Part shown: one piece after another, positions 1 through 64,000 of the stretch | Layout: every line of letters starts with the position of its first letter | How positions within the stretch are numbered: position 1 is the first letter of the stretch | Assembly (NCBI GenBank): GCA_039816785.1 | Contig: JBCBXB010000016.1 | Span: 4,784 to 68,783, forward strand | Direction: 5' to 3' | Length of the DNA: 64,000 nucleotides | From: Pseudomonadota bacterium | GTDB taxonomy: Bacteria; Pseudomonadota; Alphaproteobacteria; Rhodobacterales; Rhodobacteraceae | Translations under genes and position numbers: made by a program | Notes under the pieces: generated by a model | What the model saw: the letters and a program-made list of their open reading frames with translations, nothing else | Databases searched by the model: none | What the model was told of the DNA's origin: nothing

Positions 1-126
1 GCCGCCGGTGCGTGCCTCGCCGAGATGTTGATCGACCGTATCCAGAACCCTTCGGCCCCGCCGGCAACGCGGCTATGGGAAGCGGAGTTCGTGGTGGGCG
101 CGTCCACTGGACCCTGTCCGGGCTAG
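1..126 (+). CDS. 3' end of a gene truncated by the window edge; C-terminus weakly resembles a LacI/PurR-family regulator
   Basis: Frame 1 is open from base 1 to TAG at 124-126 (AAGACLAEMLIDRIQNPSAPPATRLWEAEFVVGAST...). It is absent from the ORF track because no start lies in the window. The family call rests on weak motif resemblance only. Confidence 0.3.
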   Translation, partial: AAGACLAEMLIDRIQNPSAPPATRLWEAEFVVGASTGPCPG

Positions 127-1232
127 CCCATCCAGCGGCGCGGATCGACGGCCTGACCGGTGCGAATACTCTCCTGCGCCGCGATCCCCATCGCCACAGC
201 AGCCCAGCCATCGGTCAGCGACACGTCTGGCGCGGCGCGCGCCCCGCGCACCAGTTCCGCGAATTGCTGATGTTGGTAAAAGGTTGAGCCGTTGTGATCT
301 CCGGCCTCCAGCAGGGTTGGGTCCACGGGGATGTCATGCACCACGGGTCCCTTCGGGTTGCGCGGGCTGCTGATCAGCTTGGCCACCGGCGCAGGGCCCA
401 GCGTGTCGGGCCAGAACCGGCCCGGGCCGGGCACAAACGCCTCGATCTTGCCTGCGGGGCCGACGGCTGACAGCTCTTCCTGATAGGTGCTGCCTTCGGC
501 GAACATGCACAGCTCGAGCATAGCGCGTGCCCCGTTGTCAAAGTCGGCAATCACATAACCGCTGTCGATGATGTCCGGCACCTCCCCGTCATATCGTTCG
601 TCCAGATGGTTCACCACCTGCCCGCCGCTGGCCATGATCCGCACCGGCTCTGCCCCCAGCGCGTGACGCATCAGGTCAAAGAAGTGGCAGCATTTCTCGA
701 CAAAGGTGCCGCCGGTGTAACGGTTGAACCGGTTCCAGTCGCCGACCTTTTCGAGAAAGGGAAACCGGTGCTCGCGGATGCTCAGCTGGGTGATCCCGCC
801 CGTCTCGGACGGGGCGCGGTCCAGAAACGTGGCGATGACGGGCATATAGCGGTATTCCATCGCGACCCAGATGGGCGCGGGGTAGCTGTCGCGGAAATCT
901 GCCAGCGCCTGTGCATCATCGGGGTCCGTAAACAGCGGCTTTTCCACCAGCAGGGGCAGGGGACGCGTCGCCGCGATCTCCTGCATCTGGGCGACATGGC
1001 AGTTGTTGGGGCTGACGATCAGCAGACAGTCCAGCCCGTCGACCGCCAGCAGATCGGCGAGCGAGGTAGCAGAATGCGCCTCGGGCACAAGCGCGCGGGC
1101 CTCGGCGGCCATACCGGCATCCGGTTCGAAATAGGCGGCGACGCGGCAACCATCGAGCAGGGCAATGTTGCGCATATGCTCCTGCCCCATCATGCCGCAG
1201 CCGATGATGCCGTAGCGGACCTCCTGTGTCAT
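123..1232 (-). CDS. Gfo/Idh/MocA-family NAD(P)-dependent oxidoreductase
   Basis: 369 aa ORF. The N-terminal Rossmann motif VRYGIIGCGMMGQEHMRNI and the EKP motif (LLVEKPL) are typical of the family. Confidence 0.85.
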   Translation of the reverse strand: MTQEVRYGIIGCGMMGQEHMRNIALLDGCRVAAYFEPDAGMAAEARALVPEAHSATSLADLLAVDGLDCLLIVSPNNCHVAQMQEIAATRPLPLLVEKPLFTDPDDAQALADFRDSYPAPIWVAMEYRYMPVIATFLDRAPSETGGITQLSIREHRFPFLEKVGDWNRFNRYTGGTFVEKCCHFFDLMRHALGAEPVRIMASGGQVVNHLDERYDGEVPDIIDSGYVIADFDNGARAMLELCMFAEGSTYQEELSAVGPAGKIEAFVPGPGRFWPDTLGPAPVAKLISSPRNPKGPVVHDIPVDPTLLEAGDHNGSTFYQHQQFAELVRGARAAPDVSLTDGWAAVAMGIAAQESIRTGQAVDPRRWMG

Positions 1233-1244
1233 CGCGCGCGTTCC

Positions 1245-1955
1245 TTACTTCAGTCGTTGCACGTAAACTGCGGTGCCCGGATCGAACCAGGTCCGCGAAA
1301 ATTCTATCGGTGCGGGGCGATCTGCCCAGCTGAGCCGTTCGATATACCCCACCGTGTCGCCCGGACGCGAGCCGTAGGTGGCCGGAGCCCAGCCGGGAAC
1401 AGGACCCAACGACACCCGGTCTTCGGCTCGGGTGATCCAGAGGCCCAGCGATTTGCGGTAGGTGGCATATAGCGATTCGGACATCGTGCCTTGGTCGATG
1501 ATTCCGGCGTCCGCATCCAGCCAGATTTCCTCGACCGCGATGATTGTTTCATTCAGACGCCGCAGGCGCCGGATACGCGTCCCCCGGCGAGAGGTGCCAA
1601 AGGCGGGCAGGTCGGCGGGCTTGTCCATCGGCGCCACATCCAGCACATGCGCCCGGGGCAGGCCGCCGCCCTCGAGCAGTTCCAGCCGGAACATCGCATA
1701 GACCGTTCCGGTGTCGCCGCTGGCGCGGATATAGTTGCCCGACCCCTGCACGCGCTCGACCAGCCCCTTGTCGGTCATGGCCGCAAGTGCCTTGCGCAAT
1801 GTGCCGACGCTCACCCCAAGCTCACTGGCCATGTCGCGTTCCGGCGGCAGCCGTTCGCCATCAATGAGCCGCCCGGCGACGATGTCGCGGGTCAGCAGCT
1901 CGGCGATCTGCACGTAGATCGGCAGCGCTTGCGGAGAATTGGCGTGGTCAGTCAC
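1245..1955 (-). CDS. GntR/HutC-family transcriptional regulator (winged HTH plus UTRA-like effector domain)
   Basis: 236 aa. The segment PLYVQIAELL...GERLPPERDMASELGVSVGTLRKAL is the classic GntR HTH. GTG start at 1955. Divergent from the monooxygenase operon. Confidence 0.85.
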   Translation of the reverse strand: MTDHANSPQALPIYVQIAELLTRDIVAGRLIDGERLPPERDMASELGVSVGTLRKALAAMTDKGLVERVQGSGNYIRASGDTGTVYAMFRLELLEGGGLPRAHVLDVAPMDKPADLPAFGTSRRGTRIRRLRRLNETIIAVEEIWLDADAGIIDQGTMSESLYATYRKSLGLWITRAEDRVSLGPVPGWAPATYGSRPGDTVGYIERLSWADRPAPIEFSRTWFDPGTAVYVQRLK

Positions 1956-1983
1956 GTGGTGTTATGGGACACATCGAGTAGAA

Positions 1984-2001
1984 ATTGATACACCATTGAT
2001 C
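1984..2001. promoter_or_regulatory. Candidate operator in the AT-rich divergent promoter region: direct repeat ATTGATA / ATTGATC spaced 11 bp
   Basis: The 78-bp intergenic region 1956-2033 is markedly AT-rich. ATTGAT occurs at 1984 and 1995. There is no experimental or comparative support. Confidence 0.25.
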
Positions 2002-2033
2002 TACATCATAGCCAATGCTACGCAAGACCTAAC

Positions 2034-3218
2034 TTGCCCACCCCGAACGAGGTCCATACGGACATGACTGTTGTCCCCATCACTTCTCCCGATCTCGACG
2101 CCGCAGAGGTGTCATGGTTTTCCGCGCTGTGCTCGGATGACTACCAGTTTCTCGGGGTGCCCGAGGGTGATCTGCGGTCCAGCTGGGCGCATTGCTCGGA
2201 CATCGTGAAGGAGGCGGAGCGCCAGGGCTTTCGCAACATCCTGTGTCCTTCGTCCTATCAGGTCGGGCAGGACACGCTCAGCTTTGTCGCGGGCTGCGCA
2301 CCGATCACGGACAAGATCAACCTGCTGGCCGCCGTGCGCTGCGGTGAAATGCAGCCGATCATGCTCGCGCGCACCATCGCCACACTGGATCACATGTTGC
2401 AGGGACGGTTGACGGTCAACATCATCTCGTCCGACTTTCCTGGCGAAAAGGCCGACAGCGACTTCCGCTACCAGCGCTCGCGCGAGGTGGTGGAGATCCT
2501 GAAACAGGCCTGGACCCGGGACGAGATCAATTACGAAGGCGAGGTGTACAACTTTGCCGGCGTGACCACGGACCCGGCGCGGCCCTATCAGACGGGTGGC
2601 CCACTGCTCTACTTCGGCGGCTACTCGCCTTCGGCGTTGGAGCTGTGCGGGCAGCATTGCGACGTCTACCTGATGTGGCCCGAACCGATGGAGAACCTGC
2701 AAGGCCGCATGCGCGACGTGAACGCGGTGGCCGAAAAATACGACCGCACGCTGGATTACGGTCTGCGCGTGCACATGATCGTCCGCGACACCGAGGCCGA
2801 GGCGCGCGAATACGCGGACCACATCGTGTCCAAGCTGGACGATGAATACGGTCAGTTGATCCGCGACCGGGCGCTGGACAGCACATCGCTCGGCGTGGCG
2901 CATCAGGCCAAGGCGCGCGAGCTGGCGGACAAATACGGCTATGTGGAGCCGGGCTTGTGGACGGGGGTGGGGCGTGCGCGGTCGGGATGTGGTGCAGCCC
3001 TTGTCGGTTCCACCGATCAGGTCATGTCCAAAATCGAAGAGTACCAAAAGATGGGCATTCGCGCCTTCATCTTCTCCGGCTACCCGCATATCGACGAGGC
3101 GAAACATTTCGGCGCGCGCGTTCTGCCGCACTTGAAAACCTGTTCGCTGCCCCATGCTTATGGCCGGGTGCCCGCAGCGGCCCCCGCCACACCCCTTGCC
3201 GCAGGAGAGCGCCGCTGA
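2034..3218 (+). CDS. LLM-class (luciferase-like) FMNH2-dependent monooxygenase, SsuD/alkanesulfonate-monooxygenase-like
   Basis: 394 aa, collinear by eye with SsuD-family proteins (LLYFGGYSP..., LWTGVGRARSGCGAALVGSTDQV..., FIFSGYPHIDEA). TTG start at 2034; an ATG at 2064 is an alternative start. Confidence 0.85.
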   Translation: MPTPNEVHTDMTVVPITSPDLDAAEVSWFSALCSDDYQFLGVPEGDLRSSWAHCSDIVKEAERQGFRNILCPSSYQVGQDTLSFVAGCAPITDKINLLAAVRCGEMQPIMLARTIATLDHMLQGRLTVNIISSDFPGEKADSDFRYQRSREVVEILKQAWTRDEINYEGEVYNFAGVTTDPARPYQTGGPLLYFGGYSPSALELCGQHCDVYLMWPEPMENLQGRMRDVNAVAEKYDRTLDYGLRVHMIVRDTEAEAREYADHIVSKLDDEYGQLIRDRALDSTSLGVAHQAKARELADKYGYVEPGLWTGVGRARSGCGAALVGSTDQVMSKIEEYQKMGIRAFIFSGYPHIDEAKHFGARVLPHLKTCSLPHAYGRVPAAAPATPLAAGERR

Positions 3219-4108
3219 TGGATCGCGTCACACTCGCACCGAAACTGGAAATGTCGCGCATCGTCTATGGCATGTGGCGGCTGGGCGATGATGTCGACAC
3301 ATCCGTCGCGCATGTGCAGGCCAAGATCCACGCCTGCCTCGATCAGGGGATCACCACCTTTGACCAGGCCGACATCTATGGCGGCTACGTGGCCGAGGCG
3401 ATCCTGGGCGAAGCGCTCAAGGCCGACACCGGCTTGCGCGCAAAGATGGAGATCGTGACCAAGTGCGATATCGTGGCCCCTGTGGGCCGCTATGCCGACG
3501 CGCCGGGCAAGTATTATGACACCAGCCGCGCACACATCCTGCAATCGGTGGAAAACTCGCTGCGCGATATGGCGATTGATCATATCGACCTGCTGCTGAT
3601 CCACCGCCCCGACCCGTTCATGGATCACCATGAAACCGGCGCGGCGCTGGACGAAGTCGTGGCCTCAGGCAAAGTCGGCCATGTCGGTGTGTCGAACTTT
3701 CGCCCTTATGATTGGGAGCTGCTCCAGTCGGGGATGAAGACGCCGCTGATCACCAACCAGATTGAAGTGTCGCTGGGCGAGATCAGCCCGTTTACCAATG
3801 GCGATCTGGCCTTTCACCAGCGTCATGGCCAGCACGTCATGGCGTGGTCGCCGCTGGGTGGCGGCGGCCTCATGACCGGCTCCGGCGCTGTGCAGACCGT
3901 GCTGGACGAGATTGCGGGCGCACAGGGTGTGGACCGGGCCGCGGTGGCGACTGCGTTCCTGCTGGCGCATCCGGCGGGGATCATCCCTGTCATGGGCACC
4001 AACAACATTGACCGGATCAAGAACATCGCCGAGGCCACGCGTGTGACCCTCGACCGACCCACATGGTTTCGCCTTTATGAGGCAGCCCTAGGACACGAGG
4101 TGGCCTGA
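3218..4108 (+). CDS. Aldo/keto reductase
   Basis: Internal ATG at 3218 overlaps the upstream stop (ATGA). 296 aa with AKR motifs (FDQADIYGG, LLLIHRPD, VGVSNF). Confidence 0.85.
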   Translation: MDRVTLAPKLEMSRIVYGMWRLGDDVDTSVAHVQAKIHACLDQGITTFDQADIYGGYVAEAILGEALKADTGLRAKMEIVTKCDIVAPVGRYADAPGKYYDTSRAHILQSVENSLRDMAIDHIDLLLIHRPDPFMDHHETGAALDEVVASGKVGHVGVSNFRPYDWELLQSGMKTPLITNQIEVSLGEISPFTNGDLAFHQRHGQHVMAWSPLGGGGLMTGSGAVQTVLDEIAGAQGVDRAAVATAFLLAHPAGIIPVMGTNNIDRIKNIAEATRVTLDRPTWFRLYEAALGHEVA

Positions 4109-4620
4109 TGACGATGCAAAGCCCTGACCAACCTACGATTTTCACACCGGATGCCGACAGCAGCCGCCAGCTGCGCGACGCCTTTGGCAAATTCGCAACC
4201 GGCGTGACGGTGATCACCGTCCCCAGCGCGGACGGCCCAATCGCCATCGTGGCCAACAGCTTTTCGTCCGTATCGCTCGACCCCGCGCTGGTGCTGTGGT
4301 CGGTGGACAAGGCCGCGCGCCGCTATCCCTATTTCGAGGCGGCCGATCACTATGCCATCCACGTGTTGGCCGCCGAACAACAGGACCTCGGGTCGCTGTG
4401 CGCGCGGGACGCGCATGTCCTTGACCAGCACCCGCACGAGGTCAACGCAGACGGTGTTCCGCTGATTGATCATTGCCTTGCCCGGTTCGAATGCCGCAGG
4501 GTGGCGGCACACGAAGCGGGCGATCACGTGATCATCGTGGGTCAGGTTCAGCGCACGCAGATGCGCGACGGCCAGCCGCTGACTTTCTTTGCCGGGAATT
4601 TCGGCAAACTCGCGCCCTAG
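4108..4620 (+). CDS. NAD(P)H-dependent flavin reductase (flavin_reduct domain, HpaC/SsuE-functional class)
   Basis: 170 aa. The segment FGKFATGVTVITV...IVANSFSSVSLDPALVLWSV is typical. The start overlaps the upstream stop (TGATG). Confidence 0.85.
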   Translation: MTMQSPDQPTIFTPDADSSRQLRDAFGKFATGVTVITVPSADGPIAIVANSFSSVSLDPALVLWSVDKAARRYPYFEAADHYAIHVLAAEQQDLGSLCARDAHVLDQHPHEVNADGVPLIDHCLARFECRRVAAHEAGDHVIIVGQVQRTQMRDGQPLTFFAGNFGKLAP

Positions 4621-4710
4621 GCGCGGCCCAAGACCCGCCCGCGGGGTGAAAGCGGAAAATGGGCCACGGCGGGACGAACCGCCGGGCGACCGACAAAGGG
4701 AGGGCCCGTC

Positions 4711-5295
4711 ATGGGTCTGTTACTGACGGTGCTCGCACCGATCAGCTGGGTGAACGGTGCACTGCTCAAGATTGGGCGGGGCATCGGGATCGCGGCCATC
4801 GCGGCCATGGTCGCGGCGATCCTCATACAGGTGGTGGCGCGCTACGTGTTCAACAACGCCCTGCCTTGGCCGGACGAGGCTGCTCGCTTTTGCATGTTGT
4901 GGATGACTGGCCTGATGGCGCCCACGGCCTTTCGGCGCGGCGGCTTTGTCGCGCTCGATCTGGTGTCGGGGCTGTTGCCCAAGGCGGCCGCGGCTGTGCT
5001 GAGTCTGTTTTTGCTGCTGATCTCGCTGGCCATCCTGGTCGTTGCCCTGCCCATCGGGTTCTCCGAAGTGACCGGATTTGGCGGACGCTTTGCCACCGCC
5101 TCGCTGTATCTGCCCACCTTTGACGGATGGTTCCGTGTGCCGCGCAGCTGGATGATGCTGTCGCTGCTGGTCGGTGTGGTGCTGCTGCTGATGGTCAACA
5201 TCGAGTTGATCCTGCGCAGCATCGTGACGCTGCTGGGCGGCGGGGATCGCCTGCCGGATCTTGATCTGGGCGACATGGCCGCGGGGAGCGAATGA
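4711..5295 (+). CDS. dctQ: TRAP transporter small permease subunit
   Basis: 194 aa with four hydrophobic segments, positioned directly upstream of the large permease. Confidence 0.8.
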   Translation: MGLLLTVLAPISWVNGALLKIGRGIGIAAIAAMVAAILIQVVARYVFNNALPWPDEAARFCMLWMTGLMAPTAFRRGGFVALDLVSGLLPKAAAAVLSLFLLLISLAILVVALPIGFSEVTGFGGRFATASLYLPTFDGWFRVPRSWMMLSLLVGVVLLLMVNIELILRSIVTLLGGGDRLPDLDLGDMAAGSE

Positions 5296-5296
5296 C

Positions 5297-6769
5297 ATGC
5301 TGATCTGGTTCCTGCCGCTGTTCCTACTGTTCCTGATGATCGGCCTGCCGGTGTTCTTTGGCCTGCTCGCAGCGCCCGGTATCCTGCTGTACCTGAACGG
5401 GCAGGAGCGGGACATTACCCTGCTTTACCGAAATGTTTACAACGGAATGGACAGCTTTCCGCTGATGGCGATCCCGTTCTTCATGCTCGCGGGCGAGTTG
5501 ATGAACAAGGGCGGCATCACCATCCGCCTCGTCCAGTTTTCACAGGCGCTGATGGGCCACCTGCGCGGTGGTCTGGCGCAGGTAAACGTGCTGTCGTCGA
5601 TCCTTTTTGCGGGTCTTTCGGGCTCTGCTGTGGCCGACACCTCCGCGCTTGGCTCCATGCTGGTTCCCGCCATGGAGAAGGAGGGCTATACCCGCCGCTA
5701 TGCCGCCGCGATCACTGCCGCAAGCTCGGTCATCGGCCCGATCATCCCGCCCTCGGGCATCATGATCATCTACGCCTACGTGATGGGCGAAAGCGTCGCG
5801 GCGCTGTTCCTTGCCGGGATCGTGCCGGGTGTGCTGGTGGGCGTCGGCCTGATGGTGATGATCCGCATCACCGCCGACCGCTACGACCTGCCCGCGGCGC
5901 ACAAGGTGGAGTTTGACGGCGTCGAACTGGGCGCGTTGGAGCGTTGGACCTCCTTTGTCCTCGTGCGCTTGAACATCGGTCTGCTGCTCTGGGCGTTCCT
6001 GCCGCTGGGCGAGACCTCGGTGCTGATGCTCTGGGGCACGTTCATCGCGGCGGTGCTGGTCGCGCATGCGCTGATGCTGGCCCTGCGCACGCAGGTCAGC
6101 TCGGAATTCCGCACCATCTGCAAACGCGCCATTGTGCCGCTGCAAACGCCCGTGCTGATCCTCGGCGGCATCCTTGGCGGTGTATTTACCCCGACCGAAG
6201 CCGCTGCTGTCGCAGTCGCCTACGCCATCTTTGTCGCGTTCTTTGTTCTGCGCACGATGTCGCTGCGGGACCTGCCGGATATCCTGAGCCGCGCGGGTCT
6301 CACCTCTGCCGTGGTGCTGCTGCTGGTGGGCGCGGCGCTGGCGTTCAAGACCGTCGTGTCGCTCAGCTACGCACCGCAAATCCTCGCGGATTTCATCCTG
6401 ACGCTGTCGGAAAACCCGCTGGTCCTGCTGTTCCTGATCAACCTTCTGCTGTTCATCGTGGGCATGTTCCTCGACGCAGGGCCGGCCATCATCATCCTCG
6501 GCCCCATCCTCGGGCCCATCTTTGTCGATCTGGGCGTCGATCCGATCCACTTTGCCATCATCATGAGCGTGAACCTGACCGTTGGGCTTGCCACGCCGCC
6601 CATGGGGCTGGTGCTGTTCGTGGCCGCCGCTGTCAGTCGCGAAAAGGTGGAAACCATCGCGCGCGCCATTCTGCCATTCCTGGCCATCGAGATCGCGGTG
6701 ATCTTTCTGATCACCTACGTTCCGGCCATTTCCATGACCATTCCCCGCCTCACGGGGTTTGCGAACTAA
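5297..6769 (+). CDS. dctM: TRAP transporter large permease subunit (carries an internal extra hydrophobic insert)
   Basis: ATG at 5297, 2 nt after the dctQ stop. 490 aa polytopic protein with DctM-type motifs (FMLAGELMNKGG, ILGGILGGVFTPTEAAA). Confidence 0.85.
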   Translation: MLIWFLPLFLLFLMIGLPVFFGLLAAPGILLYLNGQERDITLLYRNVYNGMDSFPLMAIPFFMLAGELMNKGGITIRLVQFSQALMGHLRGGLAQVNVLSSILFAGLSGSAVADTSALGSMLVPAMEKEGYTRRYAAAITAASSVIGPIIPPSGIMIIYAYVMGESVAALFLAGIVPGVLVGVGLMVMIRITADRYDLPAAHKVEFDGVELGALERWTSFVLVRLNIGLLLWAFLPLGETSVLMLWGTFIAAVLVAHALMLALRTQVSSEFRTICKRAIVPLQTPVLILGGILGGVFTPTEAAAVAVAYAIFVAFFVLRTMSLRDLPDILSRAGLTSAVVLLLVGAALAFKTVVSLSYAPQILADFILTLSENPLVLLFLINLLLFIVGMFLDAGPAIIILGPILGPIFVDLGVDPIHFAIIMSVNLTVGLATPPMGLVLFVAAAVSREKVETIARAILPFLAIEIAVIFLITYVPAISMTIPRLTGFAN

Positions 6770-6802
6770 GACTTTGAGTTTCAAACGGGAGGACTTACCA
6801 CA

Positions 6803-7861
6803 ATGCTCAAAACGACCCTCAAAACCCTCACGGCTGCGGCGCTGATCGCCGGGTCCGCCGTGATGGCACAGGCGCAGGACTACTCGATCCGCGCCACGGC
6901 CAACTCCAACACCAACGACGAGGACTATGACGGCCTCGTGGTGTTCAAGAACTATGTCGAAGCGGCCTCCAACGGTGCGATCGAGGTGGAACTGTTCATC
7001 GGCACGCAGCTGTGCTCGAACGGCGCCGAATGCCTGCAAGGCGTGGCCGACGGCTCCATCGACGTCTACATTTCCACGTCCGGCGGCGCATCGGGCATCT
7101 TTCCCTATGTGCAGGTCCTCGACCTTCCGTACCTGATGGCCGACGACCGTATCGCTGAACATGTGCTGTCGGGTGATTTCACCCGCACGATGCGCGACAT
7201 GGCGCTGGAAGATTCCGGTGGCGCGATCCGTCTGATGACCATCGGCAACACCGGCGGCTGGCGCAACTTTGCCAACACGCAGCGGCGTGTGGCGGAGCCT
7301 GCCGATATGGACGGGCTGAAGATCCGCACCGTGGTCGCAGACCTGCCGCAGGAACTGGTCAAGGCACTGGGCGCATCCCCGACACCGATCCCGTGGCCCG
7401 AGCTCTTCACCTCGTTCCAGACCGGCGTTGTCGAAGGCTCCAAGAACGGCATCACCGACATCATGGGCATGAAATTCCCCGATGCGGGCCTGCAATATGT
7501 GACGCTCGATGGTCACGCCTACATGGGCGCGCTGTGGTGGATGTCGAACGAGAACTTCATGGCGATGCCCGAAGACATGCGCCGCGTTGTGGTGGATGGG
7601 TTCTATGCGCTGCAGCAGGCCACGTTCGCCTCGCCCAAGCGCAAGTCGATCCAGGCCTATGAGGATTTTGTCGCCGGTGGCGGTGACCTCTATGTGCCGA
7701 CGCCCGAGCAAAAGGCCGCGTTCGCTGCCGCTGCCGCACCGGTCAGCGAGTGGTTCGTGGCCAATGTGGCACGGGGGGATGAGATCCTGAGCGCTCTGAC
7801 TGAGGCGGTTGCCGCCGCCGAAGCGGACGTGAACGCGGCGCGGGCGGCTGACCTGAATTGA
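6803..7861 (+). CDS. dctP: TRAP transporter substrate-binding protein
   Basis: 352 aa with a signal peptide (AGSAVMAQA) and DctP-type fold motifs. Follows dctQM. Confidence 0.85.
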   Translation: MLKTTLKTLTAAALIAGSAVMAQAQDYSIRATANSNTNDEDYDGLVVFKNYVEAASNGAIEVELFIGTQLCSNGAECLQGVADGSIDVYISTSGGASGIFPYVQVLDLPYLMADDRIAEHVLSGDFTRTMRDMALEDSGGAIRLMTIGNTGGWRNFANTQRRVAEPADMDGLKIRTVVADLPQELVKALGASPTPIPWPELFTSFQTGVVEGSKNGITDIMGMKFPDAGLQYVTLDGHAYMGALWWMSNENFMAMPEDMRRVVVDGFYALQQATFASPKRKSIQAYEDFVAGGGDLYVPTPEQKAAFAAAAAPVSEWFVANVARGDEILSALTEAVAAAEADVNAARAADLN

Positions 7862-7866
7862 CGTTT

Positions 7867-7885
7867 GATGGGCAAATTGCCCATC
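7867..7885 (+). repeat. Perfect palindrome GATGGGCAA-A-TTGCCCATC immediately after the dctP stop; a second copy lies after urtA
   Basis: Read directly. The same core (GGATGGGCAAATTGCCCATCCTAC in gene sense) recurs at 28442-28462 on the opposite strand, also just 3' of a binding-protein gene. Confidence 0.6.
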
Positions 7886-7893
7886 CTACGCGA

Positions 7894-7924
7894 GGGCCGT
7901 CCCTGTTGGGGCGGCCTTTTTTGG
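7894..7924 (+). terminator. Rho-independent terminator of the TRAP operon
   Basis: GGCCGTCCC-TGTT-GGGGCGGCC stem-loop followed by TTTTTTGG. Confidence 0.65.
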
Positions 7925-7930
7925 TGTTGA

Positions 7931-8686
7931 TCAGAACCGAAGCACCCAACGCGCGGCAGCCGGAAAGAGACGCGCAAACAAGAGGTTCGGCTGCAGCAGA
8001 AACGGTTTCACAACCTGATACCGTGGCCGCTCAAGCGTGTCGGCGAGCACTTGGGCACAGGTGTCAAGCGACAGGCGGGGAATGGTCTTGGCCAGGGCCG
8101 GGATCTTCTCCGCGGTGCCGGGGTTGTTGTCGAAATAGGGCGACACGATCTCTCCGAATACCACATGGCAGCTGCGCACGCCGGTGCCCACCAAATCCTG
8201 CGACATCCCTTCATGTAGCGCGCGCAGGGCCGCACGTGACGCAGCATAGCCGACACTGGACGGCCACGGCGCGAAACAGGCGGGCGAGTTGACATGCAGG
8301 ACCGTGCCGCTGCCCCTGTTCAGCATCTCGCCCAGAAACGCATGTGTGACGTTGAACGCGGCAAAGTAGGGCGCCTGCATCATCACCATGGCCTCTTGCG
8401 GCATTGTGTCCTGCACCGTCTTCCATTGGCCCGCACCAGCGCTGTTGATGATCGCATCGGGCACGCCCAGCGTGGCGCGCACCGTGTCCGCCATGGCCGC
8501 GACCTGATCCGGGTCGGCGGCATCGCATGGCAGGGCGGTCGCGTTTTCGCCAATCTCGTCCGCCAGCGCGGTCAGCGCATCAGCAGAGCGGGCGACGAGG
8601 GCAACGCGCTTGCCTTTTTGCGACAAGAGGCGCGCAGTTGCGGCCCCCACACCGCTCGACGCACCCGTAATCAGAACCGTATCCAT
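7931..8686 (-). CDS. SDR-family oxidoreductase
   Basis: 251 aa with the TGASSGVG cofactor motif at the N-terminus. Confidence 0.85.
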   Translation of the reverse strand: MDTVLITGASSGVGAATARLLSQKGKRVALVARSADALTALADEIGENATALPCDAADPDQVAAMADTVRATLGVPDAIINSAGAGQWKTVQDTMPQEAMVMMQAPYFAAFNVTHAFLGEMLNRGSGTVLHVNSPACFAPWPSSVGYAASRAALRALHEGMSQDLVGTGVRSCHVVFGEIVSPYFDNNPGTAEKIPALAKTIPRLSLDTCAQVLADTLERPRYQVVKPFLLQPNLLFARLFPAAARWVLRF

Positions 8687-8809
8687 AAACTATCCCCAAT
8701 GCTCATCAAATGGGGCACCCTGACGGGTCGCAGCGGCGTCAGTCAATTCTTAATGAGTAAGGCAGATGCGGACCTGCGCTCTTTCCAACGGCGCGGACAC
8801 CTGCCAAAC

Positions 8810-9280
8810 TCAGCGAAACGGATACATCCAGACCTTGTAATCAACGACCAGAATATGCGCCCGATCAATCTCGTCCTGCGTCATCTTCTTGACCACTTCC
8901 TCCAGCGAAATGGCCGCGTCCGGGTCGCCGCCGATGGCGCTCAGCGTGTACCACATATAGGCGCGCACGAGGTCCGGGGCAGGCATGCCGCGCCCGACCT
9001 CATAGTACCAGCCGACGCCCGACTGGGCACCCGGGTGCCCCTTCATGGACGACCGCAGATACCACTCGAATGCCCGCTCGTCGTCCCGCTCGACCCCAAG
9101 GCCGAGGGCATACATCACGCCGATCAGCTCTTCGGCATCCGCGTTGCCCGACCGCGCAGCGGGCCAAAGGGCGTCATAGGCCGCCTCATAGGCGCCCGCC
9201 TCCATCAGATCGCGCGCCTCCTCGATCTCTGCCGCTGCGGGAAGGGCGAGAAAACAAAGGGCTATGGCAAGTTTCTTCAT
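8810..9280 (-). CDS. Secreted Sel1-like (TPR-family) repeat protein
   Basis: Internal ATG at 9280 preceded by GAGGAGGAG. 156 aa with signal peptide MKKLAIALCFLALPAAA and Sel1-type repeats (IGVMYALGLGVERDDERAFEWY..., VGWYYEVGRGMP). Confidence 0.75.
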   Translation of the reverse strand: MKKLAIALCFLALPAAAEIEEARDLMEAGAYEAAYDALWPAARSGNADAEELIGVMYALGLGVERDDERAFEWYLRSSMKGHPGAQSGVGWYYEVGRGMPAPDLVRAYMWYTLSAIGGDPDAAISLEEVVKKMTQDEIDRAHILVVDYKVWMYPFR

Positions 9281-9319
9281 GTACTCCTCCTCGCGGCGAC
9301 GCCGGCCTTTGCGACTGAT

Positions 9320-10639
9320 GTGCCGCGTCCACTCACCCCGGATGATTTCATCACGCCCGACCCTGCGCAAGCCAAACTGGGCCAGCTGCTGTTCTACGAC
9401 CGCATCCTGTCGGGCAACCGCAACATCGCCTGTTCGACCTGTCACCACCCCGATCTGGGCACCGGCGACGGGCTGAGCCTCGGCATCGGCGAAGGGGGCG
9501 AGGGCCTTGGCCCGCAGCGCACCGCCGGCACCGGCGACGACCGCATCCGCAAGCGAATCGCGCGCAACGCGCCGGGTCTGTGGAACCTCGGCGCCCGCGA
9601 CCTGCACGTGATGTTCCATGACGGGCGGTTGAGCATCGCGGATACCTACGAGAACGGGTTCAACTCACCCGCCGAAGAGTGGCTGCCCGAAGGCCTCGAC
9701 AACCTGCTGGCCGCACAGGCGATCTTTCCGCTGGTGGCGCAGTTCGAGATGGCCGGCAACCCCAGGGAAAACGAGGTCGCGGGTGCCGTGCATAACCGGA
9801 TCGACTATGCTTGGCCGATCCTGACCGACCGCGTGCGCCACATCCCCGCCTATGCCGACGCGTTCAGCGCCGCGTTCGACCATATCGACGGGCCCAACGA
9901 CATCACCATCGCCGACATCGCCAATGCGCTGTCGGCCTTCATGATCTTCGAGTGGACCAGCATAGACAGCCCTTTTGACGCCTACCTCAAAGGCGACACA
10001 GACGCGCTGACGGGGCCCCAACAAGCGGGGATGAAGCTGTTTTACGGCGACGCGGGCTGCGCTACCTGCCACAGCGGGCCGCTGATGTCGGATCAGGGGT
10101 TTCACGCCATCGGCCTGCCACCCTTTGGTCCCGGGCGCACGCGCCGCTTTGATCCGATGGTGCGCGATGTCGGCCATATGGGGGAAAGCGACCGGCTCGC
10201 GGGTGCCTACGCCTTTCGGACCCCGATGCTGCGCAATGTGGCGATCACCGCGCCTTATGGGCACAACGGGGCCTATCCGACGCTCGAAGGGATCGTGCGC
10301 CACCACCTGAACCCCGCCGGGGCGTTGGACATATGGCAACCGGAACAGGCGGCGCTGCCCGATGTGCCCTGGCTTGCGGCGATCGACTTCATGGTCTGGC
10401 AGGATCCGCGCGAGATGGCGCGGCAGCGCGCGGCGGTTGGCATCACGCCTGTGCAGCTGTCGGATAATGAGGTCGACGCCATCGTCCAGTTCCTGCACGC
10501 CCTCACCGGCAATTCCGCGCATACCGGCCTCTTCGGTATCCCGGACACTGTCCCGAGTGGCCTTCCCGTCGACCACACCCGTCAGAGCAACGCAGCCCCG
10601 TCTCTGTCCCTTAAAAATCCCCCCCGGAGGGCCGACTAG
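9320..10639 (+). CDS. Di-haem cytochrome c peroxidase (CCP/MauG family); start codon unresolved
   Basis: Two CXXCH motifs (CSTCHH, CATCHS) and CCP family motifs. The first canonical in-frame start is GTG at 9320, but a signal-peptide-like tail (VLLLAATPAFA) is encoded upstream with no canonical start. The C-terminal 13 codons run into repeat T1-a. Confidence 0.7.
   Translation: MPRPLTPDDFITPDPAQAKLGQLLFYDRILSGNRNIACSTCHHPDLGTGDGLSLGIGEGGEGLGPQRTAGTGDDRIRKRIARNAPGLWNLGARDLHVMFHDGRLSIADTYENGFNSPAEEWLPEGLDNLLAAQAIFPLVAQFEMAGNPRENEVAGAVHNRIDYAWPILTDRVRHIPAYADAFSAAFDHIDGPNDITIADIANALSAFMIFEWTSIDSPFDAYLKGDTDALTGPQQAGMKLFYGDAGCATCHSGPLMSDQGFHAIGLPPFGPGRTRRFDPMVRDVGHMGESDRLAGAYAFRTPMLRNVAITAPYGHNGAYPTLEGIVRHHLNPAGALDIWQPEQAALPDVPWLAAIDFMVWQDPREMARQRAAVGITPVQLSDNEVDAIVQFLHALTGNSAHTGLFGIPDTVPSGLPVDHTRQSNAAPSLSLKNPPRRAD
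10598..10636 (-). repeat. Terminator-like repeat T1, copy a (CCGTCTCTGTCCC-TTAAAAATCCCCCCCGGAGGG on + strand)
   Basis: One of 6 copies sharing the 13-nt box GGGACAGAGACGG. In minus sense it lies 37 nt downstream of the CaiD-like gene stop as a short GC hairpin, a T-run and then the box. Confidence 0.7.
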
Positions 10640-10673
10640 CCCCCGCGCACGCCGTTGCAGATCCGGGTGCCGC

Positions 10674-11459
10674 CTATTTCCCCTTCCAGACCGGGTCACG
10701 CTTTTCGGCAAAGGCGCGCGCGCCCTCCAGCTGATCTTCGGAGCGGTAAAGCGTCTCGACCGTGTCCAGCTTGCTTTGCGTGATCCGGTTCATCGCGTCC
10801 TGAAATTTGCTGTCCTCGGCATCGCGCACGATCTCCTTGATCGCCGCGTAGACAAGCGGCGGGCCGGACGCGATCAGGCGGGCCAGCTCCCGGGTGCGGT
10901 CCATCAGCTGGTCGCCCGGCACAACCTCGTTGATCAGACCCCAGCGATGCCCTTCGTCCGCGTCGAACCAGCGCCCGGTCAGCAGCAACTCCATCGCGAT
11001 GTGGTAGGGGATGCGCTTGGGCAGCTTGACGCTGGCCGCGTCCGCCACCGTGCCGGACCGGATCTCGGGCAGGGCAAAGGTCGCGTGATCGGCGGCGATG
11101 ATCATGTCCGCGCTCAGCGCCAGCTCAAGCCCGCCGCCGCAGGCAATACCGTTCACCGCCGCCAGCACCGGCTTGTTGAGCCCGCGCAGCTCCTGCAACC
11201 CGCCAAAGCCGCCCACGCCGTAATCCCCATCGACTGCGTCGCCATCTGCAGCCGCCTTGAGGTCCCAGCCGGGGGAAAAGAACCGCTCCCCCGATCCGGT
11301 GATGATCGCGACCCGCAATGCCGGGTCGTCACGAAAGGCACGGAACGTCTCGCCCATGATGCGGCTGGTGGCGAGGTCGATGGCGTTCGCCTTGGGCCGG
11401 TCCAGCGTCACCTCCAGAATGCTGCCGTCGATGCGGGTCTTGATGGGGCTGTCGGTCAT
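10674..11459 (-). CDS. Enoyl-CoA hydratase, CaiD-like (carnitinyl-CoA dehydratase / crotonobetainyl-CoA hydratase family)
   Basis: ATG at 11459. 261 aa. From memory it is collinear with E. coli CaiD (ILEVTLDRPKANAID..., RVAIITG.GE.FFS.GWDLKAAA, C-terminal AFAEKRDPVWKG). Confidence 0.8.
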   Translation of the reverse strand: MTDSPIKTRIDGSILEVTLDRPKANAIDLATSRIMGETFRAFRDDPALRVAIITGSGERFFSPGWDLKAAADGDAVDGDYGVGGFGGLQELRGLNKPVLAAVNGIACGGGLELALSADMIIAADHATFALPEIRSGTVADAASVKLPKRIPYHIAMELLLTGRWFDADEGHRWGLINEVVPGDQLMDRTRELARLIASGPPLVYAAIKEIVRDAEDSKFQDAMNRITQSKLDTVETLYRSEDQLEGARAFAEKRDPVWKGK

Positions 11460-11521
11460 GGCTCTTTCCGTTCTGGTCAATGGGTGGTTGCGGGCCAGAG
11501 TGCTGCGGTCCTGCGCATCGC

Positions 11522-13537
11522 TCAAGCCTCCTTGAGTGTGCACAGCAGGGCATCGACGGCCACCGCCCGGGTTGGGGTGCAGAGCAGCGGGTTCACCTCC
11601 ACCTCCTGCACCACGTCGCGATGGGCCCTGACATAGTCCTGCAGCGCCAGCACGGCCGCCAAGATCGCGTCCTCAGACGCGGCAGGTTGCCCGCGATAGC
11701 CCGCCAGCAGGGGTGCCACGCGCAGCCGTCCCAGCGCGCCGTGGATGTCCGGCGGCGTCACCGGCAGCAGCAACGACACCGTATCGCGCATCAGTTCGGT
11801 CAGCACCCCGCCCGCCCCCAGCGTCAGGACAAAGCCGTGCGCCGGGTCCCGGATCACACCGATCAGCAGTTCGGCCACAGCACCCTCGATCATCTCCTCG
11901 ATCAGGACCGTCCGCGTCCCCACAGCCTGCGCCGCCGCCGCGGCCTCTGCCACAGGAACCCCCAGACGCACCGCGTCGGCTTCGGTCTTGTGCGCCAGCC
12001 CCGTGCCCTTGACCGCCAGCAATCCGTCGAACCGCGCCGCCGCCTCCGCCGCATCCTGCACCGCACACAGGACGGTGCGCGGCGTGTCCATCCCGTGCTC
12101 CGCCAGCGCTGCCTTGGCCACGGCCTCGTCCCCGGTCCGCAAGCCATCCGCCGGCAGCGCAGGCGCGGGCCAAAGAGCATCCCCATGCGGCGCACCAACA
12201 CGCGCCGCAGACTCCGCCGCCGCCAGCGCCTCATTCAAGCCGCAAAGCGGCACAACCCCGCCCGCCATCAATGCAGCAGCGGTCGCGGGCGGCATCAGCT
12301 CCGGCAGGCTCGCGACAATGGCAAAGGGCCGCTGCGTCTGCGCGCGCACGGCCAGTGCCGCCTCCACCGTGCAGGACCACGCCGTGGGATCCGTGTGCGG
12401 ATAGTCGACTACCGACAGTGTCAGGTCGATGCCGGGGCCGGTCATCGCCGCCCAGGCCTGCGTCATCGCCGGCACATCGCCCCAGACATAGGTGTGATAA
12501 TCGAGCGGGTTGCTCAAAGCCACCAGCGGGCCAAGGGCCGCGCGTAACGCCTCCTGTTGCGCCTCCTCCAGCGGTGGCAGGACAACATCCCGCGCCGCCG
12601 CCATATCCGCGACAAGGCTCGCCTCACCCCCCGAGCAGCTGATCGACGCCAACCGATTGCCCCCCAGCGGCCCTACGCAGTTCAGCAACTTCAGCGTCTC
12701 GAGGAAATCGGTCAGCACGCCCACCCGCGCAAATCCCAAACGGTCCAGCAGCGCCTGGGCGCCCGCATCCGACCCGGCCAGCGACGCCGTGTGCGACAGT
12801 GCCGCCTCCCGCGCCTGATCTGACGCGCCGACCTTGAGCGCCACGACCGGCACCCCCCTGTCATGAGCCAAACGGGCAAACGCCTCCCATTCCGCGATGT
12901 CACCAAACCCTTCGACATGCAGCCCGATGGCGGTCACCCGCGGGTCGTCCAGCAGTGCTGCCGCCAGCCGCGCCTGACTGGTCTGGGCCATGTTTCCGCC
13001 GGTGATCACATAGGCAATCGGCAACCCGCGCTGCTGCATGGTCAGGTTGATCGCAATGTTCGAACTTTGGGTCAGGATCGCCACACCTCGCGCCACCGGC
13101 ACGCAGCCATGCTGGTCCGGCCACAGCAGGGCAGCATCCAGCGCATTAATGAACCCATAGCAATTGGGCCCAAGGATCGGCATGTCACCCGCCGCGCGCA
13201 CCAGCGCCGCCTGCAGGTCCGTCGCCGCGCCGTCCTCCGCCTCCGCCTCGGCAAAGCCGGAGGCAAAGCACACCGCCCCACCGGCCCCCATCTGCGCCAG
13301 CGCGCTGACCACATCCACCGTCGCCTGCCGGTTCACCCCGACAAACACCGCATCCGGCGCGGCGGGCAGGTCCTCTACGGACGGAAACGCGCGGTGCCCC
13401 GTAACCTCAATGGCGCGCGGATGCACCGGCCAGATCGCCCCGTCAAAGCCCATCTTCTCGGCCTGCGCGATCACCGACGCACACCAGACCCCGCCACCCA
13501 CAACCGCAATCGATCTCGGGCGCAACAACCGCCGCAA
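11522..13537 (-). CDS. ADP-forming acyl-CoA synthetase (fused CoA-binding and ATP-grasp domains; acetate--CoA ligase family)
   Basis: N-terminal motif RPRSIAVVGGG. Large two-domain architecture. TTG start at 13537 is preferred because the ATG at 13717 would overlap the upstream acyl-CoA dehydrogenase gene by 89 nt and translate repeat T1-b. Confidence 0.75.
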   Translation of the reverse strand: MRRLLRPRSIAVVGGGVWCASVIAQAEKMGFDGAIWPVHPRAIEVTGHRAFPSVEDLPAAPDAVFVGVNRQATVDVVSALAQMGAGGAVCFASGFAEAEAEDGAATDLQAALVRAAGDMPILGPNCYGFINALDAALLWPDQHGCVPVARGVAILTQSSNIAINLTMQQRGLPIAYVITGGNMAQTSQARLAAALLDDPRVTAIGLHVEGFGDIAEWEAFARLAHDRGVPVVALKVGASDQAREAALSHTASLAGSDAGAQALLDRLGFARVGVLTDFLETLKLLNCVGPLGGNRLASISCSGGEASLVADMAAARDVVLPPLEEAQQEALRAALGPLVALSNPLDYHTYVWGDVPAMTQAWAAMTGPGIDLTLSVVDYPHTDPTAWSCTVEAALAVRAQTQRPFAIVASLPELMPPATAAALMAGGVVPLCGLNEALAAAESAARVGAPHGDALWPAPALPADGLRTGDEAVAKAALAEHGMDTPRTVLCAVQDAAEAAARFDGLLAVKGTGLAHKTEADAVRLGVPVAEAAAAAQAVGTRTVLIEEMIEGAVAELLIGVIRDPAHGFVLTLGAGGVLTELMRDTVSLLLPVTPPDIHGALGRLRVAPLLAGYRGQPAASEDAILAAVLALQDYVRAHRDVVQEVEVNPLLCTPTRAVAVDALLCTLKEA

Positions 13538-13542
13538 CCCGT

Positions 13543-13618
13543 CCGTCTCTGTCCCGAAAAAATCCCGGGGAGCGCGAGGGGCTGGCCCCTCGCTCCTGTC
13601 GGATGAGCCTGGCTCATT
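13543..13618 (-). repeat. Terminator-like repeat T1, copy b, with two extra hairpins
   Basis: CCGTCTCTGTCCC-GAAAAAATCCCGGGG, then GAGCGCGAGGGGC-TGG-CCCCTCGCTC and TGAGCC-T-GGCTCA stems. Lies between the acyl-CoA dehydrogenase stop and the synthetase start. Confidence 0.7.
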
Positions 13619-13628
13619 CGAACCCAAT

Positions 13629-14789
13629 TCAGGCCCCCAACGGCCGCAGCAAATCGCGGCTGATGATGTGGCGCTGAATCTCCGACGTGCCGTCCCAGAT
13701 GCGTTCGACCCGCGCATCGCGCCAGAACCGCTCGATCGGGAAATCGTCCATCAGCCCCATGCCGCCATAGATCTGCAAGGTCGTGTCGGTCACCCGCGCC
13801 AGCATCTCGGAGGCATAGAGTTTGGCCGACGCAATCTCCCGGTTCGCGGGCAGGCGCTCGTCCAGCCGCCAGGCGGCGGCCAGTGTCAGCCAGTCGGCGG
13901 CGTCGATCTCGGTCACCATGTCGGCGATCTGAAAGCCCACGCCCTGGAACTTGCCGATAGGCTGGCCGAACTGCTTGCGCTCGGCGGCATAGCTCAGCGC
14001 ATAGTCAAAGCACCGCTGCGCCCGCCCGACGGAGAACGCGGCGACCGTCAGCCGGGTGGCATACAGCCACTCGTTCATCACCGCAAAGCCGCCATCGACG
14101 TCGCCCAGCACCTGCGCGTCCGGCAGGCGGCAATCAGTGAAATCGAGGATGCAATTCTTGTAGCCCCGGTGGCTGACCGACGCATACCCGTCGCGCACCT
14201 CGAACCCCTTCGTGCCGCGATCCACGAGGAACGTGGTGATCCGTTTCTTGGGCCCCTTTGGTGTCTCATCCACGCCGGTGGCAATGAAAACGATAAAGAA
14301 ATCAGCGTGCTCCGCCCCCGAGATGAAGTGTTTCGAGCCGTTGATGACCCAATCACCCCCGTCCCGCACCGCGCTGCACTTCATCCCGCGCACATCCGAT
14401 CCCGCGTCCGGTTCGGTCATGGCCAGCGCATCCATCCGCTCACCCCGCACAGCGGGCAGCAGATAGCGTTCGCGCTGTTCAGCGTTGCACGCCATCAGAA
14501 TATTCTGGGGCCTGCCAAAGAAATGCGTGAGCGCCATGGACCCGCGGCCCAGCTCACGCTCCACCAGCGTGAAATCCAGATGGCTGAGACCCGCGCCGCC
14601 CACCTCTTCGGGAAAGTTGCAGGCGTAAAAGCCCATCTCGATGACCTTGCGCTTGATCTCCTGACCCAGCTCGCGCGGCACCTCGCCTGACCGCTCGACA
14701 GCGGCCTCGTGGGGAAAAATCTCGTTCTCCACAAAGCTGCGCACGGTGGAGACGATCATCTCCTGTTCCTGGCTCAGTCCGAACTGCAT
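13629..14789 (-). CDS. Acyl-CoA dehydrogenase
   Basis: 386 aa with typical ACAD motifs (ALAMTEPDAGSD, YASEMLARV...QIYGGMG). Confidence 0.9.
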   Translation of the reverse strand: MQFGLSQEQEMIVSTVRSFVENEIFPHEAAVERSGEVPRELGQEIKRKVIEMGFYACNFPEEVGGAGLSHLDFTLVERELGRGSMALTHFFGRPQNILMACNAEQRERYLLPAVRGERMDALAMTEPDAGSDVRGMKCSAVRDGGDWVINGSKHFISGAEHADFFIVFIATGVDETPKGPKKRITTFLVDRGTKGFEVRDGYASVSHRGYKNCILDFTDCRLPDAQVLGDVDGGFAVMNEWLYATRLTVAAFSVGRAQRCFDYALSYAAERKQFGQPIGKFQGVGFQIADMVTEIDAADWLTLAAAWRLDERLPANREIASAKLYASEMLARVTDTTLQIYGGMGLMDDFPIERFWRDARVERIWDGTSEIQRHIISRDLLRPLGA

Positions 14790-14871
14790 GTGGTCCTTCC
14801 CTGTCCTGTGGCGCCAGCAAAGCGCAGATTGCCGCGTACTGCCGCCTCGGTTTGCGACGCATCGGGTGTCG

Positions 14872-16551
14872 TTATCGGTGCGTCTGCGTCTGGGCCTGCC
14901 CCGCGGCGCGCATGGCGCTCAATGTCATGCGGGGCGTGAGCGCTTCGGCGGATATGGCGAGGTCCAGCACCGCACCGGTGGGCGAGGCCAGCGCCCGGGC
15001 AAAGGCTGCGGCAAAATCCTCCGTCCGCGCGACCTGTTCGCCGTGGAACCCATGGGCGCGGGCCAGGGCTGCAAAATCCGGGCTGACCATGTCGGTGCCC
15101 GACACACGGGCCGGGTAGTGGCGTTCCTGATGCGCCCGGATGGTGCCGTAGACCCCGTTGTTGAGGATCAGGATCACAGGGCAGGCAACGGCCTGCCGTG
15201 CGGTGGCAAGCTCCTGACCTGTCATCTGAAAATCGCCATCCCCGGCAAAGCAGATCACCGTGCGGTCCGGGGCGGCCAGCTTGGCCGCGATGGCTGCGGG
15301 CACGCCGTACCCCATCGCGCCCGATTGCGGAGCGAGCAGGCGCTGGTGCGGCCCGAAACAGAAATGCTTGTTGGGCCAGATCGCGAAATTGCCCGCCCCG
15401 TTGGTGAGGATTGCATCCTCGGGCAGCGTGGCCTGCAAATGCGCCATCACCGCCGCCATATCGACGGGCGAGGGCTGGGGCGGGGCGGTCAGGCCCGCCG
15501 CGTAATCGCTGCGCCCTGCGGCGCGCCAGTCGGCCCACGGGCCCTGCACCGAGCCCGTCGCGGCAAGGGCGGCGGCAAACGCGCCGGGGTCCGCGTGGAT
15601 GCCCAATGCGGGCTGATACACCTTGCCCAGTTCGGTGTCGGAGCCGTGCACATGGATCAGCGATTGTGCGGGCAACGGCACGTCGAGCAGCGTGTAGCCA
15701 TCGGTGGAGTTCTCGCCAAACCGGGGGCCCAGTGCGAGGATCACATCGGCCTCGGCCATCATGCGCTTGACCCAAGGGACCATGCCCACGCCGGCCTCGC
15801 CGATAAAGCTGGGCGAGTTGTTGTCGAACTGGTCCTGATAGCGGAACACGGCCGCCACCGGGATGTCCGAGGCTTCGGCGAAACCCTGCAACGCGGCGCG
15901 GCCTGCGTCGGTCCAGTGACTGCCTGCGTAGAGGATCAGCGGACGCTGTGCGCCGACCAGCATCTCATGCGCTTGAGCGACAGCGTCGGGGGCCGGGTGT
16001 GGCCTGTGCACAGGCGCGAGCGCGGGCAGCGGGGCGGCGTCCGTGAGGGTCGTCAGCATATCCTCGGGCAGGGCGACGACGACAGGGCCGGGACGGCCCG
16101 TGTTGGCGGTGACCCAGGCGCGGGCGACGATCTCGGGGATGCGGTGGGCGTCGTCAACCTCGACCGCCCATTTGGCGATGGGGCCAAAAACCGCCTTGTA
16201 GTCAAGCTCCTGAAAGGCCTCGCGCCCCTTCATATACGTGGCGACCTGACCCACGAAAAGGATCATCGGGCTGCTGTCCTGCATCGCCGTGTGCACCCCG
16301 ATGGAGGCGTTGGTGGCCCCCGGGCCGCGCGTGACCAGACAGATACCCGGCGCGCCCGTCAGCTTACCCCACGCAGCGGCCATGAAGGCGGCGCCCCCCT
16401 CGTGGCGGCACAGCACAAAGTCGAGCGCGCCGCTTGTGTCGTGCAGCGCGTCGAGCACGGCGAGGTAGCTTTCGCCCGGCACGCCAAAGGCCTTGGTCGC
16501 GCCCAGACCGCGCAGGCAATCGACCAGCAGATGTCCTCCGATACGGGCCAT
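14872..16551 (-). CDS. Thiamine-diphosphate-dependent enzyme, acetolactate-synthase-like
   Basis: ATG at 16551. 559 aa. Motifs include FGVPGESYLAVLDAL, GPGATNASIGV and the ThDP motif GDGDFQM...NNG. Confidence 0.85.
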   Translation of the reverse strand: MARIGGHLLVDCLRGLGATKAFGVPGESYLAVLDALHDTSGALDFVLCRHEGGAAFMAAAWGKLTGAPGICLVTRGPGATNASIGVHTAMQDSSPMILFVGQVATYMKGREAFQELDYKAVFGPIAKWAVEVDDAHRIPEIVARAWVTANTGRPGPVVVALPEDMLTTLTDAAPLPALAPVHRPHPAPDAVAQAHEMLVGAQRPLILYAGSHWTDAGRAALQGFAEASDIPVAAVFRYQDQFDNNSPSFIGEAGVGMVPWVKRMMAEADVILALGPRFGENSTDGYTLLDVPLPAQSLIHVHGSDTELGKVYQPALGIHADPGAFAAALAATGSVQGPWADWRAAGRSDYAAGLTAPPQPSPVDMAAVMAHLQATLPEDAILTNGAGNFAIWPNKHFCFGPHQRLLAPQSGAMGYGVPAAIAAKLAAPDRTVICFAGDGDFQMTGQELATARQAVACPVILILNNGVYGTIRAHQERHYPARVSGTDMVSPDFAALARAHGFHGEQVARTEDFAAAFARALASPTGAVLDLAISAEALTPRMTLSAMRAAGQAQTQTHR

Positions 16552-16634
16552 GCGCGTCCTCCCCTTTTGCGCCAGTTGTGCGCGGCTGCGCGGCAGATGC
16601 AAGTGTGATAAGGCTAGGGCAAAGGAGTTTGCCT

Positions 16635-17144
16635 ATGCTGCTGGACACCCCCGTTTGCAACTTTGGCTGGCAGGGCCCGGATTTCACCCTGCCGGATACC
16701 CAAGGTACCCTGCACCGGATGCGCGATTACCTGACCGACAAGGGGCTGCTGGTCGCGTTCATCTGCAACCATTGCCCTTATGTGATGCGCATCGCCGATC
16801 AGCTGGCGGTGGATGCGGGCGCATTGCTGGATGAGGGCGTCGGGGTGCTGGCGGTGATGTCCAATGACTATGACGCCTACCCGGCGGACCGGCCCGAAGA
16901 GATGGTCCGCTTTGCCAGCGCGCACGGGTTCCGCTTTCCCTATCTGGTGGACGCGGATCAGGCTGTGGCGCGCAGCTATGATGCTGTTTGCACACCGGAT
17001 TTCTTTGGCTTTGACGGTGGTGGCGGGCTGCAATATCGCGGGCGCATGGCGGATTTGCTGGCGGGCATGCGGCAGGTGGCGGCGACCGGCCACGGGCCGG
17101 CAGAGCAGGTGGCGTCGATGGGGTGTTCGATCAAGTGGCGCTGA
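16635..17144 (+). CDS. Thioredoxin-fold protein (AhpC/TSA-like thiol-disulfide oxidoreductase)
   Basis: ATG at 16635 preceded by AAAGGAG. 169 aa with a CNHCPY redox motif. Confidence 0.8.
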   Translation: MLLDTPVCNFGWQGPDFTLPDTQGTLHRMRDYLTDKGLLVAFICNHCPYVMRIADQLAVDAGALLDEGVGVLAVMSNDYDAYPADRPEEMVRFASAHGFRFPYLVDADQAVARSYDAVCTPDFFGFDGGGGLQYRGRMADLLAGMRQVAATGHGPAEQVASMGCSIKWR

Positions 17145-17165
17145 GCGGTGCCTTTGGCTGATCAG

Positions 17166-17199
17166 CCCTTCGGGGAGGATTTTTTGGGGACAGAGACGG
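17166..17199 (+). repeat. Terminator-like repeat T1, copy c (CCCTTCGGGGAGG-ATTTTTT-GGGGACAGAGACGG)
   Basis: Lies 22 nt downstream of the thioredoxin-like gene stop, in the same sense as that gene. Confidence 0.7.
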
Positions 17200-17206
17200 T
17201 TGGGGC

Positions 17207-17974
17207 CTAGCGGATCTGACGCTCGGCCTTCCAGTTTTTCCATTGGGTTTCGGTGCCGTTGAAGGCGTTGATGTCGATGTCACCGGGCGTGCCGGGTAGG
17301 GTGCCGGTCGCGGTGTACTGCCAGAACCGCCAGGGCTGGCCGGGATAGGCCTGCCGGGGCGTCTTGGCGGTGGTGCGCAGCCAGAATTCGTAGCCTTGCA
17401 AGCGGTTTAGCTGGGCGTCCTTGTAGAAGCCGGGTGTGGTGTAGATCAGCGGGCGCTGGCCGTAATGCGCGGTCACGATGTCCAGCCAGCGCTGCATTTC
17501 GGCGCGGATGGTGGCGGCGTCGGGGCGGCGCTGGCAGGTGGGAGAAAAGGGGTTCCACTCCATGTCGAGCACCGGGGGCAGGCTGCCCCGTGTGCGGGGC
17601 ACGTTGCGGATGAACCATTGGGCTTGCACCTCTGGCGCGGTGCAGAAATAGTAGAAATGGTAGGCGCCGCGGGCGATGTCGGCGCGGTCCGCGCCGCGCC
17701 AGTGGTCGCGGAATTTGGGGTCAAGCAGATCGCCGCCTTCGGTCGCCTTGAGGAACACGAACTCGATCCCCACGGCCTTGGCGCGGGGCCAATCCACGTA
17801 TTGCTGAAAGCGGGCGGCGTCCATGCCGCGCACGGGCAGCCGGGTGGGTTGGGTGCCTGCAAATTGCACCGGAGCGCTGTCGCCAATGACCATCGGGCCG
17901 ATGGGGAACGGGGGCGGCGGCGCGGCGCAGGCGGCAAGCAGGAGCAGCAGGAGTGCGGCGGCGCGGCGGATCAT
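17207..17974 (-). CDS. Secreted glycoside hydrolase family 25 muramidase (lysozyme)
   Basis: ATG at 17974 overlaps the upstream stop (ATGA). Signal peptide MIRRAAALLLLLLAACAAP. GH25 motifs include GIEFVFLKATEG and GAYHFY. Confidence 0.8.
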   Translation of the reverse strand: MIRRAAALLLLLLAACAAPPPPFPIGPMVIGDSAPVQFAGTQPTRLPVRGMDAARFQQYVDWPRAKAVGIEFVFLKATEGGDLLDPKFRDHWRGADRADIARGAYHFYYFCTAPEVQAQWFIRNVPRTRGSLPPVLDMEWNPFSPTCQRRPDAATIRAEMQRWLDIVTAHYGQRPLIYTTPGFYKDAQLNRLQGYEFWLRTTAKTPRQAYPGQPWRFWQYTATGTLPGTPGDIDINAFNGTETQWKNWKAERQIR

Positions 17975-19044
17975 TGGGCAGGCTCTGACGCGCGGGAAAA
18001 CCGTGTGGCAACAAGCGCTTCGACGGTATCCGGGTCGAGGCTGGGGGTGTGCCCCAGCGTCAGGTCCGCCAGCAATTGGCTGGCGGCAGGTGCCGTCTGA
18101 AAGCCGTAGCCGCCCTGGCCGGCGCACCAGATAAAGTCGGGATTGGCGGCATCGGGGCCCAGCACCAGCACGCGGTCGGGGGCAAAGCTGCGCAGGCCGG
18201 CCCAGGTGGACGTCACGCGGATCACAGGCTCGGTCACGTGGTCCATGTAGCGGTCGAGCCCGTGGGCGAGCACCATATCGTCGGCCCATGCGTCATGCGG
18301 GTCTGCCGCATCCTCGTCCGCCGGAGAGACGAGGAGCGCGCCCGCGTCCGGCTTGGCGTACCACGTCTCGCCCACGCCAAAGATCATCGGCCAGCCGCTC
18401 ACATCGTGGCCGCCGGGCGCCGGAATGCGCGCCATGGAGCGGCGGAAAGGTTTGATTCCAATGGGTTTTATGCCTGCCATGCAGGCAATGGTGTCGGCCC
18501 AGGCACCGGCGGCGTTAACGATCCGTTTACCATCGAACGCACCGGCGGTGGTTGCAACGCGCCAGCCCGGTTCGATCCCGGTGACGCGCGCGCCGGTGAC
18601 GACCTGACCGCCATGGGTGCGCACGGTGCGGGCGAAATCCTGCAACATGCGGTCGGTGTCGATGTCCTGCGCGTCGGCGTGATACGCCACCCGGCTTACG
18701 GTTTCGTTAAGGATGGGGACATGGGCGCGGGCGGCCTCGGTCGTGATCTCGGTCAAGCCCATATCTGCGCGGTCGGCCTCGAATGCGGCCTCGTCGCCTG
18801 CGCGGGCCATCAGCATCAGGCCACGCGGGCTCAGATAGGGCTGGTGAAAGGCGGCACTGGCCCGGCTCAGGGCGCGGACGGGGGCGAGGCCGTAGGACTG
18901 TTCGAACAGCGCGGCGGAGCGGCCGGAGGCGTGGTAGCCCAGTGCGTCCTCGGCCTCAAGCACGGTGACCTGCGCGTGGGGCGCGAGGCGCGCGGCGGCG
19001 GACAGACCGGCGATGCCACCGCCGATGACGAGGATATCGCTCAT
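17971..19044 (-). CDS. FAD-dependent oxidoreductase (DAO / glycine-D-amino-acid oxidase-like)
   Basis: 357 aa with an N-terminal ILVIGGGIAGLSAA dinucleotide fold. Confidence 0.85.
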   Translation of the reverse strand: MSDILVIGGGIAGLSAAARLAPHAQVTVLEAEDALGYHASGRSAALFEQSYGLAPVRALSRASAAFHQPYLSPRGLMLMARAGDEAAFEADRADMGLTEITTEAARAHVPILNETVSRVAYHADAQDIDTDRMLQDFARTVRTHGGQVVTGARVTGIEPGWRVATTAGAFDGKRIVNAAGAWADTIACMAGIKPIGIKPFRRSMARIPAPGGHDVSGWPMIFGVGETWYAKPDAGALLVSPADEDAADPHDAWADDMVLAHGLDRYMDHVTEPVIRVTSTWAGLRSFAPDRVLVLGPDAANPDFIWCAGQGGYGFQTAPAASQLLADLTLGHTPSLDPDTVEALVATRFSRASEPAQ

Positions 19045-19967
19045 GCCTCTTCGATCCGGTCGGTGGCGGGGGGCGGCGTGACGCTGAGCGCGGTGATCCG
19101 GTCATAAAGCTCCGCCGTCATGTCCACGTCGAGGGCGGCCAGCGACGGGGCCAGCTGCGCCTCGGATCGGGCAGAAATGATGGGCCGGGGCCGCGCGGGA
19201 TGGGCCATGGCCCAGGCCACGGCGAGGCTGGCGGGATGCACGCCCATTTCGGTCGCGAGCGTGGACAGACCCACGGCGGCTTCGCGCATCCATTCGACAT
19301 TGTAGCGCGCGGCATAGCGGGAATCCTCGGTCAGACGGCCGGTGCCGCCGGTGGCGTATTTGCCGGTCAGCAGCCCGCCACCCAACGGGGAATAGGGTGC
19401 GATTTCAAGGCCCAAGTCCACGCAGGCGGGGAAAATCTCGACCTCCGACTGGCGTTTGACGAGGCTGTGCATGGGCTGGACGATGTCGATGCGCACATCG
19501 AAGCTGGCGGCGATCCCCTGCGCCTTGACGATCTGCCATGCGGCAAAGTTGGACACGCCGATATGGCGGATGCGGCCCGCGTGTTTGAGGCTCGCCAGCG
19601 CGTCAAAGGTTTCCTGTAGCGGGGTGTCATCGTCAAAGCGGTGCAGATAGAGGATGTCGATCACATCCATGCCCAGCCGCTGTTGCGAGATGTCAAAGCC
19701 GTCGAGGATGTTGGCGCGGCTGGAGCCGCCATTGTAGGCGGCCTTGGTTGCGATGATCAGGTCGTCGCGGTGTGCCTTGGCGAACTGGCCCAGCAGCGTC
19801 TCGGACGCGCCGCCCGTATAGACGTGGGCGGTATCGAAATGGGTGATCCCGGCGGCGCGGGCGGCGTCGAACATCGCAGCACTTTGGGACGCATCGGCGC
19901 TGCCGCCGAACTGCATCGTGCCAAAGGTGAGGGGTGAAAGCGGGGTGCCGTTCAATGAGGTAATCAT
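19041..19967 (-). CDS. Aldo/keto reductase
   Basis: ATG at 19967 (a GTG at 19991 is possible). Motifs include FDTAHVYTGG, LYLHRFD and IGVSNF. The stop overlaps the next start (ATGA). Confidence 0.85.
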   Translation of the reverse strand: MITSLNGTPLSPLTFGTMQFGGSADASQSAAMFDAARAAGITHFDTAHVYTGGASETLLGQFAKAHRDDLIIATKAAYNGGSSRANILDGFDISQQRLGMDVIDILYLHRFDDDTPLQETFDALASLKHAGRIRHIGVSNFAAWQIVKAQGIAASFDVRIDIVQPMHSLVKRQSEVEIFPACVDLGLEIAPYSPLGGGLLTGKYATGGTGRLTEDSRYAARYNVEWMREAAVGLSTLATEMGVHPASLAVAWAMAHPARPRPIISARSEAQLAPSLAALDVDMTAELYDRITALSVTPPPATDRIEEA

Positions 19968-20044
19968 GGCTGAATTGGTGGCACGCAACACACCGAACGC
20001 GCAACGGTTAACGCGCGTGCTGCCGCGAATCGGCGTTATGGCCC

Positions 20045-20131
20045 GTTAACCGGCGGTTTTGCGGGGTCACAACCCGTACACAACCTGTGCACAGGCTGTG
20101 CACCGCCCGGTGCACCGGTGGCGTGGTTAAC
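20045..20131. promoter_or_regulatory. Phased-hexamer module, copy 1: GTTAAC, then GGGGTCACAACC, then five GTNCAC hexamers at 11-12 bp spacing, then GGTTAAC
   Basis: Read directly in the divergent intergenic region between the AKR gene and the DUF2461 gene. Bases 20063-20093 match 63317-63347 at 29 of 31 positions. Confidence 0.55.
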
Positions 20132-20222
20132 AAGGCGTACGGTGCAAGTATAAACAGAGCGTTACCCTTGGACCCGTGGGCGGACAGCGATAGGTTAGGG
20201 CACGCGGGCGGGGAGGTACGAT

Positions 20223-20888
20223 ATGGCCGACGGGTTCGAGGCGATGGTGGACGAGGCGCTGCGTTTTTTCGCCAAGCTGGACAAGAACAATTCCAAGGAT
20301 TGGTTCGAGCCGCACAAGGCGCATTACAAGGAGGCGATCGCGGGGCCTGCGGGCTTTTTCGCGGACCTGATGTCCGAAGACATCGCGCGCCTGACCGGCA
20401 AGGCGCACACGCCGAAGGTGTTTCGCATCTACCGCGATGTGCGGTTTTCCAAGGACAAGACCCCGCTCAACACGCATCTGCATGTGATGTGGTCGCCTGC
20501 CGATCAGGATGCGCTGGCGCCGTCGTGGTTCTGGGGGCTGTCGCCGGAGTATTTCATCCTCGGGATGGGGGTCATGGGCCTCAAGGGTGAGGCGCTGACG
20601 CGCTATCGCGCCTTTGTCGACCATTGGGGCGACGGGGTGCAGGACGCGCTGGACGCCGCGCGGGACAGTGTCGGGGCCGGGATCAGCGATTGGGGGCCGG
20701 AGCCATTGAAGAAGGTGCCGAAGCCCTACGATGCCGACCACGCCCATGCCGATCTGCTGCGGCGCAAGGCGCTGGCGGTTACGGCCCCGATGGGCGCGGA
20801 TTGGCGCGAACGCGGCGTGCTGAAGGCGACGCTTGCGCGGGTCGAGGGGCTGTTGCCGGTGTGGCGGCAGTTTGACGCGCACCTGTAA
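20223..20888 (+). CDS. DUF2461 (TIGR02453) family protein
   Basis: 221 aa. Motifs include FFAKLDKNNSKDWFEPHKAHY and RIYRDVRFSKDKTP. GGAGG ribosome-binding site. Confidence 0.8.
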   Translation: MADGFEAMVDEALRFFAKLDKNNSKDWFEPHKAHYKEAIAGPAGFFADLMSEDIARLTGKAHTPKVFRIYRDVRFSKDKTPLNTHLHVMWSPADQDALAPSWFWGLSPEYFILGMGVMGLKGEALTRYRAFVDHWGDGVQDALDAARDSVGAGISDWGPEPLKKVPKPYDADHAHADLLRRKALAVTAPMGADWRERGVLKATLARVEGLLPVWRQFDAHL

Positions 20889-20955
20889 GGCGGTTTGATC
20901 CATGTCATGTTGCGGGGTGCTGCGTTGTCTATCCTAAGCCATCAGGGAGAGACAC

Positions 20956-21141
20956 ATGACAGACATGTCACAGGAGTTCGCGCAGCAGTTTCCGGACTAC
21001 GCGCGCAAGATGGCCGAGATCGAGGCCGCGCAGCACCGGTTTGCCCATTTGCTGGAACACTGCCGTCAGCCCGGATCGCAACCGTCAGCCGAAGCGCGGT
21101 GCGCGATCAAGGATGCCATTCACGGCGCGTTGGCCTATTAG
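20956..21141 (+). CDS. Small hypothetical protein, DUF465 (YdcH)-like N-terminal half
   Basis: 61 aa with a GGGAGAG ribosome-binding site. FPDYARKMAEIEAAQHRFAHLLEH parallels FPEHADRISALRQTDAHFARLVEEY of the 42681 ORF. Confidence 0.5.
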   Translation: MTDMSQEFAQQFPDYARKMAEIEAAQHRFAHLLEHCRQPGSQPSAEARCAIKDAIHGALAY

Positions 21142-21692
21142 CCCGCCCATTGCTCGCAGTCGGGGGTCTGGATCGGGGTGCCGAGCCAGCCGCCGCTTCT
21201 GAGCCCGGGGAAACTGCCCTGGTGCGTGGTGACGTAGGACCAGTTGCCTGCGGGCAGGTGGGCAAAGCTGACAGTGTCGCCGGGGACCACCTGACCGATC
21301 ACCGGCGCTGATGGGTCTGGCGCATTGTGCAGTGGCAGCGGCGTGGCGCGGTAACGCAGACAGGCGCTTTCGAAGATGTCGGCGATGGGCTGGGCCTGCA
21401 ATTGCAGGCGGATGTCGCGGTCAATCAGGTTGAGCACGGGTTGTGCGGTGTTCACGCGGCATTGGTTCTCCGTCTCCAGCTGGCGGATCTGTGCGACGGC
21501 GGCAGCGCTGGCCGGGTCAAGCGTGACGGTCGTGCCGATGCAGCCGGTGTTGTCGAACTGCGCCTGCCCGAGCACGGAGCCGAAACAGTAGCCCGCCCTG
21601 TCGATGACGAGGTTGCGCGTGAACCACCAGTCGTCGCATGTGTCAGCCCAGGCGGGCCCGGCAAGCAGGCAGAGGAGAATGATCAGGCGCAT
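21138..21692 (-). CDS. Secreted hypothetical protein (YARHG-like N-terminal motif, SH3-like C-terminus)
   Basis: ATG at 21692. Signal peptide MRLIILLCLLAGPAWA. The domain guesses rest on weak motif resemblance (WWFTRNLVIDRAGYCF). Confidence 0.6.
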   Translation of the reverse strand: MRLIILLCLLAGPAWADTCDDWWFTRNLVIDRAGYCFGSVLGQAQFDNTGCIGTTVTLDPASAAAVAQIRQLETENQCRVNTAQPVLNLIDRDIRLQLQAQPIADIFESACLRYRATPLPLHNAPDPSAPVIGQVVPGDTVSFAHLPAGNWSYVTTHQGSFPGLRSGGWLGTPIQTPDCEQWAG

Positions 21693-21730
21693 GGGGTCAG
21701 CGTGGCGGCCTGTTGCGCTTAGGTCAAGCA

Positions 21731-22660
21731 TCACATGGGCCGGTCGAACACGGGGTTCAGCCAGGCGCGCTTTCCCGCCTCATCGATAATCGTGACGCGG
21801 ACCCATGGGCTGTTTGCGAGCCGCCCGATCGGGACGGTGGTGCGGGTCATCCCATCGCCCCGGATGCAGGTGGAGGCGGAGCCGCGGCCCTGGACGATCA
21901 CAGCCGACACGGCGCTGCTGTCGACGGTGACGGCGTCCGGCGTCCATTCGATGCCGTGGAACGCGGGCCCGGTGGAGGCGTAGTGGTGGCCTGCCTTCAA
22001 CGCCGCCAGCAAGGCGTCGGGGTCGCGGCTGTCGGCCTTGACCATGACCCAGCCGCCAAAGGCGTCCGGCGTGCTGAAATGCGCGTCATCAGTGGCGCAG
22101 AGGGTGAGGTGCTGCCCCTCGCTCAGCAATTGGTCGAGGGTGTAGAACCCGTGGGGCCGGTCGCAATCCACCGCGCAGCCGTGGTTGTAGACCTCGACGG
22201 CGTGGGCGGCGTCGATGCTGCGGGCGTCGGTGGTGGTCAGGCCGGACCATTCGGGGTGTGCGACGGCGACAAATGCGCCAGCGTCGCGGGCGCGGCGGGC
22301 GAGTTCCGGGCCGGTTTCCTGATCCGCGACCGGGTGAAAGCCGGGCGTGTTCGAGGGCGCAAAGTCAGGCGGCAGACCAACGGCGAGGATGTGCCACAGC
22401 TCACCGTTTTCCATGGCACCCGAATGCAGTTCGGCCCCGAGGATCGTGGTGAAGTCGTCCGTACGGTAGGGTGTGGTGTCGACGATGGGATAGTCGAATG
22501 GCCCGATGAAATGGTCGGTGAGCGCGATGAAATCATAGCCTTGCGCGCGGTAGCGGCGGCAGACCTCTTCGGGCGGCAGCGCGCCATCGGAGCGGGTGGA
22601 ATGGGTGTGCAGGTTGCCACGGTAGAACTGGCCGGGCAGGGCAAAGATGTCGGTGGGCAT
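21731..22660 (-). CDS. PHP-domain metal-dependent phosphoesterase (CehA/McbA-like)
   Basis: ATG at 22660 with a GAGGAG ribosome-binding site. Contains GNLHTHSTRSDG and IALTDHF motifs. Confidence 0.8.
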   Translation of the reverse strand: MPTDIFALPGQFYRGNLHTHSTRSDGALPPEEVCRRYRAQGYDFIALTDHFIGPFDYPIVDTTPYRTDDFTTILGAELHSGAMENGELWHILAVGLPPDFAPSNTPGFHPVADQETGPELARRARDAGAFVAVAHPEWSGLTTTDARSIDAAHAVEVYNHGCAVDCDRPHGFYTLDQLLSEGQHLTLCATDDAHFSTPDAFGGWVMVKADSRDPDALLAALKAGHHYASTGPAFHGIEWTPDAVTVDSSAVSAVIVQGRGSASTCIRGDGMTRTTVPIGRLANSPWVRVTIIDEAGKRAWLNPVFDRPM

Positions 22661-22792
22661 GGCACGCTCCTCATGGGTCTTGTGGTGCATGTGACCCATG
22701 GATGCGTTTCATGGCAAGCACGTGACAGCGCGCTGTTCTGCAAGTGGGGTTGCGCAAATGCGGGGCACGCGCGCGCGCCCCGTGTTGTGCGA

Positions 22793-23554
22793 TCAGGCGG
22801 CGGACCATTCCCGGAACGCGCCGATGGCCCCGCTGGCAAAGGCGCGCGGGTCGCGCGGATTGTCGTGCTCGGCGATCCACAGGACGGTGTTACCGGCCTG
22901 TGCGGTAATCGCCGTGATCAGCCCGGGCCAGTCGACCGTGCCCGCGCCCAGATCGGCCCAGCCGTCCTGATCCGCATTCTCGCCTGCGGGGGCGATATCC
23001 TTGACGTGGACGGCGACCATGCGGCTGCCGTACTGATCAACCCAGGCCATGGGGTCCGCGCCGCCGCGAATGACCCAGGCCATGTCCGCCTCCCACGCGA
23101 CATCCGGGGCCTCGGTCAGGATCACGTCCATGCCGATGCTGCCGTCCTGCAGCGGCTCCAGCTCGAACGCGTGATTGTGCCAGGCAAAACCAAAGCCCAT
23201 ATCGGCGCAGCGCGCATGCAGCGCGGCGAGGTCGCTTGCCAGTGCCTTGTACCCGCCGGCATCGAAGGGCCGGTCCGCCGCATCGAGGAAGGGGGCGATG
23301 ATGGTTTGGACGCCCAGCGTCCGCGCGATGTTCGCGCAGGTATCGAAACCATCGCGCAGATCGGCGAGGCCGAAATGGCCCGAGGGCATGGTCAGACCTG
23401 CCCCATCCATCGCGCTGCGAAAGGCGTGTGGGTCGGCGTAGACGCCGCCGAACCCTTCGACATGGGTGTACCCCATGGCGGCCAGATCGGTGAGCAAAGC
23501 GGGGAAGGAGGGCACATCGCGTGCCGTGTAGAGTTGAAAGCCGAATGGTGTCAT
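22793..23554 (-). CDS. Sugar phosphate isomerase/epimerase (xylose-isomerase-like TIM barrel)
   Basis: 253 aa. The N-terminus FGFQLYTARD and the rest of the sequence are typical of the family. Confidence 0.8.
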   Translation of the reverse strand: MTPFGFQLYTARDVPSFPALLTDLAAMGYTHVEGFGGVYADPHAFRSAMDGAGLTMPSGHFGLADLRDGFDTCANIARTLGVQTIIAPFLDAADRPFDAGGYKALASDLAALHARCADMGFGFAWHNHAFELEPLQDGSIGMDVILTEAPDVAWEADMAWVIRGGADPMAWVDQYGSRMVAVHVKDIAPAGENADQDGWADLGAGTVDWPGLITAITAQAGNTVLWIAEHDNPRDPRAFASGAIGAFREWSAA

Positions 23555-23659
23555 GGCTTTGGACCTGTCATGCCGCGTACGGACTTCTGCTTGAGCAAGG
23601 GATGCGCGGGGGTGCGCGCCGCATTTCTGTCACGCAGTTGCTGGGTTGTCCAATGGTGA

Positions 23660-24367
23660 TCAGACCGAGACGGCGGCGTGCAGCATGTCACGCTCGATCT
23701 CGCCGGCGCGGCCCGATAGCTTTTCCGCGCCGCGTTCAAGGACAAGGAACCGGTCGCCAAGGTCGAAGGCGAAGTCGAAGAACTGTTCGACCAGCACGAT
23801 GGCCATGTCGCCGCGTGCGCGCAGCTGTTTGATGACCTCGCCGATCTGCTTGATGATGTTGGGCTGGATGCCCTCGGTCGGCTCATCGAGCAGCAGGAGC
23901 TTGGGCCGGGTGATGAGCGCGCGGGCGATGGCAAGCTGTTGCTGCTGCCCGCCCGACAGGTCTCCGCCGCGACGATTGAGGAAATCCTTGAGGATCGGGA
24001 ACAGCTCAAAAATCTCGTCGGGGACGGTGCGTTGATCGCGGGGCAGGCAGGCGAACCCGGTCTCCAGGTTTTCGCGCACGGTGAGAAAGGGGAAAATCTC
24101 GCGGCCTTGGGGCACGTAGGCCACGCCCTTTTGCGCCAGCGCGTGGGCGGAGGCTTTGCCGATGTCCTCACCATCAAGGCTGTAGCTGCCACCCGAGCGG
24201 GGATGCGTGCCGGAGATCGCCTTGAGCAGCGATGTCTTGCCCACACCGTTGGTGCCCATGACGCAGGTCACCTCGCCCCTGGCGGCGGTCATGTGGACGC
24301 CGTTGAGGATCTGGCTGCCACCATAGTGCAGCGTCAGGTCGTTGAGGGTCAGCAGGTCAGCGGCCAA
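23660..24367 (-). CDS. urtE: Urea ABC transporter ATP-binding protein
   Basis: 235 aa with Walker A GTNGVGKT. It is the last gene of the urtABCDE order. Confidence 0.9.
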   Translation of the reverse strand: MAADLLTLNDLTLHYGGSQILNGVHMTAARGEVTCVMGTNGVGKTSLLKAISGTHPRSGGSYSLDGEDIGKASAHALAQKGVAYVPQGREIFPFLTVRENLETGFACLPRDQRTVPDEIFELFPILKDFLNRRGGDLSGGQQQQLAIARALITRPKLLLLDEPTEGIQPNIIKQIGEVIKQLRARGDMAIVLVEQFFDFAFDLGDRFLVLERGAEKLSGRAGEIERDMLHAAVSV

Positions 24368-25097
24368 GATACACCTCGATCACTTTCTTGTCGGATGTGA
24401 CGTGGTCGAGCGAGCCTTCGGCCAGCACCGACCCTTCGTGCAGGACGGTCACCTTGCAGCCCAGCCGGCGGACGAATTCCATGTCGTGTTCAACAACGAC
24501 AACGGCGCGGGTCTTGGCCGCCTCCACCAGCAATTCGGTGGTGTGTTCGCGTTCCGCCGGGGTCATGCCGGCGGCGGGCTCGTCCACGAGCAGCAGTTGC
24601 GGGTCCTGCGCCAGCAGCATGCCGATCTCGAGCCATTGCTTTTGCCCGTGGCTGAGCTCGCCCGCCTTGCGGTGCAGCGCGGCCTCCAGCCCGATCTCGC
24701 GGGCGATGTCGGTGACCTTGCCATGGTCCTGCCCGGCGGGTTTGAAGCGCAGGACAGACAGGGGGCCGCGATTTTTCTTGAGCGCAAGCATGAGGTTGTC
24801 GGCGACGCTCTGGTCTTCGAACACGGTGGGGCGCTGGAATTTGCGGCCCACACCAGCCTGCGCGATTTGGGATTCGGTCATTTTCAGCAGCGATTGCGAT
24901 TTGTCACCCCAGAGAACGCTGCCGTCGTCGGGCTTGGTCTTGCCGGTGATGATGTCCATGAAGGTGGTCTTGCCCGCACCGTTGGGGCCGATCACGGCGC
25001 GCATCTCGGCCTTGCCGATCTGGAAGGACAGGTTGTTGATGGCGCGGAACCCGTCGAAAGAGACGGAGACGCCGGAGACCTCGAGAAGCGTGCTCAT
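24357..25097 (-). CDS. urtD: Urea ABC transporter ATP-binding protein
   Basis: ATG at 25097 overlaps the urtC stop (ATGA). Walker A motif GPNGAGKTT. Confidence 0.9.
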   Translation of the reverse strand: MSTLLEVSGVSVSFDGFRAINNLSFQIGKAEMRAVIGPNGAGKTTFMDIITGKTKPDDGSVLWGDKSQSLLKMTESQIAQAGVGRKFQRPTVFEDQSVADNLMLALKKNRGPLSVLRFKPAGQDHGKVTDIAREIGLEAALHRKAGELSHGQKQWLEIGMLLAQDPQLLLVDEPAAGMTPAEREHTTELLVEAAKTRAVVVVEHDMEFVRRLGCKVTVLHEGSVLAEGSLDHVTSDKKVIEVYLGR

Positions 25098-26410
25098 TTC
25101 TCGGCCTCCTGTTCGCGCAGCGCACCGGGGTCGGGGCCAAGGTCGGCGCCGTGACGGTCGGGGGCACGGCGGTTTTCGATCAGATCCACGAGGCCGCCGA
25201 TCCCCTTGGGTGCAAAGAGCGTGACGGCGACAAAGCTGAGACCCAGCAGGATCGTCCACCAGTCGACCCACTGGATGGTGTAGACCCCGAGGTTGATGTC
25301 CGGGGCCTGCCCGCCGGTGAACCATGTCGACAGCAGCGACACGAACGCCGCCCCGATGACGGCCCCGTAGAGGCGGCCACGCCCGCCGATGGCGACCCAG
25401 ACGGCGAGGTAGATCGAGGCGATGGGTGCAATCTCGGCGGGGTTGATGATGCCCGCCTGCGGGTAATAGAGCGCCCCCGCGATGCCTGCGATGATGGCGG
25501 TGACGGTGAAGATGAAGAGCTTGTAGCCCTCGACCGAGTAGCCGAGGAAGCGCACGCGCGCCTCGTCATCGCGGATTGCGCGCAGGACCGAGCCGAATGT
25601 GCCAGACACGATCCAGGCGCAGAAGATGTAGCCGAGGCCAAGGGCGGCGGCGGAGGCCCAGAGGAACCACATCGACACCGTCGATTGGGGCACGTCGCCA
25701 AGGCCGGGCAGGTTTTGCAGGCCCGAGAGGCCGTTGTTGCCGCGCAACCCGCTGTCGTTCTGAAAGAGGTAGAGCGCGAGGGCCAGGGTCATGGCCTGAG
25801 TGAGGATCGACAGGTAGACCCCGGTGACGCGGCTGCGAAAGGCGAGCCAGCCGAAGACGAGTGCCAGCAGGCCGGGGACAAGCACGACAGCGGCCAGTTG
25901 CAGCGGCAGCGAGTGGGCGACAGCCCAGATCGGCGGAAATTCGGAGGCACCGACGACGCCGAAGATTTGCGACGCGATGCCGTCGGATATTTCCTGTGGG
26001 GTCGGCGGCAGCGGGGCCTGGGCCAGGCTGGTGGAGACGATGATTTCGGTGCGTGCATACATCAGCCACATGCCGATGGCGTAGCCGCCGATGCCGAAGA
26101 ACGCCATATGGCCGAGGCTGAGAATGCCGGTGTAGCCCCAGACGAGGTCCATGGCGAGCGCTACGAGGCAGAGGCAGAGCGTCTTGCCCAGCGTCTTGAC
26201 GAAAGAGGTGGAGATCACGCCGATGCCGAAGCCCTCGGCGAGGATGGTGACGCCGATGGTGAAGAGGGCGAGGCAGGCGATGAAGATCAGGACCGACGGG
26301 TGCCGCGCGACGAAGGGTTTTGCGCCGCCTGACGGCGTCGCCAGACGCGGGGGCTCTGCCCCCGCACCCCCGTGGTATTTCCGGTCAGAAGAAACGGCTG
26401 TGTCGGTCAT
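25094..26410 (-). CDS. urtC: Urea ABC transporter permease; the N-terminus is encoded by repeat T2
   Basis: 438 aa polytopic protein. The ATG at 26410 has a GGAGG 6 nt upstream. No alternative in-frame start lies before the first TM helix. Confidence 0.9.
   Translation of the reverse strand: MTDTAVSSDRKYHGGAGAEPPRLATPSGGAKPFVARHPSVLIFIACLALFTIGVTILAEGFGIGVISTSFVKTLGKTLCLCLVALAMDLVWGYTGILSLGHMAFFGIGGYAIGMWLMYARTEIIVSTSLAQAPLPPTPQEISDGIASQIFGVVGASEFPPIWAVAHSLPLQLAAVVLVPGLLALVFGWLAFRSRVTGVYLSILTQAMTLALALYLFQNDSGLRGNNGLSGLQNLPGLGDVPQSTVSMWFLWASAAALGLGYIFCAWIVSGTFGSVLRAIRDDEARVRFLGYSVEGYKLFIFTVTAIIAGIAGALYYPQAGIINPAEIAPIASIYLAVWVAIGGRGRLYGAVIGAAFVSLLSTWFTGGQAPDINLGVYTIQWVDWWTILLGLSFVAVTLFAPKGIGGLVDLIENRRAPDRHGADLGPDPGALREQEAEK
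26347..26397 (+). repeat. Repeat T2, copy 1 (GCGGGGGC-TCT-GCCCCCGC hairpin plus CCCCGTGGTATTTCCGGTCAGAAGAAACGG), inside urtC codons 5-22
   Basis: Read directly. It is antisense to urtC and translated as [16 protein letters not shown]. Confidence 0.75.
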
Positions 26411-28366
26411 CTAGGCCTCCGCCGCGCGGCCCTTGAGGGCAATGATGCCTTTGGGGCGGAACTGGATGAAGAGGATGATGAAGAGGATCATGTAGGTTTG
26501 CGCGGCCAGCGTGTTGGAGGGGTTGAGCCACTCGATCCCCTTTTGCAGGGTGCCGACCATGGTGGCGCCGAGCAGGGTGCCCCAGATGTTGCCGACACCG
26601 CCCACGACCACCGTCATGAAGGATTGGACGATGTAGTCGGCGCCCATCTCTGACGTGACCTTGGCGTAAAGACCGATGGCGACGCCTGCGATGCCCGCGA
26701 TGCCGGAGCCGAAGCCGAAGGTGAGCATGTTGATGCGGTCGGGGTTGATGCCCATGGAGGCGGCCATGCGGGGGTTTTGCGTCACGGCGCGGACCTCAAG
26801 CCCCAGCCGCGTGCGGTTCATCACAAAGAGGAAGAGGGCGAGGAACATCAGTGCGAGCACGAAGATCGCGATGCGGATGTAGCTGATCGACACGATGTCG
26901 TTGATGACCCAGCTGCCGTCCAGCCAACCGGGGGCGGTGAGCGGGCGGGCCTGGGTGCCGAATATGTTCTTGGCCAGTTGTTGCAGCGCAATGGAGATGC
27001 CGAACGTCGCCAGCAGCGTCTCCAAGGGACGGTGGTAGAGCCAGCGGATCACCAGCCGTTCCATCGCGACGCCTGCGCCGAAGGTCACGGCAAAGGCCAG
27101 CGGCAGGGCGACGAGGATCGACACGGTGTAGTCAGGGATAAAGAGCTGGACCACGTAGCCTGTGTACGCGCCCATCATGATGAACTCGCCATGGGCCATG
27201 TTGATCACGCCCATCACGCCGAAGGTGATGGCAAGGCCGATGGCGGCCAGGAAGTAGATCGAGGCGAGCGACAGCGCGTCGAGGGCGAGATCGGCGGTCT
27301 GGTTCAGGGCGACGGCGGCCTCGATATCCGACAGGGCATTGGCGGCGGCGGTGGCGACGTTTGGCGGCGCGCCGACAAACACCTCAAAGAACGTGACGGT
27401 GGCTAGCGCCGTGCTGATCGTCGTGTCGGTGACAAGCGGGTCGGCGGCCCCGTCGCGAGCCAGCGTGGCGTAGGCGTCAAGGCGGGCGGCGTCGGTATTG
27501 AGCGTGGCGATCTGGATGCCGGCGACGGTGGTGCCGTCGATGTTGTCGATCAGCGTCTGGCGGATGGTGGAGGCGTCGGTGCGGGCCGGCGCATCGCCTG
27601 CGCTGACCATCAGATCATAGGCGGCGGCGGTGCTGAGCGCGTCGCTGCCCGGGGTGATGATGGTCGCCCCCTCGGGGGCTGCGTCGGCATAGTCGATGCG
27701 GGTGGCCACCAGCGGGTTGAGGGCGGCGCGCACATCCACGCCAAGGTCGCCCGCGAACCCTTCGATGGCGGCGATGCGGGTGGCGTCATCCTCGTCAAAG
27801 CGGATGGTCAGGAGCCGTTCCAGCCGGGCCTTGCGGGCCCTGATCTGGAGGTTGGGTTCATCGTCGATGGCGGCGCGCAGGGCGGTGAGGTGCGACGCCT
27901 CCGCATCGCGTTCGATGGCATCGAGCGCCGTGGTGCGGATGTTCGGGTCAGGGTCCGACAGCTGGAACTGTACCAGTGCGGCGGCGATCATGCCGCGGAT
28001 GCCGGAATTGGGTTTGAGCTGCTTGTAGGCCTTTTTCTCGGCGGTGCCGAACTCCGCGCCGTCGGAGACATCCAGAAGGCGCAGCTGCCGGTTCTCGATC
28101 TCTTCGGCAAAGACGAAGGCGCGGGTGTTCTTGTCGTACCACATCTCCTTGTCCTGCCAGCGCTGCAACACCACCTGCGCCTCGGCCATGCCGCTTGAGG
28201 CAAGCGCGTCGATGGCCGGACCAATGGTGCGGCGCGAGGATTTGGCGATGATCTCGCCATGGGTCTGCAAGAGCTGCTGGATCGGCGCGTCCATTTCCTG
28301 CGCCTCGGCCCGGACGGGCAACATCAGAACGCAAAGCAGGAAAAGGCGGGTGATCCAGATCATCAC
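26411..28366 (-). CDS. urtB: Urea ABC transporter permease with an N-terminal extension of about 350 aa carrying a signal peptide
   Basis: 651 aa. The C-terminal half is a LivH-type permease (INMAHGEFIMMGAY...). The N-terminal half is hydrophilic. Confidence 0.9.
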   Translation of the reverse strand: MMIWITRLFLLCVLMLPVRAEAQEMDAPIQQLLQTHGEIIAKSSRRTIGPAIDALASSGMAEAQVVLQRWQDKEMWYDKNTRAFVFAEEIENRQLRLLDVSDGAEFGTAEKKAYKQLKPNSGIRGMIAAALVQFQLSDPDPNIRTTALDAIERDAEASHLTALRAAIDDEPNLQIRARKARLERLLTIRFDEDDATRIAAIEGFAGDLGVDVRAALNPLVATRIDYADAAPEGATIITPGSDALSTAAAYDLMVSAGDAPARTDASTIRQTLIDNIDGTTVAGIQIATLNTDAARLDAYATLARDGAADPLVTDTTISTALATVTFFEVFVGAPPNVATAAANALSDIEAAVALNQTADLALDALSLASIYFLAAIGLAITFGVMGVINMAHGEFIMMGAYTGYVVQLFIPDYTVSILVALPLAFAVTFGAGVAMERLVIRWLYHRPLETLLATFGISIALQQLAKNIFGTQARPLTAPGWLDGSWVINDIVSISYIRIAIFVLALMFLALFLFVMNRTRLGLEVRAVTQNPRMAASMGINPDRINMLTFGFGSGIAGIAGVAIGLYAKVTSEMGADYIVQSFMTVVVGGVGNIWGTLLGATMVGTLQKGIEWLNPSNTLAAQTYMILFIILFIQFRPKGIIALKGRAAEA

Positions 28367-28441
28367 GGGAGACCTCAGAGAGCCGGGGACAAAACGGCAC
28401 CCGGAGGGGAGGGAGGATCCCGCCGGGTGCCGCCAAGTGTA

Positions 28442-28462
28442 GGATGGGCAATTTGCCCATCC
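28442..28462 (-). repeat. Perfect palindrome GGATGGGCAA-T-TTGCCCATCC in the urtA-urtB spacer (second copy of the element at 7867)
   Basis: Read directly. A 10-bp-stem hairpin CGGCACCCGG...CCGGGTGCCG lies just upstream of it in coordinate terms, at about 28395-28435. Confidence 0.6.
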
Positions 28463-28472
28463 CCGGAGTGGT

Positions 28473-29750
28473 TTAGTAGTTCGACTTGATCTGCACGCAG
28501 GTGCTGGATTCGGTGTTGTACATACCGCAGCCCAGCTCGGCCCAGTCGGATTTCAGCACAGCCGACTCTGGCAGGAAGTCGGTCCAGGCGTCGCCCGGCA
28601 CTTCGGCCGTCTGGGAGATGATGTCGAACTGACCGTCTTCCTGAATCTCGCCGATCAGGACCGGCTTGGCCAGGTGGTGGTTGGGCAGCATCACGGCGGT
28701 GCCGCCGGTGAGGTTCGGGAATTCCTGCCCGTACATCGCCTCGCGGACGGCATCCACGTCGGTGGTGCCTGCCGCTTCGGCTGCGTTCACCCACATGTTG
28801 AAGCCGATATAATGCGCCTCCATCGGGTCATTGGTCACGCGGTCGTCGCCCATGCGGGCTTTCCACGCTTCGACCCATGCCTCGTTGGCGTCGGATTCGG
28901 CGGACTGGAAATAGTTCCAGGCGGCCAGGTGACCGACGAGGTTGGAGGTGTCGAGGCCGGCCAGTTCTTCTTCACCAACGGAGAAGGCCACCACGGGGAT
29001 GTCATCGGCAGAGATACCGGCGGCGGCCAGTTCTTTGTAGAAGCCGACATTCGCGTCGCCGTTGATGGTGGAGATCACGCCGACCTTTTTGCCATCCGCG
29101 CCCAGAGCCACGACGTCAGCGACGATCTTGGACCAGTCGGAATGACCGAAGGGCGTGTAGTTTACAAAGATGTCTTCGGCCGCGATGCCCTTGTCCTTGA
29201 GGTAGGCCTCGAGAATGTTGTTCGTGGTGCGGGGATAGACATAGTCGGTGCCCAGCAGCGCGAACTTCTCGACCTCCAGTTCCTCGAGGAAGTAGTCGGT
29301 GGCCGGGATCGCCTGTTGGTTGGGCGCGGCACCGGTGTAGAAGACGTTCTTGGAGCTTTCTTCGCCCTCGTACTGGACGGGGTAGAACAGCAGGCCATTC
29401 AGCTCTTCGATCACGGGAAGGACGGATTTGCGGGACACGGATGTCCAGTTGCCAAAGATCACGTCGACCTGGTGCACGGTCAGCAACTCGCGCGCCTTTT
29501 CGGCAAAGAGCGGCCAGTCGGAGGCCGGGTCGACCACGACGGCCTCAAGTTGGCAGCCCAGCACACCGCCGGCGGTGTTTTGCTGTTCGACCAGCATTTC
29601 CATCGTATCTTTGAGCGTTGTTTCCGAAATCGCCATCGTGCCGGACAGCGAATGCAGCACACCGACCTTGATTGGGGCGTCGCATGCATAGGCGGCACCA
29701 GTGCCGGCAATCAGCACAGCAGCCGTGCTGGACAGGAGTTTACGGGTCAT
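28473..29750 (-). CDS. urtA: Urea ABC transporter substrate-binding protein
   Basis: 425 aa with a signal peptide. LivK/amide-binding fold. First gene of the urt operon. Confidence 0.9.
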   Translation of the reverse strand: MTRKLLSSTAAVLIAGTGAAYACDAPIKVGVLHSLSGTMAISETTLKDTMEMLVEQQNTAGGVLGCQLEAVVVDPASDWPLFAEKARELLTVHQVDVIFGNWTSVSRKSVLPVIEELNGLLFYPVQYEGEESSKNVFYTGAAPNQQAIPATDYFLEELEVEKFALLGTDYVYPRTTNNILEAYLKDKGIAAEDIFVNYTPFGHSDWSKIVADVVALGADGKKVGVISTINGDANVGFYKELAAAGISADDIPVVAFSVGEEELAGLDTSNLVGHLAAWNYFQSAESDANEAWVEAWKARMGDDRVTNDPMEAHYIGFNMWVNAAEAAGTTDVDAVREAMYGQEFPNLTGGTAVMLPNHHLAKPVLIGEIQEDGQFDIISQTAEVPGDAWTDFLPESAVLKSDWAELGCGMYNTESSTCVQIKSNY

Positions 29751-30037
29751 CTTTGTTCCTCATTTTGCACGCGCCCAACGGGCTTGCAGAGCGGGTCGGA
29801 ACCCCTCATACGCCTTGAGCGCAATTTATTGCGGCGTGCGACGGCCAAACGGTTTCCTAGGCCAGGGTCGTCGTACGTTTTCCTCCGGACGCTGTTGGGC
29901 GCCCCACGTGGTGGTAGGCGGGATTATGCAGTGACAGGAGTCGTTTCGCGCTGATTCAGGCTGCTGGTCGAGGGGCGGCGCCCAATAATTGGGCGGGACC
30001 GTCAAATCGGATTAATTCTTGTGCAGCGCGTGAGCGC

Positions 30038-30421
30038 CTAGCTGTCCAGCAACATCTCGGTGCAGGCCGACAGGTGCCATTTGGCCCGCGTGCGGGCGCG
30101 GTCGGCCCGGTCTGCGCGGTCACTGAATGTGGCGATGGTCAGCAGGGAGGCATGTGCAAGCTTGGCCTCGATCCGGTGGTGGAGCACGGTGCGTTCCTGC
30201 CCGTGGGGCATGGTCGCGTCGAGCAGCGCCAGAAAGGTCAGGCGTTGCCCCTCATAGTCGGGGGCGGCGGGGTCGTTGATCAGCCAAGCATGCTCCATCT
30301 CGGCCGACATGCGTCCGGCGCACCCGGCAAAGGTCTGCGCAAGGTCGGCCGCGGCCAGTGTGGATGTGGCCGACAGGGCTGCGGCGGTGCCTGCGAGAAG
30401 TATTGTTTTTATTCTGCTCAC
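30038..30421 (-). CDS. Hypothetical secreted protein
   Basis: 127 aa with a GTG start and a signal-like N-terminus (ILLAGTAAALSATSTLAA). No family recognised. Confidence 0.5.
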   Translation of the reverse strand: MSRIKTILLAGTAAALSATSTLAAADLAQTFAGCAGRMSAEMEHAWLINDPAAPDYEGQRLTFLALLDATMPHGQERTVLHHRIEAKLAHASLLTIATFSDRADRADRARTRAKWHLSACTEMLLDS

Positions 30422-30534
30422 ATCTTGAGCATGTCGGCAAATTTTACGCCTGACAAGTGTGCGGTTTGAAAAGTTTTATTCACATGCGGCACAAACGCTG
30501 CGCAGTGTGCGGGCGCTTCTTCGTCTGTTGCGCG

Positions 30535-30789
30535 TCAGCTGTAGGTTTTCGGTGCGTGACGTGTCAGCGCGCCGCTGGCGTTCGGCATTGCGAACTTCAC
30601 CTCATCGAAATTGTGGCCGAACAGGTCCCGAGGGACTTTCATGTCGGAAATACCGCTTTGCTCGAAATAAAGCGACACGGCAGTCTGATCGACATAGATA
30701 ATCCACGCAGCCTTGCCCGGATGCAGACCGTTTTTCTGGTTCATCGCGGTTTGCTTGACCGTATATTTGGCACCGAGTTTCATGCGCAC
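30535..30789 (-). CDS. Hypothetical small protein in a lower-GC islet
   Basis: 84 aa with an AGAGGA ribosome-binding site 8 nt upstream. No family recognised. Confidence 0.5.
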   Translation of the reverse strand: MRMKLGAKYTVKQTAMNQKNGLHPGKAAWIIYVDQTAVSLYFEQSGISDMKVPRDLFGHNFDEVKFAMPNASGALTRHAPKTYS

Positions 30790-30918
30790 TGTCCTCTTTG
30801 TTAAATCGATTTGGTGTCAATCAAGCGCGATATCAGCAAATTGAACGCATCTTGTCACGGTGCGGGGCGAAAAAACTGCGGCCCAAGTCCAAGTGGGAAC
30901 CGATGTGGAGGATTGAGA

Positions 30919-30994
30919 TGGCTGGGACGGTAGGACTCGAACCTACAACCTACTGTACCAAAAACAGTTGATCTACCAATTGATCTACGTCCCA
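30919..30994 (-). tRNA. tRNA-Gln (anticodon UUG) with encoded CCA
   Basis: Manual cloverleaf: acceptor UGGGACG/CGUCCCA, D arm GAUC-AAUUGGUA-GAUC, anticodon arm ACUGU-UUUUGGU-ACAGU, T arm GUAGG-UUCGAGU-CCUAC, discriminator G plus CCA. Confidence 0.9.
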
Positions 30995-31005
30995 ACGTGG
31001 GCCGG

Positions 31006-31034
31006 TAGATACGCCGCGTTGTGATCGTGTTCAA
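31006..31034 (-). promoter_or_regulatory. Candidate sigma-70 promoter for tRNA-Gln (TTGAAC-N17-TATCTA)
   Basis: The -10 element ends 11 nt upstream of the mature tRNA 5' end. Sequence match only. Confidence 0.4.
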
Positions 31035-31066
31035 GCCCTGATCTTTCGAAAAATTCGGGCGATGTT

Positions 31067-32386
31067 TTATTCTTCCCGCAAGATCTCCCGGTTCAGCAAA
31101 TCCTCATTCGCGCCGTCCTCGCGTTCCTGGTTCACGATGGCTTCCAGCGCGGCCTCATCCTTGGCCTGTACGTCCTGTGCGGCGACCGCTGGAACAGGGG
31201 CCTTGGCCGCAGGGGCCGGAGCCTTGGCCGATGCGTCCACATCGCCCACGCCCAGCACGCGCAGGGTGGTTTCGGGCATCACGATCCCTTCGGCGTCAAA
31301 CGCCGCAATGCAGAGCCGCCACGCCTCGCTGCGCGCCTTGAGAAAGGACGTTTCGTGCTGGGCGATCCAGGCGGCGACCTTGATGATCACGGCGCTGTCG
31401 CCCAGTTCCTCGATCCAGACCGATGGTTCGGGCGCGTCGAGCACGAAGGGCAGGGCACGCACCGTCTCCAGCGCCAGCGCCTGCGCGCGCGCCAGATCAG
31501 TGTCATAGGCCACGCCGAGGTCCACGAGAAAGCGGCGCTCGTCATTGCGGGTATAGTTGACGATCCGGCTCTTGAAGACGGTGGCGTTTGGGATGCGGAT
31601 ATGGTTGCCGTCAAAGCTCAGCAGGATGGTCGCGCGCGAGGTGAGGCGGATGACCTTGCCGATGTCGCCTTCGATCTCGACGGTGTCATTGGGGCGGAAT
31701 GGCTGGCGGATCGACAGCATGATCGACGCGATGAAATTCTCGACCGTGTCGCGGACCGCAAAACCGATGGCGAGGCCGACGATGCCGGCAGCGCCAAGGA
31801 TTGTGCCCAGCAGGGCCGTGGCCCCGAGGATGTCCAGTGCCACAACCACGCCGCCCACCAGAAACAGGATGCGGATGATCTGGCGGTAGATGTCGGCGAT
31901 AAAGGCATTGGGCGCGATCCGGTCCCAGGGGTAGCGCATGCGCGCAAGGATGACGCCAAAGCTGACCACGAGGATGAACGCCAGAAGGGCTACAGTGGCC
32001 AGCGGGATCAGCGCGATCATCTGCTGCATCCGCGCCAGGAACCGCTCCACCGCCGGGTTGAGGCGGGCAACCACATCGGTGGTCTCTGCCACCTCGTTCT
32101 CGATGGCGACAACGCCCTGGACCCGGCCCACCAATTCGTTCAGGCGTTCGGCTGTGGTGGAGTCGACAGTGGTGCCGCGCAGCGTGACAATGCCGGAAGA
32201 GACGGTGACGGTGACCTCCTCATAGCCTTCGAGCTCGTTCAGGATGTCGCGGATGCGCACGGCGATGGCGGCGTCTTGGCTGGCGCTGTCCTCCACCGTG
32301 ATGGTGCCGCTGGGCTGGTCGGTGGTCTGGGCTGTGGCGGCAAGCGGCAGGTATAAAGTCAGCGCAAGACACAGCGCGCGGATCAT
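31067..32386 (-). CDS. Mechanosensitive ion channel (MscS family) with an N-terminal BON-like periplasmic domain
   Basis: ATG at 32386 overlaps the upstream stop (ATGA). 439 aa with a signal peptide and the MscS beta-domain motif (PFRPNDTVEIEGDIGKV). Confidence 0.85.
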   Translation of the reverse strand: MIRALCLALTLYLPLAATAQTTDQPSGTITVEDSASQDAAIAVRIRDILNELEGYEEVTVTVSSGIVTLRGTTVDSTTAERLNELVGRVQGVVAIENEVAETTDVVARLNPAVERFLARMQQMIALIPLATVALLAFILVVSFGVILARMRYPWDRIAPNAFIADIYRQIIRILFLVGGVVVALDILGATALLGTILGAAGIVGLAIGFAVRDTVENFIASIMLSIRQPFRPNDTVEIEGDIGKVIRLTSRATILLSFDGNHIRIPNATVFKSRIVNYTRNDERRFLVDLGVAYDTDLARAQALALETVRALPFVLDAPEPSVWIEELGDSAVIIKVAAWIAQHETSFLKARSEAWRLCIAAFDAEGIVMPETTLRVLGVGDVDASAKAPAPAAKAPVPAVAAQDVQAKDEAALEAIVNQEREDGANEDLLNREILREE

Positions 32387-33375
32387 GGCGCGATCTCGAG
32401 CAGGATGCTGCCGTCGCGCGCGCCATGCGCCACCGCCTCGTGGGCGAGGTGGCAATCGGCGAGTTCAAAGCAGTGCGCGATCGGGCTGTCCAGCGCGCCT
32501 GCCGTCAAGGCGGCGTGCAAGTGTTGGATAGCAGCGGCCCGCGCAGGGTCGGCGAGGATGTAGATCAGGATGATGTCCAGCGTTACGGCCTTGAACAGCA
32601 TTGGCCCAAACGGCACGGTCGGCGTCATGTCGAGCGCGGAGCCAAAGGCGCAGATGGTCCCGTTGGGCGCGATCACCTCGGCGTCGGTCTGCGCGTTCAG
32701 TCCGTATTCCACCTCGACGATGCGGTCGACGGGCTGTCCGCCATTGGCCTCCAGAATGCGGTCGGCGGAGTCGTTCGCGCCAAAGTCGACAACGTGATGC
32801 GCCCCGGCCTGCGTGCACCGCTCGAGCCCCGCGCCGCGCGCGGTGGCGATCACCTCTGCGCCACCCCAGCGGGCCAGTTGCACGGCCAGATAGCCGACAG
32901 TGCCCGCACCGCCCTGGATCAGCAGGGTCTGCCCGGTGATGTCACCACCCCCGAACACGGCGTGCGCTGCCGTCAGGCCGGGGATGCCCAGCGTCGCGCC
33001 CACCTCCGGCGACACAGCTTCGGGCAGGGGGACGGCCTGTGCGGCGGGCAGGCTGATATGCGAGGCCGCGGTGCCGAAGGGGCGTTGCCACTGGCCGTTC
33101 CAGATCCACACCGGCTGACCCATGCGGGCGCTGTCGACGCCGTCGCCAACGGCCACGATGCGCCCCGCGCCGTCGCTGTGCGGGATGATCAGGTCAAAGG
33201 GTGGCTTGGTCACGCCGGGTCGCGCGCCTGACCGCGCCTTGACGTCAGAGGGGTTCACACCGGAGTGGCTGACCTCGACCAGTACCTCACCGGGTCCGGG
33301 ATCGGGCTTGGGCAATTCCGACAGTGACAGGACATCGGCAGCGGGGCCGAAACGGGAATAGGTAATGGCGTGCAC
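32383..33375 (-). CDS. NADPH:quinone reductase / zinc-type alcohol dehydrogenase superfamily (MDR)
   Basis: 330 aa. Contains GEVLVEVSHSGVNPSD and GGAGTVG motifs. Confidence 0.85.
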   Translation of the reverse strand: MHAITYSRFGPAADVLSLSELPKPDPGPGEVLVEVSHSGVNPSDVKARSGARPGVTKPPFDLIIPHSDGAGRIVAVGDGVDSARMGQPVWIWNGQWQRPFGTAASHISLPAAQAVPLPEAVSPEVGATLGIPGLTAAHAVFGGGDITGQTLLIQGGAGTVGYLAVQLARWGGAEVIATARGAGLERCTQAGAHHVVDFGANDSADRILEANGGQPVDRIVEVEYGLNAQTDAEVIAPNGTICAFGSALDMTPTVPFGPMLFKAVTLDIILIYILADPARAAAIQHLHAALTAGALDSPIAHCFELADCHLAHEAVAHGARDGSILLEIAP

Positions 33376-33444
33376 GAAGCGTGGTCTTTTCTGAAATAGG
33401 TCTGCCCTGCCAGCTTAGCCGAGGGCGCGCGAGATGTAAGGGCC

Positions 33445-33963
33445 TTAGTCGCGCAGTTCGTCTATCGCCACACCCCAAAGCCGCGCCTTGGGGGCCCACC
33501 CGCGATAGCCGCCGGTGGTCACGCGGCACCATTCCGGCCCGCATTTGCCAAGGCGCGCGATCACGCCCGCCTCAAGCGCTGCGGTCACGGGCGCGCCGGT
33601 CTCGGGGCGGGTGCGCAGGGTCAGCATGTCCTGCTCGATCAGCACAGTACGGCTGCCGGACAGGAGCGAATAGTGCACCCAGCCGCCCATACCGTCACGG
33701 TCCTCGACCCGGCGCCAGTGGCCATGCTCGGCCGTGATGCGCAGCGGCATGTCGCGGCGCTGGAACACCCAGTCGATGCGGTGGGTCAGCGACGGGCCAC
33801 GGCGCACATTGCCCTCGGCGGCCTTGAGCGACACGTAACGCGGCAGCGGCAGGTTGGTCACAGGGCCTGTGTCGCGCGCCTGCGCGGGCAGCGCGACAAG
33901 GATCACGGCCAGACACGCGGCCAGCCTGCTCAAATATCCCCACATGATCACGGGCCTGCTCAT
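33445..33963 (-). CDS. Bacterial SH3-domain protein (DUF1058 / COG3807-like)
   Basis: ATG at 33963 (alternative at 33945). Signal or anchor sequence, then LPRYVSLKAAEGNVRRGP...GWVHYSLL. Confidence 0.7.
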   Translation of the reverse strand: MSRPVIMWGYLSRLAACLAVILVALPAQARDTGPVTNLPLPRYVSLKAAEGNVRRGPSLTHRIDWVFQRRDMPLRITAEHGHWRRVEDRDGMGGWVHYSLLSGSRTVLIEQDMLTLRTRPETGAPVTAALEAGVIARLGKCGPEWCRVTTGGYRGWAPKARLWGVAIDELRD

Positions 33964-34061
33964 CTCTCGCCTCTTGGAATGGCCGAGGTTCTTGTGCCTC
34001 GTGCTCACATCCGCCACCATGGCCCAAGAAGGCCGCAAGGCCAAGCGCGGGGAGGGCGCCG

Positions 34062-35048
34062 ATGCCAAAGGAACGTCTGAGTGTTGTCGTTACGCGACGG
34101 TTGCCGGATGAGGTCGAGACGCGGCTGAGCGAGCTCTTTGACGTGCGGCTGCGGGACGATGATGTACCGATGTCGCGCGCCCAGATCGTCGAGGCGATGA
34201 AGTCGGCAGATGTGCTGGTGCCGACGATCACCGATACGGTGGACGCGGCCATGATCGGGCAGGCCGGGGACCGGCTGAAGCTGATCGCGAATTACGGCGC
34301 GGGTGTGGACAATATCGACGTCTCGACCGCCCGACAGCGGGGTATTCTGGTGTCCAACACGCCCGGTGTCCTGACCGACGACACTGCCGACATGACCATG
34401 GCGCTCATCCTCGCCGTGACCCGTCGCATCCCCGAAGGTCTGGCGGCGATGCAGGGCGAGGACTGGGCCGGCTGGGCACCCACCGCGTTTCTGGGCGGGC
34501 GCGTTGCGGGGCGGCGGCTGGGCATTCTGGGCATGGGCCGGATCGGGCAAGCGGTGGCGCGCCGGGCTGCGGCCTTTGGCATGCAGGTGCATTACCACAA
34601 CCGCAAGCGCCTTCGCCCCGAGACGGAAGCCGAGCTGGATGCGACGTACTGGGAAAGCCTTGACCAGATGGTGAGCCGGATGGACGTGGTCAGCGTGAAC
34701 TGCCCGCACACGCCCTCGACCTTTCATCTGATGAACGCGCGGCGTCTCAAACTGATGAAACCCGACGCGGTGATCGTGAACACCTCGCGCGGGGAGGTGA
34801 TCGACGAGAACGCGTTGACACGGATGCTGCGCGCTGGTGACATCGCGGGCGCGGGCCTCGATGTCTATGAACAGGGGCGCGAGGTGAATCCGCGCCTGCG
34901 CGAGCTGACAAATGTGGTACTCTTGCCGCATATGGGCTCCGCCACCCGGGAAAGCCGGGTCGAGATGGGCGAAAAAGTGATCATAAACATCAAGACCTTC
35001 GATGATGGCCACCGTCCGCCCGATCAGGTGGTACCGTCAATGCTGTGA
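34062..35048 (+). CDS. D-isomer-specific 2-hydroxyacid dehydrogenase (glyoxylate/hydroxypyruvate reductase-like)
   Basis: 328 aa with GILGMGRIGQAVARR NAD motif and a catalytic-region motif (NTSRGEVIDE). Confidence 0.9.
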   Translation: MPKERLSVVVTRRLPDEVETRLSELFDVRLRDDDVPMSRAQIVEAMKSADVLVPTITDTVDAAMIGQAGDRLKLIANYGAGVDNIDVSTARQRGILVSNTPGVLTDDTADMTMALILAVTRRIPEGLAAMQGEDWAGWAPTAFLGGRVAGRRLGILGMGRIGQAVARRAAAFGMQVHYHNRKRLRPETEAELDATYWESLDQMVSRMDVVSVNCPHTPSTFHLMNARRLKLMKPDAVIVNTSRGEVIDENALTRMLRAGDIAGAGLDVYEQGREVNPRLRELTNVVLLPHMGSATRESRVEMGEKVIINIKTFDDGHRPPDQVVPSML

Positions 35049-35121
35049 CCTAGCGGAAAACGACGCGTTTTCCGGAACAGATTTTTCGCCGAAAAATCTT
35101 GCCCGCGCCAAGGAGGACCCA

Positions 35122-36903
35122 ATGCGCTTTTGCCTGATTGTCGCTCTTACCCTGATCACCAGCGCAGCCCTTGCGCAGCAGACCGCCGACGCGGTCCAAC
35201 CCGAAGGCAGCACCGCCGGTGACGCCGTCGCTCTGTCCGACGCTGCCATTGCCGCACAGGCCGCCAAGGCTGCCGGGACGCCCGTTGCCGCAGAGACTTA
35301 TATGGTGGCGGCGGCCAACCCGCTGGCGGTACAAGCGGGCGTCGACGTGCTGGCCGAAGGTGGTACTGCCGCGGACGCCATGGTTGCCGTACAAGCCGTC
35401 CTCGGGCTGGTCGAGCCGCAATCGTCCGGGCTGGGCGGTGGCGCGTTCCTCGTCTGGTATGATGCCGCCTCGGGCGAGGTCGTCACGCTGGACGGTCGCG
35501 AAACCGCGCCCCTCGCCGCGACGCCACAGCTTTTTCAGGACGACGCTGGCGCGCCGCTGAAATTCTTTGATGCCGTTGTTGGCGGGCGGTCAGTGGGCAC
35601 GCCGGGCACGCCCGCGCTGCTTGAAGCGCTGCACACGCGATGGGGCAACCAGCCATGGGCCGGGCTGTTCGATGATGCGATTGATCTGGCGGACGGTGGT
35701 TTCGCGGTGTCGCCGCGTCTGGCCGGGCTGGTCACCCGCGATGCCGAACGGTTGTCGCGATTTGCGGACACCGCCGCGTATTTCCTGCCCGGAGGGACAC
35801 CCTTGCAGACCGGGGACACGCTGACCAACGCCGCCTATGCACAGACCTTGCGGGCGATAGCGGCCAGCGGGACAGACGCGTTCTACACCGGTCAGATCGC
35901 GGCGGACATCGTGGCGACCGTTCAGGGCGCAGAGGGAAATCCGGGCGTGTTGTCCGCGCTTGATCTGGCGGTCTATCAGGTCAAGGCGCGCGCGCCGGTC
36001 TGTGCCAGCTACCGTGCGCATGACATCTGCGGCATGGGTCCGCCTTCGTCTGGGGCGCTGACGGTCGGGCAAATCCTCGGGATGCTTGACAGCTATGACC
36101 TGGCCACGCTGGGTGCGGAGAACCCCGAAAGCTGGCGGCTGATCGGGGACGCATCGCGCCTCGCCTTTGCCGACCGTGGCCGGTACATGGCCGACAGTGA
36201 CTATGTGCCCATGCCCACCGAAGGGCTGGTCGATCCGGCCTATCTGGCCGAGCGTGCTGCGCTGCTGAGTGGCGACAGCGCCTTGGCCGAAGTTAGCCCC
36301 GGCGCGCCCGCGTTCGATCATGCGCTGCTGTGGGCGGATGACGAGAGCCTCGAGCTGCCGTCGACCTCGCATATCTCCATCGTCGACAGTTTCGGCAATG
36401 TGGCATCCATGACGACAACCATCGAAAACGGCTTTGGATCGCGGCTGATGACGAACGGGTTTCTGCTCAACAACGAGCTGACCGACTTCAGCTTTCGCAC
36501 GCATAGCGACGGCGTGCCCATCGCCAACGCGCTGGCGCCGGGCAAGCGGCCGCGCTCGTCCATGTCGCCCACGATCGTGCTCAAGGATGGCGTACCGGTG
36601 CTCGCCGTTGGCTCCCCGGGCGGCAGCCGGATCATCGGCTACACCGCCAAGACGATCATTGCCTGGCTCGATTGGGGGATGGATGTGCAGCAGGCCGTGG
36701 ACCTGCCGCATCTGGTCAACCGCTTCGGCACCTATGATCTGGAGGACGGCACCGCCGCGACAGCGCTTGCCCCGGCCCTCGAGGCCATGGGATACGAGGT
36801 GAACCTGCGGGATCTGACCTCGGGCCTGCATGTCATTGCCATTGGTGACGGGTTGCAGGGCGGGGCCGATGCGCGGCGCGAAGGGATTGCGTTGGGCGAC
36901 TGA
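35122..36903 (+). CDS. ggt: Gamma-glutamyltransferase
   Basis: ATG at 35122 with an AGGAGG ribosome-binding site. Signal peptide. The autoprocessing region TSHISIVD and the GGSRII motif are present. Confidence 0.9.
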   Translation: MRFCLIVALTLITSAALAQQTADAVQPEGSTAGDAVALSDAAIAAQAAKAAGTPVAAETYMVAAANPLAVQAGVDVLAEGGTAADAMVAVQAVLGLVEPQSSGLGGGAFLVWYDAASGEVVTLDGRETAPLAATPQLFQDDAGAPLKFFDAVVGGRSVGTPGTPALLEALHTRWGNQPWAGLFDDAIDLADGGFAVSPRLAGLVTRDAERLSRFADTAAYFLPGGTPLQTGDTLTNAAYAQTLRAIAASGTDAFYTGQIAADIVATVQGAEGNPGVLSALDLAVYQVKARAPVCASYRAHDICGMGPPSSGALTVGQILGMLDSYDLATLGAENPESWRLIGDASRLAFADRGRYMADSDYVPMPTEGLVDPAYLAERAALLSGDSALAEVSPGAPAFDHALLWADDESLELPSTSHISIVDSFGNVASMTTTIENGFGSRLMTNGFLLNNELTDFSFRTHSDGVPIANALAPGKRPRSSMSPTIVLKDGVPVLAVGSPGGSRIIGYTAKTIIAWLDWGMDVQQAVDLPHLVNRFGTYDLEDGTAATALAPALEAMGYEVNLRDLTSGLHVIAIGDGLQGGADARREGIALGD

Positions 36904-36927
36904 GCCTGCGCGACAGGGAGGACATAC

Positions 36928-38340
36928 ATGGCACAGGCCATTGATCTGCCACGCAACGAAGACGGGATCGCCACGGCGCTTGGCATTCTCAAGCAGCGGT
37001 TTGGCGACCGGTTCCAGACCGGGCAGGCGATCCGGGACCAGCATGCGCACACCACCACGTGGATCAGGGCGCAGGCCCCGGACGCGGTGGTCTTTCCGGC
37101 CTCGACACAGGAGGTGTCGGAGATCGTGAAGGTGTGCGCGACCCATGAGGTGCCGATCATCGCCTTTGGCACCGGCACCTCGCTGGAGGGGCATGTGAAT
37201 GCGCCCGCGGGCGGCATTTCGGTCGACATGAGCCGGATGGACAAGATCATTGCGGTGAATGCCGAGGATCTGGATTGCGTGGTCCAGCCCGGAGTGACGC
37301 GCGAGGACCTGAACACCTATCTGCGCGACCGGGGCCTGTTCTTTCCCATTGATCCGGGCGCCAATGCCTCCCTCGGGGGGATGACGGCGACGCGGGCCTC
37401 TGGGACCAACGCGGTGCGCTATGGCACGATGAAGGACAACGTGCTGAGCCTCGAGGCGGTGATGGCGGACGGGCGGGTGATCCGCACAGCGCAACGGGCC
37501 AAGAAGACCTCCGCCGGCTATGACATGACCCGACTGCTGGTCGGCTCCGAAGGGACGCTGGGGCTGATCACCGAGATCACGCTGAAACTGCAGGGTATTC
37601 CCGAGGCCATTTCGGCAGCGCGCATGTCCTTTCCATCGGTGGATGCGGCCTGTCAGGCGGTGATGACGACGATCCAGTACGGCATTCCCGTGGCGCGGAT
37701 CGAGCTGATGGATGCGCTGAACGTGCGAGCAGCCAACGCCTATGCCAAGCTGGACCTACCGGAGACGCCGCTCTTGCTGCTGGAATTCCACGGCTCTGAC
37801 CGGAGCGTGATCGAGCAGGCGGAGATGTTCGGCTCCATCGCCGAGGACGTGGGCGGGACGGATTTTGCCACCACGGCCACGGCGGAAGAGCGCAACAAGC
37901 TGTGGAAGGCGCGGCATGACCTTTATTGGGCGACGCTGCAGCTGCGGCCCGGCGCTCAGGGGATTTCGACGGATGTGTGCGTGCCGATTTCGCGATTGGC
38001 GGAGGCAGTCACAGGCGCGCAGGACAAGGCGGCGGAGCTGGGTCTGCTGGCCCCTATCGTGGGTCATGTGGGCGACGGGAATTTCCATTCGCTGGTGCTG
38101 ATCGACATGGAGGATGCGGGCGAGGTGGCGCGGGCCGAAGAGTTCACCGCATATCTCGCGGATGAGGCGATAAAGATGGATGGGACCTGCACCGGTGAAC
38201 ATGGGATCGGGCAGGGCAAGATGCCTTATCTGGTCAAGGAACTGGGCGCCACGACCGAGTTCATGGCCGCAATCAAGGGGGCGCTGGACCCGCAGGGTAT
38301 CCTGAACCCCGGCAAGATCTTTGGCCCGCAGCGGGGCTGA
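36928..38340 (+). CDS. FAD-linked oxidase (D-lactate dehydrogenase / GlcD-like)
   Basis: 470 aa with FAD-binding PCMH-type motifs (PIIAFGTGTSLEGH) and a C-terminal LDPQGILNPGK. Confidence 0.85.
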   Translation: MAQAIDLPRNEDGIATALGILKQRFGDRFQTGQAIRDQHAHTTTWIRAQAPDAVVFPASTQEVSEIVKVCATHEVPIIAFGTGTSLEGHVNAPAGGISVDMSRMDKIIAVNAEDLDCVVQPGVTREDLNTYLRDRGLFFPIDPGANASLGGMTATRASGTNAVRYGTMKDNVLSLEAVMADGRVIRTAQRAKKTSAGYDMTRLLVGSEGTLGLITEITLKLQGIPEAISAARMSFPSVDAACQAVMTTIQYGIPVARIELMDALNVRAANAYAKLDLPETPLLLLEFHGSDRSVIEQAEMFGSIAEDVGGTDFATTATAEERNKLWKARHDLYWATLQLRPGAQGISTDVCVPISRLAEAVTGAQDKAAELGLLAPIVGHVGDGNFHSLVLIDMEDAGEVARAEEFTAYLADEAIKMDGTCTGEHGIGQGKMPYLVKELGATTEFMAAIKGALDPQGILNPGKIFGPQRG

Positions 38341-38344
38341 GGCG

Positions 38345-38980
38345 ATGCTGCGCTGGCTGGTTGCGCTGTGCCTGACAGGCACCATGGCCACCGCTGAAGA
38401 CGCGGTGCGGTATCGGGTCGAGGTTGCCTTGACCTGGGATGGGACGGAGACCGACGGACATCCGGCGGACAAACACTGGTCACGGCTGATCGCATTTGCG
38501 CATTCGGCGCGGTTCGCTTTGTTCGACGACGGGGACACGGCGTCGAGCGGGTTGGCCTTGGTGGCGACAAACGGGCGGGTCAGCGTGTTGGAGGCGGAAC
38601 TGGCCGAAGGGCGGCGGCGGGGCCGGGTGGGCGCGCATGTGGTGCTGCCGGGGATCGATGCAGGCGTGGGCCGTTTTTCGTTTGAGATCGAGGCGACGGA
38701 AAGGCAGCGTTTCGTGTCATTTGCCACGATGCTGGCCCCGAGCCCGGATTGGTTTGCGGGTGTCAGGGCTGTGGCGTTGCAGGACGAGGCCGGCTGGCGG
38801 GACAGCGTGACGCGGCCCCTGTGGGTCTGGGATGCGGGCGCGGATTCCGGGCCGGACTTTCAGGGCCCGAACATCGACACCCAGCCGCGTCAGTCGGTGC
38901 GCCTGCTGACACACCCGGCATTTCTGACACCGACCGGTCTCGCCCCCATCGGCACGGTCACCTTTATCCGCCTGCCGTGA
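38345..38980 (+). CDS. Secreted spondin_N-domain protein
   Basis: ATG at 38345. Signal peptide MLRWLVALCLTG. The APSPDWF motif is typical of the spondin N domain. Confidence 0.7.
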   Translation: MLRWLVALCLTGTMATAEDAVRYRVEVALTWDGTETDGHPADKHWSRLIAFAHSARFALFDDGDTASSGLALVATNGRVSVLEAELAEGRRRGRVGAHVVLPGIDAGVGRFSFEIEATERQRFVSFATMLAPSPDWFAGVRAVALQDEAGWRDSVTRPLWVWDAGADSGPDFQGPNIDTQPRQSVRLLTHPAFLTPTGLAPIGTVTFIRLP

Positions 38981-39033
38981 TCCAACGGACGCGCTGACGC
39001 GCGACACGATGTTTTTGCGCTGCCCGCGCGGGG

Positions 39034-39092
39034 CCAAAGGGGGCGCCGCCCCCTTTGGAAACCCCTGTGGTATTTTTGGTCAGAAGAAGCGG
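39034..39092 (+). repeat. Repeat T2, copy 2 (CCAAAGGGGGCG-C-CGCCCCCTTTGG hairpin plus CCCCTGTGGTATTTTTGGTCAGAAGAAGCGG), intergenic
   Basis: Read directly. A partial second core (GTTTTTTCGGTCTGAGCGG) follows at about 39107-39131. Confidence 0.7.
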
Positions 39093-39198
39093 CAAAGGGG
39101 TTGTGCGTCGTTTTTTCGGTCTGAGCGGTCGGCTTGCTGGCGCGGGACGGGCGGGTTTTTCATAGAACGCTCGTCAGGTCTTGCGAGGGAGTCGGAGC

Positions 39199-41700
39199 AT
39201 GAAAACCCAAGTCAAAGCGCTGGTTGTGGGCGGCGGGGCCGTGGGCACGTCGATTGCGTATCATCTGGCGCGGGCCGGCTGGGATGACGTGATGCTGCTG
39301 GAGCGGGATGAGCTGACCTCAGGGTCCACCTGGCATGCGGCGGGATTGTTGCCGTATTTCAACATGTCCTTTGCGACAACACATATCCACGACTACTCGA
39401 TCAGGTTCTACAAGACGCTGGAAGAAGAGACCGGGCTGAATGCCGGCTTTGCCGTTGTGGGCAATCTGCGCATGGCGCAGACGCAGGAGCGGATGGACGA
39501 GTATATGCTCTATGCCTCGACCGCGGAAACCTGCGGGGTGCCTTATGAGTTCATGACACCGGAAGAGATCAAGGCGAAGTGGCCGCTGATCCGGACGGAG
39601 GATCTGAAAGGAGCGCTGTACCACCAGACCGACGGCTACATTAACCCGGCGGATGTGACCATGGCGATGGCCAAGGGTGCGCGCCAGCGCGGGGTTGTGA
39701 TCGAGCGCAAGTGGCAGGCGGATGCGTTTCACTGGAACGGTGAAGCGTGGGAGGTCACGGCCACCAGGATGGTGGAGAAGGGCGGCAATCTGGTGCCCTC
39801 GGACGAGCAAGCAGTCATCGTGGCCGAGCATGTGGTGACAGCCTCAGGCAACCATGCGCAGCGCACCGCGCAGATGCTGGGTATCAAGATGCCCGCCATC
39901 CCGGTCGAGCATCAGTTCATCGTGATGGAGCAGGACCCGGAGCTGGTCAAGTTCCGCGCCGCAGGCAACGCCGAGCATCCGGTGATCCGCGATGCGGATG
40001 CGCAATCCTACGTGCGGGAGGAACGCGGTGGTTGGATCCTGGGCGTCTACGAGCACGGTGCGCCGGCGCGGTTCGAATACGGGGTGCCGGACAGTTTCCG
40101 TGCGGACCTGTTCCAGCTGGACCTGGAGCGGATCGAAGAGCAGTACATGGCGATGATCCACCGGGTACCATCCTGCGAGACCTCCGGACTCAAGGACGAC
40201 TTCAACGGGCCGATCTGCTATACGCCCGACGGCAACCCGCTGGTGGGGCCCGCGCCGGGCCTCGACAACATGTGGCTGGCCGAAGGGTTCTCGTTCGGGA
40301 TCACGGCGGCGGGGGGCACGGGCTATTACCTCGCGCAGATGATGGTCGAGGGCGAAGCGGAGATCGACATGGCCTCGCTCGACCCCAAGCGTTACGGCGA
40401 CTGGATGACGACCGAATATGCCGCGCGCAAGAACGAGGAATGCTATTCCCACGTCTACATCTTGCACCACCCTGACGAAGAGCGCGAGGCGTGTCGCCCG
40501 CTGCGCACCGGCCCGGCCTATGACCGGCAAAAGGCGGCGGGCGCGCAGTTTGGCTGCATCAACGGGTTCGAGCGGCCGAATTACTACGGGCCTCTGGATG
40601 CGCCGGACAGCTTTGACCGCGATGCGCGGTCCTTCCGCCGGGGCGACTGGTGGCAATATGCGGTCGAGGAGGCAAAGGCGATCCGCGAGGGCGTCGGGCT
40701 GATCGATGCGAGTGCCTTTACCAAGCACCGGATCAGTGGGCCGGGCGCGACCGCGTTCCTCGACTGGTTCACCACCAACAAGCTGCCGAAGGTGGGGCGC
40801 ATCAACCTGACCTACGCGCTGACTGCGGCGGGCACGACGCGGACCGAATACACCATCGTGCGGCTGGCCGAAGATGACTATTACCTCGTGTCGGCGGGGG
40901 CATGGCACGCCTATGACCAAGATTACCTCTACAAGGCGATCATGGAAAAGGAGGCGGAGTTCGGCCGCATCAACGAGGCGGACGTGACCACGCGCTGGGG
41001 CACCTTTGCCATTGCCGGGCCCAAGTCCCGCGATGTGCTGAACGCGCTGGTCAAGGACGCCGACCCGGAGACCGTCCTGTCCAACAAATGCTTTCCCTGG
41101 CTGAGCATGCGCAACATCGAACTGGGCATGTGCCCGGTGCGGGCGATCCGCGTGGCCTATACCGGTGAGCTGGGCTGGGAACTGCACCACCCGATCGAGA
41201 TGCAGAACTACCTGTGGGATCAACTGGTGACCGCGGGCGCGCCGCATGGCATGAAGCTGGTGGGCGCGCGGGCGCAGAACTGGCTGCGGCAAGAGAAATC
41301 CTACCGCGCGTTCGGCACCGAACTGGGCCGCGATGCGACACCGCTGGAGGCGGACCTGCCGCGCTTTGTCGATCTGTCCAAGGATTTCCACGGCAAGGCG
41401 GCGATGGAGGCCAAGGGCGTCCGGTCGAAATGCGTGACGCTGCTGATCGACGGGCCGGATGACGCGGACCCGTGGGGGCGCGAGGCGCTGTATCATGGCG
41501 ACACGCGTGTCGGGCGGCTGACATCGGGGGGCTATTCCGTGGCGTTCGGCAAGTCCATCGGCATGGGGTATGTCACGCCTGATCTGGCGACACCCGGCAT
41601 ACGGCTGAAGGTCAAGATGTTCGATCAGCTGTGGGACGCCGAGATCGTCGAGGACAGCCCCTATGACCCGGCCAACACGGTGATCCGGCAAGACGGCTGA
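39199..41700 (+). CDS. FAD-dependent oxidoreductase fused to a GcvT (aminomethyltransferase) domain; dimethylglycine/sarcosine dehydrogenase-like
   Basis: ATG at 39199. 833 aa. N-terminal VVGGGAVGTSIAYHLA, with a C-terminal folate-binding GcvT-type domain. Confidence 0.85.
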   Translation: MKTQVKALVVGGGAVGTSIAYHLARAGWDDVMLLERDELTSGSTWHAAGLLPYFNMSFATTHIHDYSIRFYKTLEEETGLNAGFAVVGNLRMAQTQERMDEYMLYASTAETCGVPYEFMTPEEIKAKWPLIRTEDLKGALYHQTDGYINPADVTMAMAKGARQRGVVIERKWQADAFHWNGEAWEVTATRMVEKGGNLVPSDEQAVIVAEHVVTASGNHAQRTAQMLGIKMPAIPVEHQFIVMEQDPELVKFRAAGNAEHPVIRDADAQSYVREERGGWILGVYEHGAPARFEYGVPDSFRADLFQLDLERIEEQYMAMIHRVPSCETSGLKDDFNGPICYTPDGNPLVGPAPGLDNMWLAEGFSFGITAAGGTGYYLAQMMVEGEAEIDMASLDPKRYGDWMTTEYAARKNEECYSHVYILHHPDEEREACRPLRTGPAYDRQKAAGAQFGCINGFERPNYYGPLDAPDSFDRDARSFRRGDWWQYAVEEAKAIREGVGLIDASAFTKHRISGPGATAFLDWFTTNKLPKVGRINLTYALTAAGTTRTEYTIVRLAEDDYYLVSAGAWHAYDQDYLYKAIMEKEAEFGRINEADVTTRWGTFAIAGPKSRDVLNALVKDADPETVLSNKCFPWLSMRNIELGMCPVRAIRVAYTGELGWELHHPIEMQNYLWDQLVTAGAPHGMKLVGARAQNWLRQEKSYRAFGTELGRDATPLEADLPRFVDLSKDFHGKAAMEAKGVRSKCVTLLIDGPDDADPWGREALYHGDTRVGRLTSGGYSVAFGKSIGMGYVTPDLATPGIRLKVKMFDQLWDAEIVEDSPYDPANTVIRQDG

Positions 41701-41775
41701 GCCTTGATGCACGTCAAAGACAAACGGCGCTGAACAGCGTCTCATGGGGCATTCCAATTGTTCTGGAGGTGCCCT

Positions 41776-42663
41776 GTGGCCAAAGCCGACATTCCGCTCA
41801 AACCCGCGCCCGTCGCTGACGTGACGGCGTCGCAGGCGTTTGACCTGACCGAATACCCCTATGCCGACCGGATGACGCGGGCCGAATACGAGGCGGAGAA
41901 GGCCGCACTTCAGGTCGAATTGCTCAAGGTGCAGCTGTGGGTGCAGGACACCGGCCAAAAGATGGTGCTGCTGTTCGAAGGCCGCGATGCCGCCGGTAAG
42001 GGCGGCACGATCAAGCGGTTCATGGAGCATTTGAACCCTCGCGCGGCCCGGGTCGTGGCCCTGAACAAACCCACGGACGGTGAGCGGGGGCAGTGGTTTT
42101 TTCAACGCTACGTCAAGCATTTGCCGACCGCGGGTGAGATCGTCCTGTATGACCGGTCGTGGTACAATCGCGCGGGCGTTGAGCGGGTGATGGATTTCTG
42201 CGCGCCCGCCGAATACCTCGAATTCATGCGCCAGACGCCGGAGTTCGAGCGGATGCTGACGCGCTCGGGGATCAAGCTCTTCAAGTACTGGTTTTCGGTC
42301 ACGCAGGGCGAGCAGCGCCGCCGGTTCGAGGCGCGCAAGACCGACCCGCTCAAACAGTGGAAACTGTCGCCGATCGATCGGGCCAGCCTCGACAAATGGG
42401 ACAGCTACACCGAGGCCAAGGAGGCCATGTTTTTCTACACGGACACGGCGGATGCGCCCTGGACGGTGATCAAGTCCAACGACAAGAAACGCGCACGCAT
42501 CAACTGCATGAAGCATTTTCTGGCCAGCCTCGATTATCCGGACAAGGACCCGAGCGTGGCAACGCCGCCTGATGCCAACATCGTGCATCACGCCGACACG
42601 GTTGTGCATGACGCCGATCACATCCTTGCCGCGTCGCTGCACCCGAAATCCCGCAAGAGCTGA
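41776..42663 (+). CDS. ppk2: Polyphosphate kinase 2
   Basis: GTG at 41776 lies 6 nt after a GGAGG. Contains FEGRDAAGKGG Walker A and YDRSWYNR lid motifs. Confidence 0.85.
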   Translation: MAKADIPLKPAPVADVTASQAFDLTEYPYADRMTRAEYEAEKAALQVELLKVQLWVQDTGQKMVLLFEGRDAAGKGGTIKRFMEHLNPRAARVVALNKPTDGERGQWFFQRYVKHLPTAGEIVLYDRSWYNRAGVERVMDFCAPAEYLEFMRQTPEFERMLTRSGIKLFKYWFSVTQGEQRRRFEARKTDPLKQWKLSPIDRASLDKWDSYTEAKEAMFFYTDTADAPWTVIKSNDKKRARINCMKHFLASLDYPDKDPSVATPPDANIVHHADTVVHDADHILAASLHPKSRKS

Positions 42664-42680
42664 GCAAAGAAAGGCCCCAG

Positions 42681-42917
42681 ATGTCCCATACCCCCCATGA
42701 ACTGGCTGCTGATTTTCCCGAACATGCCGACCGGATTTCGGCGCTGCGCCAGACGGATGCCCATTTTGCCCGACTGGTGGAAGAGTATCACGACGTGAAC
42801 CGCAATGTGCACCGCGCCGAAACGGATGTGGAGCCTGTGAGCGATGCCCATATGGCTAACCTGCGCAAGACGCGCATGGCCCTGAAGGACGAGATTTACG
42901 GCATCCTGTCGCGATAG
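42681..42917 (+). CDS. DUF465 (YdcH-like) small protein
   Basis: 78 aa with a typical HFARLVEEYHDVNRNVHR segment. Confidence 0.75.
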   Translation: MSHTPHELAADFPEHADRISALRQTDAHFARLVEEYHDVNRNVHRAETDVEPVSDAHMANLRKTRMALKDEIYGILSR

Positions 42918-43035
42918 CCGGCCAAGTACCGCGCATTTGAGACAAAGCGGTCGCAGATCGCCGCGCCGGAGCAAGGTTCTATCAATCGTGAGTGGCCCAT
43001 ATGGGCGTAAGCGATGATTTCAGAACGGAGTTGCG

Positions 43036-43755
43036 ATGCGTCGGTCCTTTTGTGCCCTGCTGTGTTGTGCGGTGACGGTGACGGCTGTGCCCTCATGGGC
43101 CGATATCGTGCCGATGATGCGGCGGGCGAGCCTGTTGACGCAGGCCGCGCCGCTCTTTGAGCGGGATGCAGGCGGCGCGCAGGGCGGTGCCAGCCTGTTT
43201 GTCGGGTCCGGGGCCACCAGCCTGTTTGCCCGACAGCGCGGCGGGCCGCCACCGCGCGTGTTGGGTGGTCTGAACACCCGGGCGCTGGCGGACCTGCGCA
43301 ACCTGATCGCCAAGGCCGAGGCGGGCGCCAAAGGGTACGATGCGGTGCAATATGGCGCGTGGATCAAACCGGGCGCGCCGCCCACGCAGATGACGCTGAG
43401 CGACATCTACGCCTGGATCGACGCGACACCTGGCATGCCGCACGCCATCGGGCGCTATCAATTCATCCCGCCAACGCTCCGGCGGCTGGTCGATACGCTG
43501 GGACTGCCGGACACCACGGTGTTCAGCCCGCAGGTGCAGGACGCACTGGCCGATGTGCTGCTGAAGGAGGCGGGGATCACCCGTTTTGTCGCCGGTGAGC
43601 TGCCGCGCCACGGCTTCATGAACAATCTGGCAAAGATCTGGGCGGGCCTGCCCAACGACAGCGGCAAGTCGCATTATCACGGCTATGCCGGAAACAAGGC
43701 CACGATGACTTGGGCCACGTTCGACGCGCAGATGGGGCGGATTTTTCCGGGCTAG
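43036..43755 (+). CDS. Secreted lysozyme-like protein, phage-lambda-R / GH104 lytic-transglycosylase-like
   Basis: Signal peptide. From memory, IGRYQFIPPTLRRLVDTLGL...SPQVQDALADVLL...IWAGLP is collinear with lambda R (GRYQLL...SPKSQDAVALQQI...IWASLP). Confidence 0.6.
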   Translation: MRRSFCALLCCAVTVTAVPSWADIVPMMRRASLLTQAAPLFERDAGGAQGGASLFVGSGATSLFARQRGGPPPRVLGGLNTRALADLRNLIAKAEAGAKGYDAVQYGAWIKPGAPPTQMTLSDIYAWIDATPGMPHAIGRYQFIPPTLRRLVDTLGLPDTTVFSPQVQDALADVLLKEAGITRFVAGELPRHGFMNNLAKIWAGLPNDSGKSHYHGYAGNKATMTWATFDAQMGRIFPG

Positions 43756-43774
43756 CCTGCTCCGGCGCGTGTCG

Positions 43775-44500
43775 TCAGTTCGCGCCGTAGCGTTCCAGAA
43801 TCTCCGACAGCGTGCCGTCCTCCTGCATCGATCGTACCGCCTCGCGATAGGCTGCCGCCACATCGTCCGGCAAGGTCGGGCTGGCCACCAGCGCGATGGG
43901 CACTGAATGCACCACATTGCCAAAGACCAGCGGCGGGCTGGCGTCCAGCGCGCTCCACACCCGTTGCATGTTGCGTTCTGTCAGGAACCAGGCGTCAACC
44001 CTGCGCGCCTCGAGCATGCGCGCGCTGGCGGTCGGGTCGTGCAGGCGCGTGACGTTGTCGAACCCGAACTGGGTCAGCAGCGCCTCGCCCGTGGTGCCGG
44101 TTTCGACCACGATGGAACCCAATGCGCGGGCGCTGTCGAGGTCATCGACCGGCGCACCCAGCGAGGCAAAGCGGAGTTCGGCCACGTTGATGTCGATCAC
44201 CCAGAGGAACAGGTCGTCCCGCTTCTTGCCCTTGAACAGCGACGGCATCAGCGTCGCGGCACCGTTCTGCACCTCGAAAATCGCCCGCTCGAACGGCAGA
44301 AAGGTGATGTCCACCTGCCGTCCCGCCCGCTCCGCCGCCTCACGCAAAATCTCCACGGCGTAACCAGGCCGCTCTGCGTTGTCGGCGACCATCAGCGGCG
44401 GGTAGTGCGCCGCGACAACCCGATCCGCAGGCTGCGCCAGCGCCGCGCTCCATGGCAGGCAAACCACAGCGGCAAGCGCAATCAGAAACCGGTAAAACAT
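43775..44500 (-). CDS. Periplasmic solute-binding protein (family 3, amino-acid type)
   Basis: ATG at 44500. 241 aa with signal peptide MFYRFLIALAAVVCLPWSAALA. Confidence 0.7.
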   Translation of the reverse strand: MFYRFLIALAAVVCLPWSAALAQPADRVVAAHYPPLMVADNAERPGYAVEILREAAERAGRQVDITFLPFERAIFEVQNGAATLMPSLFKGKKRDDLFLWVIDINVAELRFASLGAPVDDLDSARALGSIVVETGTTGEALLTQFGFDNVTRLHDPTASARMLEARRVDAWFLTERNMQRVWSALDASPPLVFGNVVHSVPIALVASPTLPDDVAAAYREAVRSMQEDGTLSEILERYGAN

Positions 44501-44607
44501 CTGCGCCTCGCCCTTGTGTTTGCCACTCTCGCGTTTCGGTATAGCGCCAATCGTCGACAAAAACCTCAACCATCTCGCTAAAGTTGAAGCTATTCACCGA
44601 GCCCAAC

Positions 44608-44640
44608 AAAAAAAAGGCCCCGCACCGGCGGGGCTTTTCC
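44608..44640 (-). terminator. Rho-independent terminator of the xdh-ABC operon (potentially bidirectional)
   Basis: AAAAAAAA-GGCCCCGC-ACCG-GCGGGGC-TTTTCC. In minus sense there is a perfect 7-bp GC stem followed by T8. Confidence 0.75.
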
Positions 44641-44659
44641 TGTGCAAAGTAGCTCCGCT

Positions 44660-45742
44660 TTACTGCGGGATTTCGCCCTCGATGCCTTCGACATAGAAGT
44701 TCATGCCGGCCAGCGTGCCATCATCCGCCGTCTCGCCTTCGGCAAGCCAGGCTGAGCCGTCCTGCTTGTTCAGCGGGCCGGTGAACGCGTGGTAGGAGCC
44801 ATCGGCCAGCGCATCGCGCATCGCCATCGCTTCGGCCTTGACGTCGGCGGGCACCGAGTCGGTGATCTCACCGATCTTGACCATGCCCGGGCCGATCCCG
44901 TCCCATGTGTCCTTCTGCTCCCAGGTGCCGTCCATCACGGCGCGCGTGCGCTCGATGTAGTAGGGCGCCCAGTCGTCGATGATCGACGATACGCGCGGGA
45001 ACGGGGCGTACTGCCCCATGTCGGAGGCCTGACCAAAGGTCACAACGCCACCCGCCTCTTGTGCCGCCGCTTGCGGCGCTGTCGAGTCGGTGTGTTGCAG
45101 GACCACGTCCGCGCCCTGATCGATCAGCGTCTTGGCCGCGTCGGCCTCTTTGGCGGGGTCAAACCATGTGTAGACCCAGATGATCTTGAACTCGACATCA
45201 GGGTTTACCTTCTTGGCGTGGATATAGGCCGAGTTGATGCCCCGGATCACCTCTGGGATCGGGAAGGACCCGATATAGCCGATGATGTTCGACTCTGTCA
45301 TGTTGCCCGCGATGTGGCCTTGAATGGCGCGCCCTTCGTAGAACCGGGCCGAATAGGTGGACACGTTGGGATGCAGGCGCTTGTAGCCGGTGGCGTGTTC
45401 GAATTTCACATCCGGGAACTTGGCCGCGACATTGTTGGTCGGGTCCATATAGCCGAACGACGTGGTAAAGATCAGGTCAGCCCCGTCCAGCGCCATCTGC
45501 GTCATCACGCGTTCGCTGTCGGGCCCTTCGGCCACGTTTTCCACAAACACGGTCTCGACCGCATCGCCGAATTCGGCTTCGACCGCGAGGCGGCCCTGAT
45601 CGTGTTCATAGGTCCAGCCGCCGTCACCCACAGGGCCGACATAGACAAAGCCGACCTTGGTTTTTTCGTGGCCATCGGCATAGGCAGCGCCGCCGACCCC
45701 AAGTGCCAGCACCGCGCTGGCAAGCAATTTTCCGAACTTCAT
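44660..45742 (-). CDS. BMP-family ABC transporter substrate-binding protein (nucleoside/purine type)
   Basis: 360 aa with a signal peptide and BMP/PnrA-like motifs (VGFVYVGPVGDGGW). Confidence 0.9.
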   Translation of the reverse strand: MKFGKLLASAVLALGVGGAAYADGHEKTKVGFVYVGPVGDGGWTYEHDQGRLAVEAEFGDAVETVFVENVAEGPDSERVMTQMALDGADLIFTTSFGYMDPTNNVAAKFPDVKFEHATGYKRLHPNVSTYSARFYEGRAIQGHIAGNMTESNIIGYIGSFPIPEVIRGINSAYIHAKKVNPDVEFKIIWVYTWFDPAKEADAAKTLIDQGADVVLQHTDSTAPQAAAQEAGGVVTFGQASDMGQYAPFPRVSSIIDDWAPYYIERTRAVMDGTWEQKDTWDGIGPGMVKIGEITDSVPADVKAEAMAMRDALADGSYHAFTGPLNKQDGSAWLAEGETADDGTLAGMNFYVEGIEGEIPQ

Positions 45743-45773
45743 GAGTGGATTTTCTCCCCGGTTTTATTGGCCT

Positions 45774-46694
45774 CTAGCTTGAGGCGTGGAATGTGCGCCC
45801 CAATGATCCGGGGGCACGGGATTTGTCTGCGCTCAGAATCACGAGCACGATGATTGTCACGACGTAGGGGGACATTGCCAAATACTCGACCGGAATGGCA
45901 ACGCCTGCGCCTTGCAGGTTCAACTGCAGCTGGGTGATCCCGCCAAAAAGATAGGCACCCAGCAGCACCCGCCACGGCTTCCAGCTTGCAAAGACCACCA
46001 GCGCGAGGGCGATCCAGCCCACACCTGCGGTCATCCCTTCGGACCATTGCGGCACGCGGATCAGGCTGATGTAGGCCCCGCCCAGCCCCGCACAGGCCCC
46101 GCCAAAGAGGATGGCAAGCGTGCGGATGCGCTTTACCTTGTAGCCGAGCGCGTGGGCCGCATCGTGGTTTTCGCCCACCGCCCGCAGGATCAGGCCCGCG
46201 CGGCTGAAGGTCAGCACAGCCCAGGTGCCCGCCACGATGGCAAGACCCAGATAGACGATCAGGTCATGGCCAAAGAGGATCGGCCCGATGACCGGGATAT
46301 CGGCTAGCGGGCCCAGCGGCGTGGACTCGGTCCGCGGTGGTTTGATCCCGACATAGCTTTGCCCCATCAGCGCCGACAGCCCGAGGCCAAAGAGCGTGAG
46401 TGCGAGGCCGGAGGCCACCTGATTGGCGAGTGCAACCTGCGTGAGAAATGCAAAGAGCAGCGATAGCACGGCGCCACCCACCGCCGCCGCGATGAACCCA
46501 ACCGTCGGCGAGCCTGAGTTCACCGTGATTATGAAACCGCAGACCGCCCCGGTGATCATCATCCCCTCGACCCCGAGGTTCAGCACGCCCGCACGCTCCA
46601 CCACCAGTTCGCCAATGGCGGCAAGCAGGATGGGGGTGGACGCCGCGATCATGGCGGCGATTAGGAGGATGGGGTTGATGGCAGACAGGTCCAT
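45774..46694 (-). CDS. ABC transporter permease (BMP-type system, second permease)
   Basis: 306 aa polytopic protein. Confidence 0.9.
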   Translation of the reverse strand: MDLSAINPILLIAAMIAASTPILLAAIGELVVERAGVLNLGVEGMMITGAVCGFIITVNSGSPTVGFIAAAVGGAVLSLLFAFLTQVALANQVASGLALTLFGLGLSALMGQSYVGIKPPRTESTPLGPLADIPVIGPILFGHDLIVYLGLAIVAGTWAVLTFSRAGLILRAVGENHDAAHALGYKVKRIRTLAILFGGACAGLGGAYISLIRVPQWSEGMTAGVGWIALALVVFASWKPWRVLLGAYLFGGITQLQLNLQGAGVAIPVEYLAMSPYVVTIIVLVILSADKSRAPGSLGRTFHASS

Positions 46695-46698
46695 GGGC

Positions 46699-47085
46699 TC
46701 ACTCGATCGGGTATGTCAGGCAGCGCATCGCGCGGCCGGGGGCGGCGTCGCCGGACAGGGTCAGCACAATGACATCCGCTTGTGTCACGGTCGCGATGGC
46801 GCGCAGCTCACCCGTCGGGGCCACGCCAAAGGTGCGGCCGCGCGTCTTGCCGATCATCGCCAGTTGCCCGTCTGCCAGCGTCCATGCGCCCGCCCAGTCG
46901 AACCGATGCGCCTCGCCCAGCGGCATCACGGTACCGGTTGCGTCGAACGCGCCGTCCTGGCCCAGGGTGAAATCCATCCGGACGGCGGCGTGCGGCGCGT
47001 CCTGTCCCGGGACCAGCCCGCTTGAGCAGTACCATTGCCCGTGCCCGATGGAGGCGAGGACCAGCACTGCGCCGAGGCCCCCCAT
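46699..47085 (-). CDS. Hypothetical 128-aa protein with an N-terminal hydrophobic anchor, inserted between the two permease genes
   Basis: Its ATG shares one base with the upstream permease stop (GTGATGG), and a GGAGGTGG lies upstream. It fills an otherwise empty 390-nt gap in a tightly packed operon, and its third-position GC is high. Confidence 0.55.
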   Translation of the reverse strand: MGGLGAVLVLASIGHGQWYCSSGLVPGQDAPHAAVRMDFTLGQDGAFDATGTVMPLGEAHRFDWAGAWTLADGQLAMIGKTRGRTFGVAPTGELRAIATVTQADVIVLTLSGDAAPGRAMRCLTYPIE

Positions 47086-48167
47086 CACGCCACCTCCGCC
47101 GCGCCGAACCGCACGCGGTAATTTGTCAGCAGGTCCAGCGCCAGCAGGAAAAACAGCAGCATCCCCTGAAACACTTGAATGGCCGCCGCAGGCAGGCCCA
47201 GCTGTGATTGCGCGATGTCGCCGCCGATATAGGTCAGCGCCATCAGCAGCCCAGCTGCCACAATGCCTAGCGGGTTCAAGCGGCCCAGAAACGCCACGAT
47301 GATCGCCGTAAACCCATAGCCCACGTTGAAATCGATGCTGATCTGCCCCGACGGCCCCGCCACCTCGAACATACCGGCAAGACCCGCCAGCAGGCCCGAC
47401 ATGCCCAGACAAAACAGGATCAGCCGCCCCGGGTTCACGCCGCCGAACCGCGCCGCGCGCGGGGCCTCGCCTGTGACCCGAATGGCAAAGCCCAGCCGAT
47501 GCCGCGCCAGCAGCACATAGGCAAAGATCACGGCGATCAGCGCCGCCACGACCCCCCAATGCATGCCCGTGCCTGCAATGATCTCGGCGTTATGCGCCGA
47601 CGGATACTGTTGCAGGTTGCGCGAACCCGGAAAGCCGAACCCTTCGGGGTTCTTCAGCAATCCCAACGACATGGAAGCCAACAGCTGCTCGGCCACATAG
47701 ACCAGCATCAGCGACACCAGGATCTCGTTGGTTCCGAACCTGACGCGCAACACCGCCGGGATCATCGCCCAGGCGCACCCGCCCACAGCCCCGGCCAGCA
47801 CCATCAGCGGAAAGATCAGAACGCTTTCGGCAGGGTAAAACGCCAGCCCCGCAGCCGCACCGCAAATCGCGCCCACGATGTACTGACCCTCGGCCCCGAT
47901 GTTCCAGATGCCCGCCCGAAACCCCAGCGCCAGCCCTATGGCAATCAGCACCAGCGGCGCCCCCTTGATCAGCAGCTGCGGGCGGTAGAAAAACGCGAAC
48001 TCGCCAAAGATCGGCTCCCAGAAAATCGTGGCAATCGCCGCGACCGGGTCCTTGCCCAGTACCGCAAACAGCACCCCGCCAAAGAGCATGGTCAACAGGA
48101 CGGCCAGCACCGGGGTCGCGTAGGCCATCATCGGTGACGGCTGCGCACGTGCCTCGATCCGGATCAT
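47085..48167 (-). CDS. ABC transporter permease (BMP-type system, first permease)
   Basis: 360 aa polytopic protein. Confidence 0.9.
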   Translation of the reverse strand: MIRIEARAQPSPMMAYATPVLAVLLTMLFGGVLFAVLGKDPVAAIATIFWEPIFGEFAFFYRPQLLIKGAPLVLIAIGLALGFRAGIWNIGAEGQYIVGAICGAAAGLAFYPAESVLIFPLMVLAGAVGGCAWAMIPAVLRVRFGTNEILVSLMLVYVAEQLLASMSLGLLKNPEGFGFPGSRNLQQYPSAHNAEIIAGTGMHWGVVAALIAVIFAYVLLARHRLGFAIRVTGEAPRAARFGGVNPGRLILFCLGMSGLLAGLAGMFEVAGPSGQISIDFNVGYGFTAIIVAFLGRLNPLGIVAAGLLMALTYIGGDIAQSQLGLPAAAIQVFQGMLLFFLLALDLLTNYRVRFGAAEVA

Positions 48168-48181
48168 GCGCAGGTCCCTTT

Positions 48182-48221
48182 CCGTCTCTGTCCCTGAAAA
48201 ATCCCCCCCGGAGGGTCGGTC
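48182..48221 (-). repeat. Terminator-like repeat T1, copy d, filling the ATPase-permease spacer
   Basis: CCGTCTCTGTCCC-TGAAAAATCCCCCCCGGAGGGTCGGTCC on the + strand. In minus (operon) sense it reads as a hairpin, a T-run and then GGGACAGAGACGG. Confidence 0.7.
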
Positions 48222-49739
48222 CTACACATGCGCGACCTCCATCCCGTGGGCACCACCCAGCATCAGGCCGATCTGTTCCACGTCCAGCTCCGCCGTGGCG
48301 CGCGGCGCACTCAATCGCCCCTCGTTCAGTGCCGCAAACCGGTCGGAGATTTCCATCAACTCGTCCAGATCCTGCGAAATCACCACCACCGCGGCCCCGC
48401 CCGCCGCCAGATCCAGCAACGCTTGCCGGATTGCGGCTGCAGCGGCGGCATCCACGCCCCATGTGGGCTGATTGACCACCAGCACTTCGGGGTTCTGCAG
48501 CACCTCCCGGCCAATCACGAATTTCTGCAGGTTCCCCCCCGACAGCGACCGCGCCGCATTGCCCGGCCCCGGCGTGCGCACATCAAACCCCTCGATGATC
48601 CGCTCGGCAAAAGCCCGCGTGCGCGGCCAGTCGAGGAACCCGCCCCGCGCCAGCCCCTCGCGCGTCGCGCCGGTCAGCAGCGCGTTTTCCGTCAGCGACA
48701 TGTTCGGTGCCGCCGCGTGGCCCAGCCGCTCTTCGGGGGCAGCCAGCACGCCCAGACCGCGCCGCGCCTCGGGGCCTGCACCGCTCAGATCGCGCCCCTC
48801 GAACGTGACCATGCCCGCGCCACAGCGCACCTCGCCCGACAGGGCGGCCAGCAATTCGTCCTGCCCGTTGCCCGCAACACCGCCGATGCCCAGCACCTCG
48901 CCCGCGCGCACCTCGAACGACACACCCTTGAGCGACATGCCAAAGGCGGAGGGCGAGGCGACGTCGAGCCCGGCCACCGCCAGCTTTACCGCGCCAAAGC
49001 TGTGGTCCTGCGCCTTGGGCGCCACCAGCCGCGCGCCCACCATCATTTCGGCCATATCACGGGCCGAGGTGTCCTGCGGCACGCAGGTGCCCACCACCTT
49101 GCCGCCGCGCAGGATGGTTGCGGCGTCGCACAAGGCGCGGATTTCCTCCAGCTTGTGCGAGATATAGAGGATCGCCGTGCCCTCGGCGCGCAGACGGCGC
49201 AGTGTTTCAAAGAGAATCTCCACCTCCTGCGGGGTCAGCACCGATGTCGGCTCGTCCATGATCAGCAGCGACGGCTCCTGCAGCAGGCAGCGGATGATCT
49301 CGACCCGTTGTTGCTCACCCGCCGACAGATCGCCCACCACCCGGTCGGGGCTCAGCGGCAGGCCGTAGGTTTCCGACACTGCGCGGATCTGCTGCGCCAG
49401 CGCGCGCATCGGCGGTGGGGTCTCCATGCCAAGCGCTATGTTCTCGGCCACGCTCAACGCGTCAAACAGCGAAAAGTGCTGGAACACCATGCCCACACCC
49501 ACACCCCGTGCGGCCCGCGGGTCAGCGGGCGCATAGAGCGCGCCGCGCATCGACATCTGCCCGGCATCCGGCTTGACTAGCCCGTAGATCATCTTGACCA
49601 GCGTGGATTTGCCCGCGCCGTTTTCGCCCAGAAGGGCATGAATTTCGCCCGGTGCGATGGACAGGGTCACCGTGTCATTGGCCACCACGCCCGGATAGGC
49701 CTTGGTCAACCCGTCGATGGCCAAAAGGGGCGTGGTCAT
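48222..49739 (-). CDS. ABC transporter ATP-binding protein (duplicated ATPase, sugar/nucleoside type)
   Basis: 505 aa with two Walker A-type and two signature regions. Confidence 0.9.
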   Translation of the reverse strand: MTTPLLAIDGLTKAYPGVVANDTVTLSIAPGEIHALLGENGAGKSTLVKMIYGLVKPDAGQMSMRGALYAPADPRAARGVGVGMVFQHFSLFDALSVAENIALGMETPPPMRALAQQIRAVSETYGLPLSPDRVVGDLSAGEQQRVEIIRCLLQEPSLLIMDEPTSVLTPQEVEILFETLRRLRAEGTAILYISHKLEEIRALCDAATILRGGKVVGTCVPQDTSARDMAEMMVGARLVAPKAQDHSFGAVKLAVAGLDVASPSAFGMSLKGVSFEVRAGEVLGIGGVAGNGQDELLAALSGEVRCGAGMVTFEGRDLSGAGPEARRGLGVLAAPEERLGHAAAPNMSLTENALLTGATREGLARGGFLDWPRTRAFAERIIEGFDVRTPGPGNAARSLSGGNLQKFVIGREVLQNPEVLVVNQPTWGVDAAAAAAIRQALLDLAAGGAAVVVISQDLDELMEISDRFAALNEGRLSAPRATAELDVEQIGLMLGGAHGMEVAHV

Positions 49740-50659
49740 GCCCGCGCCTCGCGCGCGGCCTGCCGCTCGAGGCGCAATCTGGCAAACTGGTGCGCCACGC
49801 CAAGTGCGATCATATGCGGCTCTTTGCCCAGTGACGGATCACCTATCGGGCAGCTGATGCGCGAGATTTGCGTCTCCGTATGACCCAGCGTTTTCAGCCG
49901 CTTGCGAAACCGCGCCCATTTCGTCCGCGACCCGATCAGCCCACAAAAGCCAAAGCCATGGGCAAGGGCGGCATGGCACAGCGCCAGGTCGATCTCGTGC
50001 GAATAGGTCAGGATCAGGTGATTGGCATGGGTCGGCGCATGGGCCATCAGCCGGGCCGGGTCGGCGGCAACCACATCGCGCACCGCCTCGGGGATATCCG
50101 CCGGAAAGCGGTTGGCCGCCGTATCCACCCAGGTCAGCGCATGCCCCGGCAGGTGTTGAAACATATCGACCAGCGCCCGGCCCACATGTCCCGCCCCCCA
50201 GATCCACAATTCCCGGTCGGCAGGGCGCGTCGGCTCGATCAGCCAGCCATCGCGCAGCTGCGTGGGGGGCAGTTGGCCCTGGTTGCGCGCCGCCTTCATC
50301 AGCCGCTTGATCGACAGCGGCATCGGGTCCGGCCCTCGCGCGATCACATCCTGCGGCAGCGCCTGCGCCCGGTCGAGATCATAAACCTCGCTCAGCACCT
50401 CGACCACGCCGCCGCAGCACTGGCCCAGATCAGGCCCCAGCGCGTGGCGGCTGAACGTGTCGCGGCTCAGCGATCGTGCGCGGCGGCTGACCTCGTATTC
50501 CAGCGTCCCGCCGCCGATGGTGCCCGATTGCCCCTTGTCCCAGACCAGCATCGCCGCACCCGGCGCACGAGGGGCGGAGCCTTGCACCTGCACGACCACG
50601 GCGCGCACAACCCTGCCATGCGTACGGCAGGCGTCGATGAGGCCCGCGCGATCAAACAT
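49736..50659 (-). CDS. xdhC: Xanthine dehydrogenase accessory (Moco insertion) protein
   Basis: 307 aa. Contains the GSAPRAPGAAMLV and TIGGGTLEY motifs. The stop overlaps the ABC ATPase start (ATGA). Confidence 0.85.
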   Translation of the reverse strand: MFDRAGLIDACRTHGRVVRAVVVQVQGSAPRAPGAAMLVWDKGQSGTIGGGTLEYEVSRRARSLSRDTFSRHALGPDLGQCCGGVVEVLSEVYDLDRAQALPQDVIARGPDPMPLSIKRLMKAARNQGQLPPTQLRDGWLIEPTRPADRELWIWGAGHVGRALVDMFQHLPGHALTWVDTAANRFPADIPEAVRDVVAADPARLMAHAPTHANHLILTYSHEIDLALCHAALAHGFGFCGLIGSRTKWARFRKRLKTLGHTETQISRISCPIGDPSLGKEPHMIALGVAHQFARLRLERQAAREARA

Positions 50660-52952
50660 CGCCGCGCGCCGTCTTGACCGCGCGCAGCACCGCCTCGGGT
50701 GTCGCCGGGGCCTGCAGGTCGGGGTAGTGCGGCCCGCAGGCCGCCGCCGCGTCGCTGAGCGCCAGAAAGGCCGAGATCCCCAGCATCAGCGGCGGCTCGC
50801 CCACGGCTTTGGATTTGTAGATCGTGTCAGCCTTGTTCTCCCCATCCCACAGCGCGACATTGAAGATGTCCGGGCGGTCGGCGCAAGCGGGAATTTTGTA
50901 TGTGGCAGGCGCATGGGTGCGCAAACGGCCGCCGTCGTCCCACACCAGCTCTTCGGTGGTAAGCCAGCCCGCGCCCTGCACATACCCGCCCTCGACCTGC
51001 CCGATATCCAGCGCCGGGTTCAGCGACGCGCCCGCATCATGCAGTATATCGGCGCGCAGGATGCGGTTCTCGCCGGTTAGGGTGTCGATCACCACTTCGC
51101 TCACCGCAGCCCCGTAGGCAAAATAGAAAAACGGCCGGCCCTGCCCCTTGATCCGGTCCCACTGAATGTCGGGTGTCTTGTAGAACCCGGTCGATGACAG
51201 GCTGATGCGGGCCTGATGGCACAGGGCGGCCACCTCGCCAAAGCTGTAGGTGGCCGCCCCCGCCTGCACCGCCCCATCGGCAAAGCGCACCGCAACCGGG
51301 TGGCACTGGTGCAGCTGCGCCAGATGTTCGGCCATGCGGTCGCGGATCGTGTCGCACGCCGCCTTGACCGCCATGCCGTTCAGGTCGCTGCCCGAAGAGG
51401 CCGCCGTCGCCGATGTGTTGGGCACCTTGGCCGTGTCCGTCGCCGTGATCTTGATCGCGGCCATCGGCACGCCAAACCGGCTCGCCGCGACCTGTGCGAC
51501 CTTCTGGAACAGCCCCTGACCCATCTCGGTCCCGCCATGGTTCAGGTGCACCGAGCCGTCCTGGTAGACATGCACCAGCGCCCCGGCCTGATTAAGGTGG
51601 GTCAGCGTAAACGAAATACCGAACTTCACCGGCGTCAGCGCGATCCCCTTTTTCAACACCGTGTTGGCCGCGTTCCAGTCCGCTACCGCCGCTCGCCGCG
51701 CGGCGTAGTCCGAAGTCTCCACCAACTGCGCCACCAGCGCATCGCCGACAAAATCCTCGACCTCCTGCCCATAAGGTGTCGTCTGTTTCTTCTGACCGGA
51801 AATACCACCGCCGGAGGCATAAAAGTTCTGTTGCCGCACACTCAGCGGATCGCGCCCCAGCGTTTTCGCAACATGGTCCACGATCCGCTCCATCCCGGCC
51901 ATGCCCTGTGGACCGCCAAAGCCGCGAAAGGCCGTCGCACTTTGGGTGTTGGTGCGCAGCCGGTGGCTCTCGATCCGGACATCGGGCAGCCAATAGGCGT
52001 TGTCGGCATGCAGCATCGCCCGGTCCGCCACCGGCAGGCTCAGGTCCTGTGCCCAGCCGCACCGCGCATATTGGCGCACATCCAGCGCCGTGATCCGCCC
52101 CGCATCGTCAAAGCCCACATCGTAAGCGATGCGAAAATCGTGGCGCTTGCCGGTGATGATCATGTCAACGTCGCGGTCATAGCGCATCTTGCAGGCCTGG
52201 CCCGTGGCGCGCGCCGCAATCGCGCAGGCCACGGCCAGCGCGTTGCCCTGGCTTTCCTTGCCGCCAAAGCCGCCGCCCATGCGCCGGGTCTCGCAGCGCA
52301 CCGCGTGCATCGGCAGACCGATGGCGTCGGCCACCTTGTGCTGGATTTCGGTGGGGTGCTGGGTGGATGAGATGACGTGCATGTCACCATCCTCGCCCGG
52401 CAGGGCCAGTGCGGCCTGCCCTTCGAGGTAGAAATGCTCCTGCCCGCCGATCTCGAACACGCCGGACAGACGATGCTGTGCGGCCTCAAGCGCGCCGTGC
52501 GCGTCGCCGCGCGCATAAATGCGCGGGCCATCCTCAAACCGGCTGTTCCGGGCCAGCGCGTCGTCGATGCCGAGGATGGCGGGTGCACCTGTGATCTCAA
52601 CCCGCGCCTGTCGCGCGGCAAAGCGTGCGGCCAGATGCGAGCGGGCGATCACCAGAAAGATCGGCTGGCCAACATAGTGCACGCTGCCTGTCGCCAGCAG
52701 CGGCTCATCATGCGCGGAGGGCGAGACATCGTTGGCAAAGGGCAGGTCTTCGGCGACAAAAACCTCCACTACTTCCGGTGCGGCGCGCACCGCATTGAGG
52801 TCCAGCGCGGTGATCTGACCGCAGGCGCTGTCGCTGGTGCCAAAAGCCAGGTGCAGCGTGCCCGCGGGTGTCGGCATGTCGTCGACATAGCGGGCCTGGC
52901 CCGTCACATGCAGGTGTGCGGCATCATGGGGCAGGGGCTTGGCGACGCTCAT
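50652..52952 (-). CDS. xdhB: Xanthine dehydrogenase molybdopterin-binding subunit
   Basis: 766 aa with aldehyde-oxidase/XDH a/b-hammerhead and Moco domains ([16 protein letters not shown]). Confidence 0.9.
51785..51818 (-). repeat. Repeat T2, copy 3 (core only, no GC hairpin), inside xdhB in sense orientation
   Basis: The minus strand reads GCCTCCGGCGGTGGTATTTCCGGTCAGAAGAAAC and is translated [11 protein letters not shown]. Confidence 0.65.
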
Positions 52953-54328
52953 GGGCCCACCTCCAGCACGGCGGTGGCCTGTTCCTGATCCTCGAGCCAG
53001 GCCCGCAGAAGCATGTTCTGCGCCGCCTCCATGCGGTAGGCCGCAGAGGCCCGCATGTCCGACATCGGCTCGAAATCGCGGGTCAGCGCCGTCATCGCCG
53101 CCCCGACCGACCCATCGGTCCAGGGCATGCCGCGCAACGCGGCCTCGGCCCGTGCGGCGCGTTTGGGCGTGCCCGCCATCCCGCCAAAGGCAAGGCGGAC
53201 GGTCGTGACGGTGCCATCCTCAACCTCGATCCAGAAACAGCCGCACACGGCGGAAATGTCCTGATCGAACCGCTTGGACAGCTTGTAACACCGCAGCGCG
53301 TCGCGCTGTCGTGGGATCGTGATGGCGGACACGAACTCGTTGGGCGCGCGGTCCTGTTTGCCATAGTCGATAAAGAAATCGGCAATCGGCAGGGCGCGCG
53401 TTCCGTCCACGCTGTGCAGGTGCACTGTCGCATCCAGCGCGATCAGCGCGGGCGAGCCATCCCCGATGGGTGAACCGTTGGCGACATTGCCCCCGATGGT
53501 CGCCGCATTGCGGACCTGCACCGAGCCGTAGCGGCGGATCAGTTCCGCAAACCCCGGGTGATGCGGTGCGATGGCTGCGTGCAGATCGGTCAGCGTGGTG
53601 GCGGCACCGATGCGTATTTCATCATCGGTGACAGTAACACCCGCAAGCGCCGGGATGCGGTTGAGGAAGGCGACGGGGCCGAGCGCGCGAAACTCCTTGG
53701 TCACCCACAGGCCGACATCCGTGGCACCGGCGATGAGCGTGCCGGTTGGGTTCTGATCCATCCATGTCGCAAGAGCGTCTGGCGTTGTAGGGGGCTCTGC
53801 CCCCGGCTTCGCCTCCCCCGTGGTATTTTCGGTCAGAAGAAACCGGGCGTCGTTCAAATGGTCGGGGACGGGTGCGTCCGCTGCGGCTTCGGCGGCGCGA
53901 ATGATGGGGGCGTAGCCGGTGCAGCGGCAGAGGTTGCCGGCCAGTTCGGTGTCGTAATCGGTGGCCCCGTTCAGATGCGCGGTGGCCATCGTCGTGATGA
54001 AACCGGGTGTGCAAAAGCCGCATTGCGCGCCATGGTGATCGATCATCGCCTGTTGGACCGGGTGCAGCGCGCCGTCCGGTGCCGCGATGCCTTCGACGGT
54101 GCGGACGGCCTTGCCCGCGAGTTGCGGCACAAAGAGGATGCAGGCGTTCAGCGCGCGGGCCCCGTGCGTGTCGGTCACCATCACCGAACAGGCGCCGCAG
54201 TCGCCTTCGTTGCAGCCCTCCTTTGTGCCTGTGAGATGCTGATCCTCGCGCAGCCAGTCGAGCAGTGTTGTCGTCTCCGAGGTGTCAGCCGTGATCTCGC
54301 TTCCGTTCAGAAGAAAGGTCGTGCGCAT
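52949..54328 (-). CDS. xdhA: Xanthine dehydrogenase small subunit (2Fe-2S plus FAD-binding domains)
   Basis: ATG at 54328. 459 aa. Contains FLLNG...[14 protein letters not shown] and CRCTGY iron-sulfur motifs and an FAD domain. Confidence 0.9.
53790..53846 (+). repeat. Repeat T2, copy 4 (GGGGGC-TCT-GCCCCC hairpin plus CCCCGTGGTATTTTCGGTCAGAAGAAACCGG), inside the xdhA linker
   Basis: It is antisense to xdhA and translated [21 protein letters not shown], between the Fe-S domain and the FAD domain. Confidence 0.75.
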
Positions 54329-54536
54329 GTGCGTTGCCTGCCGCGATACCAAGCCCCTGAAACTGGGCGCGGACCTCGATGCGGCGTAGAGGTCGGCCCG
54401 GGCGGACCTGCGCAGGCTAAGGCGGGGCGGGCCGCCTTTGCAAGACCCCAAGCGGTGCCAGGTCGCATGCCGATTTGGTGTGCATAACTTTGTAGCACCA
54501 CTGGATATGGGGGCGGCGGGGCCATAGTCTGCGCCC

Positions 54537-57500
54537 ATGACAGATGCCCCCCGATTCATTCACCTGCGCACGCATTCGGAATATTCGCTGCTCGAAGGGG
54601 CGCTGCGCCTCAAGAAGCTGCCCGGCATGGTGCGGGACGCGGGCATGCCCGCCATTGCGCTGACCGACACCAACAACATGTTTGCCGCACTCGAGTTTTC
54701 GGTGGGCATGGCCGGGGCCGGGGTCCAGCCGATCATCGGCTGCCAGGTCGATCTGCAATATGTCACCCCGCGCCCCGGGGAGCGGCCCCGCGATCCGGCG
54801 CCGCTTGTCCTGCTGGCACAAAGCGAGGCGGGCTATGAGAACTTGATGAAGCTCAACTCGTGCCTCTATCTGCGCGCAGGCTCCGAGCTGCCGCATGTGA
54901 CCGTGGACGAGTTGCGCGCCCACGCGGCGGGGGTGATCTGCCTGACCGGGGGACCGGACGGCGCGGTGGGCCAGCTTTTGCAGGCGGGCCAACGCCCGGC
55001 GGCCGAGGCGCTGATGGCGGCACTGGCGGAGATGTTCGGCGACCGGCTTTATGTCGAGTTGCAGCGCCACCCCGGCGAGGATGGCGCGCCGCAGGCCGAA
55101 CGTCTGACCGAGCGCCCGCTGGTCGAGATGGCCTATGCGATGGACCTGCCGCTGGTTGCGACCAACGACGTCTATTTCCCCAAACCGGATATGTACGAAA
55201 GTCACGACGCGCTGATCTGCATTGCCGATGGCGCCTATGTCGACCAGCAGGAGCCGCGCCGTCGCCTGACCCCGCAGCACTATTTCAAGAGCCAGGCCGA
55301 GATGGTCACGCTGTTTGCCGACCTGCCCGAAGCGATCGAAAACACGGTCGAGATTGCACGACGCTGCGCGTTCATGGCCTATCGCCGCGACCCGATCCTG
55401 CCCAAGTTCGCCGATGACGAGGTGGTGGAGCTGCGCCGTCAGGCCAATGACGGCCTGCAGGCCCGGCTCAAGGTGATCCCCCATGCCGCGTCGGTCGAGG
55501 AGTACCAGAAGCGCCTCGATTTCGAGCTGGATATCATCGAGGGGATGGGCTTTCCCGGCTACTTCCTCATCGTGGCGGATTTCATCAAATGGGCCAAAGA
55601 TGAACACATCCCCGTGGGGCCCGGGCGCGGCTCCGGTGCGGGCTCGCTTGTGGCCTATGCGTTGACGATCACCGACCTTGATCCGCTGCGCTACGCATTG
55701 CTGTTCGAGCGGTTTTTGAACCCCGAACGGGTCAGCATGCCGGACTTCGACATCGACTTTTGCATGGACCGCCGCGAGGAAGTGATCCGCTATGTGCAAG
55801 AGAAATACGGGCGCGACAAGGTGGGGCAGATCATCACCTTTGGCGCGTTGCTGTCCAAAGCCGCCGTGCGCGACATCGGGCGCGTGCTGCAAATGCCCTA
55901 CGGCCAGGTCGACAGGCTGTCCAAACTGATCCCGGTCGAGGGCGTCAAACCGGTGAGCATCGAAAAGGCGCTCGCGGACGAGCCGCGCCTGCGCGAAGAG
56001 GCCCGCAACGAAGAGGTGGTGGACCGGCTGCTCACCTATGGCCAGCAGGTCGAGGGACTGCTGCGCAACGCCTCCACCCACGCCGCGGGCGTGGTGATCG
56101 GGGACAGGCCGCTGGACGCGCTTGTGCCGCTCTATCAGGACCCTCGCTCTGACATGCCCGCGACCCAGTTCAACATGAAATGGGTGGAGCAGGCGGGGCT
56201 GGTCAAGTTCGACTTTCTGGGCCTCAAAACGCTGACAGTGATCCAGAATGCGGTCGACCAGATCCTCGCCTCCGGTCGCGCACTGCACGTGACCGCCGAC
56301 GGGACCGAGCTCTATACGCCCGCGCAGGGCATGGAGAACGACATCGGCGGCATCCCGCTGAATGATGAGCCGTCCTACAAGCTGTATGCGGCGGGTAAAA
56401 CGGTCGCGGTGTTCCAGGTGGAAAGCTCGGGCATGATCGATGCGCTCAAGCGGATGAAGCCGGACTGTATCGAGGACATCATCGCGCTTGTCGCGCTCTA
56501 CCGTCCCGGCCCAATGGAGAACATTCCCAAGTTCTGCGAGGTCAAGAACGGCCTGAGCGAACGCGAACAGCTGCACCCGACGATCGATCATATCCTGGAC
56601 GAGACCCAGGGCATCATCGTCTACCAGGAACAGGTGATGCAGATCGCGCAGGAGATGGCAGGGTATTCACTTGGCGGTGCGGACCTGCTTCGCCGTGCGA
56701 TGGGCAAGAAGATCCAGGAGGCGATGGACGCCGAACGGCCCAAATTCCTCAAGGGGTCAGCCGAAAACGGCGTTGACGAGGGCAAGGCCATCGAGGTGTG
56801 GAACCTGCTGGACAAGTTCGCCAACTACGGTTTCAACAAATCCCACGCGGCGGCCTACGCGGTGGTCAGCTACCAGACGGCATGGCTCAAGGCGAACCAC
56901 CCGGTTGAATTCATGGCCGGTGTGATGAATTGCGATATCCACCTGACGGACAAGCTCGCGGTCTATTTCGAAGAGGTCCGCAAGGGGCTGGGCCTGCCCT
57001 GGGTGCCACCTTGCGTGAACCGGTCGGATGCGACGTTCAGGGTCGTGGACGGCGCGCTGGTCTATGCCCTCGGCGCCCTGAAGAATGTCGGTGTGGAGGC
57101 GATGCGGCTGGTGCAGGACGCGCGCGGCGACAAGCCCTTCGTCACCCTCTTTGACTTTGCCCGCCGGGTGGATCTGAAACGGGTGGGCAAGCGGCCCTTG
57201 GAGATGCTGGCGCGCGCGGGTGCGTTTGATCAACTAGACCCGAACCGGCGGCGGGTCTTTGACGCGCTCGATGCGCTCAGCGCTTATTCTGCGGCGATCC
57301 ACGACCAGAAGAACTCCAATCAGGTGTCTCTCTTTGGTGAGGCGGGCGACGATCTGCCCGAACCGCGCCTGATGCCCGTGGACGACTGGCTGCCTGCTGA
57401 ACGGCTTGGCGAAGAGCACAAGGCCGTCGGGTTCTACCTGTCGGGCCACCCGCTGGATGACTACGCTGGTGCCCTCAAGCGCAAGGGCGTCGTGACCCTC

Positions 57501-58037
57501 GACGAGGTCACGGCCAAGGCCGAAGGCGCGCCGCTGGTGGCCAAGCTCGCCGGGGTGGTATCGGGCCTGCAGGTCCGCAAGTCCGCGCGCGGCAACCGTT
57601 TCGCGTTTTGCCAGATGTCCGACCATACGGGCGCGTACGAGGTCACGCTGTTCTCCGAAAGCCTGGAAAAGTCACAGGACGTTCTGGAAACCGGGGCCAA
57701 GGTGATCGTCACCGTCGAGGCGACGATGGAGGCGGATCAGCTCAAGCTTTTGGGCCGCTCCGTCGCGCCCATCGACACGGTGGTCGCGGATGTGACCGGC
57801 ATGGGCCTGCGCATCTATGTCGAGGTGCCCGCCGCCATCGCCTCGGTCGCGTCCGTGCTGGAGGGCGCGAAACAGGCGACCAAGGGGGCAGGGCGGGGCC
57901 CGATCTCCGTCTGTCTGATGGACGACAGCCTGCCGGGCGAGGTCGAAATGGACCTTGGTGCAGAGTTCCCGGTGTCGCCGCAGATCCGCGGTGCGATCAA
58001 ATCCCTGTCCGGTGTGATCGAGGTCGAAGAGCTCTGA
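54537..58037 (+). CDS. dnaE: DNA polymerase III alpha subunit
   Basis: 1166 aa. PHP domain at the N-terminus ([15 protein letters not shown]), polymerase core and an OB fold. Confidence 0.95.
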
Positions 58038-58113
58038 CAGGCGATCCTCCGCCCGCAGAGTGGACGCATGGGTTACGAAAAGGTAAACCTGTGGACAACT
58101 TGGGGGACGCGCG

Positions 58114-59193
58114 ATGCGCAGCACGTGGGCAGCACTACCGATCCTTGCGGCTTTGGCCGGATGCGGCGACCCGCTGGGCGGGATCGAACGGGTGTCGGAA
58201 TTGCCCGGCACCTTGCCCGAAACGCCCGCCGCCGCCGCGCTGCCAGACGCAGCGGAGGCCGCGCAACCGCCGATCCTTGCCGGCCTGTTCCGCCGCCCCG
58301 AACCACGAGACGCCACTGATCCGGGCATCCTCGCAGCCCTGCGGGAGGCCAACGGGCTGGAGGCCGCGCCGGTCGAGGCGGTCGCACAGGTAGAGGAAAG
58401 CGAAGCGGTGGTCGACCCGGTTGCAGCCCCGGCAGAAACGGCGGAGCGGCGTGGCGTCCTGGGCTGGCTGCGCCGTGCGGCAGAAAACGAAGGCGCCGAA
58501 GCCGCACCAGATGAACCGCCCGTTGTGGAGGCAGACACCGGTGAGGCGCCTGCCGCAGAAGAGCCTGCGCAATTGCCGCAGGACGTTCAGGTCGCGTCGC
58601 TCGAGGTTACAACTCCGACGCCGCCCAAACGGCGCGGACTCTTTGGCCTGCGCAACACCCCGGCATCGTCAGCCGCCAGACCACAGACGCGCAAAGGCCC
58701 CGATGCACAGGATGTCGCCGTCGGCACGGTGCTGCCCTTTGGCGAGATCGCCCGCGTCTGCGACGCCAAAGCCCGCGACATGGGGAAAATCGTCGCCAGA
58801 GCCGCGCGCAAGGGGCGTGGCTATGTTCTGTATGACAGCGCGCCGGACAGCCCTGACGCCCGCACGTTCTATGTGACCGGATTTTCCGACAACTGCCCGC
58901 GCCAGTTCACCGCCTCCATCGCCCTGTTCGGAGAGCCGGTGTTGCACGAACAACTGCGCTACGGCCTGCCGGCGCGCGATTTCCCGTATTCCGCCACCGA
59001 CGAAGCCTATGAAAAGCTCAAAGCGCGGGTATGCAATGTGGGCCGGACCAAGCCCTGCGGGCCGCGCATTTCGCGGCTGGAAAACACGACGACATTCGTG
59101 AGCGTCTACGAGAATTTCGGCGAAAACGCCCGCTGGAATGACATCCTGCTGCATGATGGCGAAGTGTTGGCGGCGGCGCTGAAGACCCCGTGA
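58114..59193 (+). CDS. Hypothetical lipoprotein with an Ala/Pro/Glu-rich linker and a conserved-looking C-terminal domain
   Basis: Lipobox LAALAGC. 359 aa. No family recognised. Confidence 0.7.
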   Translation: MRSTWAALPILAALAGCGDPLGGIERVSELPGTLPETPAAAALPDAAEAAQPPILAGLFRRPEPRDATDPGILAALREANGLEAAPVEAVAQVEESEAVVDPVAAPAETAERRGVLGWLRRAAENEGAEAAPDEPPVVEADTGEAPAAEEPAQLPQDVQVASLEVTTPTPPKRRGLFGLRNTPASSAARPQTRKGPDAQDVAVGTVLPFGEIARVCDAKARDMGKIVARAARKGRGYVLYDSAPDSPDARTFYVTGFSDNCPRQFTASIALFGEPVLHEQLRYGLPARDFPYSATDEAYEKLKARVCNVGRTKPCGPRISRLENTTTFVSVYENFGENARWNDILLHDGEVLAAALKTP

Positions 59194-59203
59194 CCGGCAA
59201 AGC

Positions 59204-59246
59204 GGAATCCGACCCTCCGGGGGGGATTCTTTTGGGACAGAGACGG
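59204..59246 (+). repeat. Terminator-like repeat T1, copy e (GGAATCCGACCCTCCGGGGGGGATTCTTTTGGGACAGAGACGG)
   Basis: Starts 11 nt after the lipoprotein gene stop, in the same sense as that gene. Confidence 0.7.
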
Positions 59247-59325
59247 AGGGGCGCTGCGCAAAAGCCCGCTCGATCGCCTGAGATCGGATGAGCCAGATCA
59301 GCATCAGCATCGCGTTCAAGGCGCA

Positions 59326-59351
59326 TTAACCTTAATGCCTGTTAAGGTTAA
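59326..59351. repeat. Perfect AT-rich inverted repeat TTAACCTTAA-TGCCTG-TTAAGGTTAA
   Basis: Read directly. It lies in the 267-bp segment between T1 copies e and f. Confidence 0.6.
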
Positions 59352-59513
59352 CCCCGTGTAAAGCAACAGACCCAAACACCGGCGCAGATCCGACCCCCGA
59401 TCCGGTCAATACGATCAGATCAGGGGCCGTCTCCGTCCACACCGGTTCGCATCCCTGCTCCCGGTGCTCTGCCAGCAAACACCATACGTGGTTACCAAAG
59501 CGTAAACGCCGCC

Positions 59514-59553
59514 CCGTCTCTGTCCTAAAAAATCCTCCCCGAAGGATCGATCC
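59514..59553 (-). repeat. Terminator-like repeat T1, copy f
   Basis: The + strand reads CCGTCTCTGTCC-TAAAAAATCCTCCCCGAAGGATCGATCC. In minus sense, ATCCTT-CGGG-GAGGAT is a hairpin followed by T6 and then AGGACAGAGACGG, 18 nt after the slyX stop. Confidence 0.7.
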
Positions 59554-59570
59554 ACCCCAAGCACCCCACC

Positions 59571-59765
59571 TCAATAATGGGGCGGGCGTTCGTCGCCGAT
59601 GACCACGCCACCGGTTCCGGCCTGGTCGCGTTCCGCCTCGCGGGCGATCAGAATGTCGGCCTGCCGCATCAGGCGGGTGATCTCCGCGTCCTGCCGGGCC
59701 ACCACGTCCGACAATTCTTCGACCATGCGTTCCAGATGGGCGATGCGTTCTTCCAGCTCCGTCAT
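59571..59765 (-). CDS. slyX: SlyX-family protein
   Basis: ATG at 59765 with an AGGAGG ribosome-binding site. 64 aa coiled coil: MTELEERIAHLERMVEELSDVVARQ. Confidence 0.8.
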   Translation of the reverse strand: MTELEERIAHLERMVEELSDVVARQDAEITRLMRQADILIAREAERDQAGTGGVVIGDERPPHY

Positions 59766-59883
59766 CGGGCGCCTCCTTGCCTCTGTCATCTGGGCCAGAT
59801 CGCACCCCAACGCAAGGCCGCGCCTTGCCCCCTTGGTGTGACTGGGTTAGTGACGCGCGCGAACCGCAGATGGAGTGGCAGGC

Positions 59884-61494
59884 ATGGCCAAGCCCAAAAA
59901 GACCCCCCGCCCCAAGGCGCAGACGCCCAAGGGGTTTCGCGACTATTTCGGCGCCGACGTCACCGAACGTGCGGCGATGCTGGAAAAGATCGCCGGGGTC
60001 TATCATCGCTACGGTTTCGACGCGCTGGAATCGAGCGCGGTGGAAACGGTTGAGGCCCTGGGCAAGTTCCTGCCCGACGTCGACCGCCCGAACGAGGGCG
60101 TGTTCGCCTGGCAGGAGGATGATGACTGGCTCGCCCTGCGCTACGACATGACCGCTCCGCTGGCGCGGGTCTATGCCCAGCACCGCAACGACCTGCCGAA
60201 CCCGTATCGCCGGTTCACGATGGGGCCCGTGTGGCGCAATGAAAAGCCGGGACCGGGACGGTTTCGCCAGTTTTATCAATGTGATGCGGACACGGTCGGA
60301 TCGGCCTCCATGGCGGCGGATGCGGAGATTTGTGCAATGCTGTCGGACTGTATCGAGGCGGTCGGCATCCAGCGCGGTGATTACGTTATCCGGATCAACA
60401 ACCGCAAGGTGCTGAACGGGGTGATGGAGGTCACGGGCCTTGCCGGGGACGACAAGGCGGCCGAACGCGGCATCGTGCTGCGCGCCATCGACAAGCTGGA
60501 CCGGCTTGGGCCCGAGGGCGTGCGCGCGCTGCTCGGCGCAGGTCGCAAGGACGAGAGCGGTGATTTCACCGACGGGGCGGGACTGGGAGACGGGCAAGTT
60601 CATGCCATCATGGCTTTTGTTGATGCTAATGAAACAACTGCTAAGAAAATCGAAACCGAAATGCCTGATCAAACTGGCGAGATTTCGCACGCGCAGAAGT
60701 CGGCGGCGGACACGCTTCGAGGCGCCAGAGTTGAAGCCGCCGGAAACACTTTGGAAACACTTGAGACAGATATCGTAAACGACGCACTCCTTGAACATTT
60801 GGATAAACTCGTTGGCCAGACAGAAATTGGTAGAATTGGCGTTCAAGAACTCCGTGAAATCTGCAGTCTCTTACGTTCCCAAGGCTACTGGTCGGACAGA
60901 ATTCGGATAGACCCTTCAGTCGTCCGCGGCCTCGGCTACTACACCGGGCCCGTCTACGAGGCGGAACTCACCTTCGACGTCCAGAACGAAAAGGGTCAAA
61001 CCGTGCATTTCGGCTCCGTCGCGGGCGGGGGGCGCTATGACGATCTGGTCAAGCGCTTTACCGGACAGGAAGTGCCCGCCACCGGCGTCTCCATCGGCGT
61101 GGACCGCCTGCTGGCCGCCCTGCGCGCCACGAACCGCATCGGCACCGACAGCCACGGCCCCGTCGTCGTCACCGTCATGGACCGTGATCAGATGGCCGAC
61201 TACCAGTCCATCGTGGCCGATCTACGCAACGCGGGCATTCGAGCCGAGGTTTACCTCGGCAACCCCAAGAACTTTGGCAACCAGTTGAAATACGCCGATA
61301 AACGGGGCAGCCCCGCCGCCATCATCGTCGGCGTGGAGGAGCGTGAAAAGGGCGTCGTGCAGATCAAGGACCTGATCCTGGGCGCCAAGATTGCCGAGAC
61401 CGCCACCCATGAGGAATGGGCCGAAAACCCCAGCCAGTTCGAGGTGCCGCGCGACCAGATGATCGCCAGGCTGCGCGAGATCCTCGGCCAATGA
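59884..61494 (+). CDS. hisS: Histidine--tRNA ligase (long alphaproteobacterial type) with an enlarged, lower-GC insertion-domain segment
   Basis: Class II motifs are present ([29 protein letters not shown]). ATG at 59884 (a GTG at 59875 is possible). The stop overlaps the hisZ start (ATGA). Confidence 0.9.
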
Positions 61495-62555
61495 CGCGCG
61501 CACTGGCGCTGGCCTTGCGTGACCGCTTTGCGGGCTTGGGCGCGCGGGTGGTCGAGCCGCCTGTGCTGTTGCAGGCGGACGTGCTGCTGGACCTCTACGG
61601 CGAGGACATTCGTGGGCGGGCCTACGTGACGGCGGATGCCTTGCGCGGTGAACAGATGCTGCGGCCCGACTTTACCGTGCCCGTCGTCCAGATGCACATG
61701 TCCGAGGGCACCGCACCGGCCCGCTACACCTATGCCGGTGAGGTGTTCCGGCGGCAGGAGGACGATCCCGAACGGGACAACGAATACCTGCAGGTTGGCT
61801 ACGAGGTGTTTGACGCCGCAGACCCCGCTGCAGCGGATGCGGACGTGTTTTCCGTTTTGTCACAGGCGGTTGCGCATCTGCCCCTGCGCGCGGCAACAGG
61901 TGATATCGGCATCCTCATGGCGGCGGTCGACGGGCTGAACACATCCCCCAGACGCAAGGCCGCCCTGCGTCGCCACATCTGGCGACCACGCCGGTTTCGC
62001 GCTCTGCTGGACCGGTTTGGCAGGCGCAGCGCGGTGCCCGCGAGCCGTGTGGCCCTGCTGGCCGGTGACAGGCCCGCGCCGGGCCCGCATACCGGTTTGC
62101 GCAGCCCCGCCGAGATCGAGGCCCGCATCGCGGCCCTGCACGAGGATGCGCAGCAGCCGCCGATCAGCGGGGCGGAGATGGAGGGCCTCGACACCCTGTT
62201 CAGCGTGCGCGAGACATTGCCCTACGCGCTGGAGCAGTTGCAGGACCTCGCCGTTGATCTGCCTTCGATCACAAGCGCGGTGGCGCGTTTGCAGGCCCGG
62301 ACCCGGGCGCTGGCCGACCGCGGTGTCGACGTCGCGGCGCTGGAATTCGAGGCGAGCTACGGGCGCACATCGATGGAATATTACGACGGTTTCGTCTTTG
62401 GCTTTTACGCCGAGGCGCGGCCCGATCTGCCGCCCGTGGTCACCGGCGGGCGTTATGACGCGCTGACCCGGCGGCTGGGCGGCACGGCGGCTGTGCCGGC
62501 GGTGGGCGGCGTCATCCGCCCGGGGCTGGTGGCCGCGCTGGAGGGCTCGACATGA
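61491..62555 (+). CDS. hisZ: ATP phosphoribosyltransferase regulatory subunit
   Basis: ATG at 61491. 354 aa HisRS paralogue lacking an anticodon-binding domain, positioned between hisS and hisG. Confidence 0.85.
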
Positions 62556-63241
62556 CCCTGAAACTGGGCGTGCCGTCCAAGGGCCGGCTTATGGACAAGA
62601 CGTTTGACTGGTTCGCCAAGCGTGGCGTCACGCTCAGCCGGACCGGGTCGGACCGCGAATATGCCGGTGCCGTGCAAGGCATTGAAAACATGTCGCTTGT
62701 ACTGCTGTCGGCGAGCGAAATTCCTCGCGAACTGGCCTCCGGGCGCATCCATCTGGGCGTGACCGGCACCGACCTTGTGCAGGAAAAACTGCCCCTGTGG
62801 GAACAGCAGATCGAACCGCTCGAAGAGATGGGGTTTGGTCAGGCCGACCTCGTGCTGGCCGTGCCGCAGGCGTGGGTCGACGTGGACCTGACCGATGACC
62901 TGGACGCGGCTGCGGCGGCGTTTCGGGCGGCGCATGGCTTCCGGCTGCGCATCGCCACAAAATATCACCGGCTGGTGCGCGAGTTCTTGCGCGAGGCGGG
63001 CGTGGCGGATTACGCCATCGTCGACAGTCAGGGCGCGACCGAGGGCACCGTGGCCAACGAGACGGCAGAGGCCATTGCCGACATCACGTCAAGCGGTGAG
63101 ACCCTGCGCGCCAACCACCTCAAGGTCCTGAGCGACGGCCTGATCCTTGCCAGCCAGGCCACGCTGTGGCGCAGCCGCACGGCGCTGCTGGAAGACGCGG
63201 ACCGCGCCGCCTTGCGCGCATTGACAGAGCGGCTGGGCTGA
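62552..63241 (+). CDS. hisG: ATP phosphoribosyltransferase, short form
   Basis: 229 aa. The start overlaps the hisZ stop. Contains LGVPSKGRL and DITSSGETLRAN motifs. Confidence 0.9.
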   Translation: MTLKLGVPSKGRLMDKTFDWFAKRGVTLSRTGSDREYAGAVQGIENMSLVLLSASEIPRELASGRIHLGVTGTDLVQEKLPLWEQQIEPLEEMGFGQADLVLAVPQAWVDVDLTDDLDAAAAAFRAAHGFRLRIATKYHRLVREFLREAGVADYAIVDSQGATEGTVANETAEAIADITSSGETLRANHLKVLSDGLILASQATLWRSRTALLEDADRAALRALTERLG

Positions 63242-63287
63242 CGGCACCGCACGCGCAACACCTGACATCACGTGCAGGTGCAGATGC

Positions 63288-63430
63288 GTTAACGCCATGA
63301 AAACAAGGGCCATGACGGGGTCACAACCTGTACACACCCTGTGCACAACCCGTACACAGCAGGATGCACAATGGCTGTGGATTGCAGGATGAACCGAGCG
63401 TTCGGTGCTGTTGGTGAACGAATGGTTAAC
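63288..63430. promoter_or_regulatory. Phased-hexamer module, copy 2: GTTAAC, then GGGGTCACAACC, then GTACAC/GTGCAC/GTACAC/ATGCAC at 11-13 bp spacing, then GGTTAAC
   Basis: Read directly. It has the same architecture as 20045-20131 and sits exactly at the transition to lower-GC DNA. Confidence 0.55.
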
Positions 63431-63685
63431 GGCGGGTGTGCGGACATAGCTGACTTTCCCGGGCAGGTTTGAGCTTGTCGTTGTTCGTCGAGCATTCTGC
63501 GCGGCACGGTCGAACTTGTTCTATGGAGATGCTTTCAAAATAACAGCGCGCCTGCGTATTATCCTTTTTTGCCATTTGCCTAGAGAATATTCCTGTGAGC
63601 GTCGACTTGGCCGTTTGACATGAACTCGCCTGCACTGTTACTGGTTTCGAGATAGTGATGCAAAAACAGAAAGATAGTGAGGGGA

Positions 63686-64000
63686 ATGTTTAAGAGACTA
63701 CTGGGGCTACTTTTGCTTGTTTTTGCTTTTGGCACTTCTGACGCAAGTGCGGATGTTTGGTCGACAAACGCAGTTCCTGCGAAGCTCGCATCAGGTTTAA
63801 GTCAAGTCGGGCTTAACAGTAACGCGACATGGACCAGTTGCCGTCAACGCACGGACTCAGACGCGGTTGTGTCCAAGGTCTTAAATGACGGCTGGAAACA
63901 TTATGTCTATGTTGTTTGCATCGATGACGTTCTGAACATTCAGAAAGACTTTGCTTACGACTCCAGGCGGCTCAAGCAGCGGATGAAGACAATTGGGGAC
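63686..64000 (+). CDS. 5' part of a hypothetical secreted protein (runs off the window) in a lower-GC island
   Basis: ATG at 63686 after GTGAGGGG. The frame is open to the window end (105 codons). Signal peptide MFKRLLGLLLLVFAFGTSDASA. It is not in the ORF track because no stop lies in the window. Confidence 0.6.
   Translation, partial: MFKRLLGLLLLVFAFGTSDASADVWSTNAVPAKLASGLSQVGLNSNATWTSCRQRTDSDAVVSKVLNDGWKHYVYVVCIDDVLNIQKDFAYDSRRLKQRMKTIGD

Follow-up and report, generated by a model that had tools for sequence, protein, structure and literature searches.

Short repeat copies and their host genes

The window, that is the whole 64-kb stretch of DNA that was analysed, carries copies of a short repeat (T2) inside urtC, xdhB and xdhA and in one intergenic region, along with copies of a sister subfamily (T1). 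The host genes and the elements are the following:

25094..26410, minus strand: urtC, urea ABC transporter permease, host of the 26347-26397 copy; the urtB stop codon (26411-26413) lies immediately before its ATG
50652..52952, minus strand: xdhB, xanthine dehydrogenase molybdopterin subunit, host of the 51785-51818 copy
52949..54331, minus strand: xdhA, xanthine dehydrogenase Fe-S/FAD subunit, host of the 53790-53846 copy
26347..26397, plus strand: T2 element of class A (one hairpin GCGGGGGC-TCT-GCCCCCGC, C-run, 22-nt tail), antisense to urtC; 51 nt in frame, corresponding to UrtC residues 6-22
38979..39092, plus strand: intergenic T2 element in a long composite form, a unit of ~110 nt between a Spondin_N gene and a DAO/GCV_T dehydrogenase gene
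51785..51818, minus strand: T2 element of class C (mini-hairpin GCC-TCC-GGC and tail, 33-34 nt), sense in xdhB, encoding A379-Q390
53790..53846, plus strand: T2 element of class B (hp1 GGGGGC-TCT-GCCCCC, hp2 GGC-TTC-GCC, C-run, tail; 57 nt), antisense to xdhA, corresponding to the linker F164-P181
48182..48219, minus strand: copy of the sister subfamily T1, CCCTCCGGGGGGGATTTTTCAGGGACAGAGACGG, directly 3' of the stop codon of an ABC ATPase gene
10598..10641, minus strand: T1 copy which, read antisense, forms the last 13 codons and the stop codon of a CCP_MauG-like gene (8294-10639)
13543-13565 (minus strand), 17177-17199 (plus strand), 59224-59246 (plus strand) and 59514-59535 (minus strand): further T1 modules

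UrtC was identified from homologue names and the Pfam domain BPD_transp_2, and XdhA and XdhB can be aligned over their whole length with the xanthine dehydrogenase (XDH) of R. capsulatus (1jro/2w3r; E-values of 1e-164 and 0). The longest ORF of xdhA, which starts at 54559, is over-extended and the real start lies at 54331.

An exact 22-nt core, GTGGTATTTYYGGTCAGAAGAA, was matched at 26372-26393 (+), 39067-39088 (+), 51787-51808 (-) and 53820-53841 (+) and gave 0 matches in 100 dinucleotide shuffles, so the shared repeat on which an earlier note on this DNA was built is real. The hairpin GGGGGCTCTGCCCCC is found at 26349-26363 and 53790-53804, GGGGGCGCCGCCCCC lies at 39039-39053 within a larger hairpin, AAAGGGGGCGCCGCCCCCTTT, and the xdhB copy has no large hairpin; this class-C copy matches 26 intergenic class-C copies over GCCTCCGGCGGTGGTATTTCCGGTCAGAAGAAAC. 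The copy at 39034-39092 is intergenic, as the earlier note had implied, and proved to be part of the longer ~110-nt unit (38979-39089), in which an upstream module (GATCC, hp0 GCGC-TGAC-GCGC, ACACGAT and a T-rich stretch) is followed by the AAAGGGGGCGCCGCCCCCTTT hairpin and then by the tail; it is flanked by the stop codon of the Spondin_N gene at 38978-38980 and by the start of the DAO/GCV_T dehydrogenase gene at 39181. At the site orthologous to the T1 copy at 48182..48219, a T2, T3 or Roseobacter-dialect copy is present in other Tateyamaria and in Roseobacter.

The core is open in all three host genes, where it is read in two antisense frames (urtC, xdhA) and one sense frame (xdhB); of the six possible tail frames, only one is closed. 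Since the in-frame core yields three unrelated peptides, and more than 100 copies were found that are mostly intergenic, the repeat is a DNA-level unit and not a peptide motif, in agreement with what had been argued from the window alone. In the AlphaFold models, residues 168-176 of XdhA, inside the element-coded stretch 164-181, have a pLDDT <50, as do residues 381-387 of XdhB, which lie in a coil, and there are orthologues that do not have the XdhA and XdhB segments. The inserted codons of urtC, xdhA and xdhB are probably translated; the N-terminal tail of UrtC, the disordered Fe-S/FAD linker of XdhA and the coil loop of XdhB may be places that tolerate an insert, which would be neutral for the proteins.

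A structured 5' part and a conserved 3' tail

The 5' part of the element is kept as structure and not as sequence: it comprises hp1 (G-run, loop, C-run), an optional hp2 and a second C-run, and in the shortest class (C) it is a mini-hairpin alone. The 3' tail is kept as sequence and differs by genus, being GTGGTATTTYYGGTCAGAAGAA-R-M in Tateyamaria and GGATATTTYYGGCCAGAAGAA in Roseobacter. The Tateyamaria copy set contains 43 copies of class A, 33 of class B and 30 of class C. All 48 variants of hp1 are near-perfect palindromes, and in 31 of 33 copies hp2 forms a stem that pairs perfectly over 4 bp or more, compared to 21% for shuffled spacers; 14 different stems were counted. The two ends of the element (GGGGG.. 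or GATCC.. versus ..AGAAGAARM) are not mutual inverted repeats beyond a possible TGATC. An inverted tail-like sequence (2 mismatches each) lies within 80 nt of 3 of the 107 Tateyamaria copies and a partial inverted tail accompanies 11 of the 122 metagenome copies; a few inverted pairs do occur, at 59224/59514 in the window and in locus L067. A gathering-threshold search of the whole window against Rfam returned a tRNA and noise, with no family for the elements, and a permissive search around the 38979-39092 copy gave no family match. Single-sequence folds of the elements gave modest z-scores (about -1 to -2.6), since GC-rich sequence folds well even after shuffling.

In the window, the hairpin-bearing copies inside genes are antisense to their hosts and the sense copy has no large hairpin, which the earlier note had explained by selection against an intragenic terminator. 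This argument fails because full two-hairpin copies lie in sense orientation at the same xdhB site in Tateyamaria sp. syn59 (L107) and in a metagenome contig (L155). Moreover, the element is not a canonical terminator, its T-run starting ~10-15 nt after hp1 compared to 0-2 nt in an intrinsic terminator, and copies between tandem genes show no orientation bias (33 vs 29). A consensus terminator scan called no copy within 25000-40000, and inspection of the tail gave no match to the consensus of an IHF, DnaA, CcrM or Shine-Dalgarno site.

Distribution and genomic location of the copies

When 185,579 species genomes were scanned for the exact core, at least 101 matches were obtained, all in Tateyamaria among the matches listed, and the Roseobacter dialect was matched at least 120 times in metagenomes. 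Among the matches listed, the 107 Tateyamaria copies correspond to 82 distinct sites, in a set that exact matching skews towards intact copies. Copies are also present in isolate genomes with complete assemblies, and their density in the window is four per 64 kb.

According to the gene calls made in this analysis, 84 of the 107 Tateyamaria copies are intergenic and about 10 are convincingly intragenic, in xdhA, xdhB, urtC and the C-terminus of an FrhB-like gene, where locus L058 holds an in-frame copy. The metagenome set has 103 of 122 copies between genes, with xdhB as the sole convincing intragenic case; overall, ~80-90% of the family is intergenic and copies inside genes are rare exceptions. 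Apparent insertions in L043 (M3 peptidase) and L202 (QueG), together with 13 sense copies near ORF starts, were rejected as the product of over-extended start calls, and L165 (dnaE) and L110 were set aside as probable chance hits to the Roseobacter pattern.

In 26 of 52 copies the tail ends within 0-2 nt of a convergent stop codon, compared to 6.5 expected, a value as high being reached in 0 of 20000 simulations; when only distinct sites are counted, the figure is 18 of 43 (4.2 expected). The 5' end of the element shows no preference for stop codons, and in the Roseobacter-dialect set stop adjacency is much weaker (5 of 51 within 2 nt). Intervals between divergent genes are depleted of copies (8 of 93, against a background of ~16%).

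Gain and turnover at urtC, xdhA and xdhB

Compared to the empty site of T. omphalii CP019312 (L102), urtC of the window is 51 nt longer, and the 17 extra codons of its UrtC coincide exactly with 26347-26397. Most of the 120 UrtC orthologues have no insertion and read MTD-TAL-ASPSRRPFVARHP, and others hold different variants, placed at the identical codon and read in the identical frame. By alignment, this is a clean 51-nt lineage-specific insertion, as the in-frame reading of urtC in the earlier note had anticipated. The same expectation held in part for the other two hosts: in XdhA and XdhB the segment corresponds to the repeat and is absent from some orthologues, but it is not confined to one lineage, both sites being occupied in Tateyamaria, Roseobacter and Pseudosulfitobacter, each genome with its own variant, and, on peptide evidence, in Sulfitobacter and Marimonas. 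In R. capsulatus, too, we suspect that such an element gave rise to the XdhA linker and the XdhB loop, as their peptides (GGLSAPP..KK and SSGVRGQTAPA) fit.

At the xdhA site, T2 is found in the window and T3 in isolate 123-G (L104), and the copy in the closest relative (89% amino acid identity) is decayed. The xdhB site holds a 33-nt T2 in the window, a 66-nt T3 in syn59 and a tandem pair, T1-like and T2, in T. omphalii KCTC 12333 (L108). In xdhA of L104 and xdhB of L107 the whole element has been replaced by one of another subfamily, differing in hp1, hp2 and tail. The xdhA site, its frame, class-B architecture and 5' junction are common to Tateyamaria, Roseobacter and Pseudosulfitobacter, the XdhB peptide ASGG[GD]ISGQKK is common to several genera, and in R. 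cerasinus the copies in xdhA, in xdhB and between genes are all of the Roseobacter dialect. The tail is retained in the orthologous copies L021, L037, L072 and L074, in L037 next to a decayed hairpin. Filled and empty pairs sought by BLAST of the flanks among the collected loci included none close enough to read a target duplication, the filled urtC and the empty T. omphalii site being too diverged for this reading.

Origin and maintenance of the elements

Taken as a whole, the explanation that we consider likely is that the four copies of the window belong to a REP/RPE-like family of interspersed repeats, 33 to ~110 nt long, non-autonomous and proper to Roseobacteraceae, with the sister subfamilies T1 and T3. 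In this explanation copies are gained, decay and get replaced, as observed at the sites described above, and would spread by transposition-like insertion catalysed in trans, possibly aided by conversion between copies; strict mobility and a putative mobilising enzyme are what we infer. The surviving copies would be mostly intergenic, often beside a gene end, and survival inside a gene would require three conditions together, namely a length divisible by three (33, 51 and 57 nt in the window), a stop-free frame and a protein that tolerates the extra residues, so that the peptides would be by-products of the DNA element. Some observations count against an insertion reading: the tail is intact where the hairpin has decayed (L037) and orthologous sites show genus dialects, so the tail could be kept by selection or conversion and not by fresh insertion, and random insertion with purifying selection does not predict the stop-flush placement. 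A gene for a transposase or another mobilising enzyme was not noticed in the collected loci either.

The element or its 22-nt tail could instead be a cis-acting signal of the host, such as a site for a protein or a small RNA or a signal for the mRNA 3'-end, mRNA stability or translation termination, with selection holding copies at gene ends. The dialects would then reflect co-evolution with a partner acting in trans, the copies inside genes would likewise be functional or else a tolerated spill-over, and a mobile origin would be compatible with such a role. We find this rather doubtful. The tail hardly changes between species with XdhA proteins of only ~80-88% identity, adjacent hairpins varying freely, and its persistence in the four orthologous copies named above, the placement of its end, and not of the 5' end, at convergent stop codons, the depletion between divergent genes and the single dialect of R. 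cerasinus all argue for a signal. However, in loci fetched irrespective of the motif, some species have intact copies at the same three sites where other species have decayed ones or a different subfamily, a poor fit to an essential site, and the unbiased orientation in tandem pairs, the departure from a canonical terminator, the lack of an Rfam family, the weak stop adjacency of the Roseobacter dialect and the presence in one genome of three subfamilies with different tails also argue against it. It is possible, leaning towards unlikely, that the identical intragenic sites of different genera are single ancient insertions kept alike by gene conversion (concerted evolution). The xdhA site with its common frame, class-B build and junction, the shared XdhB peptide and the way in which orthologous copies track the dialect of their own genome are consistent with this, but the whole-element subfamily replacements (L104, L107) and the tandem pair (L108) look more like new insertions beside or in place of residents, and stretches of homology of 15-30 nt would be short for conversion that depends on RecA.

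The genus-specific dialects, to which the DUS dialects of Neisseria are an analogue, the occurrence of the tail in intergenic and coding DNA and the agreement of orthologous sites with the dialect of the genome would also fit a DNA-uptake-sequence-like signal, competence- or GTA-related, homogenised by biased uptake and homologous recombination. This is very improbable in view of the low density of copies, the several unrelated tails in one genome and the arrival of copies as 33-110-nt blocks including hairpins and not by point mutation; we know of no uptake-sequence system in this Roseobacter clade. Selection on the encoded peptides, in whose favour nothing speaks except the XdhB peptide kept across genera, is a negligible explanation of the shared sequence, as is chance or an assembly artefact, given three frames with unrelated products, mostly non-coding copies, shuffles free of matches and copies in complete isolate assemblies.

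Beside the mobile repeat family that we prefer, we put forward, as a speculation that we hold to be improbable, that the elements form a self-homing system across the clade, whose units would integrate whole, flush with stop codons and beside copies already resident at fixed hot spots inside genes (for example in the xdhB loop following AAC-TTT-TAT and in the xdhA linker), and whose tail would co-evolve with a hypothetical dedicated enzyme or binding protein, giving the genus dialects. If true, the elements would represent a novel type of domesticated replicator or cis-signal, by which the same loops of proteins are remodelled time and again in Roseobacteraceae.

Comparison with known repeat systems

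To our knowledge, in-frame palindromic repeats in housekeeping genes are textbook material only for Rickettsia, and a literature search that included literal sequence strings returned no description of the repeat in Rhodobacterales. Rickettsia palindromic elements (RPE) lie between genes and in frame inside unrelated housekeeping genes, where the peptide is a by-product (PMC10969869). The analogy with RPE drawn by the earlier note is a fair one: both consist of short palindromes repeated in the genomes of an alphaproteobacterial lineage, found between genes and in frame where protein function allows, and palindromic insertion without loss of frame is seen in urtC, xdhA, xdhB and the FrhB-like C-terminus of L058. 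However, RPE measure ~100-150 bp with a large share in ORFs, whereas the Roseobacter units measure 33-110 nt with ~1-10% intragenic; the described RPE families, of Rickettsia, are matched neither in size nor in host, neither Rfam nor another library gave a match, and no sequence similarity to RPE was noticed. Unlike RPE, the Roseobacter unit has an asymmetric build that joins variable hairpins to an invariant tail which is not palindromic, and it is found in free-living marine bacteria whose genomes are GC-rich.

REP and REPIN sequences are GC-rich hairpins that lie for the most part outside genes, preferably at gene 3' ends and in convergent pairs and rarely between divergent genes, and that persist vertically, with lineage-specific variants (PMC3116915, PMC5581495). 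The Roseobacter family resembles them as a set of GC-rich hairpin repeats of a few tens of nt, with many, mostly extragenic copies (84/107 and 103/122), enrichment at 3' ends of genes and in convergent pairs, rarity between divergent genes, vertical persistence and lineage variants, but it conserves a 22-nt non-palindromic tail in place of the GTAG-type head of REP, and its copies are mostly singlets (3/107 with an inverted tail-like neighbour) whereas REPINs are inverted doublets. REP have a cognate RAYT (Y1 HUH) transposase, whose single-copy gene is flanked by the repeats, and none was noticed in the loci around the Roseobacter copies; RAYT Group 1, one large group, is reported to be rare in Alphaproteobacteria. 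MITEs, ERIC, BOX, Correia and SPRITE elements are small repeats, known from in-frame ORF fusions and from transcribed intergenic sites (PMC10969869, PMC3184786). Like the MITE type, the Roseobacter repeat is small and non-autonomous and can fuse in frame with host ORFs, and it too tends to lie in intergenic DNA that is transcribed, but the terminal inverted repeats and target-site duplication of MITEs were not recognised in the copies compared; from terminator-like mobile repeats it differs by a T-run 10-15 nt off the hairpin.

In-frame repeat insertion is now seen in abundant free-living marine Roseobacters and in well-studied enzymes with a crystal reference (R. capsulatus XDH). The variable "linkers" and "loops" of the host proteins are repeat-derived, which bears on annotation, as does the fact that the repeat touches several gene starts and ends, and the re-use of sites by different subfamilies raises the question of whether the elements fuel protein-loop evolution. 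The stop-flush placement offers a lead on target choice, and the asymmetric build and the genus dialects provide handles for finding the mobilising enzyme.

Four copies of the T2 repeat and their host genes

The 22-nt pattern GTGGTATTTYYGGTCAGAAGAA, which marks the T2 repeat (a variable 5′ hairpin part followed by a conserved 3′ tail), has four exact occurrences in the window, starting at 26372(+), 39067(+), 51787(-) and 53820(+), and had none in 100 dinucleotide-preserving shuffles of it, showing that the four-copy repeat described in an earlier note is real. A 24-nt perfect inverted match links copies 1 and 3, and direct inspection of the copies located the GC hairpins where that note had placed them. 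The copies are as follows.

26347-26397, copy 1, in urtC (gene 25094-26410, -): class A, read antisense as 17 residues, ORF open throughout
38979-39092, copy 2, intergenic, upstream module included
51785-51818, copy 3, in xdhB (gene 50652-52952, -): class C, read sense as 12 residues, ORF open
53790-53846, copy 4, in xdhA (gene on -, real start 54331): class B, read antisense in another frame than in urtC, 18 residues, ORF open

With the three ORFs open through the copies, the claim of a DNA repeat carried in frame and read in three reading frames holds. XdhA and XdhB gave full-length alignments to the Rhodobacter capsulatus enzyme (structures 1jro/2w3r) and UrtC was named from homologues and Pfam; on this homology the three gene identities are firm. 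The window comes from a Tateyamaria-like MAG, and its XdhA matches a 'MAG: Pseudomonadota' protein at 100% identity. The longest xdhA ORF has 76 extra codons (54332-54559), rejected as an ORF-calling artefact since the homologues all share the start at 54331; this extension overlaps the start of the divergently transcribed dnaE (54537).

Architecture of T2 and its relatives

Exact matches were sought across 185,579 species, each represented by one genome; at least 101 stretches were returned and, among the matches listed, all were from Tateyamaria isolates and MAGs. The layout of 106 copies revealed a constant 3′ tail, (C)CCC-GTGGTATTTYYGGTCAGAAGAA-R-M, and a variable 5′ part that defines three classes, in which hp1 and hp2 are the first and second hairpins of the unit.

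Classes of T2 units (106 copies)
Class A: 43 copies, 44-56 nt, one hairpin plus second C-run
Class B: 33 copies, 53-63 nt, hp1, then hp2, then C-run
Class C: 30 copies, 33 nt, mini-hairpin GCC-TCC-GGC only (variants CCC-TCC-GGG, GCGC-TCC-GCGC)

Perfect pairing of at least 4 bp was observed for hp2 in 31 of the 33 copies, through 14 different stems, against 21% for shuffled spacers, and each of the 48 variants of hp1 is a near-perfect palindrome. It is the structure of the 5′ part, not its sequence, that is conserved. The second C-run is mirror-like.

In about 16 of the 107 copies, window copy 2 among them, the unit has an extra upstream module (GATCC, variable hairpin, ACGCGAT, T-rich stretch), giving a long form of about 110 nt. 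Copy 2 and a locus of MAG J06614_1 (L019, 950-1062) have about 110 nt in common, comprising element and upstream module; the module starts, with GATCC, at the stop codon of the gene before it, and the DNA outside both ends is unrelated. Either the unit extends beyond the limits drawn in the earlier note, or the elements mark a synteny break.

The same hairpin-plus-tail build with a different tail, ..CCC-TYC-GGG-G-GGATTTTT.GGGACAGAGACGG, was present in six further copies of the window; this second repeat, T1, is clearly a sister subfamily of T2.

T1 copies in the window
10598-10641
13543-13590
17156-17199
48182-48219
59210-59246
59514-59560

The T1 copies at 59224 and 59514 are inverted relative to each other and lie about 270 nt apart. 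A third subfamily, T3 (GAGGATTTTT.AAAACAGGGAAG), is present in congeners, and Roseobacter cerasinus and Pseudosulfitobacter koreensis have the tail GGATATTTYYGGCCA(G/A)(A/G)AGAA. Scanning metagenomes with this Roseobacter dialect (dialect meaning a genus-specific tail version) gave at least 120 stretches, again with the A/B/C build. In 11 of the 122 listed copies of this dialect (L109, L114, L117, L120, L135, L140, L159, L160, L167, L190 and L211), an inverted repeat of the GCCAGAAGAAG of the tail, CTTCTTCTGGC, lies 15-29 nt further on and makes an extra long hairpin 3′ of the unit.

T2 matched no Rfam family, either over the whole window at gathering threshold or in a permissive search around copy 2; a tRNA gene (30922-30994, -) was the sole match in the window at gathering threshold. 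The T2 copies between 25000 and 40000 were not called as terminators by a simple scan of that region. A direct repeat of 11-nt-periodic units (CACAACCTGTA / CACACCCTGTG / CACAACCCGTA) was also seen at 20062-20115 and 63305-63369, 43 kb apart.

Insertion into urtC and probable tolerance by host proteins

The usual UrtC N-terminus is M(T/S)D-x-A-L-(5-6 aa)-RRPFVARHPSVL in proteins of 418-419 aa, T. omphalii included (120 orthologues listed), and the window UrtC, of 438 aa, has 17 additional codons following codon 5. The DNA of T. omphalii CP019312 reads ..TAA A ATG TCC GAC GCA ACC CTC GCC.. without the element, and the 51-nt block of the window, GTTTCTTCTGACCGGAAATACCACGGGGGTGCGGGGGCAGAGCCCCCGCGT, is exactly 26347-26397. 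By this comparison with an empty site, the urtC copy reads cleanly as an insertion, in agreement with the in-frame insertion proposed earlier. Were the element untranslated, UrtC would have to begin at another start further downstream, and none of the 120 orthologues listed begins there. Other lineages have other variants of the family at the same urtC codon and in the same frame (SSLSKYGGGAGAEPP; LSLSRKNPGGLGAGPQ, a T1 copy; SSDPKYHGG).

The structural model of XdhA has a mean pLDDT of 83.6; between its Fe-S and FAD domains, confidence is lowest over residues 164-181, which the element encodes, and falls below 50 at residues 168-176. In the XdhB model, mediocre overall (69.9), residues 381-387 are below 50 and form a coil between two helices. 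The UrtC insert lies N-terminal to the Pfam permease-domain match (residues 71-396) and to a hydrophobic run starting near residue 39. The T2 tail is open in five of its six reading frames, the sixth having a TGA in TTC-TTC-TGA, and stops are rare in the GC-rich hairpins, so the only requirement for surviving in frame is a length that is a multiple of three: the in-gene lengths are 33, 51 and 57 nt in the window and 66 nt in T. sp. syn59.

Turnover and re-use of sites

XdhA orthologues measure 447-454 aa without a recognisable element versus 459-463 aa with it, and the xdhA site is filled in the same frame in most Tateyamaria, Roseobacter, Pseudosulfitobacter and Sulfitobacter orthologues (e.g., LLLAKNIPGEPQAGAEPP, LLCSKKSSGGAPQARGADSP). 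In XdhB the loop is wholly absent from some orthologues (e.g., NFYAG-TRNTTPYGQ), reads ASGG[GD]ISGQKK in many genera and contains a full-length copy in others, GGLSAP...PPED(I/F)...KK. At the peptide level, both sites of R. capsulatus look element-like as well.

Comparison loci were chosen by protein identity, hence the sample is free of motif bias. Copies follow the dialect of their own genome: those of R. cerasinus in xdhA, in xdhB and after the stop of an ABC ATPase gene all carry GGATATTT..GGCCA... Subfamilies replace one another at the identical nucleotide position. In xdhA, T2 of the window stands where Tateyamaria isolate 123-G has a complete T3 with its own hp1 and hp2, and the copy of the closest relative (89% aa identity) has decayed past recognition. 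At the xdhB site the window and 123-G both have a T2 unit of 33 nt, syn59 has a sense-oriented T3 unit of 66 nt with two hairpins (L107, 5117-5227), and T. omphalii KCTC 12333 has a T1-like copy and a T2 copy in tandem (L108, 5117-5242). After the ABC ATPase stop stand T1 in the window, T2 in sp. 1078, T3 in 123-G, a Roseobacter-dialect copy in R. cerasinus, and decayed copies elsewhere.

This pattern fits a process of birth, death and replacement with strong site preference, which could reflect a hot spot or insertion beside copies already resident; alternatively, copies may have undergone conversion with one another. The xdhB copies of syn59 and of a metagenome locus (L155) are sense and have strong hairpins, which removes the argument that orientation reflects selection against an intragenic terminator. 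Of the picture first drawn, the in-frame repeat stands, but the terminator and orientation inference fails and should be dropped.

Genomic placement

With gene calls from a codon log-odds model trained on the loci, 84 of the 107 Tateyamaria T2 copies among the matches listed were intergenic and 23 lay within a longest ORF. Thirteen of these 23 are sense and inside the first ~0-47 codons, that is, over-extended starts and not insertions, and an M3 peptidase case (L043) was rejected on the same ground. About ten intragenic copies are convincing: xdhB (4), xdhA (2), urtC (2) and the C-terminus of an FrhB-like gene (L058), where the element is in the XdhA frame and read as LLLTKNTTGEAARPGAEPP. In the metagenome set 103 of 122 copies among the matches listed were intergenic, and the only convincing intragenic one was in xdhB again (L155).

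Intergenic T2 copies were tandem-sense (33), tandem-antisense (29), convergent (23) or divergent (8), compared with 224, 223, 106 and 103 background regions, respectively. Orientation is therefore unbiased, convergent ends are somewhat enriched and divergent promoters are short of copies. The T2 tail end adjoins the stop codon of a convergent gene (e.g., L019, L025, L078, L094, L095). In the Tateyamaria loci L001-L101, 26 of 52 copies (18 of 43 distinct sites) have 0-2 nt between ..AGAAGAA-R-M and the stop codon, where uniform placement in the same spaces predicts 6.5 copies (4.2 sites); a value as high as that observed came up in 0 of 20000 simulations. No such preference holds for the 5′ end (5 vs 3.8 expected), and this tail-side polarity was unexpected. 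Stop adjacency is much weaker in the Roseobacter-dialect set (5/51 within 2 nt, 13/51 within 7 nt). GATCA (reverse complement TGATC) follows ..AGAAGAA in 10 Tateyamaria copies.

A di-haem cytochrome c peroxidase/MauG-like gene (8294-10639, +) has its last 13 codons (PSLSLKNPPRRAD) and its stop in the T1 copy at 10598-10641, read antisense; its C-terminus therefore appears repeat-derived, judging from the window gene alone.

Comparison with known repeat systems

No published description of the T2 family was found in the literature, literal sequence strings included, and neither terminal inverted repeats nor a target duplication could be read in its units. The family behaves like REP/REPIN elements and the Rickettsia palindromic elements (RPE), although it falls outside the RPE sequence families, is without the GTAG head of REP/REPIN and consists mostly of singlets where REPINs are doublets. 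No gene of the REP-associated transposase family RAYT came to light in the loci analysed, and one large RAYT group (Group 1) is reported to be rare in Alphaproteobacteria (PMC5581495). Small repeats such as RPE, ERIC and BOX are known to create in-frame fusions (PMC10969869; PMC3184786). T2 is best recast as a new, clade-wide family of REP/RPE-like repeats, and its intragenic copies as rare survivors at recurrent, tolerant sites.
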